A program made the translations under genes and the position numbers. Shown piece after piece: positions 1 through 64,000 of a stretch of DNA of 64,000 bases; the stretch's first letter is position 1, and each line of letters begins with the position of its first letter. Location of the stretch: assembly GCA_965203325.1 (NCBI GenBank), contig OZ241875.1, positions 3,488,001 to 3,552,000 of the forward strand, written 5' to 3'. The notes below the pieces were generated by a model. It did no database searches and was not told the origin of the DNA. It saw only the letters and a program-made list of their open reading frames with translations. This DNA comes from a bacterium (GTDB lineage Bacteria; UBA8248).

Positions 1-41
1 AGGATAACGCCGGGAGACGGGCTGGACGGTTTTTTCGCCAT

Positions 42-1004
42 GTGTTGGCGCAAAGAGGGCGGGAATTGCTGAAAGGGATACTGAAGGGCATTTTCTGGTT
101 CGTGTTTCTGGTCGCCTTGGGCGGTGCCGGGGGCGCCGCGGGCCTCTACGTCTTCCGGGGGGGAGAGGGCGTCTTCCTGCCCCGGGTCACGGGCCTCGAC
201 GTGGTTCGCGCGCTGGAACTGCTGGGCGAGAAGGGGATTCCCATGCAGGTCACCGGGCGCGCCTTCAGCGATTCGGTGTCCATGAACCACGTCGTGCGCC
301 AGAACCCACCCGGCGGGCGACGCATACGAAAGGGAAGAATCGTATCGCTGGTTCTCAGCAAGGGCCGGCGGGACGTGACGGTGCCGGCGGTGGTGGGGGA
401 GAACCTGGTTCGCGCGGAGACTCTCATCCGCCTGGAAGGCCTTCGCGTCCGGCTGGTGGAGCGGTTGTACGATCCCGGGAAACCCATCGATCAGGTTCTG
501 GGCGTCTGGCCGAACGAGGGTGAAAACATCCGGCGCGGCGAGGGCGTGGTGCTCGTCGTGAGCCAGGGTCCCAGAGAGCGGGCCTACGTCATGCCTGCCC
601 TGATCGGGGAGCCCGTCAACAACGCCCTCGACAAGGTCCGCGCGCTCGGCCTGAACGTCGGGCGCGTGCGCTACGTGGACCGCCCGGGATCGCTCAGGGG
701 TTCCATCGTCTCGCAGATTCCGCCGCACGGGCGGCGCGTTCTGGCGGGCCACCGCGTGCACGTGGACGTGGCGCGCGGGGCGGACCAGATGGCGGGAAAT
801 TTCATCGTCCTGCGCTACCGCGTGCCGCACGGGAAGCCCAGGCGCGCGCTTCGCGTGGAACTCGAATCGAACGGCGAGAAGCGCGAGGCGCTCTCCCGCG
901 AGGTGAGCGCGGGCGAGGAGATTCACCTGCTGGTGCGGGTGAAGGGCGCGGCGAGAGCGCGCATATTCCTGGACGGCCTGCTGGTCGAAGAACAAACGCA
1001 TTAG
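42..1004 (+). CDS. Membrane-anchored PASTA domain-containing protein (3 PASTA repeats, no kinase domain)
   Basis: N-terminal TM helix; three PASTA-like repeats (LPRVTG..QNPPGG..V.LV.SKG; VPAVVG; MPALIG..QIPPHG); upstream of rpe. Confidence 0.85.
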   Translation: MLAQRGRELLKGILKGIFWFVFLVALGGAGGAAGLYVFRGGEGVFLPRVTGLDVVRALELLGEKGIPMQVTGRAFSDSVSMNHVVRQNPPGGRRIRKGRIVSLVLSKGRRDVTVPAVVGENLVRAETLIRLEGLRVRLVERLYDPGKPIDQVLGVWPNEGENIRRGEGVVLVVSQGPRERAYVMPALIGEPVNNALDKVRALGLNVGRVRYVDRPGSLRGSIVSQIPPHGRRVLAGHRVHVDVARGADQMAGNFIVLRYRVPHGKPRRALRVELESNGEKREALSREVSAGEEIHLLVRVKGAARARIFLDGLLVEEQTH

Positions 1005-1295
1005 GGGATCGTTGAAAAAGCCTCGCTAGGGGCGGGCGGTATCGGGGGTTACGCGGCGGTTCTTCTTTCTGCCGCGCAGGTGGCCACAAAACCTCATCCT
1101 GAGTAGGCGCGAAAGCGCCGTATCGAAGGATGGGGGGTGCATCCCTCCGGCGGGCGCGAATTTCGCCCTTCGATACGCCGCCTTCGGCGGCTACTCAGGG
1201 TGAGGGGTGCCGGGGAACGGCGGAGCCTGCCCCGAGCGAAGTCGAGGGACCGCTACTCAGGATGAGAGAGATGTGAGGGTTTTTTAGGCAGCCTC
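1004..1295. mobile_element. MITE-like element E1 carrying an inverted pair of CCTCATCCTGAGTAG..GTATCGAAGG repeats
   Basis: Left end GGGGATCGTTGAAAAAG (1004-1020), right end TTTTTTAGGCAGCCTC (1280-1295); ATTA on both flanks (1000-1003, 1296-1299); internal inverted copies 1092-1129 and 1167-1205. Confidence 0.7.
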
Positions 1296-1313
1296 ATTAG
1301 GGAAGGAATCGAC

Positions 1314-1991
1314 ATGGCGAAGCCCGATATGGCGCCCGGCGGAATCCGGGTCGCGCCCTCTTTGCTCTCGTGCGCTTTCGAGCGGATGGGCGAGGAGATA
1401 GCGGCGGTGCGCGAAGCCGGGGCCGACTGGCTGCATTTCGACGTGATGGACGGCCGTTTCGTGCCGAACATCTCCGTGGGGCCGCTGGGCGTCGAGGCGG
1501 CCAGAAGAGCCGCACCGGACATGGTGCTCGACGTGCACTTGATGATCGCGGATCCGGATCGCTATATCGATGCGTTCGCCGATGCGGGCGCGGACATCCT
1601 GACGGTGCACGTGGAGGCGCCGAGGCACGTCCACCGCACCCTCCAGAGCATTCGCGCGCGCGGCCTGGGCGTCGGGCTGACGCTCAACCCCGGAACGCCG
1701 CTTTCGGCGGTGGAGGGTCTGCTCCCGCAGGTGGACATGGTCCTCGTCATGAGCGTCAACCCGGGTTTCGGCGGCCAGAAATTCATACCGGCTTCGCTTG
1801 AGCGGATTCGCCGCCTGAGAGAGATGATCGAGGCGGGGGGCCTGTCGGTTCTGATAGAGGTCGACGGCGGCGTGACGCCGGAGAATACGGCGGAAATACG
1901 CGCGGCGGGCGCGGAAGTGCTGGTGGCCGGTTCCGCCGTATTCGGCGCGGAAGACTACGCCGAGGCCATACGCGGCATCCGGGGCGGGTGA
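1314..1991 (+). CDS. rpe: Ribulose-phosphate 3-epimerase
   Basis: APSLLS, HFDVMDGRFVPN, DVHLMI, MSVNPGFGGQKF, VDGGV, VAGSAVF motifs. Confidence 0.97.
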   Translation: MAKPDMAPGGIRVAPSLLSCAFERMGEEIAAVREAGADWLHFDVMDGRFVPNISVGPLGVEAARRAAPDMVLDVHLMIADPDRYIDAFADAGADILTVHVEAPRHVHRTLQSIRARGLGVGLTLNPGTPLSAVEGLLPQVDMVLVMSVNPGFGGQKFIPASLERIRRLREMIEAGGLSVLIEVDGGVTPENTAEIRAAGAEVLVAGSAVFGAEDYAEAIRGIRGG

Positions 1992-2150
1992 AAAGGCCTG
2001 ATGAATGAGGGTCTCACGCGACTAGGGAGGCGACGGTTTGTGTAGGGGCCGCATATATGCGGCCCTTGTGGTGGGTGAAAAAATCCGGGTCGCATATATG
2101 CGACCCCTACACATAAACAAATTTTCCCTCTCCGGCTTTTCAACAACCCC
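1981..2150. mobile_element. MITE-like element E2 carrying a GTAG-REP doublet
   Basis: Degenerate left end GGGGCGGGTGAAAAGG overlapping the rpe stop; right end GCTTTTCAACAACCCC (2135-2150); GTAG-GGGCCGCATATATGCGGCCC..GGGTCGCATATATGCGACCC-CTAC (2042-2110); homologous to 33734-33878 and to the reverse complement of 46481-46647. Confidence 0.75.
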
Positions 2151-2210
2151 CTCAAAGGGGAGTGAGAAAAACCCGAGCGGGAGAGAGTGGCCACCCCCAT
2201 CCACACGCGG

Positions 2211-2240
2211 TTGACACTCGCCGCATAAAATCCTTATAAG
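2211..2240 (+). promoter_or_regulatory. Putative sigma70 promoter of the ffh operon
   Basis: TTGACA (2211-2216), 18 nt spacer, TATAAG (2235-2240). Confidence 0.55.
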
Positions 2241-2312
2241 TTGGGTTTCCGCACCCGGCCTGGCGGGTGGAAAATCGTAAACATATTGAATATCAACCAG
2301 TTGGGGTGTTCG

Positions 2313-3647
2313 ATGTTCGACGGCTTGAAAGAGCGCCTGGGCGGGATCTTCAAGGACCTGAGAAGCCGGGGCGTTTTGGGAGAAAAAGAGGTCGATTCCG
2401 CGCTCCGCGAGATTCGCCTGGCCCTGCTCGAAGCCGACGTGAACTTCCGGGTCGCCAAGGATCTGGTGGCGAAAATCCGCGAGGATCTCCTCGGCGCCGA
2501 GCGCGTCGCGCACCTGGACCCCTCCCAGCAGGTCATCAAGGCGGTCCAGGGGCGTCTCACCGAACTCATGGGGGCGAAGAGCGCGCCGCTCGAGCGCGCC
2601 GCGAGCGGCGTCACCACGGTGATGCTCGTGGGTCTCCAGGGTTCGGGAAAAACGACGACGGCCGGCAAGATCGCCCTCAGGCTTAAGAGTAAGGGAATGC
2701 GCGTATTGCTCGTCCCCGCGGACGTAGCACGCCCCGCCGCCATCACCCAGCTCAAGCGGCTGGCCGAGCAGACGGGCGCCGACGCGTTCGATTCGGAAGG
2801 TATGCCGGACCCCGTGGAGATCGTCCGCCGGGCCGGTGAAAGAGCCCGTTTGGAGCATTTCGATTACTGCATCGTGGACAGCGCGGGCCGGCTGCACGTC
2901 GATGACGCCTTGATGGACGAGTTGAAGCAGATGAAAGAAGCGGCGCGGCCCGATGAGGTGCTCCTGGTCGCGGACGCCATGACGGGCCAGGAAGCGGTGA
3001 ACCTGGGCGCGGCGTTTTCCGAGCGCATCGGCATCACGGGCGTCGTGCTGACGAAGCTCGACGGCGACGCCAGAGGGGGCGGCGCGCTTTCGCTTCGCTC
3101 GGTGACGGGCGTGCCCGTCAAGATGGCCGGTGTGGGCGAGAAGCTCGACGCGCTCGAGGATTTTCATCCCGAGAGAATGGCGTCGCGCATTCTGGGGATG
3201 GGAGACGTCATGTCCCTCATCGAGAAGGCCGAAGCCGCCATCTCTCCCGATGATGCGAGGTCCATGGTGGAATCCCTCGGCAAGGGGAATTTCACCCTCG
3301 TGAGCATGAAAGAGCAGATCCTCCAGATGCGGAAGATGGGTTCGATGGGCGATGTCCTGTCCATGATACCGGGGCTGGGAAACAGGATGCCCGACGTGGA
3401 TATCGACGAGAAAGAACTCACGCGCACGGTGGCCATCATCGATTCGATGACGCCCGCCGAGCGGGTGAAGCCCGAGATCATCAAGGGCAGCCGCAGGAAG
3501 CGCATCGCCGCCGGGAGCGGAACCCGGGTGCAGGACGTGAACCGGCTGCTCAAGCAATTCGCGCAGACACAGAAGCTGATGAAGCAATTTTCCAGGGGCG
3601 GCAAGAAAAAACAGATGCAGAGAATGCGTCAAATGCTAAATTTCTAG
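2313..3647 (+). CDS. ffh: Signal recognition particle protein
   Basis: [31 protein letters not shown] and Met-rich M domain; start moved to ATG 2313 (MFDGL). Confidence 0.98.
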
Positions 3648-3658
3648 GGAGAGAGACT

Positions 3659-3904
3659 TTGGCCGTAAAAATCAGACTTGCCCGCGGGGGCATGAAAAAA
3701 GCGCCGCGTTACCGCGTCGTCGTCCAGGACGAGCGCATGCCGCGCGATGGCCGTTTCATCGAAAGCATCGGCCGCTACGATCCGTCGGAAGACCCTGCAT
3801 TCGTTCATATCGATCTCGAGAAGGCGAAGGCCTGGATGGAAAAGGGCGCCATCCCCACAAGGACGGTCAGGAACCTTCTCGACAGGGCGGGCATCGACGA
3901 TTAG
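3659..3904 (+). CDS. rpsP: 30S ribosomal protein S16
   Basis: [34 protein letters not shown] start. Confidence 0.98.
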
Positions 3905-3913
3905 GGAAACCCC

Positions 3914-4420
3914 GTGAGCGACAGGGTGGCCGTGGGCGTCGCGCTCAGGCCGCACGGCATCAAGGGCGCCGTTCGGGTGGAGCCCTGGCTCGACGACGCG
4001 GGCGTCTACGGGCGAATCGAAGAAGTGTTCTCCCGAGATGAGCCTGGGCGGAAGTTCGAGGTGGCGTCCTGGCACCAGGGCGGCAAGGGAGCCATCGTCT
4101 GGAAACTCACGGGAATCGACACCCCCGAAGACGCCGAGGCGCTGCGGGGGACGATTTTTTTGGCGGACAGGAAATTCCTCGACGGCCCCGATGAGGGCGT
4201 TCTCTATTTCGAGGATTTCGAGGGCTGCGAGATCATCGACGAGGAGGGAAGCCCTCTCGGGCGCGTGGTGGATATGTTCGGAGCCGGCGGCAACGATGTC
4301 ATCGTCATCCGCACGCCCGAAGGAGGAGAGTTGCTCGCGCCCGCGACGCGCGAGGTCGTGTTGCGGCGCGATGGGGATCGCTGGGTTTTCCGACTGCCGA
4401 AACTCGACCACGAGGATTGA
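3914..4420 (+). CDS. rimM: Ribosome maturation factor RimM
   Basis: RPHGIKGAV, AEALRG, GGNDVIVI; synteny rpsP-rimM-trmD. Confidence 0.93.
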   Translation: MSDRVAVGVALRPHGIKGAVRVEPWLDDAGVYGRIEEVFSRDEPGRKFEVASWHQGGKGAIVWKLTGIDTPEDAEALRGTIFLADRKFLDGPDEGVLYFEDFEGCEIIDEEGSPLGRVVDMFGAGGNDVIVIRTPEGGELLAPATREVVLRRDGDRWVFRLPKLDHED

Positions 4421-4429
4421 GGAGGCGTC

Positions 4430-5158
4430 ATGCGCATCGACGTTCTTTCCGTGCTGCCCCGCATGGTGGAAGAGGCGTTCCGGGAGGGCGTCGTGGGGCG
4501 CGCGGTCGAAGGGGGCCTACTGGAGCTCAAGGTCTGGAACCTGCGTGATTTCGCCGAGGGGAAATATCAACAGGTCGACGATGCCCCCTTCGGCGGCGGG
4601 GCGGGCATGGTGATGAAGCCCGAACCCATCGTGAAGGGCGTCCGGGCGGTTCGCGAAGACGCCGGTGCCGAGCCGCTCAAGGTGCTGCTCACACCGCAGG
4701 GGCGGCTGTTCGATCAGGAAACGGCCGTGAGGTTCTCGGAAGCCCCCCGGCTGCTCCTCATCTGCGGAAGGTATGAGGGCGTGGACGAGCGGGTGAGCGA
4801 ATTGTGCGTGGATGAGGAGATATCGGTCGGCGATTACGTGCTCTCGGGAGGAGAGATTCCGGCCATGGCGGTTATCGACGCGGTCGGCAGGCTCCTCCCC
4901 GGCGTTCTGGGCAACGATGCTTCCGCCGCGCAGGACAGCTTCACCGATGGCCTTCTCGATCATCCCCACTACACGCGGCCGGCGGAGTTCGAGGGGGTTC
5001 GCGCGCCGGACGTGCTCCTCTCTGGCGACCACGAGGCGGTTCGTCTCTGGAGGAGGCGGCAGGCGCTCCAAAGAACGCGGGAGAGGCGCAGGGACCTCTT
5101 CGAGCGGGCCGAATTGAGCGATGAGGATCTGCGCCTGCTCGAATCTTCCCGGCCTTGA
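4430..5158 (+). CDS. trmD: tRNA (guanine37-N1)-methyltransferase
   Basis: VDDAPFGGGAGMVM, CGRYEGVDER, SVGDYVLSGGE, HPHYTRP. Confidence 0.98.
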   Translation: MRIDVLSVLPRMVEEAFREGVVGRAVEGGLLELKVWNLRDFAEGKYQQVDDAPFGGGAGMVMKPEPIVKGVRAVREDAGAEPLKVLLTPQGRLFDQETAVRFSEAPRLLLICGRYEGVDERVSELCVDEEISVGDYVLSGGEIPAMAVIDAVGRLLPGVLGNDASAAQDSFTDGLLDHPHYTRPAEFEGVRAPDVLLSGDHEAVRLWRRRQALQRTRERRRDLFERAELSDEDLRLLESSRP

Positions 5159-5173
5159 AGGGAGCACGGGATA

Positions 5174-5746
5174 GTGGGGGAGGTCTATCTCGCGCTGATT
5201 CACCATCCGGTGCTCAACCGCGAGGGCGGCGTGGTGACTTCTTCCGTGACCAGCCTCGATTTGCACGATCTCGCCCGCGTGGGCCGCACCTATGGCGTCT
5301 CGGGCGTATTTGTGGTACATCCTTCCGCTCCGCAGCGGGCGTTCGTGGAGCGGGTGATCGGGCATTTTACGCAAGGACCGGGCCGCGCGCTGCACCCCCA
5401 AAGGGGAGAGACGCTGGAATTCCTCGAAGTTCTGCCGTCCCTGGACGCGCTCATCGAGGATGTGGAACGCAAGGAATCGAAAAGGCCGCGATTCGCCGCC
5501 ACGACCGCCAGGCGGATGCCCGGCGCCGTGGGGTATGAAGCGTTCCGTGAGGCAGTGAGGGAGACGGACGCTCCGCACGTCATCCTGTTCGGCACGAGCT
5601 GGGGCCTTGCGGATGAGGTTCTGGAGATGTCCGACGTGGTTTTGCTGCCCGTGGAGGCGGGAGCCGATACGGGATTCAACCATCTCTCGGTTCGCGGTGC
5701 GGCGGCGATAGTGATGGATCGCATTTTCGGCAAAAGAGATGTATAG
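5174..5746 (+). CDS. SPOUT-class RNA methyltransferase (DUF2168 type, trmD-associated)
   Basis: YLALIHHPV, DLHDLAR..RTYG, LFGTSWGL, FNHLSVR; located between trmD and rplS. Confidence 0.85.
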   Translation: MGEVYLALIHHPVLNREGGVVTSSVTSLDLHDLARVGRTYGVSGVFVVHPSAPQRAFVERVIGHFTQGPGRALHPQRGETLEFLEVLPSLDALIEDVERKESKRPRFAATTARRMPGAVGYEAFREAVRETDAPHVILFGTSWGLADEVLEMSDVVLLPVEAGADTGFNHLSVRGAAAIVMDRIFGKRDV

Positions 5747-5776
5747 TGCCGTTTTTTCAGGACAAGGAGCAGGCAG

Positions 5777-6124
5777 GTGAACATTATCGACAAAATCGAG
5801 CGCGAGGGCATGCGCAAGGACGTTCCCGATTTCGAGCCGGGAGACACGGTGCGCGTTCACGTGAAAATCGTCGAGGGCGACAAGGAGCGCATCCAGGTGT
5901 TCGAGGGCACCGTCATCGGCAGGCAGGGCGGCGGGCTTCGTGAGCGGTTTCGCGTCCGAAAGCTCTCCTACGGGGTCGGGGTGGAGCGCATCTTCCCGGT
6001 GCATTCCCCGCGAGTCGACAGGATAGAAGTGACACGGAAAGGCCGCGTGCGCCGCGCGAAGCTCTACTACCTGAGAGACCGCAAGGGCAAGGCCGCCCAA
6101 GTGAAAGAGCGTCGCTGGAGGTAG
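5777..6124 (+). CDS. rplS: 50S ribosomal protein L19
   Basis: [38 protein letters not shown]. Confidence 0.98.
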
Positions 6125-6281
6125 ATAGAAGCAGAACCTCCGTTTTCGCGCCTCGACGTACTCTTTTTTATTCTTCGTTGTTGATTCTGCAACATTTCCG
6201 CCCATCATATACCGCACTGGAAGGGACGTGGCTGAAGCGCGCGCTGTTTCGGCATGAACCCTTGCTGAAAGGGGATGTGAA

Positions 6282-7157
6282 ATGGGACGAATCCTTGCGA
6301 TTCTCTTAACGACAATTCTTCTTTTCGGATGCGGCGGCGATGAGAAAAGTTCAGAGCCCCCCGCCACCATGCCGGAAACCAGCCCCACCGAAGGCGTCGT
6401 GCTGAATGAGAATGCGGCGCTCTCCATCAGCGACAGTTACCTTAGCGTTCAGGCTGTTCCGGGGCTGCCGCCTGCGGAACTGACGCTCGAAACGGACTGC
6501 GACGGCCCGTCCTGCACGCTCACGGAACCAAATACGGGTATCGGTGAATCCGTATCCGTGCAGGATATCCAGGATACCGAAACGTCTGACATAGAAGAGC
6601 TAAGACAGGCGACGCAACTCATCCTGACGAGAAAAGGCGTCCCCGTCTATGGCGGCTCCGTCACCTTCGCATTGGGAGAAGACAGCACCGTCAGAGCCAC
6701 GGCTTATGGCGGCTGGATGGTCCACAACTTTTTCCTCGCGGCCTGGGGAAATTATTCCGGTCCAAACATCCGCTCGGCCGATTTCGGCACGGGGCTTTCG
6801 GTCGGCAACGCCACCGGAACGCATCCCGACGCGGACGCCACCTACAGCGGCGTCATGCTCGGCGTGATCACGGCGGGAGGAGGTACCCAGGGGAACGGCG
6901 TGGAAGGAGACGCGGCGCTTGATTTCAGGGTGGCGAACCCCGGAGGCGCTCAGATGGACGTTTCCTTCACCAACATCATGAATCAGAAAACGGATGGTTC
7001 GCTTTCCGACATGACGTGGAACGATATTGCGGTTCGCGCCGACGGAACGTTCGATACTGGCAACATCCACGGAATCTTTTACGGGCCGAATCACGAAGAA
7101 GTGGGCGGGACCTTCAATCGCGATGGCGTGGCCGGCGCTTTCGGCGCGAGCAAGTAG
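6282..7157 (+). CDS. Lipoprotein with transferrin-binding protein B (TbpB)-like C-terminal beta-barrel
   Basis: Lipobox LLFGC (Cys17), acidic/Pro linker, C-terminal GIFYGPNHEEVGGTF..GAFGA signature. Confidence 0.75.
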   Translation: MGRILAILLTTILLFGCGGDEKSSEPPATMPETSPTEGVVLNENAALSISDSYLSVQAVPGLPPAELTLETDCDGPSCTLTEPNTGIGESVSVQDIQDTETSDIEELRQATQLILTRKGVPVYGGSVTFALGEDSTVRATAYGGWMVHNFFLAAWGNYSGPNIRSADFGTGLSVGNATGTHPDADATYSGVMLGVITAGGGTQGNGVEGDAALDFRVANPGGAQMDVSFTNIMNQKTDGSLSDMTWNDIAVRADGTFDTGNIHGIFYGPNHEEVGGTFNRDGVAGAFGASK

Positions 7158-7175
7158 ATCGTACTTCCGATTCAG

Positions 7176-7209
7176 AAGACCCGGGACTAAGTGTCCCGGG
7201 TCTTTTTTT
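7176..7209 (+). terminator. Rho-independent terminator
   Basis: AAGACCCGGGAC-TAAGT-GTCCCGGGTCTT followed by T tract, between convergent genes. Confidence 0.85.
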
Positions 7210-7225
7210 GTTGGTTTCTCTCCCC

Positions 7226-8215
7226 TCAACCCTCTATAAAATTCTGCACCTCGCTGAACAGCGCCTCGCGGCACCATTCGTACTGGGCGAAATGCGTGGC
7301 GTCTCCCAGCGTGACCGAGCGCTTCCCGCGGCTGTTCACGAGCGCGCGGTAGACGGCGGCGAAGACGGGGTCGGTCGAGCTTCTGTCGTGATCTCCCCGG
7401 ATGGTGAGGACGGGGCAGGTGATTCTGCCCGCGTCATAAAGCGGCTTATTGCGCGAGCGGTCGTAGCTGTCCGCCATCGCGCCGTTGGGCACGCGGACGG
7501 CGGGGACTCTTCGCTTCGCCCCTTCGGGGTCGAATCTCTGCTGTTCGCTCCAGAATCGCTTGATGGCTTTTTCGGTCCGCCACTTCGCGTGTTGCCCCTT
7601 TGGGATGCTCCCGTCCCATCGCTCGCGCTGGTAGGCTTCCGTCACCCAGCGCCAAGCGCCCTTTCTAGAGTCCCAGCGTCCGGGGCGCGCGGGGTCTTCC
7701 CAGAGCGCCGCCGCCTGGGGGTTGTCGTATGCGTAAAAAGGCGCGTAGAGCGCGAGCCGGCGGACCCTCGCCTGCTTCCCGGCGGTGAAGGCGGCCGTGG
7801 TGGTCGTGCCCCACGACCAGCCGAGGAGGTTCAGCTTCCCGACTCCGTTTTGCCCGCATATGAACCGCACGGCGGCGTCGATGTCGCGCACCGCCGTGAT
7901 TCCCCGCACGGCGGGGGGTTGGCCTTTGGGGCTTCGCAGCATCTCCGGCGGCCGCGTGGAGGGGCCGTAGCCCCGGATGCACAGCGCGTAGACGTGAAAG
8001 CCGCGCGCGGCGGCGAAGTCCATCCAGGAGTAGCCGGGCAGCGGCAGGTCGAAGGCGACGGGGGCGGGCGTGCTCTGCCCGTGCACCATGAGCAGCGTAC
8101 CCGCCGCATCGGATTTCTTCATGCCGCGCGGTTTTTTCTCCCTTAAGTGCAGCTTGATGCCGTCGTCGTGCGCGTCGATGAGGTGGTCTTTTCGGAACAG
8201 CTTGGATTTCGCCAA
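7226..8215 (-). CDS. Alpha/beta fold hydrolase
   Basis: LMVHG, RGYGPS, GWSWG nucleophile elbow, GDHD acid, ATHF His; likely TTG start at 8215 after GGAGA. Confidence 0.85.
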   Translation of the reverse strand: MAKSKLFRKDHLIDAHDDGIKLHLREKKPRGMKKSDAAGTLLMVHGQSTPAPVAFDLPLPGYSWMDFAAARGFHVYALCIRGYGPSTRPPEMLRSPKGQPPAVRGITAVRDIDAAVRFICGQNGVGKLNLLGWSWGTTTTAAFTAGKQARVRRLALYAPFYAYDNPQAAALWEDPARPGRWDSRKGAWRWVTEAYQRERWDGSIPKGQHAKWRTEKAIKRFWSEQQRFDPEGAKRRVPAVRVPNGAMADSYDRSRNKPLYDAGRITCPVLTIRGDHDRSSTDPVFAAVYRALVNSRGKRSVTLGDATHFAQYEWCREALFSEVQNFIEG

Positions 8216-8365
8216 CGTAGGTTCTCCAGTCAGGATATTCAGGTTCAAGGATGTCCGCATATTCTCAGATTTTCAGGCTTTGCCCAAGCGCAGCGGCAAG
8301 TTTGCCTTGAGAACTCTTGGGCGCAGCGATATATTGGGGAAATCTACCGCCCTTTTTGGTATTTC

Positions 8366-8968
8366 ATGTATTCCGTAGAACGCGAACTCGCGCGGGAAGG
8401 CGCCTCGCCCGTCGCAGGCGTGGACGAGGCCGGGCGCGGCCCCCTGGCGGGCCCGGTGGTGGCCGCCGCCGTGGTGCTGGATCCGGAGAATCCGATACAA
8501 GGCCTTGCCGACAGCAAGAAACTCTCCGCGCGCCAGAGGGAGGCGCTCTTGTCCGAGATTCTGGAGAAGGCGCGCGCCGTCGCCCTGGCGGCGGCGGGGC
8601 CGCGCGAGATCGAGCGGATCAACATCCTGCAAGCCTCCCTTCGCGCCATGGCGATCGCCGCGGAAGGCCTTGGGCTCGCGCCCGCCCACGTTCTCGTCGA
8701 CGGAAACCGGAAGATTCCCACCGCACTTCCGCAGACGCCCCTCGTAAAGGGCGATTCGCGCTGCGCCTGCATCGCCGCGGCGAGCGTGGTCGCCAAGGTC
8801 TACCGCGACCGGGTGATGGCCCGGATGGACGGGCGGTTTCCGGGTTATGGTTTCGGCAGGCACAAGGGGTATCCCACGCGGGATCATCTGGCCGCTCTCG
8901 CGCGGCATGGTCCCTGCCGGATTCACCGGCGCACGTTCCGGGGCGTGCCTGTCGTAGCGGGTGCATGA
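8366..8968 (+). CDS. rnhB: Ribonuclease HII
   Basis: GVDEAGRGPLAGPVVAAAV, DSKKL, VDGN, KGD, IAAASVVAKV.RD, HKGYPT; start codon uncertain. Confidence 0.95.
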   Translation: MYSVERELAREGASPVAGVDEAGRGPLAGPVVAAAVVLDPENPIQGLADSKKLSARQREALLSEILEKARAVALAAAGPREIERINILQASLRAMAIAAEGLGLAPAHVLVDGNRKIPTALPQTPLVKGDSRCACIAAASVVAKVYRDRVMARMDGRFPGYGFGRHKGYPTRDHLAALARHGPCRIHRRTFRGVPVVAGA

Positions 8969-8975
8969 GGGCCAC

Positions 8976-9335
8976 ATGAGCCGCGAGAGCGGGAAAATCG
9001 GAGAGGACGCCGCCGTGAGATTCCTGCGCCGCCAAGGCTATGAGATCATCGAGCGAAACTACCGGGGCACCCGCTACGAGGTGGACATCATCGCGCGCGA
9101 GGGCGGTGTGTTGTCGTTCATCGAGGTGAAGACCCGCGCGCCGGGCAAGTCCTTGAGCGGGGCGGAGTCCGTGGGCCGCGAGAAACAGCGCAGAATCGCG
9201 CAGGCCGCGCAGCACTACCTGATGACGCACCCCGAGGAGCGCTCATCCGTCTGCCGATTCGACGTGGTGCTGCTCGAAACGGATGCGGGGAGAAAACCCA
9301 GGGCGAAGGAATTGATTCGGAACGCGTTTCAGTAG
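8976..9335 (+). CDS. yraN: YraN family protein (UPF0102)
   Basis: GEDAA..L...GYEIIERN, EVDII, FIEVKTR, RFDVV; follows rnhB. Confidence 0.92.
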   Translation: MSRESGKIGEDAAVRFLRRQGYEIIERNYRGTRYEVDIIAREGGVLSFIEVKTRAPGKSLSGAESVGREKQRRIAQAAQHYLMTHPEERSSVCRFDVVLLETDAGRKPRAKELIRNAFQ

Positions 9336-9409
9336 CGCCTCTTTGCGGCCTACTCCTTCGGGGCCGTTGGGAAGGCCTCCGCCGGGGGTAAAGGAGATGC
9401 CCTCCCGTA

Positions 9410-9649
9410 GGGGCTGTTGAAAAAGGCCACATTTCAGGGGTAGAGGAGAAGCTCCTCTCGGATAGAAAGCCACCCCCCCCTACCCCCCCCTTGTCAGGGG
9501 GGTATAAAAAGGCGATGCGCTCCCGCCGGGTTGAGGGGGTTTTGCTTTTTCTTGCCTCCCTGACAAGGGGGGGTAGGGGGGGGTGGTTTATGGGGTTTCC
9601 CTTTCAAGGGGGTTGCTATTACCCTCTCAGGGGCTTTTTCAACAATCTC
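9410..9649. mobile_element. MITE-like element E3 carrying an inverted pair of CCCCCCTACCCCCCTTGTCAGGGGGG repeats
   Basis: Ends GGGGCTGTTGAAAAAG (9410-9425) and CTTTTTCAACAATCTC (9634-9649); CGTA on both flanks (9406-9409, 9650-9653); inverted cargo about 9470-9586. Confidence 0.8.
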
Positions 9650-9650
9650 C

Positions 9651-9903
9651 GTAGAGCCGGTTCGCGAACCGCCCCTACAGTTGGAGCGCCTCTTGAAGCG
9701 TAGGCGCGAATACCCACTCGGTTTTGTTCGTCATTTCTGAGTGAGGAAGGTTTTTTCAACATCTCCCCCTTCAACGAACTGTTGAACAAGTCTCTCGGTC
9801 GGTGTTGTGGTTGTCCTTTTTCAGGATGGTTCGAGTCAGGACAGGCACGGAGGCCTGTCCCTACGGGGCGTCCCTCGATACGGCCCCCTTCGGTAGGCTC
9901 AGG
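9651..9903. repeat. Cluster of REP-like palindromes and orphan element ends
   Basis: GTAGAGCCGGTTCGCGAACCGCCCCTAC (9651-9678); orphan ends at 9749-9766 and about 9776-9792; GGACAGGCACGGAGGCCTGTCCCTAC (9839-9864); E1-type fragment CCCTCGATACG..CTCAGG (9872-9903). Confidence 0.7.
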
Positions 9904-10678
9904 GGTTTCGCTCGGCGATAAGGCGCAGGCCCAGGAGGGTCAAATCGGGGTTGATCAGGTCGAAAATTCCGTCTTCTTCGTTTAATGCCAGGCTGTGGCC
10001 GCCCGTTGCGACGACTTTCGCGCCGCTCCCGAGTTCCGCTTTCATGCGCTCCACGATTTCCCGCACCAAGCCCCGGTAGCCGTACGCGATGCCTGCCTGA
10101 ATGCTGTGCACCGTGTTCTTCCCGATGATGGTGGGGGGTACTACGGTCTCGACCCGGGGGAGGCGGGCCGTTTTGTCGATGAGCGCCTCCAGCGCGATTC
10201 CCAGGCCGGGCGATATGGCGCCGCCCAGGTATTCGCCCCCGGCGGATATCGCGTCGAAGGTGATGGCCGTTCCGAAATCGACGATGATCAAGGGCCCGCC
10301 GTAGAGGTGGTGTCCGGCGACGGCGTTGACGATTCTGTCCGCCCCCACCTCGCGGGGGTTGTCGTACTTGATGGAGATGCCCGTCCGTATGCCCGGACCG
10401 ACGACCAGCGGTTTGACGCCGAAATAGCGCTTCGCCATCTCCTCCAGGTTCGGCCCCAGGGGGGGAACGACGCTCGCGATCACCACGCGGCCCACGTCCG
10501 ACATCTCGTGACGCCCGAGCCGGAACAAGCCTTCCATGAGGATGGCCAGCTCATCCGTCGTGCGGCGGGCCACGGAGCCGAGCCGCCAGCTCGAAGCGAG
10601 TTCTTCGCCGTCGAAAAGCCCCACGACGGTCTGCGTATTGCCCACGTCGATGGCCAGCAAATAGGAGCCCTGGTTCAT
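9899..10678 (-). CDS. coaX: Type III pantothenate kinase
   Basis: LAIDVGNTQT, SVVP, VGADR, VDFGTA.TFD, GGAI.PG, ATGG. Confidence 0.97.
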   Translation of the reverse strand: MNQGSYLLAIDVGNTQTVVGLFDGEELASSWRLGSVARRTTDELAILMEGLFRLGRHEMSDVGRVVIASVVPPLGPNLEEMAKRYFGVKPLVVGPGIRTGISIKYDNPREVGADRIVNAVAGHHLYGGPLIIVDFGTAITFDAISAGGEYLGGAISPGLGIALEALIDKTARLPRVETVVPPTIIGKNTVHSIQAGIAYGYRGLVREIVERMKAELGSGAKVVATGGHSLALNEEDGIFDLINPDLTLLGLRLIAERNP

Positions 10679-11442
10679 GGGAGTTCCACCTCGCCGGAGG
10701 TTATCCGCTCGATGGAGCCGCCCGGTTTTCCGAGGAGCAGGCGGCCCGCCTCGTCAATCCCGTTGTTTTTTCCAACCAAAATCTCATCCGCGGCGCGGAC
10801 GGATATCGTCTCGCCCAGATTGTCGCATAACCCGAGCCAGCGGTCTCGGACGGCGCCGAAACCGCTCGTTTCATATTCCTTGTACCAGAAAGCGACTCGC
10901 GCCAGAAGGAGATCGAGGAGACACTCCGCGTCGGGAACCCGTCCTCCCGAGAGAAGGATTGAAGAGGCCGACTCGCCCAGTTCGGGGGGGAAGTCGGCTT
11001 CGCGCGTCGTGAGGTTCACGCCCAATCCTGCGACGACGGCGGGAGGCTGGTTCGGGGGTTCGAAGTATTCGCACAGGATTCCGCCGATTTTTTTACCCTT
11101 GACCCGCAGGTCGTTCGGCCATTTGAGCCCGACCCGGAGGCCGGTCGCCTCCGCGATTCCTTCTGCGGAGGCGACGCCGAGCAGGAGCGTCAGGAGGGGT
11201 GAATTTTCAGCTTCGCCATCTGGGCGAAACAGGATGGAGAAATAGAGTCCGCTCCCGTGTGGTGAGAACCAGGAGCGCCCCCTTCTGCCGCGTCCTTTTG
11301 TTTGGGAAATCGCGCGTATCACGAGGCCGCCCGCTTCGCCCGCGCGTGCGCGGGCGGAGACCAGATCGTTGGTGGAGCTTGTCTCGTCAATCGTTTCTAC
11401 GCGCCAGGAGAGCGTCTTTTCGCTGGCGCGGGTGGGGTCCAT
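10675..11442 (-). CDS. birA: Biotin-[acetyl-CoA-carboxylase] ligase (no N-terminal HTH)
   Basis: SSTND, QTKGRGRRGRSWFSP, LKWPND, KKIGGIL.E, GLGVN. Confidence 0.95.
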   Translation of the reverse strand: MDPTRASEKTLSWRVETIDETSSTNDLVSARARAGEAGGLVIRAISQTKGRGRRGRSWFSPHGSGLYFSILFRPDGEAENSPLLTLLLGVASAEGIAEATGLRVGLKWPNDLRVKGKKIGGILCEYFEPPNQPPAVVAGLGVNLTTREADFPPELGESASSILLSGGRVPDAECLLDLLLARVAFWYKEYETSGFGAVRDRWLGLCDNLGETISVRAADEILVGKNNGIDEAGRLLLGKPGGSIERITSGEVELP

Positions 11443-14064
11443 CTAGTCCTGAAACTCTGCGATGCGCTCTGCGCTCTCGCGAAGTTTTTCCGCGCGCTCC
11501 TGCGTTTCGTGAAGACGGTTTTTGTCCTTCTCCACGATCTCGGCGGGCGCGCGTTCGATGAAAGCGGGGTTGGCGAGTTTTTTCTCGAGGCCCGATATCG
11601 CATCGTCCGCGTCGGCGATTTGCTTGTGGAGGCGCTTCAACTCCTCTTCGACGTCGATGAGTCCGCCGATGGGGACGAACGCCTGCCCGTAGCCGAAAAC
11701 GGTGTGGGCCGACGCCTTGGGACGCTCCACGTCGGGGCCGACCTTCCAGTCAGGCGCGATTTTGGCCAGTCGCCGAATCCACTCGGATTCGCGCATGATG
11801 ACGTCGATTTTCTCGGGGTCTTGCACCTGAATTTGCGCGGGCATCTCCTTGTTGGGGGAAATGTTGAGCTCCCCCCGTATGTTTCTGATGCCGCCGATCA
11901 TCTCCGTCAGGGCCTCGAACTCCGCTTCCGCTTGGGGGTCGTCCCACCCCTCCTGTGGCTTCGGCCATTCGGCCACCATGATGCTCTCGCCCGTGCGGTT
12001 CGGAAGTCTTTGCCATATCTCCTCGGTGATGAAGGGGATGATCGGGTGCAGCAGCCTCAGCGTGCGTTCGAGCGCTTCGGCGAGCACGGCGCGGCTGGCG
12101 TCGCCCCGCTCCCCGGAGGTGAGGGCGGGTTTGATGACTTCCAGATACCAGTCGCAGAGCTCATGCCAGGTGAAGTGGTAGAGCGCGAGGGCGGCGTCGT
12201 TGAATCGGTATTCCTCGAGCGCTTCGTCCATCTGGCGCGTCACGCCGTTCAGGCGGCTCAGTATCCACCTGTCCCCGAGGGAGAGTTCTTCTCTGGGCGG
12301 CATGGGCGGAACGCTCTCGCCCAGGTTCATCAGGGTGAAGCGGGCGGCGTTCCAGATTTTGTTGCAGAAGTTCCGGTACCCGGCGATTCGCTCGGTGGAC
12401 AGGCGTATGTCGCGCCCCTGGGCGGCCATCGCGGTGAGGGTGAAGCGCAGTGAATCCGTTCCGAATTCCTCGATGATCTCGAGCGGGTCGATGATGTTCC
12501 CGCGCGTCTTGCTCATCTTGTGTCCCTGCTCGTCCCGCACCAGCGCGTGAATGTAGACGTCGCGGAAGGGGACGTCGTCCATGAACTTGAGCCCCGTCAT
12601 GATCATCCTCGCCACCCAGAAGAAGATGATGTCGAAGCCTGTGACGAGCACGGACGTGGGGTAGAAGTATTTCAGGTCTTCATTGTCGTCCGGCCATCCG
12701 AACGTCGAGAAGGGCCACAGAGCCGAGCTGAACCAGGTGTCGAGCACGTCGGTTTCGCGTCTCAGGTTCGGGTCGCCCGGATCTTCGCGCGAGACGACCA
12801 CCTCCCCGGTGTCGTCGTTGTACCAGGCGGGTATCTGGTGGCCCCACCAGATCTGGCGGCTGATGCACCAGTCCCGGATGTTGTGCATCCACTCGAAATA
12901 GGTGGACTCCCACTGTTTGGGGATGATCTTGATTCGCCCGTCTTCGACGGCGCGTATCGATTCCTCCGCCAGCGGCTTCGCGCGCACGAACCATTGTTTC
13001 GAGAGGTAAGGCTCCACCACCGTGCCGCAGCGGTAGCATCCGCCGATGGCGTGACGATGGGCCTCCACCCCGCGCATCAACCCCTGCGCTTCCATGTCGG
13101 CGACGATGCGCTCGCGCGCCACGAAGCGGTCCAGCCCCTCGTAGGGGCCTCCGTTTTCGTTGATCTTCGCGTCCGGCGTGAGGATGTTGACTTGCGGCAG
13201 GTCGTTTCTGAGGCCCGCCTCGAAATCGTTCGGGTCGTGCGCGGGCGTGACCTTCACGGCGCCGGAGCCGAACTCGGCGTCCACGAAAGAATCCGCGATG
13301 ACGGGGATTTTCCTGTCCAGAAGCGGCAGGCGCAGATGCTCGCCCACGAGGTTCTTGTATCTCTCGTCGTCGGGGTGGACGGCTACGGCCGTATCGCCGA
13401 GCATGGTCTCGGGGCGCGTCGTCGCGATGGTGACGCCGTCCCCGCCGTTCCAGAGCGGGTAGTGAAAATTCCACAGGTGGCCGTCGTGTTCTTCGTGTTC
13501 GACTTCCAGGTCGGAAACGGCCGTCCCGCACCTCGGACACCAGTTCACCAGATAGTTGTCGCGGTAGATCAGCCCCTCTTCATAGAGCCTCACGAAGGCC
13601 TCGCGCACGGCGCGGGAGAGCCCCTCGTCCATCGTGAACCGCTCGCGCTCCCAGTCGCACGAAGCGCCCAGGCGGTGAAGCTGGTGGATGATGGTTCCGC
13701 CGCTCTCGGCCTTCCACTTCCAGACGCGCTCGATGAATTTCTCACGCCCCAGGGATTCGCGCGATTGATTCTCCTCGGCGAGTTGGCGCTCCACCACGTT
13801 CTGGGTGGCGATGCCCGCGTGGTCGGTGCCGGGCATCCAGCAGACGCGCAGGCCGCTCATGCGTTTCCAGCGGACGAGGATGTCCTGCAGGGTATTGTTC
13901 AGGGCGTGTCCCATGTGGAGCGAGCCCGTCACGTTCGGAGGCGGGATGACGATGGAGTAAGGCTCGTGGCTCTCGCTGGGCGCGCCGTGAAAATATCCGC
14001 CCTTCAGCCACTCGGCATACCAGCGATCTTCGGCCCCTTTCGGGTCGTAGCGGGGTTCCAGCAA
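11443..14064 (-). CDS. valS: Valine-tRNA ligase
   Basis: PPPNVTGSLHMGH, DHAGIATQ, DWCISRQIWWGH, DTWFSS, KMSKT, C-terminal coiled coil. Confidence 0.99.
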   Translation of the reverse strand: MLEPRYDPKGAEDRWYAEWLKGGYFHGAPSESHEPYSIVIPPPNVTGSLHMGHALNNTLQDILVRWKRMSGLRVCWMPGTDHAGIATQNVVERQLAEENQSRESLGREKFIERVWKWKAESGGTIIHQLHRLGASCDWERERFTMDEGLSRAVREAFVRLYEEGLIYRDNYLVNWCPRCGTAVSDLEVEHEEHDGHLWNFHYPLWNGGDGVTIATTRPETMLGDTAVAVHPDDERYKNLVGEHLRLPLLDRKIPVIADSFVDAEFGSGAVKVTPAHDPNDFEAGLRNDLPQVNILTPDAKINENGGPYEGLDRFVARERIVADMEAQGLMRGVEAHRHAIGGCYRCGTVVEPYLSKQWFVRAKPLAEESIRAVEDGRIKIIPKQWESTYFEWMHNIRDWCISRQIWWGHQIPAWYNDDTGEVVVSREDPGDPNLRRETDVLDTWFSSALWPFSTFGWPDDNEDLKYFYPTSVLVTGFDIIFFWVARMIMTGLKFMDDVPFRDVYIHALVRDEQGHKMSKTRGNIIDPLEIIEEFGTDSLRFTLTAMAAQGRDIRLSTERIAGYRNFCNKIWNAARFTLMNLGESVPPMPPREELSLGDRWILSRLNGVTRQMDEALEEYRFNDAALALYHFTWHELCDWYLEVIKPALTSGERGDASRAVLAEALERTLRLLHPIIPFITEEIWQRLPNRTGESIMVAEWPKPQEGWDDPQAEAEFEALTEMIGGIRNIRGELNISPNKEMPAQIQVQDPEKIDVIMRESEWIRRLAKIAPDWKVGPDVERPKASAHTVFGYGQAFVPIGGLIDVEEELKRLHKQIADADDAISGLEKKLANPAFIERAPAEIVEKDKNRLHETQERAEKLRESAERIAEFQD

Positions 14065-14067
14065 AAC

Positions 14068-14778
14068 TTATTCTCCGCGTTTGATTTTATCGATTTCTCG
14101 AATGACGATTTTCTCTACGATATAGGGGAGCTGTTTTACCACGGCGTCTTCGATGTGGCTGAGCAACGTGGGGGCGATCTTTTCTGCCGCTTCTTCCAGA
14201 TGTTTGCCGATTATGGGAGCGAGTGTTTCGCTGTCGAGGGCGAGCGGGGCGTCGGAGGGGGCGACTTGCTGCTCATCGCTGGCAGATTCCGCGCCTTCCG
14301 CTTCGGCGGAAAGCGTTCCAACGGATTCCCCTATGGCGTCTCCTGAAGAGGAGGGCGATTCCTCTATCCCGATTTCCGGGGAATCGGGCTCCGGTGTCGA
14401 TGTGCTATGTCCATGACCGATGATGCGCTCCACTTCGTCCGTGAATACCACCGGTTTGAACGGTTTTTCGATGTTCGCCACCGCGCCCACTTCCTGGATT
14501 TCCTCATCGCTGACGCTGTTGCGCGTGCTCGTTAAAACGAGGAGAGGGACTTGGGAGAGTTCCGGTTTTTCGCGCAGGCGACGGCAAAAGGCCAAGCCGT
14601 CGGAACCCTCCATGTCCAGGCTCGCGACGACGACGTCCGGCGCCGCATTCTCCGCCATTTCAAGCGCTTCGTCTGCATTCTCGGCTATCTGGACGTCGAT
14701 TCCCTTATCCCTGTAGGCCAATTCCACGACGCGTTGCACCAGGAGGCTTTCATCGAGGAGAAGTAATTTGGTTGTCAT
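14068..14778 (-). CDS. RomR-like protein: atypical receiver domain, acidic disordered linker, PopZ/RomR-type C-terminal helix
   Basis: REC fold (LLLLDES..PDVVVAS..KPF) with Ser53 at the phosphoacceptor position; E/S/P-rich linker; C-terminal LPYIVEKIVIREIDKIKRG; stop 3 bp before valS; likely ATG 14778. Confidence 0.7.
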   Translation of the reverse strand: MTTKLLLLDESLLVQRVVELAYRDKGIDVQIAENADEALEMAENAAPDVVVASLDMEGSDGLAFCRRLREKPELSQVPLLVLTSTRNSVSDEEIQEVGAVANIEKPFKPVVFTDEVERIIGHGHSTSTPEPDSPEIGIEESPSSSGDAIGESVGTLSAEAEGAESASDEQQVAPSDAPLALDSETLAPIIGKHLEEAAEKIAPTLLSHIEDAVVKQLPYIVEKIVIREIDKIKRGE

Positions 14779-14934
14779 ATGATCGGTCCTCGTCCGGTCG
14801 TTCGCTGGATGAGCCGAAAGGACGATAAAAGCCAGCAGTCCACGCTCAAATATCTTTGCAACTCTTGAGCCTTCTTGCGCCGGGCAACTGGTTGACAATC
14901 ATGCCACCACCGCAATTCCGGGGTCAACCAGTTT

Positions 14935-16002
14935 CTATTTGCGCTGGTACCGGTTCACGGCGCGGCGGTGTTCGCGGTACGTGCGGGAAAATCGATGGCC
15001 GCCTTCCTTGGTGGCCACGAAATACAGGTATTTCACCTTGGCGGGATTCAAGGCCGATTTGATGGATTCCAGCCCCGGGCTGGCGATGGGGCCCGGGGGA
15101 AGTCCCCGGTGGAGGTAGGTGTTGTAGGGTGAATCGTATCGCAAATCTTTTTTGGTGATGTTTCCGTCGAAACGGGGAAGCCCGTATATGACGGTGGGGT
15201 CGCTCTGGAGGCGCATTCTTCGTTTGAGCCGGTTGATGAACACGGCGGCGATGAGTGGCCGTTCGCTGCGGAGAGATGTCTCTTTTTCGATAATCGAGGC
15301 GAGGGTGAGCGCCTGGTGCATGGTGAATCCCATCGTTTTCGCCTGCTCTCTGAGAGCGGGCGAGAATTTCCTCCGCATCGTGCGAACCATGAAATCCAGG
15401 ATTTTCTTCGACGAGGCGCCCACCGGGAATTGATACGTGTCGGGGAATAGATATCCCTCGATGGAGGCCGCGGAAATCTTGAGTTCCCGAAGGAAAGAAG
15501 GATCGCGGGAGAGTCTGAGAATTTCCTCTTCGTCTGCGAGTTTCGCACGGTGAATCGTTCGAGCGATTTCCCGGACGTTGTAACCCTCGGGAATGGTGAA
15601 CGTGCGCCGGGCGACTCTGCCCTCCGACAGATGCCGGTATATCTCTCGAGGCGACATGGATGCTTTGAGCGCATAGACGCCGGCCTGAATGCTTGTTGCG
15701 CCGCCTCTGAGTCTGGCCTGTAAATGGAACAACCCGGGGTTTTGAATCAGGCGGTTTTTCTCCAGCAATTCGAGTATTTGGGCGAAGGACATGCCCGGGC
15801 GGATGTGGACGTGTTTCGTTTCATTCGCCTTGGGGTTCGCGGGCCGACGGAATTCATCGTCGAGATATTGATAGCCGATGAAAGCGGCCAGGACGATGGA
15901 GGAGAAAAGGGCGACGAGGATTTTCCCGAGCCGCCTCTTCTTGGCGGGAGGCGATGTTTCCGGCGCATCGGATTCTTCGGGGGGATTTTCTTGTTCACTC
16001 AT
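14935..16002 (-). CDS. mltG: Endolytic transglycosylase MltG
   Basis: TM anchor, TIPEG, EGYLFPDTY, LASIIEKE, LQSDPT, SPYNTY..GLPPGPI. Confidence 0.97.
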   Translation of the reverse strand: MSEQENPPEESDAPETSPPAKKRRLGKILVALFSSIVLAAFIGYQYLDDEFRRPANPKANETKHVHIRPGMSFAQILELLEKNRLIQNPGLFHLQARLRGGATSIQAGVYALKASMSPREIYRHLSEGRVARRTFTIPEGYNVREIARTIHRAKLADEEEILRLSRDPSFLRELKISAASIEGYLFPDTYQFPVGASSKKILDFMVRTMRRKFSPALREQAKTMGFTMHQALTLASIIEKETSLRSERPLIAAVFINRLKRRMRLQSDPTVIYGLPRFDGNITKKDLRYDSPYNTYLHRGLPPGPIASPGLESIKSALNPAKVKYLYFVATKEGGHRFSRTYREHRRAVNRYQRK

Positions 16003-16438
16003 GGGAAATCGCGCGTTCCATCCTCTGATGATCCAGGTACGCCTGTAGTATGAGTTGCGCCGCGATGACGTCGCGCTTTTTTATCTTTTTGCTCGGCCTG
16101 GTTTCCGTTTCATTCAAAACCCGGTCCGCCTGCGTCGTGCTGAGCCGCTCGTCCCATTTCTCGACGGGGATCGCTAAATTGTTCCGCAGAAATTTCACGA
16201 GCCTTCTGGTGCGCTTCGCCCTGGACGTATCCCGGTTCGAGAGTCCGACGGGGTGCCCCACAACCAGCAGATGAACATCATGCTCACGGATGATGCCGCT
16301 TACCTCGTCGAGCAGTTGCGCATCACTTCGCCTTTCGATGAGGCCGAGTGGCTGGGACGTCAGACCGAGTGAGTCGCTGATGGCGAGGCCCACGCGTTTT
16401 TCGCCGAAGTCCATTCCCAGGATTCGGGGATGACTCAT
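15995..16438 (-). CDS. ruvX: Pre-16S rRNA nuclease / Holliday junction resolvase-like YqgF
   Basis: ILGMDFGEKRVGLAISD, DERLST, D.IAA.LILQ.YLD; ruvX-mltG synteny. Confidence 0.95.
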   Translation of the reverse strand: MSHPRILGMDFGEKRVGLAISDSLGLTSQPLGLIERRSDAQLLDEVSGIIREHDVHLLVVGHPVGLSNRDTSRAKRTRRLVKFLRNNLAIPVEKWDERLSTTQADRVLNETETRPSKKIKKRDVIAAQLILQAYLDHQRMERAISHE

Positions 16439-18054
16439 TTTTTTCCGGTTTTCGTCTTCGTCTCGCCGGGATAGAACATTTCGATCTGGAATCGTTCAAG
16501 CGTGGAATGGGTCGCCCTATCCAATGAGGCGAGAGATTTGTGGTAGTCGATGAGCGCCCGGGTTTCTTCCGTCAGCGCGTTGGCCAGCCTTTCCTGGTCT
16601 TCGAGAATGTTTCTGCTCGTCGAGAGGCCGACCTTGAATTTCTTCTCCTGGGCGTCGAGGCGCTCCTCCGCCAGCCTTCTGGCGACGCGCGTCGCCTCGA
16701 TTCTTTTTACGTTTACGCGAACCCGGCGCGCGTTGCGACGGACTTCCTCCATGATGGCCTGTTGCGTTTGATGGTAGGAGGCCACCGTTTGGGCGTGCCG
16801 GAGTTGCGCCTGGCGGTAGTCCGCGTTCGCTCTCCTGTTCCCGAGGGGGATGCGGAACGAAACGCCGCCGGAGAAGGTGTAATTTTCGTTCTTGAATTGC
16901 TCTTCAAAAGCTCTTCCTTCGGTTTCCGCAAGAGAGTTGTTGGATGCCGATGCGTTCAAGTTGACTTCGGGAAGCAGGTTTTGCTCCGCCACTTTCATGT
17001 CGATTTTTCTTTTGTCGATTTCGATGCGGGCGTTCTCCAGCGCCGCATGCTTGCGCAAGGCGTCGAGCGTGAGTTTCATCTCGTCCACCTGAACCACCTG
17101 AAATTCGGGCTTGTCCTTCGGCAGAATGCTGATGCTCCAGGCAGAGGGCTCCTCCGCTACGTTGAGCAGCATTTTCAGGGTGTCTTCCCTGTCCTTGACT
17201 TCGCGCTCCGCTACGAGAAGGGCTTCTTCCCGGGAGGCGACGGTGGCTTCCGCCTCCGTTATCTCTATCGGAGCGAGCGTGCCGACCTCGACCTGAATCT
17301 TGTTCCGGCGCAAGAGATCCTTCGCGAGGTCGAGAGACTTTCGCCTGAACTGGAGATTTTCGATGGAGAAGACGAGGTTCCAGTAAGCCTGTTGAACGGC
17401 GTCCACCGTCTGGATAACCCTGCTTCGATACGCATGAAGCGTTTGTTCTTTCGTGGCCATGGCCACCTTGATCCTGGCCCGGTTGATATTGATGCCGAAA
17501 TTCTTGAGCAAGGGTTGTTCGATGGTGAAAGTGAGACTGGTCTGGTAGCTCGGGTCGAAACGGTTCTGTGGAGAGTTTGTCGATTCCCTGATGTTTCGCA
17601 GGATGAGCGAATACTCGGCGCCCGTGATGATTCTCTGGCGGATGCCGGCCGCGATACCCAGGCTGTCGCTTTCCCGTATGCCCCCGGTCGCGTTGAATGC
17701 GCTGTTCGCAGAGCCTAGCTTGGATTTGCTGGCGCTCGCGTCCACAAAGGCCTGGGGGTCGAAGGCGGAGCGTTCCCTGGTGACGTTGCTTTCCGCGATG
17801 TCGGGGTCGAACCCGGCGATGGTGATGTCGAAATTGCGCGCGAGGGCGATGCTCACGGCTTCTCGTATGGACAGCGCGATGCGAGGGCCACTTATGCTCG
17901 GCGGTGCCACGTTGCTGCGTGGACGTTCGAAAGAAGTTTCCGCAGACATGCCGGACGTTGCGGCGGGGGCTGCGTCCGCGAGAAGGAGTGAGGGAAAAGA
18001 GATGAGAACCGAAAGCGCAATACACCGGAAAGACAATAATTTGGGCGGTCTCAT
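16435..18054 (-). CDS. TolC family outer membrane efflux protein
   Basis: Signal peptide, two OEP repeats (LSIREAVSIAL.RN; QPLLKNFG; V.QAYWNL; LPEVNL; KFKVGLST). Confidence 0.9.
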   Translation of the reverse strand: MRPPKLLSFRCIALSVLISFPSLLLADAAPAATSGMSAETSFERPRSNVAPPSISGPRIALSIREAVSIALARNFDITIAGFDPDIAESNVTRERSAFDPQAFVDASASKSKLGSANSAFNATGGIRESDSLGIAAGIRQRIITGAEYSLILRNIRESTNSPQNRFDPSYQTSLTFTIEQPLLKNFGININRARIKVAMATKEQTLHAYRSRVIQTVDAVQQAYWNLVFSIENLQFRRKSLDLAKDLLRRNKIQVEVGTLAPIEITEAEATVASREEALLVAEREVKDREDTLKMLLNVAEEPSAWSISILPKDKPEFQVVQVDEMKLTLDALRKHAALENARIEIDKRKIDMKVAEQNLLPEVNLNASASNNSLAETEGRAFEEQFKNENYTFSGGVSFRIPLGNRRANADYRQAQLRHAQTVASYHQTQQAIMEEVRRNARRVRVNVKRIEATRVARRLAEERLDAQEKKFKVGLSTSRNILEDQERLANALTEETRALIDYHKSLASLDRATHSTLERFQIEMFYPGETKTKTGKK

Positions 18055-18352
18055 ATAAGATATCGCTCCACGTTACCGGCGGCGTAGACCATGAATCGCT
18101 TTTGCCGTGAATCTACCCATCATTCCCGCGATCAAGTTCTCCGGCTTCTTGTGGACATATTACTCATATCGGGACGAAAAGGGAAATGAGTTTTTGTTTT
18201 TCCATCGGTTACTCTTTGTAAATGCGGGGGATAGAGCGTTGCCCCTTCTTTTCTTGCGCAAGTGCGCTACGCTCTGCTAGAAAGATTTTCGGGAGAGACC
18301 TATGGTTCGCAGTTGTATTTCGTGAGCAGCGATTTTTTGAGGTGAGCGAGCG

Positions 18353-19285
18353 GTGGAAGTTTTTGAGGGAGTAGACGCCTATGATTCTGAGGGTTCTCCT
18401 TCGGTATTGAGCATCGGGAATTTTGACGGTGTTCATCTCGCTCATAGAGAGATTTGCCGGTTCATCAAGGAAGAGGCCGCCCGGCGCGGCGGCCGGAGCG
18501 TCATACTGACGTTCGAGCCGCACCCGCTCTCCGTGGTCGCCCCCGAAAGACGCCCCCCTCTGATGACGACCTTGGAAGAAAAGCTGGCCCGCCTGGAAGC
18601 CCGGAACGTCGACGCCGTGGTGGTCGAGAAATTCACGCCTTTCCTGGCGCAAACCGAAGCGGGGGATTTCGTGCGGCGCATTATCGGCGAGGGCCTCAAA
18701 GCCGCGTTGGTGGTGATCGGCTTCAATTTCCGGTTCGGGAAAGGACGCGCGGGAAATGTCGAACTGCTGCAGGAAGCGGGGGCCGACGCCGGGTTCGAAA
18801 CGCACGTGCTGGAGCCTTATATGTTCGAGGGGCGGCGGGTCAGCAGCACGGAGATACGAAAGCTGTTGCTGAGCGGAGCGGTCGAGGAGGCCGCACGCCG
18901 GTTGGGGCAGCACCATATGATAGAAGGGCGGGTGGTCCGGGGCGACGGGCGGGGCCGCCAAATCGGCATACCGACCGCCAACGTGGACTATCCGCCCATC
19001 CTGATTCCCGAAAACGGGGTGTACGCCTGCCGCGTGCAGATAGACGGCAGGGAGGGCCCCCGGTATCCCGCCGTGACGAACATCGGCAATCGCCCCACGT
19101 TCGATAAAAAGGAAGTGACTCTCGAAACCCATCTGCTCGATTGGGAAGGGGACCTTTACGAAAAATCCATTCGGGTGGAGTTCGTCTCCCGCCTGCGCGA
19201 GGAGAAGAAGTTTTCAGGCCCCGAAGAACTCGTCCGGCAAATTCACGTCGATATCGAAAACGGGCGGAAAAAATTGAGCGCCTAG
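18353..19285 (+). CDS. ribF: Bifunctional riboflavin kinase/FAD synthetase
   Basis: IGNFDGVHLAH, TFEPHP, FRFGKGR.G, VSSTEIR, GRQIGIPTAN, NIGNRPT, ETHLLD. Confidence 0.97.
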   Translation: MEVFEGVDAYDSEGSPSVLSIGNFDGVHLAHREICRFIKEEAARRGGRSVILTFEPHPLSVVAPERRPPLMTTLEEKLARLEARNVDAVVVEKFTPFLAQTEAGDFVRRIIGEGLKAALVVIGFNFRFGKGRAGNVELLQEAGADAGFETHVLEPYMFEGRRVSSTEIRKLLLSGAVEEAARRLGQHHMIEGRVVRGDGRGRQIGIPTANVDYPPILIPENGVYACRVQIDGREGPRYPAVTNIGNRPTFDKKEVTLETHLLDWEGDLYEKSIRVEFVSRLREEKKFSGPEELVRQIHVDIENGRKKLSA

Positions 19286-19908
19286 GCCAGAAGGGCCGCC
19301 ACGCCGTCATAGATGAAGAAAACCCCGAATCCGAGCATCACCCACGCGCAGCCCTGCTCGATTCTCATCCACCCGGCTTCACTGATCATGCGGCTCCCCT
19401 GGTTCGACGACCATGTGACGAAGACGGCCCATACCGCATCCGCCAGCAGGTGAACGACGGTCATGCCCGCCAGACCGGCCAGCCACCCGAATTCGCTCGT
19501 CCGGGCGATGAGGCTCGCGCCGATCGTGAGCCACCACAAAATCCAGTAGGGATTCAAAAGCGTGAGCAGGACGCCGCCGGTGAGTGAGTTGCACTCCAGA
19601 ACGCTTCTTTGCTCTGGCGCGGCGGGATGGAAACTCCGGAACACGCCGCTTCCCAGGTAGATGAGGACGCCGCCGCCCAGCAGGGAAACGCCTTCGCGTA
19701 TCCCCTGGATTTCAAAGAATGGCTGAAGCCCGGCGTAAAGGGCGATGATGAGCGGGACTTCGGCCAGAGCGTGGCCGAGAGTGACCCGGATTCCCGCCCA
19801 CGGGCTTTCCCTGCCGCGCGCGATGAGGAATGCGGTGAGAGGACCCGGCGACATGACGCCGCTCAGCGAGATGACGGTGATGAATCCGTAAAATGCGAGC
19901 AGGTTCAT
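19282..19908 (-). CDS. LysE family transporter
   Basis: SGVMSPGP, LGHALAE, LLNPYWILWW; about 6 TM segments. Confidence 0.9.
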   Translation of the reverse strand: MNLLAFYGFITVISLSGVMSPGPLTAFLIARGRESPWAGIRVTLGHALAEVPLIIALYAGLQPFFEIQGIREGVSLLGGGVLIYLGSGVFRSFHPAAPEQRSVLECNSLTGGVLLTLLNPYWILWWLTIGASLIARTSEFGWLAGLAGMTVVHLLADAVWAVFVTWSSNQGSRMISEAGWMRIEQGCAWVMLGFGVFFIYDGVAALLA

Positions 19909-20150
19909 GCCTTCGGGTCTGTCTCATCGAGTAGGCGGCGCAATCGCTCGGCGTCCAGGTGATATTTGAAAACCTTCGTCTCGCCCAGATAGCCGACGGG
20001 CACCTCCTCGCCGTACAGGCGGATTAGCTTCGGATCCGTATCCACGTCGACCTCTTCGATGGCAAGGTCCGGGAAGTGGTGCATCATCGCCGCTTTCGCC
20101 TCGTCGCATAGATGACACTCGTTTCGCGTATAGAGCGTAATTTTGCGCAT
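19905..20150 (-). CDS. Glutaredoxin-like protein (DUF836 type)
   Basis: ITLYTRNECHLCDEAK (CxxC), EVDVD, YGEEVPV; likely ATG 20150. Confidence 0.85.
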   Translation of the reverse strand: MRKITLYTRNECHLCDEAKAAMMHHFPDLAIEEVDVDTDPKLIRLYGEEVPVGYLGETKVFKYHLDAERLRRLLDETDPKA

Positions 20151-20241
20151 ATCTTCCCACACCTTGGCTGGATTCGAAGTTGTCCTGCCTTCGTTGAACT
20201 ATACCAAATGATGAGATGGTTTGATTCATCGACTCGAATCC

Positions 20242-20270
20242 TTGACAACGCATTCGCCCCCCGATATAGG
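20242..20270 (+). promoter_or_regulatory. Putative sigma70 promoter of tRNA-Leu
   Basis: TTGACA (20242-20247), 17 nt spacer, TATAGG (20265-20270), 20 nt before the tRNA. Confidence 0.6.
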
Positions 20271-20290
20271 GAATGACTACCAATCTTCTC

Positions 20291-20377
20291 GCCGGAGTGG
20301 CGGAACTGGTAGACGCGCTAGATTCAGGTTCTAGTGGGCTTCGGCCCGTGGAGGTTCAAGTCCTCTCTCCGGCACCA
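20291..20377 (+). tRNA. tRNA-Leu (anticodon CAG)
   Basis: Acceptor GCCGGAG/CTCCGGC-A-CCA; D arm GGCGGAACTGGTAGACGC; anticodon arm CTAGA-TTCAGGT-TCTAG; long variable arm; GTTCAAGTC T loop. Confidence 0.97.
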
Positions 20378-20431
20378 ATAAAATCATAACGGTTCTTGCA
20401 CAGGTTCGCGTTTTTCGATTCGGGAGACTGC

Positions 20432-21685
20432 ATGAAGATCGTCGAGGACAAGCTTTCCAACGGGGTTCGCGTGGTGACGGCGGAACGCGCGGAATCGGCG
20501 GCCGTGGCGTTCCATATCTATTTCGGCTGCGGCGGCCGGCACGAGCGCGACGAGGTGGTGGGCGTTTCACATGCGCTGGAACACATGGTCTTCAAGGGTA
20601 CTCCCTCGAGAACGACGCTCGACATCGCGCGCGAGATGGAAGGCAACGGCGCGTCCATCAACGCGAACACGGCGCCCGAGCGCACTTGTTATCACTTCAC
20701 GGCGCCGGCCGATGCGTTCGCCACCGTGCTGGAAGTCTATGCGGACGCGGTGAACAACTGCCTGCTGGACAAGGACGAGTGGGACCGGGAGCGGATGGTC
20801 ATCCTGGAAGAGTTGAAGATGTATGAGGACATGCCGCGTATCTGGGTGTCAGATATGCTCGAGACCACCGTCTACAACCTGCAGATGGGCGTCATCGGGG
20901 ACCGCGATACCATCAACGCGATAGAACCCGAACACATGCGCGAGTTGATAGAGAAATGGTACACCCCCGGCAATACGGTGATCTCCGTGGCGGGCGGCGT
21001 GAAGCATGAAGAAGTGATGGCGCTCTCCGAGCAGCACTTCGGGGGCCGGGCCGGCAGCGATGAGAAGCCTCTCTCCCCCGGCTTGCCCGGGGAGAGCAAG
21101 GCCAAAATCGTGGATCAGGCCCGCCAGACGGATCAGGTGAACCTCGCGATCGGGTTTCGCGCCTTTGGCCTCAATCACGAGGACGCCGCCCCGCTTCGCG
21201 TCATGTGCAACATCCTGGGCGGAAAGATGAGCAGCCGGTTATTCACCGAAGTGCGCGAGAAGCGGGGGCTCGCCTACAGCGTGGGCGCAGCACCACACCG
21301 TTATACCGATACGGGCATGGTGGAACTGAAGGCGGGCGTCGCGCTTGAAAAGGCGGTGGAGGCGACCGAGGTGATGCTCTCCGAAACGGGCAGGTTCAAG
21401 AGCGAACCCGTAACGGGTGATGAACTGGACGAAGCGAAGCGCTACATCAAGGGAAATCTCCAGATACACGAGAGTTCGCAATACCATGCGGGCCGAAACG
21501 GCTCGAACCTCATGCTCAAGGGCAAGGTGTATCCCGTGGAAGAGGAGTTGGCGGATATCGACTCCGTGAATGAGGAAGATATCCAGCGGGTGGCGGGCGC
21601 GGTCTTTCAGGAAGACGGGCTCACCGCCGCCGTGATCGCGGAGCGAGAACTCGGCTCCGAACTCGAAGCAGCCCTCAAAATTTAG
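20432..21685 (+). CDS. M16 family zinc peptidase (pitrilysin-like)
   Basis: Inverted zincin HALEHMVFKGT, NA.T..E.T.Y, SSRLF.EVREKRGLAYSV; ATG 20432 after GGGAG. Confidence 0.93.
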   Translation: MKIVEDKLSNGVRVVTAERAESAAVAFHIYFGCGGRHERDEVVGVSHALEHMVFKGTPSRTTLDIAREMEGNGASINANTAPERTCYHFTAPADAFATVLEVYADAVNNCLLDKDEWDRERMVILEELKMYEDMPRIWVSDMLETTVYNLQMGVIGDRDTINAIEPEHMRELIEKWYTPGNTVISVAGGVKHEEVMALSEQHFGGRAGSDEKPLSPGLPGESKAKIVDQARQTDQVNLAIGFRAFGLNHEDAAPLRVMCNILGGKMSSRLFTEVREKRGLAYSVGAAPHRYTDTGMVELKAGVALEKAVEATEVMLSETGRFKSEPVTGDELDEAKRYIKGNLQIHESSQYHAGRNGSNLMLKGKVYPVEEELADIDSVNEEDIQRVAGAVFQEDGLTAAVIAERELGSELEAALKI

Positions 21686-21710
21686 CCTTATAAAATAAAC
21701 CTGCGATAAG

Positions 21711-24491
21711 CTAGCGAGCCGCTCCTTCCACCGTTACCCGAGGGCTGCTGAGAAGTATTTCCGTTCGACGATTTTTGGCGCGGCCCTCTTCGGTGTCGTT
21801 TTTCGCCACCGGGCGGTAAAATGAGTAGCCGGTCGCCGACATGCGCTCCGGCGATATGTTTTTCGATTCCAGGAACTTGACGATGGCGATAGCCCGCGCG
21901 GACGATAGTTCCCAATTCGAAGGATAACGTCTGAGCAGATTGCCTCTGATGGGCCGATTATCCGTATGTCCTTCTACCTGTATGATTTTGTCTTTTTGTT
22001 TTCCGAGAAATTCCGCAATCTTGGAGAGCGCCTCGCTTCCCTTTTCCCTGATCCTGGCGCTTCCCAGATCAAACAACAGATTGTTCACGAAGGTCACGCG
22101 GAGCAAGTCTTCGGTTCGTCGTAGCGTGATGGATTGTTCCTGTAGCTTGCTGTCCATCTCTTTCAGGTCTGATTCCAGCCTTTTGGCCCGTTCGGCTTCT
22201 TCACGTGCTCTTTTCTCCAGGACTTTAGAGCGTGCGATAGCCAGGGTGTGTTTCTTGATCGTTTCCGCCAGGCTCAGGTTTGTCTGATTCAGCTTGTTCC
22301 TGATGAGATCGGCCACGGAGGTTTTCTCCGCGATGAGTTGGCTCATCTCTTGAACCTGCGCCCGGAGGAGTTCCCTGGCTTTTCCGAGACGGTTTGCCTC
22401 TTCGGCCCGCTTTCTTGCGAGTTCGGCGTTTCGGGTCTTTGCTTTTTCCGCCTCCGTGCGCGTCTTGCGTTCAGTATCGAGAATTTTCCGGGTTTGTTCG
22501 AGCGCGAGTTCGAGGTTCTGGGTTTTGGTTCTTCCCTTTTCGATGGTGGCGTTTTTCTCCGAGATGAGTCGGCTCATCGCCTGAACCTGGGTATTGAGGA
22601 TTTCCCTGGTTTTCTCGAGGCGCTTCATCTCCGCGGCCCGGTTTTGCGCGAGTTCGGTTTTTTGCGCGGTTGATTTCTCGGCCTTGGCCGGCGCCTTGCG
22701 CTGACTGGCGACGCTGCGTTTTTTCGCCCTTGCCTGCTCGTCCTTGATGAGTTGCCCCATCTTTCGGGCCTGGGTCTCGAGAATCTTTCTGACTTGTTCG
22801 AGGCGCTTTATCTCTGCGGCCCGTTTTTGGGCGAGTTCGATGGTTTCTTTATTTGATTTTTCAACCTTCACCCTTATCTTGCGCTCGGTTTCGAGGGCCG
22901 CCTGGATTTGCTTGAGCGCGCGCTCGAGACTTTGGGTTTTTGATTTTTCCTGTTCGATGTCGGCGCTCTTCTTCGCGATGAGTTGACGCATGATTCCAAC
23001 TTGGGTCTCGAGGCGCTCTCTGGCTTTTTCGAGACGCTTTATCTCCGAGGCCCGTTCGCTGGCGAGTTTGATGTTCTGCTGACTTGCTTTTTCGGCCTTG
23101 GCGCGCATCTTGCGCTCGGCATCGAGGGCCGCCTGGATTTGCTTGAGCTCGAGTTCGAGTTTTTGAGTTTTTGCTTTTTCCTGCTCGATGTCCGCGCTTT
23201 TCATAGTGATGAGTTGGCGCATCCTGCGGACTTGCGTCTGGAGAAGCTCCCTGACTTTTTCGAGACGCTTCGTCTCCCGGGCGCGGGTGCTGGCGAGTTG
23301 GACGTTTTGCCGATTCGATTTTTCCATCTCGACCCGCATCTTGCGCTCGTTCTCGAGCGTGGTCTGGATTTGCCTGAGCGTGCGCTCGAGTTTTTGGGCC
23401 TTCGCTTTTTCCTGTTCGATGTCGGCGCTTTTCTCCGCGACGAGCTTGCTCATCTTTTGGGCTTGGGCCTCGAGTCCTTTTATCTCCTCGGTCCGCGCCT
23501 TACGCTCGTTTTCGAGAGTTGTCTCGATTTGCTTGAGCGTACGCTCGATATTTTGATTCTTCACCGCCCCTTTCTCGATGTCGGCGCTTTTCTCGGCGAT
23601 GAGTCGGCTCATCTTTTCAGCCTGGGTCACCAGGCGCTTTATTTCTTCGGCCCGGTTCCCGGCGAGTTGTCTGTTTTGTTGGTTTGCTTTTTCAACTTCG
23701 GCGCGCGTCTTGCGCTCGTTTTCGAGGGAGCCATGGATGATGTCGAGTGTGGCTTTGAGGTTTCGGATTTTGGCTTTTTCCTGCTTGATGCCGGTGTTTT
23801 TCTCCGCGATGAGCCGACTCATCTTTTCAGCCTGGGTCACCAGGCGCTTTACCTCTTCGGCCCGGTTCCCGGCGAGTTGTCTGTTTTGTTGGTTTGCTTT
23901 TTCAACTTCGGCGCGCGTCTTGCGCTCGTTTTCGAGGGAGCCATGGATGATGTCGAGTGTGGCTTTGAGGTTTCGGATTTTGGCTTTTTCCTGCTTGATG
24001 CCGGTGTTTTTCTCCGCGATGAGTCGGCTCATCTTTTCAGCCTGGGTCACCAGGCGCTTTATCTCTTCGGCCCGGTCCCCGGCGAGTTGTCTGTTTTGTT
24101 GATTCGCTTTTTCAACTTCGGCGCGCGTCTTGCGCTCGTTGTCGAGAGCGGTCTGGTTTTCTTGGAGAGCGTTTTCGAGGCTTTGAATTTTCGCTTGCCC
24201 TTGCTCGATAGCGGCGTTTTTCTCGGTGACGCGCCTGTCCAGCTCTTCCATTTGTGTCTTGGCGGAGGCGACCTCTTTTGCGAGCCGGGACTCCAGACTC
24301 TTCATCTTCTGGTCGATGTCTTTGAAGCCCTGGATGTCGCTTTTGAGCTTGGCGGAATTCTCTTTTTCTTTTGAGAGCTCAGCTTCTCTTTGCTGCAGCA
24401 GCTCTTTTGTCGATTGGGATTGCTGGGCGAAATATCCTGTCCCGCCGAGCAGAACGGCGATAATCGCCCCTATGGAGATGCGGAGCCCCAC
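21711..24491 (-). CDS. Membrane-anchored long coiled-coil repeat protein with C-terminal OmpA/MotB-like peptidoglycan-binding domain
   Basis: N-terminal TM helix; about 750 aa of K/E/Q/R-rich heptad repeats; LFDLGSA..IQVEGHTDN..NWELSSARA..GRAKNRR; AGGAGA RBS before GTG. Confidence 0.85.
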   Translation of the reverse strand: MGLRISIGAIIAVLLGGTGYFAQQSQSTKELLQQREAELSKEKENSAKLKSDIQGFKDIDQKMKSLESRLAKEVASAKTQMEELDRRVTEKNAAIEQGQAKIQSLENALQENQTALDNERKTRAEVEKANQQNRQLAGDRAEEIKRLVTQAEKMSRLIAEKNTGIKQEKAKIRNLKATLDIIHGSLENERKTRAEVEKANQQNRQLAGNRAEEVKRLVTQAEKMSRLIAEKNTGIKQEKAKIRNLKATLDIIHGSLENERKTRAEVEKANQQNRQLAGNRAEEIKRLVTQAEKMSRLIAEKSADIEKGAVKNQNIERTLKQIETTLENERKARTEEIKGLEAQAQKMSKLVAEKSADIEQEKAKAQKLERTLRQIQTTLENERKMRVEMEKSNRQNVQLASTRARETKRLEKVRELLQTQVRRMRQLITMKSADIEQEKAKTQKLELELKQIQAALDAERKMRAKAEKASQQNIKLASERASEIKRLEKARERLETQVGIMRQLIAKKSADIEQEKSKTQSLERALKQIQAALETERKIRVKVEKSNKETIELAQKRAAEIKRLEQVRKILETQARKMGQLIKDEQARAKKRSVASQRKAPAKAEKSTAQKTELAQNRAAEMKRLEKTREILNTQVQAMSRLISEKNATIEKGRTKTQNLELALEQTRKILDTERKTRTEAEKAKTRNAELARKRAEEANRLGKARELLRAQVQEMSQLIAEKTSVADLIRNKLNQTNLSLAETIKKHTLAIARSKVLEKRAREEAERAKRLESDLKEMDSKLQEQSITLRRTEDLLRVTFVNNLLFDLGSARIREKGSEALSKIAEFLGKQKDKIIQVEGHTDNRPIRGNLLRRYPSNWELSSARAIAIVKFLESKNISPERMSATGYSFYRPVAKNDTEEGRAKNRRTEILLSSPRVTVEGAAR
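23590..24140. repeat. Near-identical intragenic tandem repeat, 210 bp (70 aa) period, about 2.6 copies
   Basis: ATCTTTTCAGCCTGGGTCACCAGGCGCTTT recurs at 23611, 23821 and 24031. Confidence 0.9.
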
Positions 24492-24599
24492 GGTTATTCT
24501 CCTGCAAGGGCGATGGTAGGTGTTACGTTTTTCATGATTCTAATTATATCACTCATTGTCGGGAAATTGGAAGAGACAAACCATAGTTGCGGTGTTATG

Positions 24600-24632
24600 A
24601 AAGCGAAGCCGGGGCTGAAGCCCCGGCTTCGC
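24600..24632 (-). terminator. Terminator-like hairpin after the BI-1/YccA gene
   Basis: GCGAAGCCGGGGC-TGAA-GCCCCGGCTTCGC, short T run on the minus strand. Confidence 0.6.
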
Positions 24633-24653
24633 GGATGGATAAGGTTGCCTTGC

Positions 24654-25364
24654 TCATTCGCGTGAAGCGCCCAGAAGCTGCGTGAGATAAATGAACATCA
24701 TGATGAAATCGAGGTAGAGTTCGAGCGCCGCCATGATGGAGGCGCGCCTGCCCGTTTCGTTGTCCGTGTCCTGGGTGTAGGCGTATTCCTTCATCTTCTG
24801 GGTGTCATAGGCCGTCAGTCCCGCAAAGATGAGAACGCCCAGAACGCTGATGGCGAAATGAACGGCGGAACTGCCCACGAAGATGTTGACGACGCTGGCG
24901 AGGATGATGCCGATGAGCCCCACCATGCAGAAGTTGCCCACACCGGATAAGTCTTTTTTCGTCACGAAGGCGAAGAGGGTCAATCCGCCGAACGCGCCGC
25001 CGGTGACGAAAAACGCCTGGGCCACGGAAGTGAGCGTGTAGCGCAGGAGCAGGGTGGAGACGGTGACGCCCAGTGTCGCGCTGTAGAGAATGAACAAAAG
25101 CGCGCCCGCTTGCCAGCCTTTGCTGCGCATCACCGGCCGGATGGAGAAAACCAGGGCGAGTTGAACGCCGATGACCAGAAATACCGAGATGGAGCTTCCA
25201 AAGATGAATTGGATGGCGGCGGGGCTGGATGCGACGTAGAACGCGCTGAAGCCCGTGACGAAGAGCCCCAGCGTCATCCAACCGTAGACGCGCTGCATGA
25301 ACGCGGCGGCGTCTTGTGCGATGACGCGTTGCCCGGTCGAGCGAGTGAAGTCTTGAGAGCGCAT
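24654..25364 (-). CDS. Bax inhibitor-1/YccA (YbhL-like) membrane protein
   Basis: FMQRVYGWM..GL, TKKDLS, GLTAYDTQK, ALELYLDFI; 7 TM segments. Confidence 0.93.
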   Translation of the reverse strand: MRSQDFTRSTGQRVIAQDAAAFMQRVYGWMTLGLFVTGFSAFYVASSPAAIQFIFGSSISVFLVIGVQLALVFSIRPVMRSKGWQAGALLFILYSATLGVTVSTLLLRYTLTSVAQAFFVTGGAFGGLTLFAFVTKKDLSGVGNFCMVGLIGIILASVVNIFVGSSAVHFAISVLGVLIFAGLTAYDTQKMKEYAYTQDTDNETGRRASIMAALELYLDFIMMFIYLTQLLGASRE

Positions 25365-25581
25365 TGAAGTGTTCCTCCTGGATTGTCCAATCTTTTGGTA
25401 TCTTAGGCGAAGCGGCCAGAGTTTATTCGCGTATCAGTGAATTCATATCCCCTGAATTCAGGAATATCACCGTACACCCGCTAATATATCCCATTTGATG
25501 AATGTTTCAAGGCTTGAAATTGTGCTTTCTTGCTAAGGTGCCGCATTCAGCCCTGAAGAAACGTCCGTGCGGAAGCAGTGT

Positions 25582-25621
25582 TTGACTTGGATTGTAAGGC
25601 CCCATACAATTAGGCCCCATA
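25582..25621 (+). promoter_or_regulatory. Sigma70 promoter overlapped by a candidate MarR operator
   Basis: TTGACT, 17 nt spacer, TACAAT; palindrome ATTGTA-N8-TACAAT (25591-25610); AGGCCCCATA at 25597 and 25612. Confidence 0.65.
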
Positions 25622-25645
25622 GCATTTAATTTTCGGAGCAATTCC

Positions 25646-26188
25646 ATGTTCTACATGAAAGAACTGCCGAACGAGGAAGATTTCAGGCCACTCGTGCCGG
25701 AGTATTCCTCTCTGGATACTTCTTCCGTCATGCTGTTTTATCTTTTCCTGCAGGTCGGCAGTGATATGCTCACCGCCTTTGAAACGTATCTGGCCAATCA
25801 CGGCGTATCGCAGGGTAGATTCATCGTTCTGTTGCTGCTGCTGCGCTCGCAAATGAGAAACAACGGTTCGGGCTTAAGCCCCTCGGAGTTGGCCGGGCAA
25901 GCCGGCGTGACGCGCGCGACGATGACCGGCTTGATGAAGGGGCTTCAGCGCGACGGGCTCATCGAGCGTTTCAGCCACGATGGCGACAGGAGGAAAGTCA
26001 TCGTGCGCCTGACGCCCAAGGGAAAAGAGAGCCTGCACGCTATTTTCCCGGACTATTACTCCCGCATAGCGGACCTCATGAATGATCTGGAGGACGATGA
26101 ACGAGAGAAATTTTTCATGCTCCTCCATAAGGTGAAGAACAAAATGTATTCATCGAAACAGGCGCCGGCCGCCGGCGCTCGAGGATGA
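25646..26188 (+). CDS. MarR family transcriptional regulator
   Basis: LSPSELA..GVTRATMTGL..L.RDGLIER..DRRKV.VRLT.KG winged helix. Confidence 0.93.
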   Translation: MFYMKELPNEEDFRPLVPEYSSLDTSSVMLFYLFLQVGSDMLTAFETYLANHGVSQGRFIVLLLLLRSQMRNNGSGLSPSELAGQAGVTRATMTGLMKGLQRDGLIERFSHDGDRRKVIVRLTPKGKESLHAIFPDYYSRIADLMNDLEDDEREKFFMLLHKVKNKMYSSKQAPAAGARG

Positions 26189-26221
26189 AGAAAACCTCTG
26201 TCGAGGAAGGAGAATAAGGCG

Positions 26222-27466
26222 ATGCCGAAACCCAAAGTGATCATTCAGCTATACCCCATGCTGCCGACGGAAAACCGGGAGGAGCGCGAGCAGAAGAGGC
26301 CCCTTGCCAGGGACAAGGATCTATACCATCACGTGCTTCACGAATGGATGGACATCGTGAAGGCCGCCGATGAGATGGGTGTCTGGGGCATCAGCACCAT
26401 TGAGCACCACCTGCATTCGGAGGGTTATGAAGTAGGGCCCAACCCGGGCGTTTTGAACGCTTGGTGGGCGAATCATGTCAAGAATGCGCGGGTGGGCGCG
26501 CTCGGTTACGTCATGGCGACCCAGGATCCGATTCGCGTGGCCGAGGAGACGGCCATCCTCGATCACATCACCAAGGGGAAGTTCTTCTGCGGCCTGGCGC
26601 GCGGATATCAGTCCAGATGGTCGAACGTCCTGGGGCAGTTCAGCGACACCCGGGCCACCGTCTCCGACGCCCTCGGCGGGGCCGACGACGTGAAGAACCG
26701 CGACATCTTCGAAGAGCGCGTCGAGATGCTCCTGAAATTCTGGCAGGAAGATTCGGTGGAAGTGAAGGGGAATTACTACGAGATTCCCTACCCGTATGAA
26801 GAGGGTATCGATTACCCGGCCTGGAAGAGCGCCCGCGACGCCGGCGCAATCGGCGAGATCGGCGACGACAATCGGGTGCGAAGGGTGAGCGTCGTTCCCA
26901 AACCCTATCAGGAGCCTTATCCGCCCGTGTTCCAGGCCGTGAGCGCGAGCCCCGATTCCATCAAATTCGCCGCAAGAAACGGTTTCCGGCCCGTGTATTT
27001 CACCAAACTGGAAAAGATGGAGGAATTCTCCCACCTCTACGTGGAAGAAGCGGCCAAGGCGGGCCACAACTTCGCGCATGGCGAGCGGCAATGCGTTTGC
27101 CGTTGGATCCACGTGACGGACACCGAAGAAGAGTACGACGAGAAGCTCAAGAACTACGATCAGGACATCTACCAGAACTTCTACGTTCCCTTCTTCCCGC
27201 AGTTCCCCGACGACACGGAGAGCATCGACTGGATTCAGAACATCAAGGAAAGCGGCATCTTCCTGGGTGGTCCGGTGGACAAGCTCAAGCAAGAATGGGA
27301 GGAAACGTACGAGAAAGTGCCTTCCGAGTTCATCACTCTCATCTGGCACTATGCGCAGTGCCCCAAGGAAGAGGTTATTTATGAGCTTGAGACGTTCATG
27401 ACGAAAGTCTGGCCCGACCTCGAGTGTCCGGTGTCGAACGGCGTCACGGTCGGCGGCGTCGCCTGA
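26222..27466 (+). CDS. LLM-class (luciferase-like) flavin-dependent oxidoreductase
   Basis: EHHLH, DPIRVAEE.AILDHITKG.F..GLARGYQ, PKPYQ.P.PP, S..SI.FAA.NG. Confidence 0.9.
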   Translation: MPKPKVIIQLYPMLPTENREEREQKRPLARDKDLYHHVLHEWMDIVKAADEMGVWGISTIEHHLHSEGYEVGPNPGVLNAWWANHVKNARVGALGYVMATQDPIRVAEETAILDHITKGKFFCGLARGYQSRWSNVLGQFSDTRATVSDALGGADDVKNRDIFEERVEMLLKFWQEDSVEVKGNYYEIPYPYEEGIDYPAWKSARDAGAIGEIGDDNRVRRVSVVPKPYQEPYPPVFQAVSASPDSIKFAARNGFRPVYFTKLEKMEEFSHLYVEEAAKAGHNFAHGERQCVCRWIHVTDTEEEYDEKLKNYDQDIYQNFYVPFFPQFPDDTESIDWIQNIKESGIFLGGPVDKLKQEWEETYEKVPSEFITLIWHYAQCPKEEVIYELETFMTKVWPDLECPVSNGVTVGGVA

Positions 27467-27481
27467 TACTTGGTAGCGATG

Positions 27482-27510
27482 AAGCCCCCGCATTCACGTG
27501 CGGGGGTTTT
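27482..27510 (+). terminator. Intercistronic hairpin / weak terminator
   Basis: AAGCCCCCGCA-TTCACG-TGCGGGGGTTTT between the LLM and cyclase genes. Confidence 0.5.
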
Positions 27511-27535
27511 GCATAACGTTTTTGAGGAGACGAGC

Positions 27536-28249
27536 ATGTACGAAATCATCGATCTGAGCCAGGAGATCTACACCGGCGCCCCCAGGTTTCCCGGGCACCC
27601 GGCGACGGAAATCGAATACGTCGCCCGGCACGAAGACGCGGCCAATGCGCCGATCAAGCCGAAAGACATCACGTATGCGGCCATGATGCTTCACATGTGC
27701 GATCACGGCCCGACGCATACCGATTCGGTCAGCCACATCGATGAGCGCGAAACGGCGCCCAATATCGATCAGGCGCCGCTCGAATGGTTCATCACACGGG
27801 CGGTTGCGCTCGATTTCACGGGCAAGGTGGGGCCGATGGAAGAAATTTCCCTGCAATTGTTACAGGACGAGCTTTCCGCGGCGAACCTCACACCCCCCAA
27901 AGACGGCACGCTCCTCTTCACGGGCGGGCATTTCAAGCGCACCTATCCGACGGATGATTACCTCACCACGTACCCGGGTCTGGGTTACGACGCCGCGAAT
28001 TTTCTTTATCGCGAATGCGGCGTGGTGAACATCGGCCAGGATGCGCCGAGCATCGACGCCGGCGTGAACACCACGGAGATGACGTTCCCCTGCCATGTGC
28101 TTTGCCGGGAACTTCAGCGCCACAACACGGAAAATCTCGCGAATGTGGAAGCGGTGGGGGGGAAGGAATTTCTCTATGTGGGGCTTCCGCTCAAGATTCG
28201 CGCAGGCACCGGCTCTCCCATACGGGCCGTCGCCGTCATGAACCTTTAA
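27536..28249 (+). CDS. Cyclase family (kynurenine formamidase-like) metallohydrolase
   Basis: IIDLS, DHGPTHTD..H, YPGL, DAPSID, ENLAN, LPLKIRAGTGSPIRAVA; ATG 27536 after GAGGAG. Confidence 0.9.
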   Translation: MYEIIDLSQEIYTGAPRFPGHPATEIEYVARHEDAANAPIKPKDITYAAMMLHMCDHGPTHTDSVSHIDERETAPNIDQAPLEWFITRAVALDFTGKVGPMEEISLQLLQDELSAANLTPPKDGTLLFTGGHFKRTYPTDDYLTTYPGLGYDAANFLYRECGVVNIGQDAPSIDAGVNTTEMTFPCHVLCRELQRHNTENLANVEAVGGKEFLYVGLPLKIRAGTGSPIRAVAVMNL

Positions 28250-28372
28250 TAAAGCGGGGAAATCTTCGTCTTTCCCATGCGTTAGTCGGAGGCGGGCATT
28301 CCCCGAATCGCTTTGCCGCCGTCATGGTTTTCGGACTAGAGGGTTTCTCGTTTTGTGAGGAGATTTCAAGAC

Positions 28373-28723
28373 ATGCCCAGGACAGTGGATTGGTACTACC
28401 ATCGCTCCGGCTGAAAGACCTGCGCCAAAACGCAAGCGTTTCTTGCGGAAAATGGAATCGAGGTATCCGAGCAGGCCAGTTCCAGAAAAGACGTGGTGGA
28501 TGAGAACAACGTCGATTCGGTTCTGGACGGCGTGACGGACGTCTATTCGACCAGGAGCAGGAAGGTGATTCACCTGGATATCAAAAAAGCGAACCCTGCG
28601 CGCGAAGACGTGCTAGCCCTTTTGATGGGGCGCTCGGGCACGCTCAGGGCGCCGGTCATCAAACATCGCAGCGCCCTCATCGTCGGCTTCGACGCGGAAA
28701 CATATACAAAGGTTTTGACGTAA
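28373..28723 (+). CDS. ArsC/Spx-like thioredoxin-fold selenoprotein (UxxC; in-frame TGA 28412-28414 read as Sec)
   Basis: GAGGAG RBS, ATG 28373, MPRTVDWYYHRSG-TGA-KTCAK continues in frame into ORF 28493-28723 (GRSGTLRAPVI..LIVGF); SECIS-like hairpin downstream. Confidence 0.85.
28431..28447 (+). promoter_or_regulatory. Candidate bacterial SECIS hairpin
   Basis: CGCAAG-CGTTT-CTTGCG; 22 nt between UGA and loop; GU at loop positions 2-3. Confidence 0.65.
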
Positions 28724-28739
28724 ATTTTCTCTGGGTGTT

Positions 28740-30194
28740 TCAGAGGGCCAACTGGCCCTCGGTGGGCTCCGCTCAGCAGAACCACGATTCGGTCAAACGG
28801 GGCGGGCGGATTCGGTCGGGCGCGAAGGCGGCCTTTGGCCGCGACTGATCGGGGCGTTCGAGAACCTCGGCCGCCAATTCGCGAATCCTCGCAAAAGTCA
28901 CGGCGGCGTCCTCCTGGCGAGTGGCAGCATCCTCCACGAGGGTGAGCGCCTCCTGGTGCAGCTTGTCCATCCTCTCATCCGGATGCTCCCAGCGGTAGAT
29001 GAAATTCTCGGCGTCGAGTTCGGTGATGTATCTCTTCATGTGGGGAGAGTCGAGTAAATGGGAACCCGGCGGCACCAGTACCCGGATGGCCATCTGTATG
29101 GGGTCGACCTCGTCGATCAAGGCGTATTCTTCAATGAAATCAAGCAAGTCGAAATAATCCTGCGCGCTCGTCCACGGCGTGAATGCGACCAGCGACGGCC
29201 GGATGGAAACGCGCGCCTTCCGGGCGGCTTTCACGACGCGGAAGACGTCCTCCCGGTTGTGCCCTTTCACCAGATGGCCAAGGACGAGGTCGCTTAAAGA
29301 TTCCACCGCGGTAATGATAAACGCGCATCCGTTATCTCTAAACTCAGGCAGAAGCTCCTCGTGCTTGATGAGGTGCTCCACCTTGGCCGTGAAGTCGAAG
29401 GTGAGAGCCGGAAACCGCTCGTGCAGGGCTCGGACGACCCGAAGCGCATGAGCGGGGCCGTTCAGGAAATCCGGGTCCGCAAAGGTGATGTGGCGCGCGC
29501 CTTGCGCCGCCAGGTCTTCGATGTCTTCCAGAACTTTGTCCTGCGGCACGACGAAGAAACGGCCCTCATAAACCGGCGGAATGGGGCAATGGAGGCACAA
29601 GTGCTTGCAGCCGCGGCTCGCCTCGACGGCGCCCGCAGGGTAGTGTTGCCCCTCCTTCACGAGATGGGCGTATGCCTGAAGCGCGGGCAATCCTTCCCGG
29701 TCGGGCTTGAGCAGGGGGATTTTTTTGAGATACGGGCCGGATGTTCGTTCTCTCGTGGCCGCCCCGGCTACTTCGATGTTCCCGGAGGCTTGGGACAGTT
29801 CTTGAACGAGCCTCACGAGCGGCAGCTCGAACTCACCACCGATCGCCGAATCCCCGCCGTTTTCAAGAAGATAGCCCTTGTTGAGCAGGCCGTAGAGGCC
29901 ATAGAAACAGATGTGGCACCCCGGGTTCGCCTCGCGTACTTTCGCCGCGACTTCCACGCCGAGTCTGAGCGCGGTGTGCATCGGTACACTGATGCCGACG
30001 AATTTCGCGTTTTCGATTTTTTGTGGGGAGAAATCTTCCGCCGCGATGTCCATCGCCCAGGGACGGAAGCCCGCTTCGCGCAAAAAAGCCAGAGGCGAGG
30101 CGACGGCCAGGGGCTGGTGACCCAACTCGTAGCAGGAGACGAGGACGACGGCGCCGGGCGCTCGCCAATCCGAAGCCTTGTCGTTAGAGTTCAC
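28740..30194 (-). CDS. CUAEP/CCAEP-tail radical SAM selenoprotein (B12-binding-like N-terminus; TGA 28773-28775 read as Sec)
   Basis: ASRGCKHLCLHC (CxxxCxxC), ITFADPDFLN; read-through gives PPRLTESWFC-U-AEPTEGQLAL-stop; likely GTG start 30194. Confidence 0.85.
28743..28760 (-). promoter_or_regulatory. Candidate bacterial SECIS hairpin
   Basis: Minus strand GAGGGCC-AGTT-GGCCCTC; 19 nt between UGA and loop; GU at loop positions 2-3. Confidence 0.7.
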
Positions 30195-30216
30195 GGCGAA
30201 ATCTCTCGTCCGGCAC

Positions 30217-30248
30217 AAAAAAAGCCCCGGGCGCGTGATGCCCGGGGC
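30217..30248 (-). terminator. Rho-independent terminator after the A-type Fe-S carrier gene
   Basis: Minus strand GCCCCGGGC-ATCACGC-GCCCGGGGC-TTTTTTT. Confidence 0.8.
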
Positions 30249-30266
30249 ACGTAAAGCATTGTTTTA

Positions 30267-30650
30267 TCACGTAGTGAACGATTTTCCGCAGCCGCACATG
30301 CCCATGGCGTTGGGGTTGTTGATCTTGAAGCCCGAGCCCTGGAGGCTGTCGATGAAGTCGATTTCCGTGCCCGCGATGACGGGATAACTCTGGGGGTCCA
30401 CGAACACGTCGAAGCTTTCGGCGGAGAACACTTTATCCTCGGGGTTGGCGGATTCCTCAAAATATAGGCCGTAGTTGTAACCCGAGCAGCCGCCGGCGGT
30501 GACGGCCAGCCTGAGGCCGTGGCCACTCTTGCCTTCCGCCTCGAGAATCTCGCTCACCTTCTTGTTGGCGAGCGGCGTAACTGTAATGCCTTCAAGGGCT
30601 TGGGGTTTCTTTTGGGATTGATCGAACAGCGTGACCGTTCCATCCGACAT
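30267..30650 (-). CDS. A-type iron-sulfur carrier (IscA/ErpA/HesB family)
   Basis: LRLAVTAGGCSG..Y, FVDP.S...I.GTEIDF, GFKINNPNA..CGCGKSF. Confidence 0.95.
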   Translation of the reverse strand: MSDGTVTLFDQSQKKPQALEGITVTPLANKKVSEILEAEGKSGHGLRLAVTAGGCSGYNYGLYFEESANPEDKVFSAESFDVFVDPQSYPVIAGTEIDFIDSLQGSGFKINNPNAMGMCGCGKSFTT

Positions 30651-30875
30651 CGGTTGTTTCTCCTTGACCTTGATAAGGGCTGTTGAGATTTATCAACTTA
30701 TCGTTATGACCACATACCAAATATACCTCATTTCGCCTTTTTTGCAAAGGCTTGTTCCCGATATATCCTTGAAATACAGGCTTGTTCAAGGATGAAGGCG
30801 CTTGGTCTTTCCAGAGTGGGCAGGGAAACCCCCTGGCGCATATCGAAAAATTATACATAACATGCCTTATAAAAC

Positions 30876-30904
30876 TTGACAATAAAAGACTAAGATATTA
30901 TATT
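30876..30904 (+). promoter_or_regulatory. Putative sigma70 promoter of the clpB-dnaK cluster
   Basis: TTGACA (30876-30881), 17 nt spacer, TATATT (30899-30904) in an AT-rich intergenic region. Confidence 0.7.
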
Positions 30905-31048
30905 TTTCTTGCGTCAAGAGCCTCGGCCGCCGATATAACGGAATTGACGGGGTTTCAGGCGCCGGGAAATTTATCGAAATACGGTGGAATTTTATCGATA
31001 TTTATCGAAATTTTCATCAATTCCACCGGGAAATTCGGAGCAACTTTC

Positions 31049-33679
31049 ATGAATTTTGAGCAATTCACCCACAAGACGCAAGAGGCCCTCCAGCATGCCC
31101 AGGAGTCGGCCCAGACGAGAGGCCACCAGGGCGTCATGCCCGCGCACGTCATCCTCGCGCTTCTGAGTCAGCCCGAAGGCGTGCTGGCGCCCCTGATCGA
31201 AAAGGCGGGGCTGCGAGTCCACGTCTTAAGCCGCGAACTCGAAGCCTCGCTCGAGAAGCTCCCGAAAGTCGCCGCAAACGGCGGGCCCATTTATGTCACG
31301 CAGGAGTTGGCGACGCTCTTCCAGGCGGCCCAGCGCGAGGCGAAGGCCATGACGGATGAATACGTGAGCGGCGAGCACCTCCTTCTCGCCGCGCTTGAGA
31401 ACGGCGGCGCGGATGTCGTGAACATCCTGCGCGCCGCGGGTCTCGACCGGGAGACCGCCCTCACGGCGCTCAAGGAGGTCCGCGGAAGCCAGCGCATCAC
31501 CGATCAGAACGCGGAGAGCCGCTACCAGGCGCTCGAGCGTTTCGCCGTCGACCTTACCGCGCAGGCCCGCTCCGGCAAGCTCGACCCCGTCGTGGGCCGT
31601 GAGGAGGAGATCAGACGCGTCATGCAGGTGCTCTCCCGGCGCACGAAGAACAACCCGGTGCTCATCGGAGAGCCCGGCGTGGGCAAGACCGCCATCGTCG
31701 AAGGGCTCGCCCAGCGCATCGTGGACGGCGACGTGCCCGAGGGCCTGAAACGCAAGCGCCTGCTCAGTCTCGACATGGGCTCGCTCGTCGCGGGGTCCAA
31801 GTTCCGGGGCGAGTTCGAGGACAGGCTCAAGGCCGTGCTGAAAGAAGTGAGCGAATCCGCGGGCGAGATCGTCTTGTTCATCGACGAGCTCCACACCGTC
31901 GTGGGCGCGGGCGCCGCGGAGGGGGCGGTGGACGCCTCCAATCTCCTGAAGCCCGCCCTCGCCCGTGGAGAGCTTCACTGCGTGGGCGCCACCACGCTCG
32001 ATGAGTACCGGAAACACATCGAGAAGGACGCGGCGCTCGAGCGGCGCTTTCAGCCGGTAGTGGTGGATGAGCCGAACATGGAGGACGCCGTCTCCATCCT
32101 GCGGGGTCTCAAGGAGCGATACGAGATTCACCACGGCGTCCGCATTCTGGACAACGCACTCGTCGCCGCCGTCGGGCTCTCGCATCGCTACATCAGCGAC
32201 CGCCATCTGCCGGACAAGGCCATCGACCTGATAGACGAGGCCGCGAGCGGCCTGCGGCTCGAACTGGACAGCCTGCCCAAGGACATCGACCGGCAGGAGC
32301 GCGAGCTTCTCAGGCTCCGCATCGAGGAGCGCGCCCTGGAGAGCGAAGAAGATGAGGGCAGCCGGGAGCGTCTTTCGCAGATACGCGAACAGATATCCAC
32401 TCTCGATGAGCAGAGCAGCGCCCAAAGAAGCAAATGGGCGGAAGAGAAAGAGGAGATATCGCGGGTGCGCGAACTCAAGGAGCGCGTCGAGGCGATGAAG
32501 GCCGAAGCCCAGCGCGCCGAGCGCGAGGGGGATCTGGGCCGGGCGGCGGAGCTTCGGTACGGCGGGATCATCGCGGCCGAGAAGGAAATGGCCCAGGCGG
32601 AGGAAGACCTCGAAAAAAGGACCAACGGCCGCATGCTGAAAGAAGAGATCACCGAGGACGACGTGGCCGCCGTCGTGAGCCGCTGGACGGGGGTCAACGT
32701 GAGCAGGCTCCTGGAGACCGAGCGGGAGAAGCTCCTGCGCATGGAGGAGAACATCCACAGGCGCGTCGTGGGCCAGGACCGGGCGGTGGAGGCTCTCTCC
32801 GAAGCCGTGCGCCGCGCCCGCGCGGGCATCATGGATGAGAACCGGCCCATCGGCTCGTTCATCTTCCTGGGTCCCACCGGCGTGGGCAAGACCGAACTCG
32901 CCCGCGCGCTCGCGGAGTTTCTGTTCGACGACGAGGCGGCGATGGTTCGCGTGGACATGAGCGAATACATGGAAAAACACGCCGCCGCCAGGCTCATCGG
33001 CGCGCCGCCCGGATACGTCGGCTACGAGGAGGGGGGGCAGCTCACCGAAGCCGTCCGCAGGAAGCCCTACTCGGTCGTGCTTCTGGACGAGATTGAAAAG
33101 GCGCACCCCGAGACCTTCAACCTGCTCCTGCAACTGCTCGATGACGGGAGGCTCACGGACGGGCACGGCCGCACGGTCGATTTCCGAAACGCCGTCATCA
33201 TCATGACGAGCAACGTAGGCACCGATGAGCTTTCGCGGAACGAGATCGGCTTCGTCGGAGGCGGTATACAGGAAATTGACAAGTCCAACGGATTGCTCGC
33301 GTCGCTTGGCAGGGTGTTCCGCCCCGAGTTCCTGAACCGCGTCGATGAGGTCATCGTCTTCCGCGCGCTCACGAAAGAACAAATCGCAGATATCGTGGAG
33401 CTCCAGTTGCGGGATTTGGAAAAACGCCTGGAAGCGCAGAAGATCAAGCTGCGCTTGACGGACGCCGCCAGGAGCTTCCTCGCCGAGCGCGGCTACGACC
33501 CGGTCTACGGGGCGCGGCCGCTCAAGCGGGCGATCCAGACTTATCTGATGAACCCGCTCAGCAAGAAGCTCCTCGCCGGGGAATTCGAAACCGGAGAAAC
33601 CGTGGAGGCGGACCACCCGGAGGGGGCGGATGCGCTCGCCTTCGCCGTCCTCATGGAGGCGGAAGCGGTGAAGACTTGA
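31049..33679 (+). CDS. clpB: ATP-dependent chaperone ClpB
   Basis: Clp N domain, GEPGVGKT, long middle coiled coil, [15 protein letters not shown]; start moved to ATG 31049. Confidence 0.98.
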
Positions 33680-33733
33680 ACCCCTTTGGATGCAGGTGGG
33701 TTTTGATTCGGGGTTCGTCGAACAAATACAAAA

Positions 33734-33878
33734 GGGGTTGTTGAAAAAGACCTGATGAACAAGGGTTTTACGTGACCGTGGAGGGGCGGTTTTTGTAGGG
33801 GCCGCATATATGCGGCCCATGGTAGGCAGGCGTAAAAGGCCGGGTCGCATATATGTCGGACATATATGTCCGACCTAC
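33734..33878. mobile_element. MITE-like element E4 (right end missing) with GTAG-REP doublet
   Basis: GGGGTTGTTGAAAAAG (33734-33749) then CCTGATGAA.. shared with E2/E6; GTAG-GGGCCGCATATATGCGGCCC at 33795; ends GTCGGACATATATGTCCGAC-CTAC. Confidence 0.75.
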
Positions 33879-33923
33879 AATCGATAAAACTTTAATTTTG
33901 TATCCCGATAAGGAGAAAGTTTG

Positions 33924-35840
33924 ATGTCGAAGGTAATCGGAATCGATTTGGGCACCACCAACTCGGTCGTCTCCGTCATGGAGGGTGGGCAGCCTACGGT
34001 CATCGCCAACCAGGAGGGCAACCGCACGACGCCCAGCGTCGTGGCGTTCACCGACGACGGGGAGAAGCTCGTCGGCCTCGTGGCCAAGCGCCAGGCGGTG
34101 ACCAACCCGACCAAGACCATCTATTCCGCAAAACGCTTCATGGGCAGGCGTTTCGCCGAGGTGCCCGAAGAGGTCACCATCGTGCCCTATGAGGTCGTGA
34201 AGTCGGACAGCGGCGACGCGCGCATCCGGATCGACGGCAAGGAACACGCTCCGCCCGAGATTTCGGCGAGCGTGCTGCAAAAGCTCAAGCAGGCCGCGGA
34301 GGACTACCTGGGCGAGCAGGTGACCGAGGCGGTCGTCACGGTGCCCGCGTATTTCAACGACAGCCAGCGCCAGGCGACGAAGGACGCCGGGAAAATCGCC
34401 GGTCTCAACGTCCAGCGCATCATCAACGAACCCACGGCCGCCGCCCTCGCCTACGGACTCGACAAGAAGGCGGATCAGACCATCGCCGTGTACGACTTCG
34501 GCGGGGGCACGTTCGACATCTCCATCCTCGAGGTGGGGGACAACGTGGTCGAGGTGAAGGCCACGAACGGCGATACGCACCTGGGCGGCGACAACATCGA
34601 CCACCGGATCATCGAGTGGATGGCCGAGGAGTTCAAGAAAGACCAGGGAATCGACATCTCCGGCGACCCGATGGCGCTCCAGCGCCTGCGCGAGGAGTCC
34701 GAGAAGGCGAAGATCGAGCTTTCGAGTTCGATGGAGACGACCATCAACCTGCCGTTCATCACGGCGGACGCCTCGGGTCCCAAGCACCTGAACCTGAAGC
34801 TCACGCGCGCGAAACTCGAACAGCTGACCGGCGATCTGGTGGAGAAGACGCTGGGTCCCTGCCGGCGCGCGCTCGATGACGCCAAGGTCCAGCCCGGCGA
34901 CATCGACGAGGTCGTGCTGGTGGGCGGTTCGACACGGATGCCGCTCGTGCAGGAGACGGTGGAGAAATTCTTCGGAAAAGAGCCCCACAAGGGCGTGAAT
35001 CCCGACGAGGTCGTGGCGGTCGGCGCGGGCGTGCAGGGCGGCGTGCTCGCCGGAGACGTGAAGGACGTCCTGTTGCTGGACGTCACCCCGCTCTCGCTGG
35101 GTATCGAGACGCTGGGCGGCGTGTCCACCAGGCTCATCGAGCGCAACACGACGATACCCGTCAAGAAGAGCGAGACCTTCTCGACCGCGGCGGACAACCA
35201 GCCCTCCGTCGAGGTGCACGTCTTACAGGGCGAGCGCGAGATGGCCTCGGGCAACCGCTCGCTGGGCAAGTTCCATCTCGTCGGCATTCCCGCCGCGCCC
35301 CGGGGCGTTCCCCAGATCGAGGTGACGTTCGACATCGACGCCAACGGCATCGTGAACGTCTCCGCCAAGGACCTCGGCACCGGCAAGGAGCAGGCGATCA
35401 CCATCACGAGTTCGAGCGGCCTCTCCGAGGATGAGATCAACAACATGGTGGCCGATGCGGACGAGCACGCCGAGGAGGACAAGAAACGGCGCGAGGCCGT
35501 CGAGGCGAGAAACATGGCCGACAGCATGGCGTACAGCACGGAGAAGATGCTCAAGGAGAACGAGGAGAAGGTGTCGGCCGAAGACAAGAAGGAAATTGAG
35601 GACGCCATCGCCGCGCTCCGGGCGGTTCTCGCGAAAGAGGACGCGACGGTGGAGGAGATCAAGGAAGCGCAGGAAAAACTCGAGGCGGCCTCGCACAAGC
35701 TCGCGCAGGCGATGTACGAACAGGCGAGTCAGGCTGGCGACGGCCCCGAGACGCCTGAGTCCGGCGGCGGTGAGAACGGCGCGCCGGCGGGCGACGTGGT
35801 GGATGCGGAGTTCGAGGAGGTGGACAAGGACAAGTCCTAG
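33924..35840 (+). CDS. dnaK: Chaperone DnaK
   Basis: [43 protein letters not shown]. Confidence 0.99.
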
Positions 35841-35864
35841 CAGTCCTGCCCGGATGAGGACGGT

Positions 35865-36818
35865 ATGCCTAAGCGTGATTATTACGAGGTGCTGGGGATT
35901 GACCGGAGCGCCTCGGAAGCGGAACTGAAGCGCGCCTTCAAGAAGCTGGCGCGGACGTATCACCCCGACGTGAACCCGGGGGATGCGAAGGCCGAGGAGC
36001 GCTTCAAGGAGATCAGCGAGGCCTACGCCGTCATCTCGGACCCCGAGAAGCGCAGAAAATACGACGCCATGGGACACGCCGCCTTCGGCGGGGGCAGCCC
36101 CTGGGGCGAGGGCGCTCCGCCCGGCATGGAGGACATTCTGCGCGAGTTCGGCCTGGGCGATATTTTCGGCGGGATTTTCGGCGGCGCGCGCGGCGGTGCG
36201 GCACGCGGCGGCTTCCACGCGCAGTCCCAGGCCCCCCGGAAGGGCCAGGACGTGAACTACTCGATGGAGATCGGTTTCGACGATTCCCTGAAGGGGCTCA
36301 ACACCACCATCACCGTGCCCAAGACCACGAACGAGAACGGGAAGATCCAGCACACCACCGAGCGCATTCAGGTGAAGATACCGCCCGGCGTCTCGAACGG
36401 CTCGCGCATCCGCCTGGCGGGCAAGGGGGAAACCTCGCTGAACGGGGGACCGCAGGGGGACCTCTTCATCGTCACAAAGGTGCGCGAACATCCCTTCTTC
36501 GAGCGCAAGGGGGATAATCTGTATCTTGAACTTCCCGTCAGCCTCGGCGAGGCGCTGCTGGGCGCGCGCGTGGAGATCAACACCTTCGAGGGGGCGATGA
36601 AGATGACGATTCCCCCCTCGACCCAGAACGGCCAGGTTTTCAGGCTTTCGGGTAAGGGGGCTCCGAAACTCAAGGGCTCGGGCAAGGGGGATTTGATCGT
36701 CAGGGTCCGGGTCTTGTTGCCCGATCAGATGGATGAGGAGAGCAGGGAGATCGTCCGCGAACTCGAACGGCGCAACCCCACGTCGCCGCGTGCGAACATG
36801 ACGGGCGTGAGCATGTAG
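35865..36818 (+). CDS. Class B J-domain protein (CbpA/DnaJ2-like, no zinc finger)
   Basis: J domain with HPD, G/F region, DnaJ C-terminal domains, no CxxCxGxG repeats. Confidence 0.92.
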   Translation: MPKRDYYEVLGIDRSASEAELKRAFKKLARTYHPDVNPGDAKAEERFKEISEAYAVISDPEKRRKYDAMGHAAFGGGSPWGEGAPPGMEDILREFGLGDIFGGIFGGARGGAARGGFHAQSQAPRKGQDVNYSMEIGFDDSLKGLNTTITVPKTTNENGKIQHTTERIQVKIPPGVSNGSRIRLAGKGETSLNGGPQGDLFIVTKVREHPFFERKGDNLYLELPVSLGEALLGARVEINTFEGAMKMTIPPSTQNGQVFRLSGKGAPKLKGSGKGDLIVRVRVLLPDQMDEESREIVRELERRNPTSPRANMTGVSM

Positions 36819-36873
36819 TCATGGGCGGATGCGGGCGTGAGCAGATATATGACGAGAGGCTCAGGAGAGGATA

Positions 36874-37281
36874 ATGGCGCGTAGAGGCGTGAGAGACGGG
36901 CGCTACACCATCAGCGCGGTGGCCGAGATGTTCGAGATACACCAGCAGACGCTCAGGATGTATGAGCGCCAGGGTCTCATCGAACCGGGCCGCAGCGAGG
37001 GCGGGACGCGCTATTACTCCGAGGAAGATATCGATCAACTAGAAGTCATCATGGCGCTCACGCGGGATATGGGCGTGAATCTGGCGGGCGTGCAGGTCAT
37101 CATCGAGCTTCGCGATAAGCTGATGAGCGCGCTCGAACGTCTCGGCGAGCTCGAGGAACTGATCGAGAGCCGTGCGTTCGAGGAATTCCGCGAGCAGATG
37201 AACAACGCGACGCCAGAGATGCAGGCCATGATACCTTCGGTCGCCGCCAAACTCGTGCGTGTCAGGAGGAGGCGGTTGTGA
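36874..37281 (+). CDS. hspR: MerR family heat-shock repressor HspR
   Basis: [43 protein letters not shown]; follows a J-domain gene. Confidence 0.88.
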
Positions 37282-38138
37282 GCACGAATTCTATAAAATC
37301 CTTTTTGCTGCTCGGTCTGTTGACGGGGCTGATCCTGCTCATCGGGAATCTGCTCGGCGGCACGACCGGGCTGGTGATCGCCCTGGTGCTCGCGGTGGGC
37401 ATCAACGGCTACAGCTACTGGTATTCGGACAAGATCGTTCTCGCCAGCACGGGCGCGAACGAGGTGCTTCCGGAACATGCGCCCGAGCTCTACGGCATGG
37501 TGGCGGACCTGGCGCGCCGCGCGAACCTCCCCATGCCGCGCGTCTACGTCATTCCCGAGGATGCGCCGAACGCCTTCGCCACGGGCAGAAACCCCGAAAA
37601 CGCCGCCGTCGCCTTCACCGAGGGAATTTTGCACGATCTGAATCGTGAGGAACTCGAAGGCGTGGCCGCGCACGAACTCGCCCACATCAAGAACCGCGAC
37701 ATTCTGCTGAGCACCATCGCCGCCTCCCTGGCGGGCGCCATCATGTATCTCGCGCAGATGGCGCAGTTCGCCGCGTTCTTCGGCGCCTACGGCAGGGACG
37801 ACGACGAGGAGGGCGGCGGGGGCGGCCTGCTGGGCATCATCGTCGCCGCCATCGTGGCGCCCATTGCGGCGACGCTGCTCCAGATGGCGGTGAGCCGCTC
37901 GCGCGAGTACCTTGCCGACGCCACGGGCGCGCAAATCGCGGGCACGCCGGTGGGTCTTGCGAACGCCCTGCATCGACTGGACGAGGCCGCCCACCGCGAG
38001 GAACTCCACTGCGCGAGCGAGGCGACCGCCCACATGTATATCGTCAACCCGCTCGCGGGAGGCGGTCTGGCGAACCTTTTCAGCACGCACCCGCCGATGG
38101 AGGAGCGGATTCGGCGGCTGATGGAAATGAGATACTAG
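37278..38138 (+). CDS. htpX: Zinc metalloprotease HtpX (M48)
   Basis: [36 protein letters not shown]. Confidence 0.97.
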
Positions 38139-38159
38139 GATCCGGGAGGAAGTCGTTTC

Positions 38160-38867
38160 ATGAAAGCGAAGGATGTAAAGGTCGAGACGGATAACGGCGA
38201 TGGCGCGAAGGCCGAAGCCGAAGCCGCGGAGCCGGTGGACGCGGAGGAAGAAGCCAAGGAGAAGCCGCGCGTCGTGGACAGGCGGCGCGTCCGCGAAGAC
38301 GGCGAGGTGAGTGAGGAGAGCGAAGCGGAGGCCGAGGAAACCCCGCGCGTGCCCGCCTACGTGGAGCAACTCCAGGCGAAGGTTGCCGCCGCCGAGGAGA
38401 AGTTCAAGGAATATGTCGAGAAAATCGACAAGGATACGGCCGATTTCCGGGCGCGCCAGGAACGCGAGATGGAGCGAAGGGCCCAGGAAGTGAAAAAACA
38501 GGCGGTCTCCGGTTTCCTGGGCATCGCCGACGATCTGGCGCGCGCCACGGCGGCCGTCGATAGCGAAACCTCTCAGGGGGAAAAAGGCAGCGCGCTGGAT
38601 ACCCTCGTGCAGGGGGTCCGGATGATTCAGGGCCGGTTCTTTCAGGAACTCTCGAACCTCGGGGTGGAGCCTCTCCCGGCGATGGGCGCCGCTTTCAATC
38701 CCCAGGAACACGAGGCGGTGCGCATGGTCGAGGTGGACGATGAGGCGCAGGACGGCCTTGTGGTCGAGGAGTTGGCTTGCGGCTACAGGCTGGGCGATGC
38801 GGTATTGAGGCCCGCGCGCGTCTCGGTGGGCAAGTATGCCGGCCCTCAGCCGGACGCGCGCCCTTGA
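38160..38867 (+). CDS. grpE: Nucleotide exchange factor GrpE
   Basis: ADFR.R, DDLARA, FNPQEHEAV, GYRLGDAVLRPARVSV. Confidence 0.93.
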   Translation: MKAKDVKVETDNGDGAKAEAEAAEPVDAEEEAKEKPRVVDRRRVREDGEVSEESEAEAEETPRVPAYVEQLQAKVAAAEEKFKEYVEKIDKDTADFRARQEREMERRAQEVKKQAVSGFLGIADDLARATAAVDSETSQGEKGSALDTLVQGVRMIQGRFFQELSNLGVEPLPAMGAAFNPQEHEAVRMVEVDDEAQDGLVVEELACGYRLGDAVLRPARVSVGKYAGPQPDARP

Positions 38868-38926
38868 ACCGGATGCGCGCGCATAGTATGTTCGCGTGTT
38901 TTCGATTTTAGGTACGAAGGGAAAAC

Positions 38927-40075
38927 ATGAGCAAGCGTGACTACTACGAAGTGCTGGGTGTAGACCGCAACGCGAGCGACGCCGAGATCAAAAAGGCGTA
39001 TCGCACGCTGGCGATGCAGCATCATCCCGATCGCAACTCCGGCGATGCGAAGGCGGAGGAATTGTTCAAGGAAGCCTCCGAGGCCTACCAGGTGTTGAGC
39101 GAGCCCGAGAAGCGGAGCGCGTATGATCGTTTCGGCCATGACGGGCTTCGGGGAATGGGGCATCAGGGTTTTTCGAGTTTCGACGATATCTTCTCCTCGT
39201 TCGGGGATATTTTCGGCGATCTGTTCGGCGGCGCATTCGCAGGTGGACGCTCCCGCCGCGACGGGCCGCGCCAGGGCCGGGACCTCGCCTATGAACTGGA
39301 GATGACGTTCGAGGAGGCGGCTTCGGGCATCGAGCGTGAAATCGAATTCGAGCGGCCCGTGGAATGCGTCTATTGCGGCGGAAGCGGGGCGAAGTCGCCC
39401 GATGCGATTCGCGAGTGTCCATCGTGCGGCGGCAGCGGGCAGATGTCCTACCGCCAGGGTTTCATGACCTTTTCCACCACCTGTTCGGACTGCGGCGGCA
39501 CGGGAAGGCGAATCACCGAGCACTGCGCGGAATGCGGCGGTACCGGACGCCGCCTGGAGCAGCGGAAGATGAAGGTGAAGATTCCCCCCGGCGTGGACGA
39601 GGGCGCCAGGCTGCGCCTTCGCGAAGAGGGGGAAGGGGGCGCCAAGGGCGGGCCGGCGGGCGATTTGTTCGTCGTCGTCTCCATGCTCGCGCACGAGGAA
39701 TTCGAGCGCAACGGGTCGGACGTGGCGAGCCAGGTATTCGTTTCGTTCTCCCAGGCCGCGCTCGGCGATACGGTGAAGGTGAGGACGCTCTACGGGGAAT
39801 CCGAACTCGAGATACCCAAGGGGGTGCAGTCCTCGGACGTGTTGAGGCTCAAGGGCGAGGGATTCCAGCGCCTGGGGAGGAGAGGGCGCGGCGATCACAT
39901 GTTTCTGGTTCACGTCCGGACGCCGACGAGATTGACGTCGGACGAGGAGAGGCTGTTTGGCGAATTGTCGGAGATCGAACGTGAAAAGGCGGAGAAAAAC
40001 GGGACGGGAGGCGTCGCGGGAAACGGCGCCGGAAAAAAGGGTATTCTCGATAAGTTGAGTTCTCTTTGGGGATAA
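38927..40075 (+). CDS. dnaJ: Chaperone DnaJ (class A)
   Basis: HPD J domain and four CxxCGG(S/T)G zinc-finger repeats. Confidence 0.98.
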   Translation: MSKRDYYEVLGVDRNASDAEIKKAYRTLAMQHHPDRNSGDAKAEELFKEASEAYQVLSEPEKRSAYDRFGHDGLRGMGHQGFSSFDDIFSSFGDIFGDLFGGAFAGGRSRRDGPRQGRDLAYELEMTFEEAASGIEREIEFERPVECVYCGGSGAKSPDAIRECPSCGGSGQMSYRQGFMTFSTTCSDCGGTGRRITEHCAECGGTGRRLEQRKMKVKIPPGVDEGARLRLREEGEGGAKGGPAGDLFVVVSMLAHEEFERNGSDVASQVFVSFSQAALGDTVKVRTLYGESELEIPKGVQSSDVLRLKGEGFQRLGRRGRGDHMFLVHVRTPTRLTSDEERLFGELSEIEREKAEKNGTGGVAGNGAGKKGILDKLSSLWG

Positions 40076-40144
40076 GCGCGCATTCAGGCAAATGAGAAGA
40101 GACGGCGTCCGATAGCCCCGGGGTCGGACGCCGGAGGGCAAGCG

Positions 40145-40678
40145 ATGGAAGAGGAAAACGTAGAAGATAAAGGGTTCAAGATTTCCGACCGGAGATTCTC
40201 CGTAAGGGGATATGAGGATGAAGAATCGCCTGCTTCCGGAGGTGAAGGGCAGTTGCTCTCCCCGGATGCGGCGTATGAAGAGATGAGTCCGCCAACCGGC
40301 GCGTTCGCGCCAGGTCCCGAGGCGATGGAGCCGGAACCGGCTCCACCCCCGGAGGTTCCGCAACCCCAAGCCGAGGAAAGGGAGCAGCCTCCGGCCGAGG
40401 ACGCGGATGCGGATGAGGAGGAAGAAGAGGAAGACAAGAGTTTCGAGATGCTCATCGCCATCGTGCAGCAAAACGCTCTGGCGGCGATGGGCATTCACCC
40501 GCAAACCGGAGAGCGCCTCGGGGCGGCGGACCCGCGAAGTTCCAAAATTTTCGTCGACTTGTTCGCCGCCCTCAAGGAGAAGACGGAAGGCAACCTTACT
40601 CAGGAGGAGGAACATCTTCTGAATCAGGTTCACTCCGATCTGCAAATGATATATGTTCGGGAGGTTGGGTTCGGATAG
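40145..40678 (+). CDS. DUF1844 domain-containing protein
   Basis: GFKISDRR N-terminus, acidic linker, A..AMG..P..D....IFVDL...LKEKTEGNLT.EE..LL..L...Y. Confidence 0.75.
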   Translation: MEEENVEDKGFKISDRRFSVRGYEDEESPASGGEGQLLSPDAAYEEMSPPTGAFAPGPEAMEPEPAPPPEVPQPQAEEREQPPAEDADADEEEEEEDKSFEMLIAIVQQNALAAMGIHPQTGERLGAADPRSSKIFVDLFAALKEKTEGNLTQEEEHLLNQVHSDLQMIYVREVGFG

Positions 40679-40758
40679 GCCCGAAGGATCGGCGAGGCGC
40701 CGATTCGATGCGCGTCATCCCCAACAGTCCTTTTTGTTTACCTCATGCGGGAGATTAC

Positions 40759-41034
40759 ATGACCGTGTCCACGTCTTATGACGAGATGTTCGAAGAAGCG
40801 CTCGGTGTCGTCAAGAATCGTTTCCTCCTTTCGGTACTGCTCGCCAAGCGGGTGGCCCAGCTCAGGCGGGGTGCGGAGCCTCTGGTTCCCTCGCAGTCCA
40901 ACGAGACGCCCGAGGAGATCGTGTTCCGCGAGATTATCGAGGAAAAACTGGAGTGGCGAAAGACCGCGTCGGCCCTGGATTTGACCGATGTTGACCAGGG
41001 ATTCATGGATGTCGGGTTCGACGACGAGGCGTAG
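40759..41034 (+). CDS. rpoZ: RNA polymerase omega subunit
   Basis: V.NRFLLSVLLAKRV.QL..GA.PLV..A/V.REI; ATG 40759 after GGGAG. Confidence 0.85.
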   Translation: MTVSTSYDEMFEEALGVVKNRFLLSVLLAKRVAQLRRGAEPLVPSQSNETPEEIVFREIIEEKLEWRKTASALDLTDVDQGFMDVGFDDEA

Positions 41035-41056
41035 CCTCGCCTGAAAGCGCACGCTG

Positions 41057-41088
41057 GCCGCTGCCCGGTCCGCCGGGCGGCGGTTTTT
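41057..41088 (+). terminator. Rho-independent terminator after rpoZ
   Basis: GCCGCTGCCCGG-TCCG-CCGGGCGGCGGT followed by T run. Confidence 0.7.
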
Positions 41089-41194
41089 GTTGGGAATCAA
41101 ATCTTTCGGTTGACGACTCCTTTTCGCCCGTCAGTTCGTCCCTCTTTCTTCAAAACCGATTCTTCCTGCCCGGGTTTTCCCGCTCTCGCCTTGA

Positions 41195-41468
41195 GGGGTT
41201 GTTGAAGAAGCTCTCACATCTCTCTCATCCTGAAAACCAACCCCCCCTACCCCCCCTTAACAGGGGGGTAAAAAAAGAAAGCCCCCTTGTCAGGGGGTAT
41301 GAAATGGCGATGCCCGCCACCGATAGAGGGGGGTTTTGATTTTTCTTGCCCCCCTGTCAAGGGGGGGTAGGGGGGGTTGCCTTTATCCTCTGACATGGGG
41401 GGTTGGGGGTCGAACGCGACCGGAGAGAGAGTGTTCGCTCCCTTGACAAAGGCTTTCTCAACAACCCC
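41195..41468. mobile_element. MITE-like element E5 (CCCCCCTACCCCCCTT cargo; chimeric with E1)
   Basis: Ends GGGGTTGTTGAAGAAG (41195-41210) and CTTTCTCAACAACCCC (41453-41468); core aligns with E3; CTCACATCTCTCTCATCCTGA matches the reverse complement of the E1 right arm. Confidence 0.8.
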
Positions 41469-41489
41469 CTCAAGGGGAAGTGAATTACA

Positions 41490-42653
41490 TCATTCCCTTT
41501 CTTGCCGCTCCCTCAGGAACGCCCCCACTCTTTCGAGGCCGGCCTCGATGTTTTCGACCGAGTTGCAGTAGGAAAACCGCAGGAACCCCTCTCCACCCGG
41601 CCCGAAATCTGCTCCCGGCGCCACGGCCACGCCGGTGGCTTCGAGAATTTCTTTTGCCAGTTCCAGGCTGTCCGCCCCGTACGCGCGCGCATCGGCGAAG
41701 GCGTAGAACGCGCCCGTCGGCTCGTGAAGCATTTTGAGGCCGATGTCCTCCAGGCGCGCGAGCATGATCTTGCGCCTTTCGTCATAAATCCCGCGCATGC
41801 GCTCCGCCTCGGGCACGCCGTCCTTGAGAGCGGCGACCGCCGCGTGCTGGACGAAGGAATTGGGCGAGACGAAATAGTTTTGCTGCAGTATCTCCAGCGG
41901 GCGGACGTATTCGGGGGGCACGATGAGATAGCCGACCCGCCAGCCCGTCATGGCGAAATACTTCGAGAAACCGTTGATGACGAAACAATCCTCCGTGAAG
42001 TGGAGCGCCGTGTATTCCGCGTCCTCGTAGCTGAGTCCGTGATAAATCTCGTCCGAGACGATGGGAACTCCCAACTCGGCGAGCGCCGCCATATCCCCTC
42101 GCGAGAGCGATGCGCCCGTGGGATTGGAAGGCGAGTTGATGAGGATGGCCCTGGTGTTCTCGGTGATGTGCTCACGGACGGCCTCGGCCTTGAGCGCGAA
42201 GCCGTGCTCCGCATGGGTGGGGACCCGCACGGGCCTCCCGCAGGCGGAGAGGATGAAAGCCGGGTAGCAGGCGTAGTGGGGATCTGAAATGACGATCTCA
42301 TCGCCCGCATCCACGAGAACGGAGAAGAGCATCAGCAGACCCGGGCTCGTGCCGTTCGTCACCACCACGCGCCCGGGCGATACGGATACGCCATATTTGT
42401 GGTTGTAATATTCCGCGATCGCCTCGCGCAGCTCGGGAATTCCCAATGCCGCCGTGTAGTGGGTGTGGCCGGCGCGCAGGGCGTCCTCGGCGGCACGGGT
42501 GATGACCCCGGGCGTATCGAAATCGGGCTCTCCCACTTCCAGGTGGATAACATCGCGGCCCTGGGCCTCCAGTTGATGGGCGCGCTCCATGATGTCCATC
42601 ACCAGGAAGGGCTTGATGCCCGAGATGCGCGCCGGGATGGAAAATTCCTTCAT
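41490..42653 (-). CDS. PLP-dependent aminotransferase class I/II (AspB-like)
   Basis: LEVGEPDF, NSPSNPTG, SDEIY, GFSKYFAMTGWRVG, GAFY, FLRFSY; likely ATG 42653. Confidence 0.93.
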   Translation of the reverse strand: MKEFSIPARISGIKPFLVMDIMERAHQLEAQGRDVIHLEVGEPDFDTPGVITRAAEDALRAGHTHYTAALGIPELREAIAEYYNHKYGVSVSPGRVVVTNGTSPGLLMLFSVLVDAGDEIVISDPHYACYPAFILSACGRPVRVPTHAEHGFALKAEAVREHITENTRAILINSPSNPTGASLSRGDMAALAELGVPIVSDEIYHGLSYEDAEYTALHFTEDCFVINGFSKYFAMTGWRVGYLIVPPEYVRPLEILQQNYFVSPNSFVQHAAVAALKDGVPEAERMRGIYDERRKIMLARLEDIGLKMLHEPTGAFYAFADARAYGADSLELAKEILEATGVAVAPGADFGPGGEGFLRFSYCNSVENIEAGLERVGAFLRERQERE

Positions 42654-42854
42654 GTTTTTTGACCTTTTATGTTTCCAGTTGTTTTTTAAGTGGTTGCTCA
42701 CCTGCAAGGCTAGTGGTAAAGTGCATTGAACTCAAGACGTTACACGGATTGATGAACTTTGAATAGGGAATCAGAGAATTTTCCACTCCGGTCTTGTTCC
42801 CTGTACGAGGACGGGGTTGCGCACAAATATGGTGGGTAAGAAGGAGGGAGTCCT

Positions 42855-43148
42855 TTGACGAAAATCGACATCATCAACCTCGTGTCGGACGATACGGGTC
42901 TCAGCAAAGTGAAGTCGGAAGAAGCGGTAGAGACGATCATCCAGACCATCAAGGAATCCCTCCAGAACGGCGAGTCGGTTATTCTAAGGCGCTTCGGTTC
43001 TTTCCAGGTGAGAACAAAGAACCCCCGCGTGGGGCGCAACCCCAAGACGGGTCAGGAAGCGCCCATCAGCGCGCGCCGCGTCGTGCGCTTCAAGGCGGGC
43101 AAGCACTTCAAGGATGCGGTGAACGGCGCCGACGTGAAATTCCATTGA
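42855..43148 (+). CDS. HU/IHF family nucleoid DNA-binding protein
   Basis: MTK.D, FGSF.V..K..RVGRNPKTG...ISARRVVRFKAG; strong RBS before TTG. Confidence 0.95.
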   Translation: MTKIDIINLVSDDTGLSKVKSEEAVETIIQTIKESLQNGESVILRRFGSFQVRTKNPRVGRNPKTGQEAPISARRVVRFKAGKHFKDAVNGADVKFH

Positions 43149-43169
43149 GCTGGTGGTTCTCCCGGCCCC

Positions 43170-44210
43170 CTAGCTTATCAGCATGGCGTCCCCGTAGCTG
43201 TAGAACCGGTATCTCTCATCAATCGCCTCCGCGTATGCGCCCAGGATTTTCTCCCTGCCCGCGAACGCCGCCACGAGCATGAGCAGGGTCGAGCGCGGCA
43301 GGTGGAAATTCGTCAGCATCATGTCCACCAGGTGAAACCGAAAGCCCGGCCGGATGAACAGTCGAGTGCTGAACTCCCCCGCCTGTAGCGTCCGGCCTCG
43401 GGCGGCCGCCTCGATATGTGCGGATTCCAGCGCCCGGACCACCGTCGTGCCCACGGCCAGGATGCGGCCGCTGGCCGATTTGGTCTCATGGATCGAGGCG
43501 ACGACATCTTCGGTGAGAATATAGCTTTCCGCCTCCATCTCGTGTTCTTCGATGTTTTCCGCCTGAACGGGCCGGAACGTCCCGGCGCCCACGTGGAGGG
43601 TGAGCCTCGCGATGCGCGCACCTGCGGCCGAGACCTCTTCGAGCAGCGTTTCGCTCAGGTGGAGGCCCGCCGTGGGCGCGGCGACCGCGCCGGGGTTTCG
43701 GGCGAAGACGGTCTGGTAGCGCTCCTTGTCGACCGCCTCGGCGCTTCTTTCCAGATAGGGCGGGATCGGCATTTCTCCGAAAGATTCCAGCCACTCGATA
43801 AGATCATCCGGGGAGGAGAATTCGATCTCTCTCTTCAGACCCTGCGCCCCGAGCGTGGCGCGGTGCGCCTCGTCGAAGACGATGGTTTCGCCCTCGGGCA
43901 GCGGGCGGTTGGCGCGCGCCATGGCGCGGAATTTTCCGGGCGAAAGCTGCTTGAGCAGCAAGACCTCGACCCGGCCGCCGCTCTCCCGCCTGCCGTGAAT
44001 CCGCCACGGGTTCACCTTCGTGTCGTTGATGACGACCAGATCCCCCGGACGCAAATGACGCGGCAGGTCGGTGACCTGAAGATGCGCGAGCCCCTCGCCC
44101 TCCCTGGGCAGGTGGAGCAGCCTCGCGTCTTCTCGTTTCGGCGGCGGGTAGCGGGCGATGAGGTTTTTGGGCAGGTGATAGTCGAAGTCGTCTAGTTTCA
44201 TGCGTTTCAC
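43170..44210 (-). CDS. queA: S-adenosylmethionine:tRNA ribosyltransferase-isomerase
   Basis: FDYHLP..LIA, NDTKV, PPY, YQTVFA, AAPTAGLH, LHVGAGTF, TNFHLPRSTL, YRFYSYGDAM. Confidence 0.98.
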   Translation of the reverse strand: MKRMKLDDFDYHLPKNLIARYPPPKREDARLLHLPREGEGLAHLQVTDLPRHLRPGDLVVINDTKVNPWRIHGRRESGGRVEVLLLKQLSPGKFRAMARANRPLPEGETIVFDEAHRATLGAQGLKREIEFSSPDDLIEWLESFGEMPIPPYLERSAEAVDKERYQTVFARNPGAVAAPTAGLHLSETLLEEVSAAGARIARLTLHVGAGTFRPVQAENIEEHEMEAESYILTEDVVASIHETKSASGRILAVGTTVVRALESAHIEAAARGRTLQAGEFSTRLFIRPGFRFHLVDMMLTNFHLPRSTLLMLVAAFAGREKILGAYAEAIDERYRFYSYGDAMLIS

Positions 44211-44245
44211 GCTCTATCCGGTTCCCTTCGGGACGACGCCCGAAG

Positions 44246-45079
44246 TCAGTCTTCGTCCGCTTCACCCGGGCGGGACGAGACGGCGGCCTCATCCGGCCCG
44301 TCTTTTTCTCCCGGATGAAGGAGTTTCCAGATCGCCTGCCGCAGCACGCCGCGCATCACCCGGACCTCCCTCTCGTCCGGCCCCAGCCTGTCGAGCATCT
44401 TTCTGAAAGTCCGGGCCACGCGGTCCGGGTCGTTGTGGGGGACGAAGCCTATCTGCTCCATGGATTCGAGGAGGTGATCCACGAGTCCCTCGATTTCCTC
44501 GCGCGATGCGGGCTCGCCCTCATTCGCGCGCTCGCGCTTCGCATCGCCGACTCCGGGCCGGGCGTTCGGCTGGTTCCGGCAGAACAACTCCCACAAGACG
44601 ATCAGCACGGCCTGGGAGAGGTTGAACGACTCACCGTCGGGCAGCGCGGGGATGAGGAGCCTCTCCTGGCACAGGCTCAACTCCTCGGTGAACAGGCCCT
44701 TGTCCTCCTGCCCGAACACCAGGCCGACCTTCACCCCCGATGCGCGCGCGAGCAGATCGCCCGCATCCTCTCTCGGGCGCATGGTGGGCTGCCGTTTCCT
44801 GCCGAGGCGCCTCGACGTCCCCACCAGCCAGCCGCAATCGTGGGAGGCCTCGCGAAGACTCGCGAAATGCTTCGCGCCGAGCAGTAAGGGCTGCGCGTTC
44901 ATGGCCATCGAGCGCGCCTCCACGCTCTTGACGTCGCACCGGGGCGAGACGAGGCGCAAGTCCGACAGGCCGAAGTGCGACATGACGCGCGCGACCGCGC
45001 CCACGTTCCCGGCGCCCCTCGGGCGCACGAGGATGACGGCGAAATCGGCGTTTTCTTCCAAGGAAACGGGTTCGTCCAT
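44246..45079 (-). CDS. trmJ: TrmJ/LasT family tRNA 2'-O-methyltransferase
   Basis: GNVGAVAR.M..FGL, VGTS.R, LVFGQEDKGL..EEL, SFNLSQAV. Confidence 0.88.
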   Translation of the reverse strand: MDEPVSLEENADFAVILVRPRGAGNVGAVARVMSHFGLSDLRLVSPRCDVKSVEARSMAMNAQPLLLGAKHFASLREASHDCGWLVGTSRRLGRKRQPTMRPREDAGDLLARASGVKVGLVFGQEDKGLFTEELSLCQERLLIPALPDGESFNLSQAVLIVLWELFCRNQPNARPGVGDAKRERANEGEPASREEIEGLVDHLLESMEQIGFVPHNDPDRVARTFRKMLDRLGPDEREVRVMRGVLRQAIWKLLHPGEKDGPDEAAVSSRPGEADED

Positions 45080-45270
45080 GAAGCGAAATCACCATGTTGG
45101 AAAATCTGGAATTTACGGCTCACCTGCGCCGGGTGCAGCTTTCGTCCATGCTCCCGGCGCAGGCCATGCCCTTTCCTCCTCATAGCACGAAGCGGCCCGG
45201 CCTGTCATAAACGAATCGGGTGTGAACGCCGGATTTCGGGAGAATTTGCGATAGTGTCCCAGTTTGAAAA

Positions 45271-45540
45271 TCAGTCTAAATATCCGTCGGTTTCCAGGCT
45301 TTTTAATATCCTTCGAAGCAACAATTTTCCTTCCGGGTCCTTCAGTGCAATAATTCGAAGTATATTCTCAACACGAGATTCAAAAGTGCCACTAGGATTT
45401 TCGGGAAGAGTGGATTTTTTTAGAGCGAAACACAGTGAAAGCTTTTCCTGATCATGCTCTAAATAGCCCCCAACAATAGAGCAAAGGCCCAACATACAAG
45501 AGAATATATCTTTCCGGAAATCAGGAGGCTCTTCACTCAT
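45271..45540 (-). CDS. Hypothetical protein (89 aa), AT-rich islet
   Basis: ATG 45540 overlaps the end of the upstream ORF; no family recognised. Confidence 0.5.
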   Translation of the reverse strand: MSEEPPDFRKDIFSCMLGLCSIVGGYLEHDQEKLSLCFALKKSTLPENPSGTFESRVENILRIIALKDPEGKLLLRRILKSLETDGYLD

Positions 45541-45865
45541 TTTCTTCTTCCTTTTTGGGTTGAGGGGTCGTCTCGTCACGGACCCTAGCGTTGAATGCAG
45601 ACCATTTTCTATAATCAAGAGCCTGTTCTTTTGATTCAGTTTGGAATTTAATCATTTCCTCCATGTCCTTCGCTTCCATGAGAAGGCCGGAAGCAAAATT
45701 GCGGTACATTTCAGGCGCTAATTCAGGTTCAGTATCTAATAGTTGAGCCATAATTCCCTCGATCTTTTTGGGCTCAAATGATTGAACCATAAGACAACTT
45801 AAAAGCACCCTATGAATTTCAATCCGACCTTTCAATTCTTCTAATATACGAGTTGATGTTTTCAT
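45533..45865 (-). CDS. Hypothetical protein (110 aa), AT-rich islet
   Basis: AAGGAAG RBS-like sequence before ATG; no family recognised. Confidence 0.55.
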   Translation of the reverse strand: MKTSTRILEELKGRIEIHRVLLSCLMVQSFEPKKIEGIMAQLLDTEPELAPEMYRNFASGLLMEAKDMEEMIKFQTESKEQALDYRKWSAFNARVRDETTPQPKKEEENE

Positions 45866-45892
45866 TATTCTTCCTTTTTCAGGTATTTTTAG

Positions 45893-46054
45893 TCACACCC
45901 CGCGGATAATCGGTTTCCCCTCTTTCGATTCCTTGACTAGGGTTTCATAATATTTCCGTATTGCGAGCCTTTTGCGGTATTCTTGAAATCGCGTGTGAAG
46001 CCATGGGGAAATCACAATCAATGCCCCGATGATAGTGGAAATATACCGATCCAT
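45893..46054 (-). CDS. Small hypothetical protein (53 aa) with hydrophobic N-terminus and basic tail
   Basis: GGAGA RBS before ATG 46054; MDRYISTIIGALIVISPWL..RKRLAIRK. Confidence 0.5.
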   Translation of the reverse strand: MDRYISTIIGALIVISPWLHTRFQEYRKRLAIRKYYETLVKESKEGKPIIRGV

Positions 46055-46067
46055 TTTTAGGTTCTCC

Positions 46068-46238
46068 CTATAGGGCGGAAGAAATAGCACACAAAATTTC
46101 CAATAGTTCATTTTCCTTTTCTTTCAATTCCTGTCTTGCAATAAGCGCATCGAAAGCTCCGGTGATCATCGCAATGATTAACTTTTCCTCTCTGCTACTT
46201 TCGGCAATGCTCGTCAATACTCGCTCGCGCAAATCCAT
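46068..46238 (-). CDS. Small hypothetical protein (56 aa), not in the ORF track
   Basis: AGGAGG RBS before ATG 46238; MDLRERVLTSIAESSREEKLIIAMITGAFDALIARQELKEKENELLEILCAISSAL. Confidence 0.5.
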   Translation of the reverse strand: MDLRERVLTSIAESSREEKLIIAMITGAFDALIARQELKEKENELLEILCAISSAL

Positions 46239-46386
46239 TTCTCACCCTCCTGTGGGGACGGACAAATCCCCACAAGAAGAGGATTGACAAACTTGGAAAT
46301 TTTCGAAGGGAGTTGCCTAGACTCTCTTTCTAAAGGAGACCGATGTTGTGCCCACCCCCATTCGGGGGACTTCATTCATCTCTGAA

Positions 46387-46395
46387 ATTATATCA
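46387..46395 (-). promoter_or_regulatory. Extended -10 promoter for the AT-rich mini-operon
   Basis: Minus strand TG-A-TATAAT about 150 bp upstream of ATG 46238. Confidence 0.55.
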
Positions 46396-46480
46396 CAATA
46401 CTTCTCATCAATACCCTCCCTTTGGGCAGAACTGACACACTACCGAATCAGCGGTTGCGAATGAATATCCTGCGCTTTTG

Positions 46481-46647
46481 GGAGTTGTTGAAAACCTGGA
46501 GAGGAAAAATTTGTTTGTGTAGGGGTCGCATATATGCGACCCTAATTTTTTCACCCACTAAAAGGGCCGCATGTATGCGGCCCCTACAAAAACCACCCTT
46601 CCTCGGTCGCGTAAAACCCTCGTTCATCAGGGTTTTTCCAAAAACCC
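46481..46647. mobile_element. MITE-like element E6 (inverted homologue of E2) with GTAG-REP doublet
   Basis: Ends GGAGTTGTTGAAAACC and GTTTTTCCAAAAACCC; REP doublet 46519-46587; colinear with the reverse complement of 1981-2150. Confidence 0.8.
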
Positions 46648-46721
46648 TCTGGCCGAAGGATTCGCGCCTGGTCCCTTCGGGCGGTGTCATCCGCCTCGTT
46701 TTGGCGTAATATGGACGCGCT

Positions 46722-47114
46722 ATGAGTTCCGACATCACGCGAACATTCGAACGCGGGAACCTCCACGAGTTGGCCGAATTTCTCGTGACGCCCGCCCGCT
46801 CGGGCATATTCCTGACGAGAAGCCGCATCCGCGCTCTTGCGGGGGAGATGGGCCTGCGCGCGGGGGTTCAGAACCGCGCCAGGATGCTGGAGAACCTGTT
46901 TCGCGAGGCGGGTTCGGACGGCCGGGTCCAGGAACTGCTCGGGCGCATCGACGGGGTGGCGGAGGAGAACCTCGCCCGGTACCGCGCCTGGTCGAAGGCG
47001 TGCCCGCCGTCCAGGGCCGCGTGGAGCGGCTGGACGAAGAAGACGCGAGAACTCAGACGCCACCTAAAACAGGCCCAGAAGTGGGCACGCAGCATGCAAG
47101 AGGAAGTTTCATAA
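46722..47114 (+). CDS. Hypothetical protein (130 aa, helical)
   Basis: Only plausible ORF filling the gap; host-like GC3; no family recognised. Confidence 0.6.
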   Translation: MSSDITRTFERGNLHELAEFLVTPARSGIFLTRSRIRALAGEMGLRAGVQNRARMLENLFREAGSDGRVQELLGRIDGVAEENLARYRAWSKACPPSRAAWSGWTKKTRELRRHLKQAQKWARSMQEEVS

Positions 47115-47167
47115 GTCCGGCGGCTCAGGCGCGAAACCCGCGTGGCTCGAACCGACGCCCTCCCTCA

Positions 47168-47806
47168 TTAAAGTATCCCGGCGATGTATTTTCTGTCCGA
47201 GAAGGCGAATTCGCGTATCCATCCGGCGAGTGCGCGGTAGAGGTGCGTTTCCGCGTCCTCTTCCATGCTCGACGTGTAGACGGGCATCCAGCGCATGAGG
47301 TGCTCATCCATGAAGCGCGCGCTCAATGAGAGTTTCTCCCGCGCGAGGTCGGCGTCTCCCTCCTCCCAGGCGTCCGCCTCTTCCGTAGCGAGCCGGGCCA
47401 GGAATTCGAGCTCTACGCTCAGGTGGTCCATCGCCAGCACGCTGGGGTGGGCGAGGCCCGCGCTGCCCCGTCCGGGGTTGTAGCCGCACGCCCGGTAGAA
47501 ATCGGCGACCGCATCCGTCCGCTTCGAGTTCAGGTGCCCGCTTTCATCCGTCAGGGCGGCTTCATAGGGCGGGGAGGAGAGCACGAACAGGTTCGTGAAG
47601 TCGACCCGGAGTTTCTGGAGGGCCTCCTCGGTGGCCTCGAATCCCTCGGGGAGGAGGAACGGGTAGTTTTCGCGCAGGAACCCGGCGAGTTCCTTATCGA
47701 GCGGGTCGAGCATAGCCCGTGCCTGCACCCGGTAGAGTTGGGCGCGGAGCCTCGCCTGCTCGGCGTATTCAGCGTGTGAGGCGCGGCGCTTCCAGCGGAG
47801 GCTCAT
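47168..47806 (-). CDS. TorD/DmsD family redox enzyme maturation chaperone
   Basis: DFTNLF...PPYE, V..FY...G, DHLSVELEFL, F.DEHL.RW.P; ATGA overlap with the catalytic subunit stop. Confidence 0.9.
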   Translation of the reverse strand: MSLRWKRRASHAEYAEQARLRAQLYRVQARAMLDPLDKELAGFLRENYPFLLPEGFEATEEALQKLRVDFTNLFVLSSPPYEAALTDESGHLNSKRTDAVADFYRACGYNPGRGSAGLAHPSVLAMDHLSVELEFLARLATEEADAWEEGDADLAREKLSLSARFMDEHLMRWMPVYTSSMEEDAETHLYRALAGWIREFAFSDRKYIAGIL

Positions 47807-50679
47807 TCGGAGATGGTGTAGGCCTCGGCCTGGGGCTTGTTGGGCCGGGCGAACCACAGCGGACGCCTGAGGTTGTCGGGGCCGGGCGCGGGCTTCGTCA
47901 TTTCGAGCCATTGCTTGTAGTGCTCGAAGCTCTTCTTCGTGTCGACGCTGATGTCGCCGTAGCGATCCGCCGCCCCCGCCTTCGTCACCCGCACCTTCTG
48001 GTGCCAGCAGTGCATCCCGCTCACCGGGTCGGGGTTGACCGGGAAGGTGAGGTTCTGGTTCACGCCCACCTCGCGCCACCAGATGCGCTCCGTATCCGGG
48101 TCGTCGCTCTTGAAGGGCTGGACGCCGTGCACCTGGCGCATGGTGTATTCCCCGTCACCCTTCTCGTCGAGGCGAACGACGGCGGAGGCGATCTTGGGCG
48201 CGCCCTGCTCTTCGCTCAGACGCCAGCGGCCCAGGTGATGCGCCATGGCGACGATGCCGGGCCGAAGCCCTTCCGTCACCCAGCATCTGGTGACGAAATG
48301 GCCTATCGCCGTCTCGACTTTCGCGAGGTCGCCCGTCTTCAGCCCCAGGCGCGCGGCGTCGTCCGTGTGGAGCCACAGCGGGTTGTTGTGGGTGATCTCA
48401 TAAAGCCACTTCACGGCCGAGCGCGTGTGGATGAGGGTGGCGAGGCGATAGTTCGGCAGCAGGTCGAACTCGTTGTTCTCTCTTTGCATGTCGCGCCAGT
48501 AGACGTGGGTCTTCATGTACTTGGGTATGGCTTCATCGCCCCAGTTCCAGGCCGCCATGGTCGGGCTGTAGAACTCGAGTTTCTTGGACGGGGTGTGGAA
48601 GCCCTCCCTCGCTCTTCCCCGGCTCATGTTGCCGATGAGCGCGCCGTCTTTCCAGACCGAGCCCGTCGCCTCGTCCACGTGGGCGTCGTGCATGGCTTCA
48701 TCCGACAACTCGTGCATGTGGGGTTCGTACACGTTTTCCTGCACGGCGAAAACGCCGTATTTGCGCATGTATTCGAGCGGCGTCAAGCCTTCTTTCTCGG
48801 CGGCCTCGGGCAGGCCCGGAACGCCGTTCTCGAACATCCACTGGTAGTATTCGTTCACCGTGATCTTCTCGCCCGGCCTGTAGGGACTCTCGAAATACTG
48901 CCGGATGCCGAGCGAACCGTCCGGGTCGATGCGCCAGGAGAGTTCGATGTGGAGTTCGTCCTCCTCCCACACCTCGCCTGGGTTCGTCTCGCGCGAGGTC
49001 TCGAACGTCTCGCCCATCTTCTCGCGCAGCGCGCGGAGCACGGGCTGGCGGAAGCCCACCCATTTCGTGGGGTGCGTCTCCTGGCTCTGGTTGTCGTGGC
49101 GTTCCGTGGCGTTGCCCATCGGCAGAATATAGTCCGCGAACCACGCCGTCTCGCTCCAGGTAGGGGTGAGCGCCACGTGGCAGCCAATCTTGTCGTGGTC
49201 TTTCAGCATCTCCACCCACATGAAGCCGTCGGGGTTCGTCCACACCGGGTTGTAGACCCGCGTGAAGTAGACGTCGACGCTGTGGCCCTTGTCCTTCACG
49301 AGATGGGGCATCAGGAAGCTCATCTCGAAAAACGCGAGGGGGTACTCCCGGGGGAAGAGGAGTTCGTTCCACTCTTTGGGTCCCGGAGCCGGGTTGGGGT
49401 GTTTGGGGACGAACTTGTGCGTGTTCGCCAGGTGGGTCCCGCCCACCGTGCCCACAGCGCCCGTAAGCGAAGGCAGGAAGTGCAGGCAGCGCGACACCTG
49501 CCAGCCGTGCAGGTTGCCGGTGGCGGCGGCCCGCCATACGTGGACGCAGAGCCTGCTCCCGGCGCGGGCGACGACCTGAGCCACCTCGGCGATCAAGTCG
49601 GCGGACACGCCCGTCTCCTCCGCCGCGTACTCGAAGGTGAACTCCGCGTATTCTTGCTTCAGCTTCTCGATGAAGTTATCGAAGCTCGCCTCCTCATCGG
49701 GGTGGATGGTCCGCATGTATTCGGTCCAGTTAAACCATTCCTCGACGAACTGCGCGTCGAACTGCCCGGTGTCGAGCAGATAGCGCGCGATGGCGAGCAG
49801 AATCGCAGACTCGGTGCCGCTGTAGGCGGGCAGCCAGTAGTCGGCCTTCGCCGCCGTGTTGGAGAGCCTGGGGTCGATGACGATGAGCTTCGCCCCGCTC
49901 GTCTGCGCCTCGATGATGCGCTGGGCCGAGGGGTTGTAGTAGTGGCCCGTATCGAGGTGGCTGCTGATGAGCAAAATGGCGTCGGCGTTGGTGAAGTCGG
50001 GCGAGGGCCTGTCCGAGCCGTTCCAGAGGAACTGGCCGATGCGGGCGGAGGAACTGCACACGTTGGTGTGGCTGTTGTGGCCGTCCACGCCCCAGCCGGC
50101 GAGCGTCTTGAACATGTAGCCGTCCTCGCCGGGGCGTCCGACGTGGTAGATGACGCCGTTTCGCCGCTCCGCCAGAATCGCCTCCCGGATGCGCCCGGCG
50201 ATGTCGTCGAGCGCCTCATCCCAGCTCACGCGCTCCCACTTGCCCTCGCCGCGCTCGCCCACGCGCTTCAGGGGATAGAAGATGCGGTCGGGGTCGTAGA
50301 CCTGATTCAGCGTCACCCAGCCCTTCGCGCAGTTGCGCCCGCGCGAGGCGGGGTGGAGCGGGTTCCCCTCGATTTTCCTGATCTTCATGTCGTCCTTGTC
50401 GACGTAGGCCAGAAGGCCGCACCCCGCCTCGCAGTTGAAGCAGAGGGTCGGGACCAGCGCGTAGTTCCTCGCCACCTTCTGCGGCCACTTGGTGCTCTCG
50501 TATTCCGTCCAGTTGTCCCATTGGTCCGGGCTGGGATAGGAGGTGAGGGCGCCGTTCGTGTTCGTGTAGTTGAGTTGCCCCGCAGGCGCCGCGGGCGGGG
50601 CCTTGGCCAGCAGGTCGGGGCGGCCCAGCGAGGCGACGTCGCGCGCTCCCTTGCCGACTTGAAGATGACTTGTGCTCAT
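47803..50679 (-). CDS. Molybdopterin-dependent (Mo/W-bisPGD) oxidoreductase catalytic subunit, no Tat signal
   Basis: CFNCEAGC..RNCAKG (FS0 cluster), PLKRVG.RGEG.W.R.SWDEA, SHTNVC, IDPRLS.TA.KAD.W, ETA.FADYILP, C-terminal Mo-binding barrel. Confidence 0.93.
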   Translation of the reverse strand: MSTSHLQVGKGARDVASLGRPDLLAKAPPAAPAGQLNYTNTNGALTSYPSPDQWDNWTEYESTKWPQKVARNYALVPTLCFNCEAGCGLLAYVDKDDMKIRKIEGNPLHPASRGRNCAKGWVTLNQVYDPDRIFYPLKRVGERGEGKWERVSWDEALDDIAGRIREAILAERRNGVIYHVGRPGEDGYMFKTLAGWGVDGHNSHTNVCSSSARIGQFLWNGSDRPSPDFTNADAILLISSHLDTGHYYNPSAQRIIEAQTSGAKLIVIDPRLSNTAAKADYWLPAYSGTESAILLAIARYLLDTGQFDAQFVEEWFNWTEYMRTIHPDEEASFDNFIEKLKQEYAEFTFEYAAEETGVSADLIAEVAQVVARAGSRLCVHVWRAAATGNLHGWQVSRCLHFLPSLTGAVGTVGGTHLANTHKFVPKHPNPAPGPKEWNELLFPREYPLAFFEMSFLMPHLVKDKGHSVDVYFTRVYNPVWTNPDGFMWVEMLKDHDKIGCHVALTPTWSETAWFADYILPMGNATERHDNQSQETHPTKWVGFRQPVLRALREKMGETFETSRETNPGEVWEEDELHIELSWRIDPDGSLGIRQYFESPYRPGEKITVNEYYQWMFENGVPGLPEAAEKEGLTPLEYMRKYGVFAVQENVYEPHMHELSDEAMHDAHVDEATGSVWKDGALIGNMSRGRAREGFHTPSKKLEFYSPTMAAWNWGDEAIPKYMKTHVYWRDMQRENNEFDLLPNYRLATLIHTRSAVKWLYEITHNNPLWLHTDDAARLGLKTGDLAKVETAIGHFVTRCWVTEGLRPGIVAMAHHLGRWRLSEEQGAPKIASAVVRLDEKGDGEYTMRQVHGVQPFKSDDPDTERIWWREVGVNQNLTFPVNPDPVSGMHCWHQKVRVTKAGAADRYGDISVDTKKSFEHYKQWLEMTKPAPGPDNLRRPLWFARPNKPQAEAYTISE

Positions 50680-50697
50680 TCTCTCGAAACTCCCGTA

Positions 50698-52218
50698 TTA
50701 CGAAAGGGGAACGGCCTGTCCGGCCTTCACCCAGATTTTGTCCCAAAGATACGCGCCCGCCATGGCCATGACCCCGGCCAGCACCGCGCCGAAACCGCCG
50801 AATCCGCCCGCCCAGAGAAGAAGCAGGGGCAGAACGCATCCCACGATGACGGCCCCACCCCAGAAATCGTTCTTGAACGGGCCTTTCGTCAGCAGGTGAA
50901 TCGCCCGCTCATGCGCGACGGAGCCGAAGCGGTGCACGAGAATCGAGAACACCAGGATGCTCAGGTGCAGGAGGACGAGAACGGCGAGCAGCCCGCCCAG
51001 GACGCTCAGGGCGGACGCCTGATTCGCGATCGGGAACAGCGTGGCGAACAGAAGCAGGATGGCCGCGCCCTTGAGACCCGATTGCACGCCGATGTCGAGG
51101 GTGTTCTCGCTTCCTTTCCACAAATCGCGCGCCGATGCCTGGGCGAAGAAAAAGCCCGTGTATATCGAGGAAAGCACGCCCATGAGGATGGTCGGCCACA
51201 GGATGAGGTTCATGAAGCCTTCCGCGCCGAACATGGCGCCCAGCACCCAGAGCAGGGTGAAGACGCCGTCCAGCGCGATGAACCACGTGCCCCACGCCAT
51301 CCAGCTTCCCCAGTTCGAGCGCAGCATGATGTAGTAGAACCGCTCGGGCCGCTTGAGGTCGGTGATGAGCACGAACCCCGTGGCGGCGAGGAGGATTCCG
51401 CTCAGCGCGGGCATCCAGAAGGAGAACAGCGAACTCTTGAAGCCGAACATCCACAGGAACAGGCTGATGACCAGAAGGCCCGTGCTCGCGCCCTTGGTCA
51501 AAAGATAAGTGATGATCTTCGTCTCCCAGGGAACCTCGTGGAAGGTGTCATAGACGGTGCGGCTCTCGCCGGGCTTGTTCTCCCACTCGGGCACGACGTC
51601 TTCTCGCTCCATGTCCATCTCGCCCTGCTTGTAGATGCCCGACTGTCCCGCTTCGGTGGGGTCGAGGAGCTGGCGGCTGCCCTCTAAATAATAGATGTTG
51701 GGCGCCGTGTTGTATTCAGGCTTTCTCACGTGGTAGGGGCGCTGCGTGGTGAGTTTGGATATCTTCGAATCCGCGTCCTCCACGTCGCCGAACACGCGGC
51801 ACTGCGTGGGGCAGACCACCACGCAGGCGGGCTCGAGATTCGCTTCGAGGCGGTTCGCGCAGAAGTTGCATTTCTCCGCCGTCATCGTGTTGGGGTCGAT
51901 GAAGAGCTGGTCGTAGGGACACGCCGCGATGCAGGACTTGCACCCGATGCACCAGTCCGGGTCGAGGTCCACGATGCCGTCCTTGCGCCGGAAGAGCGCC
52001 TTCGTCGGGCAGATGTTCTGGCAAGGCGCGTCGTCGCACTGGTTGCACAGGACGGGCAGAAATTCCCGCCTCGTGCTCGGGAAGGTGCCTTTTTCGACTT
52101 CCTTCACCCAGCATCGCCAGACGCCGATGGGGATGTCGTGTTCTGATTTACAGGCGATCGTGCAGGCATGACACCCGATGCAGGATTCGAGGTCGATCGC
52201 CATTGCGTACTTGGGCAT
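50698..52218 (-). CDS. Fused 4x[4Fe-4S] electron-transfer domain and NrfD/PsrC-type membrane anchor
   Basis: CIGCHACTIAC, CNQCDDAPCQNIC, CIGCKSCIAAC, CNFC..ACVVVC followed by PWE..I..YL, DL.RPERF, S.M.WG and about 8 TM helices. Confidence 0.9.
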   Translation of the reverse strand: MPKYAMAIDLESCIGCHACTIACKSEHDIPIGVWRCWVKEVEKGTFPSTRREFLPVLCNQCDDAPCQNICPTKALFRRKDGIVDLDPDWCIGCKSCIAACPYDQLFIDPNTMTAEKCNFCANRLEANLEPACVVVCPTQCRVFGDVEDADSKISKLTTQRPYHVRKPEYNTAPNIYYLEGSRQLLDPTEAGQSGIYKQGEMDMEREDVVPEWENKPGESRTVYDTFHEVPWETKIITYLLTKGASTGLLVISLFLWMFGFKSSLFSFWMPALSGILLAATGFVLITDLKRPERFYYIMLRSNWGSWMAWGTWFIALDGVFTLLWVLGAMFGAEGFMNLILWPTILMGVLSSIYTGFFFAQASARDLWKGSENTLDIGVQSGLKGAAILLLFATLFPIANQASALSVLGGLLAVLVLLHLSILVFSILVHRFGSVAHERAIHLLTKGPFKNDFWGGAVIVGCVLPLLLLWAGGFGGFGAVLAGVMAMAGAYLWDKIWVKAGQAVPLS

Positions 52219-52366
52219 GAAGATTCCTCACTTGAGATGATGCGCGTTTCTCATATCTTGGTTTTGGTAGTCCAAAGCTAGAACTTTGCGGCGGGCGTGT
52301 CAATTGAGGCAGAGTGATCGGGATTTTTCGCATTTTCGCGCGCTTGGCCGCCGGGGAGGAAGGCAG

Positions 52367-52945
52367 GTGGGTGAGGAAGGATCATTCAGGCCGAAGCTCG
52401 CGTATCTGGCGAGGGGCCTCACGCTCGCGCGGATTCTGGCGATTCCCCCCTTCGTCTGGGCATTGCTCCGCATCGATTCCGCTCCCGACGGGCTGTGGCG
52501 GGTCTTGCTCATCGGGGCTTACGTCTACGCGATCCTGAGCGACCTGATCGACGGCCCGCTGGCGAGGCGCGCGGGTGCGAAGAGTTATTTCTGGGGGCAG
52601 GTGGACGCCTTCTCGGACGTGGCCTTCAACGCGGCGGCGCTCGCAGCCGCCGCCTGGGCGGGGCGGGTCGGCCCCTGGGCCGCCCTGGGCGTATCGGCGC
52701 TGGGCGCGCAGTTCCTGTGGCGGTGTATGCGTGTGGCGGGAAACACGGATGATTCCCTGCCCGAGGATGCGGCGGGAAAATGGGCGGGGGTGTTTTTCTA
52801 CGCTCTGGTGGGTGTTGTCGTCTGCGAGACGGGTTTATCGTGGGAGTGGCTTGCGCCCGTCCTGCCCTGGCTCGGCCATCTGGTCTTTCTCTACGCCTTG
52901 TACCTGCTCATCCGGAACGCGCGCTCGCCACAAAGAAGTCTTTAG
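52367..52945 (+). CDS. CDP-alcohol phosphatidyltransferase family protein
   Basis: LTLARI, DLIDGPLARR..G..D..SD motif; start uncertain (GTG 52367). Confidence 0.8.
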   Translation: MGEEGSFRPKLAYLARGLTLARILAIPPFVWALLRIDSAPDGLWRVLLIGAYVYAILSDLIDGPLARRAGAKSYFWGQVDAFSDVAFNAAALAAAAWAGRVGPWAALGVSALGAQFLWRCMRVAGNTDDSLPEDAAGKWAGVFFYALVGVVVCETGLSWEWLAPVLPWLGHLVFLYALYLLIRNARSPQRSL

Positions 52946-53195
52946 GGGGGTTGTTGAAAAAGTCATCCTTTTCAGTGGATGAAGAGGACACCCCTCTCGA
53001 CCGGAAAACCACCCCCCCTACCCCCCCTTGACAGGGGTCAAAACCGACCGAAGAGGGAGGTTTTGCAAGACGATGTGTTTCTCGTCAATGGCTTATGCAA
53101 ACGCTCGTTCATCACTCGCGTTTGACCCCTGTCAAGGGGGGGTAGGGGGGGGTGCCTTTATCCCCTGAGGAGGAGGGCCTTTCTCAACAAACACC
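52945..53195. mobile_element. MITE-like element E7 (CCCCCCTACCCCCCTTGACAGGGG cargo)
   Basis: Left end GGGGGTTGTTGAAAAAG, right end CTTTCTCAACAAACACC; flanks CTTTAG / CTTCAG; inverted cargo about 53011-53040 and 53122-53153. Confidence 0.8.
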
Positions 53196-53196
53196 T

Positions 53197-54138
53197 TCAG
53201 GCGGTGCGCTTTTTTCCGAACAGATCCGAATACGCCTTCGGCATGAACAGCAAGCCGATCGTCCCGTTCGCCAGCATGAAGGTGAGGTGGGAGACGAGGC
53301 TGTAGGCGAGCAGGTCCGCTTCCGCCGCGTAGTCCTTGAAGAAGAATATCCACGCCGCCTGGGAGGTTCCCAGGTGCGCCACCGTCACCGGAAGCGCCCC
53401 TATCATGAATACGAGCGGCAGGAAGGTCAGCAGCTGCAAAAGCGGGATGTCCATCCCGAACAGCGTCAGAGCGTATTTGTGCACGAACAGGGAGAGCAGG
53501 AATACGGAGCCCTTGAGCGCCAGGACGGTGATGCCCTGCCTGAAACGGACCGCCCGGAAGGTGTTGAGCAGGGTGTGGCCGCCGATTTTCGCGCCGACCA
53601 CGCCCAATCCCCCCCGCGCCACCTGGGTGATGAGCAGCCAGAAACAGGCCAGCCCGGCGGGCAGGGCGAACAGAAAGAGAGGCGCGCCGCCCGGAAAGGC
53701 GATGAGACCGACCGTGGCGAAGGAGATCAGGTTCGTGACTTCCAGCAGGATAAGCATGGCGACCGTGCTCGTGATCTCGGCGAGCGGGGTCTGGAACCTG
53801 CGGTGAAAATAGAGCGCGAGCGCCACCTGGGCGAGTTGCGTGTTGATGATGGAGACGACGTAGGTGACGGCGCGCACGGGCAGCAGCGTCGGGAACGTCA
53901 GCGGGCCGTGGAACCAGCGGATCATCCGGCTCAGGACGAAGGTGTCCATCAGGAAGAAACAGATCGAAAAGCACCCCATCACTATGAGGAAGGGCGCGAG
54001 CCTCGCCTTCGATATGGCCAGGACGAACTCGCCGAACGGGATCCGCCAGAAGATGATGACGAAGATCACGACCGTGAGGGCGATGGGAATGACTCGTCCG
54101 GCTTTGCTCGATTGATGCGTATCCTGGTTTTGCTCCAA
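53197..54138 (-). CDS. Lysylphosphatidylglycerol synthase TM / flippase-like (UPF0104) membrane protein
   Basis: Multiple TM helices; IGALPVTVAHLGTSQAAW motif. Confidence 0.75.
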   Translation of the reverse strand: MEQNQDTHQSSKAGRVIPIALTVVIFVIIFWRIPFGEFVLAISKARLAPFLIVMGCFSICFFLMDTFVLSRMIRWFHGPLTFPTLLPVRAVTYVVSIINTQLAQVALALYFHRRFQTPLAEITSTVAMLILLEVTNLISFATVGLIAFPGGAPLFLFALPAGLACFWLLITQVARGGLGVVGAKIGGHTLLNTFRAVRFRQGITVLALKGSVFLLSLFVHKYALTLFGMDIPLLQLLTFLPLVFMIGALPVTVAHLGTSQAAWIFFFKDYAAEADLLAYSLVSHLTFMLANGTIGLLFMPKAYSDLFGKKRTA

Positions 54139-54162
54139 AACGAAACTCCTTGAAGGCGCAGG

Positions 54163-55101
54163 CTATTCCTGGTGCGGCAGCGAGAGGTTCAGAATTTCAT
54201 CGACGCCGGTGCGTGGTATGGAGCCGATGCTTCCCGCTTCCTCATCGTTGCACAGATGCTCGTAGAATATAACGTCGAAAACGGTGCGGCTCATGGGGGA
54301 GGAGGGGGAGAACCGGCTGATGATGCTCGACGCGGCCCGGCCCAGTCCCCTCGGGATCGTCAGGATTCTCGGCTGTTTCCCGAGCCTCCTGCCGGCGCGC
54401 ATGAGTAGCTCGCGGTAAAAGAGAGTCTCCGGCCCCACGAGGTTCACCCGCGCAAGCGGCGCGTTGGGATTGAGAATCGCCCATTCGATCGCGCTGATGA
54501 CGTCGCCCAGGTATATCGGCTGTATCCGCACCGCGCCGCCCGCCACGAGGGGGATGATCGAAGAGCTAAGCAGCCGTTTTATCTGGTTCATCGCGGGGGT
54601 GTCAGGCCCCAGGATCATGGGCACGCGGAAAATGGCGCCCGATTCGAAATTCTCCCCAATCACATCCTCGGCCCGGCCTTTTGTTTGCAGATACTCGTTA
54701 TCAGAGCGTGCGTCCGCGCCTGGAAAACTCAAATAAACGAAGGATTTCACGCCTTGCGCACGGCTCGCCTCGGCGACGTTTTTCGTGGTGAACAGGTTCG
54801 CCCCGAGCAGGGAGTCCCCCGCTCTCGGCACCAGAGAACCCGCCAGATGCGCCACGCAGTCCGCACCGTCCACGGCGCGCGAGAGGCTTTCTGCGTCGTC
54901 GTAGTCCACCTGTATCAGTTCGGCGGGGAGGTCGCGCAGGTTCGCGCTTCGGCCCAGGTCGCGCACGAGTGCGCGCAGGCGCACCGGCCCGATAGCCGAA
55001 TTCCCGCCCAGGCGCTCAATGAGCGCTTTGCCGACGGCGCCGTTCGCACCCGTGATGGCGATGTCGATGGGGCGTCTCCCGTGAACTGATAAGGCAGCCA
55101 T
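54163..55101 (-). CDS. Atypical SDR / NAD(P)H-binding protein (NDUFA9-like)
   Basis: IAITGANGAVG, ALVR, V.HLAG, FVYLS, YLQTK..AE, IQPIY..DV. Confidence 0.85.
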   Translation of the reverse strand: MAALSVHGRRPIDIAITGANGAVGKALIERLGGNSAIGPVRLRALVRDLGRSANLRDLPAELIQVDYDDAESLSRAVDGADCVAHLAGSLVPRAGDSLLGANLFTTKNVAEASRAQGVKSFVYLSFPGADARSDNEYLQTKGRAEDVIGENFESGAIFRVPMILGPDTPAMNQIKRLLSSSIIPLVAGGAVRIQPIYLGDVISAIEWAILNPNAPLARVNLVGPETLFYRELLMRAGRRLGKQPRILTIPRGLGRAASSIISRFSPSSPMSRTVFDVIFYEHLCNDEEAGSIGSIPRTGVDEILNLSLPHQE

Positions 55102-55150
55102 GCGCAGAGGGGTCTTGGTCGTCTAACGCGATCCGACGGAGGTCTCCGGC

Positions 55151-56383
55151 CTACACGGTAAGCAGTTCGTGGGTCGGCGCGGTCATCTTCTCGATGGGCA
55201 GCCCGTGCGTGCAGGACCCGGCGCAGCTCTGGTGGCTGCAGGTGAGGCACGCCGATGCGCCCGCGCCGAGCATGGAGTACTCGGCCTTGGCGAATCGCAC
55301 GTCCTCGTAATCCGTCGCATACATGCGGGTGCGGAGCACGTCCGCGATGGGCACGTTCTCCGGACAAGCGCCCTCGCAGTCGTTGCACGCATGGCGGCAG
55401 TAGGAGGTTCCGTTCAACCGCGCGTATTTTTTGAGGATCGGCATCTCGCGGCGCGATACCTTCTTCCAGCCCGAAGCGCCCACGAACTCGGTGATGTTGT
55501 CCTTGCTCGTCATCGAGATGATGAGGGAGTCCACGTTCGGGTTCGAGAGCACCCAGCGGAAGGCGGCCTGCGAGAACGTGGCGCCGCCTTTTTCATAAGG
55601 CCGCATGTCGTTCAGCCGCGCGCCCATGAGCGTCTTCATGGCGATGACGCCGATGCCCTTGGCTTTCGCCCGCGCGAGGGCCAGGGGCAGCTTCGGGAAC
55701 CTGGCGATGAAGTCGAACCCGCGCGTGAAGCGCTGGTAGAAAGCCGGGTCCTGCCCGAAGTTGTAGGCGATGAGATACACGTCCACGACGCTGTTCTCGG
55801 TGCAGTAATCGAGGCACTGGATCAGGTTGCCCGCATGGCCCGACATGCCCGAATAGCGGATTTTCCCCTGTTTTTTCGCGAGCGCGACGAACTCGCTCCA
55901 CTCGGGGTTGCTCATCCTTTCCACGTCGTTCACCGCGTGGTTGAAATAGACGTCCACGTAGTCGGTCTGGAGTTTCTGGAGGCTTTGCTCTAAAGAGCGC
56001 ATCATCGACTCTTTTTTGTCACTCGGTCCCGCATGCGTTTTGGAGGCGATGTAGACCTTGTCGCGCTTGCCCTTGAGCGCGCGGCCTATCGTGGTCTCCG
56101 ATTCCCCCCAGGAGTAGCTCTCGGCGGTGTCGAAATAGTTGATGCCCAGGTCGAGGGCGTGGCGTACGAGGTCTTCCTCATCGGAGCCGAGCCGGCTGCT
56201 GCCGAACGAGATGTCCGACATCTTGATGTCCGTCGTGCCCAGCGTGACGTAGCGGCGCACCCGGTTTGACGCGCTTTCGGCGTCCATGGCGCGCGCGAAG
56301 GGCAGGAGTCCCGCGCCCAGACCGGCGAAGGCGCCTTTGCGGATAAAATCGCGTCTCGGAATGAAGTCGGTATGATGAGGCAT
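55151..56383 (-). CDS. Aldo/keto reductase with Tat signal and C-terminal Fe-S motif
   Basis: PRRDFIRKG Tat motif; GINYFDTAESY, SKTH, LQTDYVD, IAMKTL; CRHACNDCEGACP and C..C...C...C tail. Confidence 0.88.
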   Translation of the reverse strand: MPHHTDFIPRRDFIRKGAFAGLGAGLLPFARAMDAESASNRVRRYVTLGTTDIKMSDISFGSSRLGSDEEDLVRHALDLGINYFDTAESYSWGESETTIGRALKGKRDKVYIASKTHAGPSDKKESMMRSLEQSLQKLQTDYVDVYFNHAVNDVERMSNPEWSEFVALAKKQGKIRYSGMSGHAGNLIQCLDYCTENSVVDVYLIAYNFGQDPAFYQRFTRGFDFIARFPKLPLALARAKAKGIGVIAMKTLMGARLNDMRPYEKGGATFSQAAFRWVLSNPNVDSLIISMTSKDNITEFVGASGWKKVSRREMPILKKYARLNGTSYCRHACNDCEGACPENVPIADVLRTRMYATDYEDVRFAKAEYSMLGAGASACLTCSHQSCAGSCTHGLPIEKMTAPTHELLTV

Positions 56384-56477
56384 CGGCGTTCTCCAGGATA
56401 GAGAATTGTGGCGACTCGCCTATCTCACCTTATTTTCCCGTTTTGGTCAATGAGTGGTATTTGATCGTTCGGCGTGT

Positions 56478-56597
56478 GTAGGGGTCGCATATCATGCGAC
56501 CCGCGTTGTGAAGGCGGGAAGGCCGGGCCGCATATATGCGGCCCCTACATCACTTCTTGAATCGGGTAGGGACAACTCCCTGTGGTTGTCCTTTTTC
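56478..56597. repeat. Free GTAG-REP doublet plus a second REP type (no terminal repeats)
   Basis: GTAG-GGGTCGCATATCATGCGACCC..GGGCCGCATATATGCGGCCC-CTAC (56478-56548); GTAGGGACAACTCCCTGTGGTTGTCC (56566-56591). Confidence 0.8.
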
Positions 56598-56606
56598 CTA
56601 TTCCAA

Positions 56607-57839
56607 TCACGCGTCGATAACCCTGAAGCTCCTGTCCTGGGGAATGAGCATCTCCCAGCCGTTTTCCTTCACGACGACCGAGTACTCGATCTGGTAGCCG
56701 CCGAAGCCGAAGGTGCCGATGGGCGCCTCGATGTTGATCACCGAATCGACGGGCAGGGGGATCTCCGAAGTCGTCGGGTAGAACGGCCCGTCGTGCTTCG
56801 ATTCGGGTCCCAGGATGAAGGGGAACTCCCTGGCTTCGAGGCCGATGGTGTGGCCGGCGAAGGGGGCGTTGAACTCGGGAAACCGCGACTGGATTCCCTT
56901 GACGAGCGCCTGGTATATCTGGTTGCCCGTACAGCCGGCCTTTATCACCTCCAGGCATTCGTGGAACCCCTCATCGATCCCCCTCCATTCGCGCTGCACG
57001 CGCTCGCTCGGCTCGCCGATGGAGCCGCAGCTTCCGGTGTCGGCGTTGTAGTTCTTGTGAAAAAGCCCGGCGTCGAACATGAAGCCGTCGCCCTTCCTGA
57101 GCTTTCTGTCCGTGGGCGGGAAGATGAAGACGCCCCTCGGGCCCGAGTTGAAGTGGAACCAGTGCCACATGCCGCCGGGCCGGGCCACCTCCTGGCGCCA
57201 GACCTCGGCCACCTCGCGCTCGCTCACGCCCTCATGCAGGAAGTCGAACACTTTTGTGATGGCGTCTTCGTTCACCTGGGCCGCCTCGCGCAGGCGGTCG
57301 AGCTCATCCGCTGTCTTGACGAGCCGCGTCATCAGGAACAGGCCCGAGCCGGGGATGAATTCACAATTGGGCAGTTTTTCCTTCAAAGTCTCGAACAGGC
57401 TGTCCGGGCAGCCCTCCTCGTCCAGGGCGATTCTGCCGGAAGTGATGCCCCGGTCCTTAAGCGCTGCGAGGAGGCCGTCGAGAAGCGTCGCGTGCTTGGC
57501 CCCGCTTGCGTGAAGCTCGCGGTAGCGCTTCATCTCGTCGTCGTGCGGCTCGTAGCCTTCCGGCTCGATGTGGTTCGCCTGTCCGCCCCAGACGTAGACG
57601 TTCTCGGCGTGTCCGCCGTAGGCGGCGTAGTAGGTGTTGTCCGCGCGGTTCATGATGAGGTCGGTGCCGGCGTCCGGGTCGCTGGTGATCACGCCGTAGC
57701 TTTTTCGCGCGCGGTAGACCCGTTGCGCCCAGCCGATGTGGCCCGTCAGGTAGGTGACGTTCTCGAGCGTCGTGCCGATCATGGCCGCCACGTCGTGTTC
57801 TCTCATCAGTTCCAGCGCGCGTTCCCTGTTGTAGAGCAT
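56607..57839 (-). CDS. M24 (Xaa-Pro peptidase/creatinase-like) family protein
   Basis: Creatinase N-domain (ENVTYLTG), R.VKT.DE, DAG..YNAD, GHTIGL, NIE, IE..VVV; likely ATG 57839. Confidence 0.88.
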   Translation of the reverse strand: MLYNRERALELMREHDVAAMIGTTLENVTYLTGHIGWAQRVYRARKSYGVITSDPDAGTDLIMNRADNTYYAAYGGHAENVYVWGGQANHIEPEGYEPHDDEMKRYRELHASGAKHATLLDGLLAALKDRGITSGRIALDEEGCPDSLFETLKEKLPNCEFIPGSGLFLMTRLVKTADELDRLREAAQVNEDAITKVFDFLHEGVSEREVAEVWRQEVARPGGMWHWFHFNSGPRGVFIFPPTDRKLRKGDGFMFDAGLFHKNYNADTGSCGSIGEPSERVQREWRGIDEGFHECLEVIKAGCTGNQIYQALVKGIQSRFPEFNAPFAGHTIGLEAREFPFILGPESKHDGPFYPTTSEIPLPVDSVINIEAPIGTFGFGGYQIEYSVVVKENGWEMLIPQDRSFRVIDA

Positions 57840-58054
57840 GTTTTTCTCCCTGAAAAAATTTCTTTCGCTGCACGGAATTTTGTTGGAAAATATCTCGGGG
57901 GGAATATGTATCACACTCAAACCGCATCAAGCGAGGCTGTGCGCCTTGACGGAAAGCGGGACGAAGCGCAAGGTTCATTAGAAGTAAGGGTGATTGGCTA
58001 TTTCTTTGGTTGTGCATCTCTTTGATTCATCATCGTCGTGAGGGGGAGTCGAGC

Positions 58055-58630
58055 GTGGAACTGGATCGCGCGAGTGCGGAGGCGCTCTTATTCGAGTGGA
58101 CCAAAAGCCCGGGTCTCAGGGCGCACGCCCGGGCGGTGGAGGCCGCCCTGCGCGCCTATGCGAGAAAATACGGAGAAGACGAGGCGCTTTGGGGCGTCAC
58201 CGGCCTGCTTCACGACATGGATTACGAAAAGCATCCCTCGCCCGAAGAACACCCCGAGACCGGCTGCGCGGTTCTGCGGGAGGCGGGTTACCCCGAGGAG
58301 ATGATACAGGCCATCCTGGGGCACGCGGAGTATCTGAACGTCCCCCGGGAGACGCGCCTCGCCCAGGCGCTCTTCGCCGTGGATGAACTGGTGGGCCTCA
58401 TCACCGCCGTCGCCCTGGTGAATCCGGCGAAGGACATCCGCCAGGTGAAGCCGCGAAGCATACGGAAAAAGTGGAAGGACAAGAATTTCGCCAAGGGCGT
58501 GAATCGCGCGGACGTGGAACTCGGCGCCTCGGAACTCGGGGTGCCTTTGGAGGAGCACGTCGCCTTCACGCTGGAGGCCATGCAGGGGGCGGCGGAGGAC
58601 CTGGGACTCGACGGCTCGCGTGCGGGCTGA
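58055..58630 (+). CDS. HDIG-type metal-dependent phosphohydrolase
   Basis: L..H..AVE, W..TGLLHDMDYE, AILGH, LFAVDELVGL, FAKGVNR; GTG 58055 after GGGAG. Confidence 0.88.
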   Translation: MELDRASAEALLFEWTKSPGLRAHARAVEAALRAYARKYGEDEALWGVTGLLHDMDYEKHPSPEEHPETGCAVLREAGYPEEMIQAILGHAEYLNVPRETRLAQALFAVDELVGLITAVALVNPAKDIRQVKPRSIRKKWKDKNFAKGVNRADVELGASELGVPLEEHVAFTLEAMQGAAEDLGLDGSRAG

Positions 58631-58667
58631 TGTGTTTGATTTTTTTGAAAAAAAGGTTGACTTTGCG

Positions 58668-58696
58668 TTGACGGCTTTAATGGATTTCCGCATAAT
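58668..58696 (+). promoter_or_regulatory. Putative sigma70 promoter of korAB
   Basis: TTGACG, 17 nt spacer, CATAAT with an AT-rich upstream tract. Confidence 0.55.
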
Positions 58697-58850
58697 TCGC
58701 GCTCGGCTGGTTGGTCGATAACTCGCCACTCGGACTCAAAAAAAGACATGCTCGAAAACGACATGCACGACATATGGTATTTCACGGTGAATAAAACCCT
58801 CCACGTGTTCTCCTACACCAGGTCTATCCAATTAAAGGACAACCAAACCA

Positions 58851-60707
58851 ATGGCTGAGTCTTCAGGTAAAAACGGGGCTGAGAAGCAGCTTGTTGAACT
58901 CGAAACGGTGGCGATTCGCTTCGCCGGCGACTCCGGCGACGGGATGCAGCTCACCGGAGACAGGTTCACGAACGCGGCGGCCATCGCCGGGAACGATCTG
59001 AGCACGTTCCCCGACTTTCCCGCCGAGATTCGCGCCCCGGTCGGGACGCTTGCCGGAGTCAGCGGGTTCCAGATCAACTTCTCGAGCAGGGACATCCATA
59101 CGCCCGGCGACGCCGTGGACGTTCTCGTGGCGATGAACCCCGCCGCGCTCAAGACGAGCATCGGCGATTTGAAGAGCGGGGGCATCATCATCGCGAACGT
59201 CGACAACTTCGGCCAGAAGAACCTGGCCAAGGCCGGCTATGAGTCCAACCCCCTCGAGGATGAGGAGTTCAAGAGCAACTATGACATCCACGAGGTGAAG
59301 ATCACCTCCATGACGCGCCAGGCCTTGGAAGACATGGAGCTTCAGTCCAACCTGGCGGATCGGTGCAAGAACTTCTTCGCGCTGGGGCTCATGTACTGGA
59401 TGTACTCGCGTCCGCTGGAGCCGACCAGGGAGTGGATCGAGGAGAAATTCGGGAAACGACCCGAGTTCGTGCAGGCCAACACGCGCGCGCTCGAGGCGGG
59501 CTATTTCTTCGGCGAGAACACCGAGGTCTTCACGAGCAACTACATCGTGCGCGAGGCGACCTACCCGGCCGGCCGGTACAGGAACATCTCGGGCAACGTC
59601 GCCCTGGCCTACGGCTTCATCGCGGCGACGAAGAAGATGGGCATCAACCTCTTCTGGGGCGCATATCCGATTACGCCGGCCAGCGACGTACTTCACGAAC
59701 TCTCCCGCCACAAGAATTTCGGCGTGCAGACCTTCCAGGCCGAAGATGAAATCGCCGCCGTCTCCGCGGCGCTGGGCGCTTCGTTCACCGGCTCGCTCGG
59801 CGTCACTTGCTCGAGCGGCCCCGGCATCGCTCTCAAGGCCGAAGCCATGGGCCTGGGTGTGATGACGGAGCTTCCCATGGTCATCGCGAACATCCAGCGC
59901 GGCGGCCCGAGCACCGGCCTTCCCACGAAGACCGAGCAGGCCGACCTCCTTCAGGTGATGTTCGGGCGCAACAGCGAGAGCCCGCTGCCGGTCGTGGCGG
60001 CGGCCACGCCGGGGGATTGTTTCTGGACGGCGATAGAGGCGAGCCGCCTGGCGGTGAAATACATGACGCCCGTCGTGCTTCTGAGCGACGGCTATCTGGC
60101 CAACGGCTCGGAACCCTGGCTGCTGCCCAGGGCGGCGGACATTCCCGAGATGCCGGTGACCTTCCGGACGGAGCCGGAAGGTTTTCTTCCCTACCTGCGC
60201 GACCCCGAAACGCTGGCGCGTCCGTGGGCGATCCCCGGAACGCCCGGGCTCGAGCACAGGATCGGCGGAATCGAGAAGGAAGACCAGACCGGCAACGTCA
60301 ACTACGAGCCCGAGAACCACGAGTTCATGGTGCGCACGCGCGACGCGAAGATCGCAGGCATCGCGAAGGACATCCCGCCCGTGGAGGTCATCGGCGAGGC
60401 GAGCGGCAAGGTGCTCGTCATCGGCTGGGGCGGCACCTTCGGCGCCATCACGGCGGCGATCGAGGCCTTGCAGGCCCGTGGCGCCTCCGTATCCCAGGTT
60501 CACCTGAGGCATCTCAACCCCTTCCCGGCGAACCTGGAAGAAGTGCTCGGCAATTTCGAAAAAATCCTCGTCCCCGAGTTGAACCTCGGGCAACTCTCCA
60601 AGATGCTCCGCTACCAGTATCTGGTCGACACGATCAGCTTCAACAAAATTCAGGGCAAGCCCTTCAAGGTCGGCGAACTGATTACCAAGATTGAGGAGTT
60701 ACTCTAA
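58851..60707 (+). CDS. korA: 2-oxoacid:ferredoxin oxidoreductase alpha subunit (gamma-alpha fusion)
   Basis: RFAGDSGDGMQL, YPITPAS, QAEDEI, SSGPG, QRGGPSTGLPTK. Confidence 0.95.
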   Translation: MAESSGKNGAEKQLVELETVAIRFAGDSGDGMQLTGDRFTNAAAIAGNDLSTFPDFPAEIRAPVGTLAGVSGFQINFSSRDIHTPGDAVDVLVAMNPAALKTSIGDLKSGGIIIANVDNFGQKNLAKAGYESNPLEDEEFKSNYDIHEVKITSMTRQALEDMELQSNLADRCKNFFALGLMYWMYSRPLEPTREWIEEKFGKRPEFVQANTRALEAGYFFGENTEVFTSNYIVREATYPAGRYRNISGNVALAYGFIAATKKMGINLFWGAYPITPASDVLHELSRHKNFGVQTFQAEDEIAAVSAALGASFTGSLGVTCSSGPGIALKAEAMGLGVMTELPMVIANIQRGGPSTGLPTKTEQADLLQVMFGRNSESPLPVVAAATPGDCFWTAIEASRLAVKYMTPVVLLSDGYLANGSEPWLLPRAADIPEMPVTFRTEPEGFLPYLRDPETLARPWAIPGTPGLEHRIGGIEKEDQTGNVNYEPENHEFMVRTRDAKIAGIAKDIPPVEVIGEASGKVLVIGWGGTFGAITAAIEALQARGASVSQVHLRHLNPFPANLEEVLGNFEKILVPELNLGQLSKMLRYQYLVDTISFNKIQGKPFKVGELITKIEELL

Positions 60708-61730
60708 ATGTCTACGACGACAGCCAAGAACGGCGGGGGTTTGGGCCTCACCCGCAAGGATTTTCAGTCCGACCAGGTCGTGCGCTGGTGCCCGGGTTGC
60801 GGCGACTACGCGATTCTGGCGCAGATGCAAAAAGTCTTGCCGACGCTCGAGATTCCGCGCGAGAAGTTCGTTTTCATCTCCGGCATCGGCTGCGCGGCGC
60901 GCTTTCCCTACTACATGGACACGTTCGGTTTCCACACCATTCACGGACGCGCTCCGGCGTTCGCCACCGGCGTCAAGGTGAGCAACCCGGACCTTTCCGT
61001 CTGGGTCATCAGCGGTGACGGCGACGCGCTGTCCATCGGCGGAAACCACCTGATCCACTCCATGCGCCGCAACGTGGGCGTCAAGATTATTCTCTTCAAC
61101 AACCGCGTGTACGGATTGACCAAGGGCCAGTATTCGCCGACCTCGCTTCTGGGCTCGCGCACGAAATCCACGCCCATCGGCTCGGTGGACTATCCGCTCC
61201 ACCCGCTGACGCTGGCCCTGGGGGCGGAATGCAGCTTCGTCGCCCGCACGACGGACAGGGATCAGAAGCACATGGCCGCGATGTTCGAGGAGATGGCGAA
61301 CCACGAGGGAACGTCGCTGCTCGAAGTGCTGCAGAACTGCATCGTGTTCAACGACGGCGCGTGGCACAAATTCACCGAAAAAGGCATGAAAGAGCAGAAC
61401 GTGATTTATCTCGAAGACGGTCAGCCCCTCGTCTACGGCCCGGAAGATGATCGCAAGGGCATTTCTCTCGAGGATTACAAGGTCCGCATCGTCGAGGCCG
61501 ATTCTCCCGACGTCACCGTCCACCGCGTGGACGACGAGGCGGGCGGCTACGCCCATATCCTGAGCCGGGTCGAACTCGAAGGCGGCCCTGTGCCCCTGGG
61601 CGTCCTGCGAAAGGTGGAGCGTCCGCCGTTCGAGGGACTGATGGTCGATCAAGTCGCCGCGGCCCAGGCGAAAGGCGAGGGCGATATCGACGCGCTCTTG
61701 AATTCGGGAGATACCTGGGAGCACAGCTAG
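60708..61730 (+). CDS. korB: 2-oxoacid:ferredoxin oxidoreductase beta subunit
   Basis: WCPGCGD, SGIGC, HGRA, GDGD..SIGGNH, NN.VYGLTKGQ.SPT. Confidence 0.96.
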   Translation: MSTTTAKNGGGLGLTRKDFQSDQVVRWCPGCGDYAILAQMQKVLPTLEIPREKFVFISGIGCAARFPYYMDTFGFHTIHGRAPAFATGVKVSNPDLSVWVISGDGDALSIGGNHLIHSMRRNVGVKIILFNNRVYGLTKGQYSPTSLLGSRTKSTPIGSVDYPLHPLTLALGAECSFVARTTDRDQKHMAAMFEEMANHEGTSLLEVLQNCIVFNDGAWHKFTEKGMKEQNVIYLEDGQPLVYGPEDDRKGISLEDYKVRIVEADSPDVTVHRVDDEAGGYAHILSRVELEGGPVPLGVLRKVERPPFEGLMVDQVAAAQAKGEGDIDALLNSGDTWEHS

Positions 61731-61802
61731 TATTCGTCGCCTCCAAGGGCCGCCGGTTTCCGTTCCGGCGGCCTTTCTCGCGCCTCCGGGCGTCCGGAAA
61801 CC

Positions 61803-62672
61803 ATGTCCAAAACCTTCACCCTCATGCTGGTTCATGCGCACCCCGACGATGAGTGCAGCAGCACGGGCGGTCTGATTCTCAGGAGCGCGCGCGAGGGCCA
61901 CCGCGTCATTCTCATCACCTGCACCAACGGCGAGATGGGCAAGATGGAGCATCTCGGCGAAAACCTCGACCCCGACTCCGAGGCGGACCAGGACAGACTC
62001 GGGGAGATCAGGCTCGAGGAACTCGAACGGGCGGCGCGGATATTAGGGGTTTCCGAGGTTCACGCCCTGGGCTATCGCGATTCGGGCATGGACGGCTGGG
62101 AGGGCAACGGGCATCCCCGGGCATTCAAGAACGCCGATGAGGAAGAAGTCGTCGGCAGATTAGCGGGCTACATACGCCGCTATCGCCCCGACGTGGTCGT
62201 TACCTACAACGAGCAGGGCGGGTACGGCCACCCCGATCATTTGATGGCCAACAAGGTCACCACCGAGGCGTTAGAGGCGGCGGCGGACGCCGCCAGATTC
62301 CCCGAAGAAGGGCAAGAGGCCTGGCGCGTGCCCAAGTTCTACCACACCGCGTGGTCGCGCACGAAGATGCTGCGCGCCTGGCGCTGGATGAAGTTGTTCG
62401 GGCAGAAAACGCCGCTCGACGATCCCGATTTCCGGGAGGACAAGTACGGGACGCCGGATGAGCTCATCACGACCCGCGTGAACATCCGCAGATACCTTCG
62501 CCGCAAATGGCGCGCCCTCACGGCGCACAAGAGCCAGATCAACGGGAATTTCTTCTGGTGGTTCGTCCGCATGACGGGGCGGTGGCTCTACAACGAGGAA
62601 ACCTTCGTTTGCGCCCGCTCGCAGACAGGGGTGCGCGACGAGGAGAGGTCGGTTTTCGAGGGCCTATCCTGA
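61803..62672 (+). CDS. PIG-L family deacetylase (Mca/MshB-like)
   Basis: HAHPDDE, R..EL..AA..LG, GYRDSGM, GGYGHPDH, AL.AH.SQ. Confidence 0.9.
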   Translation: MSKTFTLMLVHAHPDDECSSTGGLILRSAREGHRVILITCTNGEMGKMEHLGENLDPDSEADQDRLGEIRLEELERAARILGVSEVHALGYRDSGMDGWEGNGHPRAFKNADEEEVVGRLAGYIRRYRPDVVVTYNEQGGYGHPDHLMANKVTTEALEAAADAARFPEEGQEAWRVPKFYHTAWSRTKMLRAWRWMKLFGQKTPLDDPDFREDKYGTPDELITTRVNIRRYLRRKWRALTAHKSQINGNFFWWFVRMTGRWLYNEETFVCARSQTGVRDEERSVFEGLS

Positions 62673-63062
62673 ATCGTCCGAAAGGGGTTTGCTGACCTCG
62701 ATCAGAAACCCGTTCGGGTCCTTCAGCATGAACATGCGCACGCCCCAGGGGGCGTCGAGTGGCGGGAAAACGGTTTCCGCGCCTTTTTCCACGAGGACGT
62801 CATAGGCGCGGTCCACGTCCTCGGGCGTGAGCGTGACGACGACGCCCGAGCCCCTGGGTTCCCGGAGGGGTTCGAGATTCCACTTGCGCATCTCCTCATC
62901 GGGAATCGGCGCGTGGATGACGAGCGAGGTTCCTCCCACGTCATATCGCACGTGTTGTTTCTCCCGGCTCGCTTCTTTCAGACCCAGCGTTTCGGTATAA
63001 AAACGACACGACGCCTCGTAGTCTTTGGTGATGAGGAAAACGGCGGGCAGCGATTCGAACAA
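62664..63062 (-). CDS. VOC/glyoxalase family protein
   Basis: FY...LGL, DVD..Y..L...G, PWG.R...KDPNG.LIE. Confidence 0.88.
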   Translation of the reverse strand: MFESLPAVFLITKDYEASCRFYTETLGLKEASREKQHVRYDVGGTSLVIHAPIPDEEMRKWNLEPLREPRGSGVVVTLTPEDVDRAYDVLVEKGAETVFPPLDAPWGVRMFMLKDPNGFLIEVSKPLSDDSG

Positions 63063-63106
63063 TTCAGACTCCTTGCAGTTTTGATGCGCTCGTTTGGAGA
63101 AAAGGA

Positions 63107-63790
63107 ATGCCCCATCCCCTGGTCGAGCTGAAAGAAGTGTCCAAAACTTACGTCGCAGGCGATGTGCTCATCCACGCGCTTAAAGATGTGAACTTCCGGG
63201 TAGAACAAGGCGAGTTTATCACGGTTTCGGGCCCGAGCGGCTCGGGCAAGAGCACGTTTCTGCACTTGATGGGCGCGGTCGATGCACCCACCGGCGGCGA
63301 GGTTTTTCTGGGCGGACGGGAAATATCGCGCCTGAGCGATGAGGGCCTGAGCGAAATTCGCCGCAAAGAGGTGGGCTTCATCCATCAGTTCTTTCACCTC
63401 ATGCCGACGATGACGGCTTATGAAAACGTCGCCCTGCCGCTACTGCTTCAGGGCCGGAAGCGCGCCGAGATCAAAGAGATGGCCGAAAACGCCCTGGCGC
63501 GGGTAGGGCTTGAGAACCGTATGCGCAGCTTCCCGAGGCAACTCTCGGGCGGCGAGATGCAGCGCGTGGCCGTTGCGCGCGCCGTCATCCACAAACCCCG
63601 TCTCATCCTCGCCGATGAGCCGACGGGAAATCTCGATTCTGAAAACTCGCAAAACGTCCTGGAACTCGTCGCAGAACTCCACGAAGAAGATGGTTTCACT
63701 GTCGTCATGGCGACGCACGACCAGATGCCCTTGCACTACGCCACCCGGAGGGTCGGAATAGTTGATGGCCGCCTGGAGGGGGGTTGTTGA
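63107..63790 (+). CDS. ABC transporter ATP-binding protein (LolD/MacB type)
   Basis: [37 protein letters not shown]; stop codon lies inside the E9 terminal repeat. Confidence 0.95.
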
Positions 63791-64000
63791 AAAAGACCTG
63801 GCTTCGTGATTCGGCGTATGTAATCGACCGGGGAGGGAATATGTCTCCATCCGCGTTTGGTGACGTAGGGGCGGCCCCCCGTGGCCGCCCGTATCGAAGA
63901 TGTCTACCCTCGTGGTTGTCCCGCATCAGGACAGGCACAGGGGCCTGTCCCTACGGTGTACAATTCGATAATCGGGATGCCCTCCCCCAAAGGGGTTGTT
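63780..64000. mobile_element. MITE-like element E9 (left end plus REP pair) and the start of another end at the window edge
   Basis: GGGGTTGTTGAAAAAG (63780-63795); GTAG-GGGCGGCCCCCCGTGGCCGCCC (63865-63890); GGACAGGCACAGGGGCCTGTCC-CTAC (63929-63954); GGGGTTGTT at 63992-64000. Confidence 0.7.

Follow-up and report, generated by a model that had tools for sequence, protein, structure and literature searches.

The window analysed here (the whole stretch of 64,000 nucleotides of bacterial DNA) contains short intergenic elements that share one pair of ends and enclose unrelated palindromic interiors, which raises the question of what kind of repeat these elements are and how different interiors came to lie between the same ends. 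They are probably non-autonomous MITEs with IS1182-type ends and nested REPIN-like cores, in which the interiors have been replaced over time.

The 16-mer end GGGGTTGTTGAAAAAG was matched 12 times in the window at three mismatches or fewer, compared with a mean of 0.43 and a maximum of 2 in 100 shuffles, and it bounds eight intergenic elements of 145-291 bp each (Table 1). All eight had been claimed in an earlier reading of this DNA made without database searches (the sequence-only reading), and all were located. Both ends, claimed for six of them, were found at up to three mismatches in E3, E5 and E7, but E1, E2 and E6 exceeded this threshold, with four mismatches in the left end of E2 and also in the right end of E6, and six of 16 in the right end of E1. 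The latter is recognisable mainly because the adjoining 21 bp are 100% identical to the left linker of E5, where they carry the start of the class C palindrome. E4 and E8 display a single end; no right end was found for E4, and E8 is truncated by the window edge.

Table 1. Coordinates of the shared-end elements and related repeats in the window.
Feature	Position	Strand	Description
E1	1005..1295		shell + class C core; left end 1005-1020, 2 mismatches; right end degenerate
E2	1981..2150	+	class A1; REP-A inverted doublet 2042-2065, 2087-2110; right end 2135-2150
E3	9410..9649		class B, C7-8TAC7-8TTGTCAGGGGGG inverted pair; both ends; flanking CGTA(G) duplication
Stacked second right end	9651..9766	-	end 9751-9766, 3 mismatches; tandem, same orientation as E3 right end
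Solitary class E type GTAG REP	9839..9864	-	GTAGGGACAGGCC...; outside any shell
E4	33734..33878	+	class A1; exact left end 33734-33749; REPs 33795-33818, 33855-33878
E5	41195..41468		class B core; both ends, 1 mismatch each; between convergent genes
E6	46481..46647	-	class A1; right end 4 mismatches
Empty site	52303..52309		single ATTGAGG
E7	52947..53194		class B; left end exact; right end 3 mismatches
Cargo-only cluster	56478..56591		REP-A inverted doublet 56478-56502, 56525-56548 + class E type REP 56566-56591
E8	63780..64000		class E; GTAG REPs 63865-63890, 63929-63954; S2-type left linker; cut by window edge

The elements lie close against genes. E1 is placed between the stop codon of a PASTA-domain gene (1002-1004) and the start of rpe (1314), whose own stop codon (1989-1991) falls within the left end of E2; E3 sits between the convergent genes UPF0102 and coaX, E4 is flanked by the clpB stop and the dnaK start, E7 takes up all the DNA that separates two convergent stop codons (52943-52945, 53197), and the stop codon of an ABC-ATPase gene (63788-63790) lies within the exact left end of E8. 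The inverted repeat of E5 continues outward (CCTTGA/GGGG), and a symmetric GTAG REP (9651-9678) separates the right end of E3 from the extra end that follows it. A 'tRNA-Cys' called by ARAGORN inside E3 (9434-9528) had no Rfam support.

For comparison, loci from other genomes were sampled, every locus being chosen by one exact end and the window's own genome being absent, so that all locus counts are samples conditioned on one exact end and not genome totals. Among the matches listed, at least two ends occurred in 55 of the 124 sampled loci, and the window and the sampled loci together held 47 distinct paired small units, non-coding and 91-462 bp long. Neighbouring ends were stacked in tandem orientation in 31 of 82 pairs. 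As in MITEs, terminal inverted repeats bound a short, multicopy and non-coding unit, and the same ends were found in unrelated phyla with unrelated interiors.

The resemblance of these ends to IS1182 termini, proposed in the sequence-only reading, was borne out by two annotated IS1182-family elements on rhizobial plasmids (L125 and L126). Their termini are GGGGTCGTTGAAAAAG/CTTCTTCAACGACCCC and GGGGCTGTTGAAGAA/TTCTTCAACAGCCCC, a CDS annotated as an IS1182 family transposase lies between them in each case, and both are flanked by exact 5-bp duplications (CGCGT and TACGT, respectively); by eye, the window consensus agrees with these termini at 15 of 16 and 14 of 15 positions. On a related MAG chromosome (L005), an ORF bracketed by inverted GGGTCTGTTGAAAAACCCC termini, similar to the small-element ends, scored 308.5 bits on the NCBIfam IS1182 equivalog NF033551 (cutoff 270) and contained the Pfam domains DUF772, DDE_Tnp_1_6 and DDE_Tnp_1; NCBIfam IS5 matches were weaker than IS1182 and sub-threshold. 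A search for an autonomous IS with the same ends had been suggested, and the rhizobial elements are near-identical in this respect, but L005, the one copy found in a related genome, differs from the small-element ends by one inserted base and is decayed, with about 54 residues missing from the catalytic-core region. Beyond the ends, no likeness was seen by eye between the small-element interiors and the subterminal sequence of the L005 IS. Judged by their sequence, the shell ends are the terminal inverted repeats of the IS1182 family.

Flanking direct repeats of at least 4 bp were present in 10 of the 47 paired elements against 0.48 expected, and repeats of at least 5 bp in six of the 47 against 0.2 expected, both among the matches listed; three of the ten duplication-bearing elements represent one event (L043), and the other 37 paired elements had no duplication of at least 4 bp. 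The duplications on small elements are mostly 5 bp, the length found in the autonomous relatives, and for one IS1182 member from Paracoccus a DR of 4 is given (PMC3281130). The duplications reported earlier for E1 and E3 are both real, but a length of 5 bp fits them better than the 4 bp given (ATTAG at 1000-1004 and 1296-1300 for E1; CGTAG for E3). Duplications occur in classes A, B, D, E, F and others and are diverse in sequence (CTCCA, AAAAC, GACAA, GCAGT, CGTAG, ATTAG); target choice is therefore not nucleotide-exact.

The C-N4-G context described for the left ends holds for seven of seven in the window but does not generalise over 111 ends, where C at -5 has a frequency of 34% against a background of 30%. 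The actual context signal in these 111 ends consists of C-rich positions -12 to -6 (41-64% C), a run that could belong to a longer repeated unit rather than reflect a target preference. The recurrent context also has an A/T-rich 5-nt spacer, and ends often lie directly after stop codons. Some ends were found in hairpin centres, between GGGCGCATAC and GTATGCGTCC in L083 and between CCCCCTTATC and GATAAGGGGG in L058, and several elements are located at palindrome centres without any duplication.

Three interior classes had been proposed, a number that proved too low, as four are present in the window and at least six families overall; the three cargo motifs themselves all occur far above chance. 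The GTAG REP pair of E8 belongs to class E, distinct from the palindrome of E1, in which GTAG and a GCGCGAAAGCGCC hairpin lie within a CCTCATCCTGAGTAG..GTATCGAAGG inverted pair; by eye, class C consists of GTAG plus a hairpin with a 5-bp stem. GTAG doublets were found in E2, E4, E6 and E8 and at 56478-56548, and hairpin folding gave z-scores of -6.5 to -8.4. Among the matches listed, the families comprise ten members for A, nine for B, eight for E, six each for D and F, and four for one more. Every interior family is present in several genomes, and for most of them the basis is a REPIN-like pair of GTAG-tagged REPs.

Conservation of the elements is modular. Pairwise identity reaches 81-90% in the ends and 86-92% in the core arms, compared with 46-57% in spacers and linkers. 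There were 25 cross-class linker matches, and two modules, S1 and S2, recur beside the ends around A, B, C, E and F cores. A1 and A2, whose linkers are unrelated, share nothing beyond their ends and REP pair. The likeness of E2, E6 and E4 in ends and cargo, noted before, stands, but the claim was too narrow, as their homology runs full length (for E2 and E6, 85.2% identity over 162 bp in inverted orientation). Cores are also found without shells: six of the 14 intergenic GTAG-hairpin matches in the window lie outside shells, in unbiased DNA, six of 25 core arms lack an end within 350 bp, and no shell end was found inside 350 bp of the cargo-only cluster. Two traits of REPs and REPINs, the GTAG-tagged inverted doublet and dispersal independent of other repeats, are both present. 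The proposal that the shells are colonised by hairpin repeats is borne out by cores lying outside shells, with one core in several linkers and with one linker beside several cores.

The sequence-only reading had reported no transposase in the window, and none was found when its 67 ORFs were scanned against Pfam; a tblastn search of the window and the fetched loci with the L005 transposase gave no further copy. RAYT, GIY-YIG or DUF559 genes flanked by cargos, which had been suggested, were not found in the window. Neither a REP-bracketed ORF of RAYT size (100-330 aa) in the fetched DNA (about 0.4 Mb spread over many genomes) nor a Y1 transposase next to the ends in the window or the fetched DNA was detected; for RAYT genes, a sample of this kind gives the negative little weight. 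GTAG REPs are spread by HUH RAYT transposases, and by analogy with this established knowledge the cargos may be mobilised by an HUH system.

At four orthologous sites, the same end position was occupied by different interiors (E7 and L013, E2 and L104, E4 and L124, L035 and L080). In the last pair, the flanks are 90.8% identical over 2.3 kb and 90.5% over 2.2 kb, both junctions coincide and neither locus has a C-run target. A comparison with empty sites, suggested in the sequence-only reading, gave one case: L013 carries a 401-bp composite insert between ATTGAGG repeats where the window has one copy. However, the 16-mer ends are not at the edges of this extra segment but 41 and 54 bp inside it, so the case is not a clean single-MITE insertion, and loss of DNA from the window's lineage would explain the difference equally well.

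In the reading that we consider probable, the two ends would be recognised by an intact DDE transposase of IS1182 type, encoded elsewhere in the genome or lineage and acting in trans, which would move the whole unit, and insertion would produce a target duplication of about 5 bp. The apparent targets would be the loops of short G/C-clamped palindromes (CCCC-N5-GGGG), intergenic and often at gene ends. The interiors, of at least six families and mostly inverted pairs of GTAG-tagged REP hairpins, would presumably be spread by another (RAYT/HUH) system, so that shell and cores become mutually nested and a composite, once formed, could be amplified as a whole through the shared ends. With time, the ends would stay at the site while the interior is replaced. 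The likeliest route would start with the insertion of a new element in or beside the resident one and continue with deletion or recombination between ends of like orientation, and stacked ends would be left as intermediates.

A stronger version, which is doubtful, regards the shell as a persistent docking cassette that joins two transposition systems, with REPIN-type cores exchanged between fixed ends. The ends would then have remained fixed over a long time, at least the approximately 9% divergence of the L035 and L080 genomes, and cores might be exchanged by RAYT-directed insertion into the shell or by transposase-mediated or gap-repair replacement templated via the shared ends. If true, REPINs would gain DDE-type mobility and target duplications, the shell would acquire a strong hairpin at its centre that draws its ends together, and the conserved S1/S2 background would allow REPIN insertion junctions to be read directly.

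The same-site differences might instead be independent insertions of different members at a strongly preferred nucleotide. The recurrent end context, with its C run, A/T-rich spacer and position just past stop codons, would suit such an origin, as would the repeatedly seen insertion into hairpin loops, but the varied duplications argue against an exact target, the coinciding junctions of L035 and L080 have no C run to direct them, and the stacked same-orientation ends are the expected residue of partial replacement; we regard this origin as rather unlikely. It is unlikely, too, that several ordinary MITE families use one transposase and one pair of ends, their palindromes being inherited and diversified by descent or recombination with no second system involved. 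Every class is indeed kept as a unit across genomes, composites of at least five classes have target duplications at the shared ends, and RAYT genes were not found in the window or the fetched DNA. However, cores occur without shells (e.g., 56478-56591 and 9839-9864), one core lies in the unrelated linkers of A1 and A2, and shared linker modules stand beside different cores. Moreover, core arms so much better conserved than their surroundings are not what neutral descent of a single unit would predict, and the cores bear the GTAG tag by which RAYT-associated REPs are defined (PMC3733652).

Host-maintained mosaics of the BIME/NIME type, in which the 16-mer is protein-binding or structural, the hairpins are terminators or mRNA stabilisers and spread is by recombination, would account for REPs arranged with conserved flanking motifs, for the location at gene ends and between convergent genes, for the strong folding and for linkers less conserved than ends and cores. 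This is very unlikely, given that annotated IS1182-family elements have the 16-mer as their terminal inverted repeat, that 5-bp duplications are far above chance and that the ends recur in unrelated phyla around unrelated interiors. The chance that both tiers are HUH-driven, as TIRYT-type repeats moved by a tyrosine (HUH) transposase, is smaller still and close to negligible. Target duplications, a DDE signature, are not expected from HUH single-strand transposition. RAYT-like genes flanked by TIRs have been described by Di Nocera et al., and these TIRs, some of them GGGG-initial (GGGGWSAS), do form repeat families arranged as dimers (PMC3733652). However, the ends here match IS1182 termini, their start, GGGGTTGT, does not fit GGGGWSAS by eye, and no Y1 transposase was found beside them in the window or fetched DNA; the elements were accordingly not placed among TIRtrons or TIRYTs.

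Among known systems, MITEs of 160 and 169 bp are related to ISMac2 in Methanosarcina acetivorans (PMC3852290). The elements here share near-identical termini and a 5-bp duplication with IS1182 ISs and MITEs and are likewise small, non-coding and multicopy. They differ in that at least six unrelated interiors lie on one pair of ends and that these interiors are REP pairs and not IS deletion remnants, because by eye they have no likeness to the L005 IS subterminal sequence beyond the ends. In addition, the hosts are Nitrospinota-like MAG lineages, and an intact partner was not found in the window or the fetched loci. RAYTs are the transposases that move REPINs and GTAG REPs (Bertels and Rainey 2011, PMC3116915; Di Nocera et al. 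2013, PMC3733652), and the cores are similarly GTAG-tagged hairpins in inverted doublets with a short spacer. Doublets and singlets free of a shell occur as well, and so does one small cluster. In contrast to REPINs, most copies here lie between DDE-type terminal repeats that bear target duplications, and class B has, by eye, its GTAG 3' of the hairpin.

Mosaic intergenic arrays of REPs and other motifs are known as BIMEs in enterobacteria and NIMEs in Neisseria (PMC3184786, PMC3733652). The arrays described here are also mosaic, with one motif in several combinations, yet their units have IS-type terminal repeats and duplications and were not assigned to either group. To our knowledge, the definitions of BIMEs and NIMEs include no transposon-type terminal repeats with target duplications. 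REP dimers within long palindromes, between the two arms of a longer inverted repeat as in the present elements, are represented by GTAG-15 of Anabaena variabilis and CGTC-1 of Halothiobacillus neapolitanus, whose outer palindromes are described in that account as targets, unexplained and with one REP family each (PMC3733652). In the present elements, the arms can be identified as IS1182 termini flanked by duplications, and a single pair of arms carries many core types. Finally, ISs that target REPs have been reported (Tobes and Pareja 2006, as cited in PMC3733652 and PMC3184786), and ends in the centres of REPs or other hairpins (L083, L058) resemble their insertions. The inserting unit here, however, is a MITE that itself carries REPs, and the nesting is therefore reciprocal.

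The eight intergenic elements E1–E8 lie where the sequence-only reading had placed them, and consist of a shell, the shared 16-bp terminal inverted repeats (ends), and a core of palindromic REP pairs. The 16-mer GGGGTTGTTGAAAAAG matched the window 12 times on both strands with up to 3 mismatches, compared to a mean of 0.43 and a maximum of 2 in 100 dinucleotide-preserving shuffles. Together, the elements account for 2.7% of the window (1,756 bp). Six of them had been described as two-ended, which holds at up to 3 mismatches for E3, E5 and E7, whereas E2, E6 and E1 each have one weaker end, with 4 mismatches in the left end of E2 and the right end of E6, and 6 of 16 in the right end of E1. The last is still credible because the adjoining 21 bp are identical to the left linker of E5. 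A single end was present in E4 and in E8, which runs off the window edge. Rfam at gathering thresholds revealed one tRNA only in the window and no family over the elements. ARAGORN called a 'tRNA-Cys' (95 nt, anticodon ACA) inside E3, where the Rfam tRNA model had no match, and the call looks like a false positive from the class B palindrome.

Positions of the elements and of associated features (window coordinates unless another stretch is named) and predicted single-stranded DNA folds
Feature	Position	Interior class	Fold energy (kcal/mol)	z
E1	1005-1295	C
E2	1981-2150	A	-43.0	-6.5
E3	9410-9649	B	-69.3	-8.4
E4	33734-33878	A, truncated
E5	41195-41468	B
E6	46481-46647	A
E7	52947-53194	B	-69.7	-8.3
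E8	63780-64000	E
Extra right end	9751-9766
TGA stop of rpe	1989-1991
TGA stop of ABC-transporter ATPase gene	63788-63790
ARAGORN 'tRNA-Cys'	9434-9528 (-)
Three-REP cluster	56478-56591
Single ATTGAGG copy	52303-52309
Hairpin CACTCCCCCCTTGAGGGGGAGTG and variants, adjoining or overlapping ends	2151-2198; 41469-41490; L013 ~2270-2300; L124
926-aa ORF with C-terminal OmpA domain	21711-24491 (-)
Array of diverged tandem coding repeats inside the same ORF	22322-24222
30-bp near-perfect palindrome	24603-24632
Three element copies in L043	L043 2367-4291
ORF with PDDEXK_2 domain in L043	L043 2744-3712
Common left flank GCAGCGCTGT.. of L125 and L126	L125 326-340; L126 330-344

The gene content of the window is housekeeping only (rpe, ffh, trmD, RNase HII, coaX, birA, valS, clpB, dnaK, dnaJ, grpE and others), and the 67 scanned ORFs include no transposase, as had been claimed. 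The elements sit at gene boundaries: E3, E5 and E7 occupy the space between convergent genes, TAG stop codons directly precede E1 and E7, and in two cases the TTGTTGA of an end includes a TGA stop, that of rpe and that of the ABC-transporter ATPase gene. Therefore, these insertions set the present C-termini of both proteins, and the elements matter for annotation in that they provide stop codons to two genes and one apparently false tRNA call. Elsewhere in the window, the repeat copies of the OmpA-domain ORF are 70-96% identical, with offsets of ~210 bp and multiples, and the 30-bp palindrome between this OmpA-family gene and the Bax1-I gene, possibly a terminator, is unrelated to the element family.

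A genome-contig collection was scanned with the 16-mer (position 12 as R), yielding at least 124 stretches, all chosen for one exact end; among the 124 listed, 80 have 2.5-kb flanks and 55 carry two or more ends. One of them, L005, contains a 430-aa ORF between inverted GGGTCTGTTGAAAAACCCC termini 1,364 bp apart, whose score on the NCBIfam IS1182 equivalog, 308.5 bits, exceeds the cutoff of 270 and whose domains are DUF772, DDE_Tnp_1_6 and DDE_Tnp_1. Its termini have GGGGT and TGTTGAAAAA in common with the small-element ends, plus one extra base. By tblastn, the L005 protein matched 1,329 records of a plasmid collection, the best annotated matches being 54% identical and labelled IS1182 family transposase. 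Two of these elements from rhizobial plasmids have the CDS bracketed by GGGGTCGTTGAAAAAG/CTTCTTCAACGACCCC in L125 (1,513 bp, exact 5-bp duplication CGCGT) and by GGGGCTGTTGAAGAA/TTCTTCAACAGCCCC in L126 (1,497 bp, exact 5-bp duplication TACGT), termini that bear out the IS1182 likeness suggested earlier for the ends; the ends are presumably also similar to IS5-family (IS903-group) termini. The common left flank of L125 and L126, found despite different genera, suggests insertion into a repeated target sequence.

The L005 protein lacks ~54 residues that both relatives have between conserved core blocks, and the transposase is probably defective. No further copy was detected by tblastn in any fetched locus or in the window, and no intact partner transposase was seen in the sampled loci or the window. 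Inverted ends 1-1.9 kb apart in L038, L030, L049 and L063 were considered as full-length IS and rejected, as the genes between them are ordinary (alanine racemase-like, short-chain dehydrogenase, RraA-like and a large archaeal protein) and none encodes a transposase. The same ends surround unrelated short palindromic interiors in MAGs labelled Bacteroidales (L002, L010), Planctomycetales/Planctomycetota (L031, L109) and others, and bracket another GTAG REP pair in L120; this fits a widely conserved IS1182-family terminus.

Joining every forward end to the first reverse end located 40-600 bp downstream of it gave 47 distinct units from the window and loci. Direct repeats of at least 4 bp abut the ends in 10 of the 47 (0.48 expected from mismatched left and right flanks) and of at least 5 bp in 6 (0.2 expected), three of the ten being tandem copies in L043 with identical flanks, counted as one event; the other 37 units have no direct repeat of that length. 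The duplications are mostly of 5 bp (CTCCA, AAAAC, GACAA, GCAGT) and occur across units with different interiors. Flanking repeats are likewise present at E1 and E3, but those first taken as 4 bp are better read as 5 bp, ATTAG and CGTA(G), respectively. Both the termini and the length of the duplications match, which makes the shell an IS1182-type MITE, and composites of several interior classes moved as units.

The proposal of C-N4-G as a general target rule was rejected on 111 distinct ends, whose outer flanks contain 41-64% C at -12 to -6 (background 30%), 72% A/T at -4 and 51% A at -2. Several recurrent flanks correspond to one half of another hairpin (CCCCTTGAG, eight times; CCCTGACAA, four; CCCCTTGTC, three; GCATAC, four), which suggests insertion into CCCC-N5-GGGG palindromes; it is also possible that the C-rich flank is part of a longer repeated unit rather than a target preference. 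In L043, a MAG chromosome labelled candidatus Porisulfidus, the three copies of one element share the flanks gggctaacat / acatgccctc, and the ORF between copies has a PD-(D/E)XK nuclease family transposase domain; the arrangement suggests a segmental repeat.

Clustering by interior similarity gave at least six families, each in several genomes: class A (n=10, a REP-A doublet), class B (n=9), class E (n=8, including E8), class D (n=6), class F (n=6) and a further family (n=4) in two MAGs labelled candidatus Porisulfidus. Singletons and one pair in Bacteroidales MAGs fell outside them, and the class C palindrome of E1 recurs in L058, L102 and L108. The distinct classes noticed at first in the window thus exist, but they number four, not three, E8 being class E. 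The cores are GTAG-tagged hairpins arranged as inverted pairs, and are REPIN-like (REPINs are defined in PMC3116915). A simple scan of the window for GTAG plus hairpin gave 15 matches, 14 of them intergenic, of which 8 lie inside E2, E4, E6 and E8 and 6 (five hairpins) outside shells; the three-REP cluster has no end within 350 bp. Of 25 core arms in unbiased DNA (the window, and locus flanks lying >700 bp away from the selected end), 19 had an end in the correct orientation no more than 350 bp away and 6 lacked one, a crude test of co-occurrence against shared intergenic location, since the elements themselves form the long intergenic regions. The cores are therefore REP pairs that also exist alone. 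No RAYT, the HUH (Y1) transposase tied to REPs, was found among the 67 window ORFs, nor any REP-bracketed ORF of 100-330 aa in fetched loci of at least 2 kb; the domain scan of flank ORFs covered 12 of 136.

Members of the same class (A, B or E) were pairwise 81-90% identical in the ends, 86-92% in the core arms and 46-57% in spacers and linkers, with 36-62% gaps in the latter comparisons except for the class A inter-arm spacer (4%). Two groups of class A, A1 (E2, E4, E6, L008) and A2 (L018, L025, L032, L024, L009), have only the ends and the REP pair in common. BLAST with linkers alone gave 63 same-class and 25 cross-class matches, and two subterminal linker modules, S1 and S2, adjoin the ends of elements whose cores are of class A, B, C, E or F. 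S1 in L018, L024, L058, L065 and L035 includes the hairpin ATTCCGGCGAAAGCCGGAAT, a short palindrome that is itself dispersed; several element classes share it, and one L035 element has it in both orientations. Part or whole of the class C half-palindrome occurs in the linker of class B units E5 and L108, and ends occur within other hairpins in L083, L058, L068 and L124; therefore, nesting is reciprocal. Class D interiors consist mainly of the CACTCCCCCCTTGAGGGGGAGTG-type hairpin. Among 82 neighbouring end pairs up to 600 bp apart, 45 are convergent, 31 tandem and 6 back-to-back, the tandem same-orientation pairs being mostly 27-135 bp apart; such stacked ends are the expected residue of nesting followed by partial deletion. 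In the predicted folds of E7, E2 and E3, the outer stem consists of the paired ends, with the core pair as the inner stem.

Among matches listed from the genome collection, the nearest DNA came from MAGs labelled Nitrospinota, including L013 (94.5% identity over 2,169 bp) and L104 (94.1% over 305 bp); the MAG chromosome L124 is 96.4% identical over 193 bp of dnaK. Four comparisons showed an end retained at its orthologous position beside a changed interior. At the E7 site, a class B unit in the window stands against class D in L013, both beginning after the same stop codon; at the E2 site, the window has class A and L104 class B plus a second right end; and upstream of dnaK (E4 site), the window has truncated class A, whereas L124 has a complete class E within a truncated class A. 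L035 and L080 have unrelated interiors between flanks of 90.8% (2.3 kb) and 90.5% (2.2 kb) identity, the left end following the same GGTTAG and the right end preceding the same TTA[G/C]GCTTCTTC. In addition, a further 401 bp is present in L013 between two copies of ATTGAGG, a sequence that the window has once at this site. As the 16-mer ends sit 41 and 54 bp inside this segment, it is a composite, which may be an insertion in L013 or equally a deletion in the lineage of the window. Thus, between related genomes the ends persist while interiors differ.

Different elements inserted independently at hot spots would also produce shared sites; considered with the common junctions of L035 and L080 and the stacked ends, this is somewhat unlikely. 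Plain MITE families with no second tier could account for the ends and the duplications, and are an unlikely account of elements whose REP pairs also stand outside shells. Mosaics maintained by the host would also fit the conservation of ends and cores above that of linkers, and are highly improbable beside the target duplications. The TIRYTs, described like the GTAG REP superfamilies in PMC3733652, are HUH repeats that hardly deserve credit here, a TIRYT origin of the ends having been rejected on motif and duplications. On the preferred reading, of REP pairs within an IS1182-type shell, a working transposase would act in trans on the ends, with G/C-clamped palindromes as its preferred target, RAYTs may move the cores, and interiors would turn over through nesting and deletion or recombination between same-orientation ends.

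IS1182-related MITEs are listed in Methanosarcina (PMC3852290), an IS1182 member of Paracoccus has 16-bp repeats and a DR of 4 (PMC3281130), and PMC3184786 gives a summary of BIMEs, NIMEs and REPs that serve as IS targets. In the literature searched, no description was found of REP pairs within IS1182-type ends, and none of MITEs in Nitrospinota. MITEs and REPINs are usually seen as separate classes of miniature mobile DNA, with unrelated enzymes (DDE and HUH, respectively). Here, many different REP-pair cores lie within one pair of IS1182-type ends. If true genome-wide, this would be a concrete case of two non-autonomous systems nested in and riding on one another, and comparative genomes would allow REPIN insertion junctions and the turnover of MITE interiors to be read directly against a defined sequence background. 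It could then also explain the 'REP dimers inside long palindromes' of other phyla, described in section 7 of PMC3733652 and so far unexplained.
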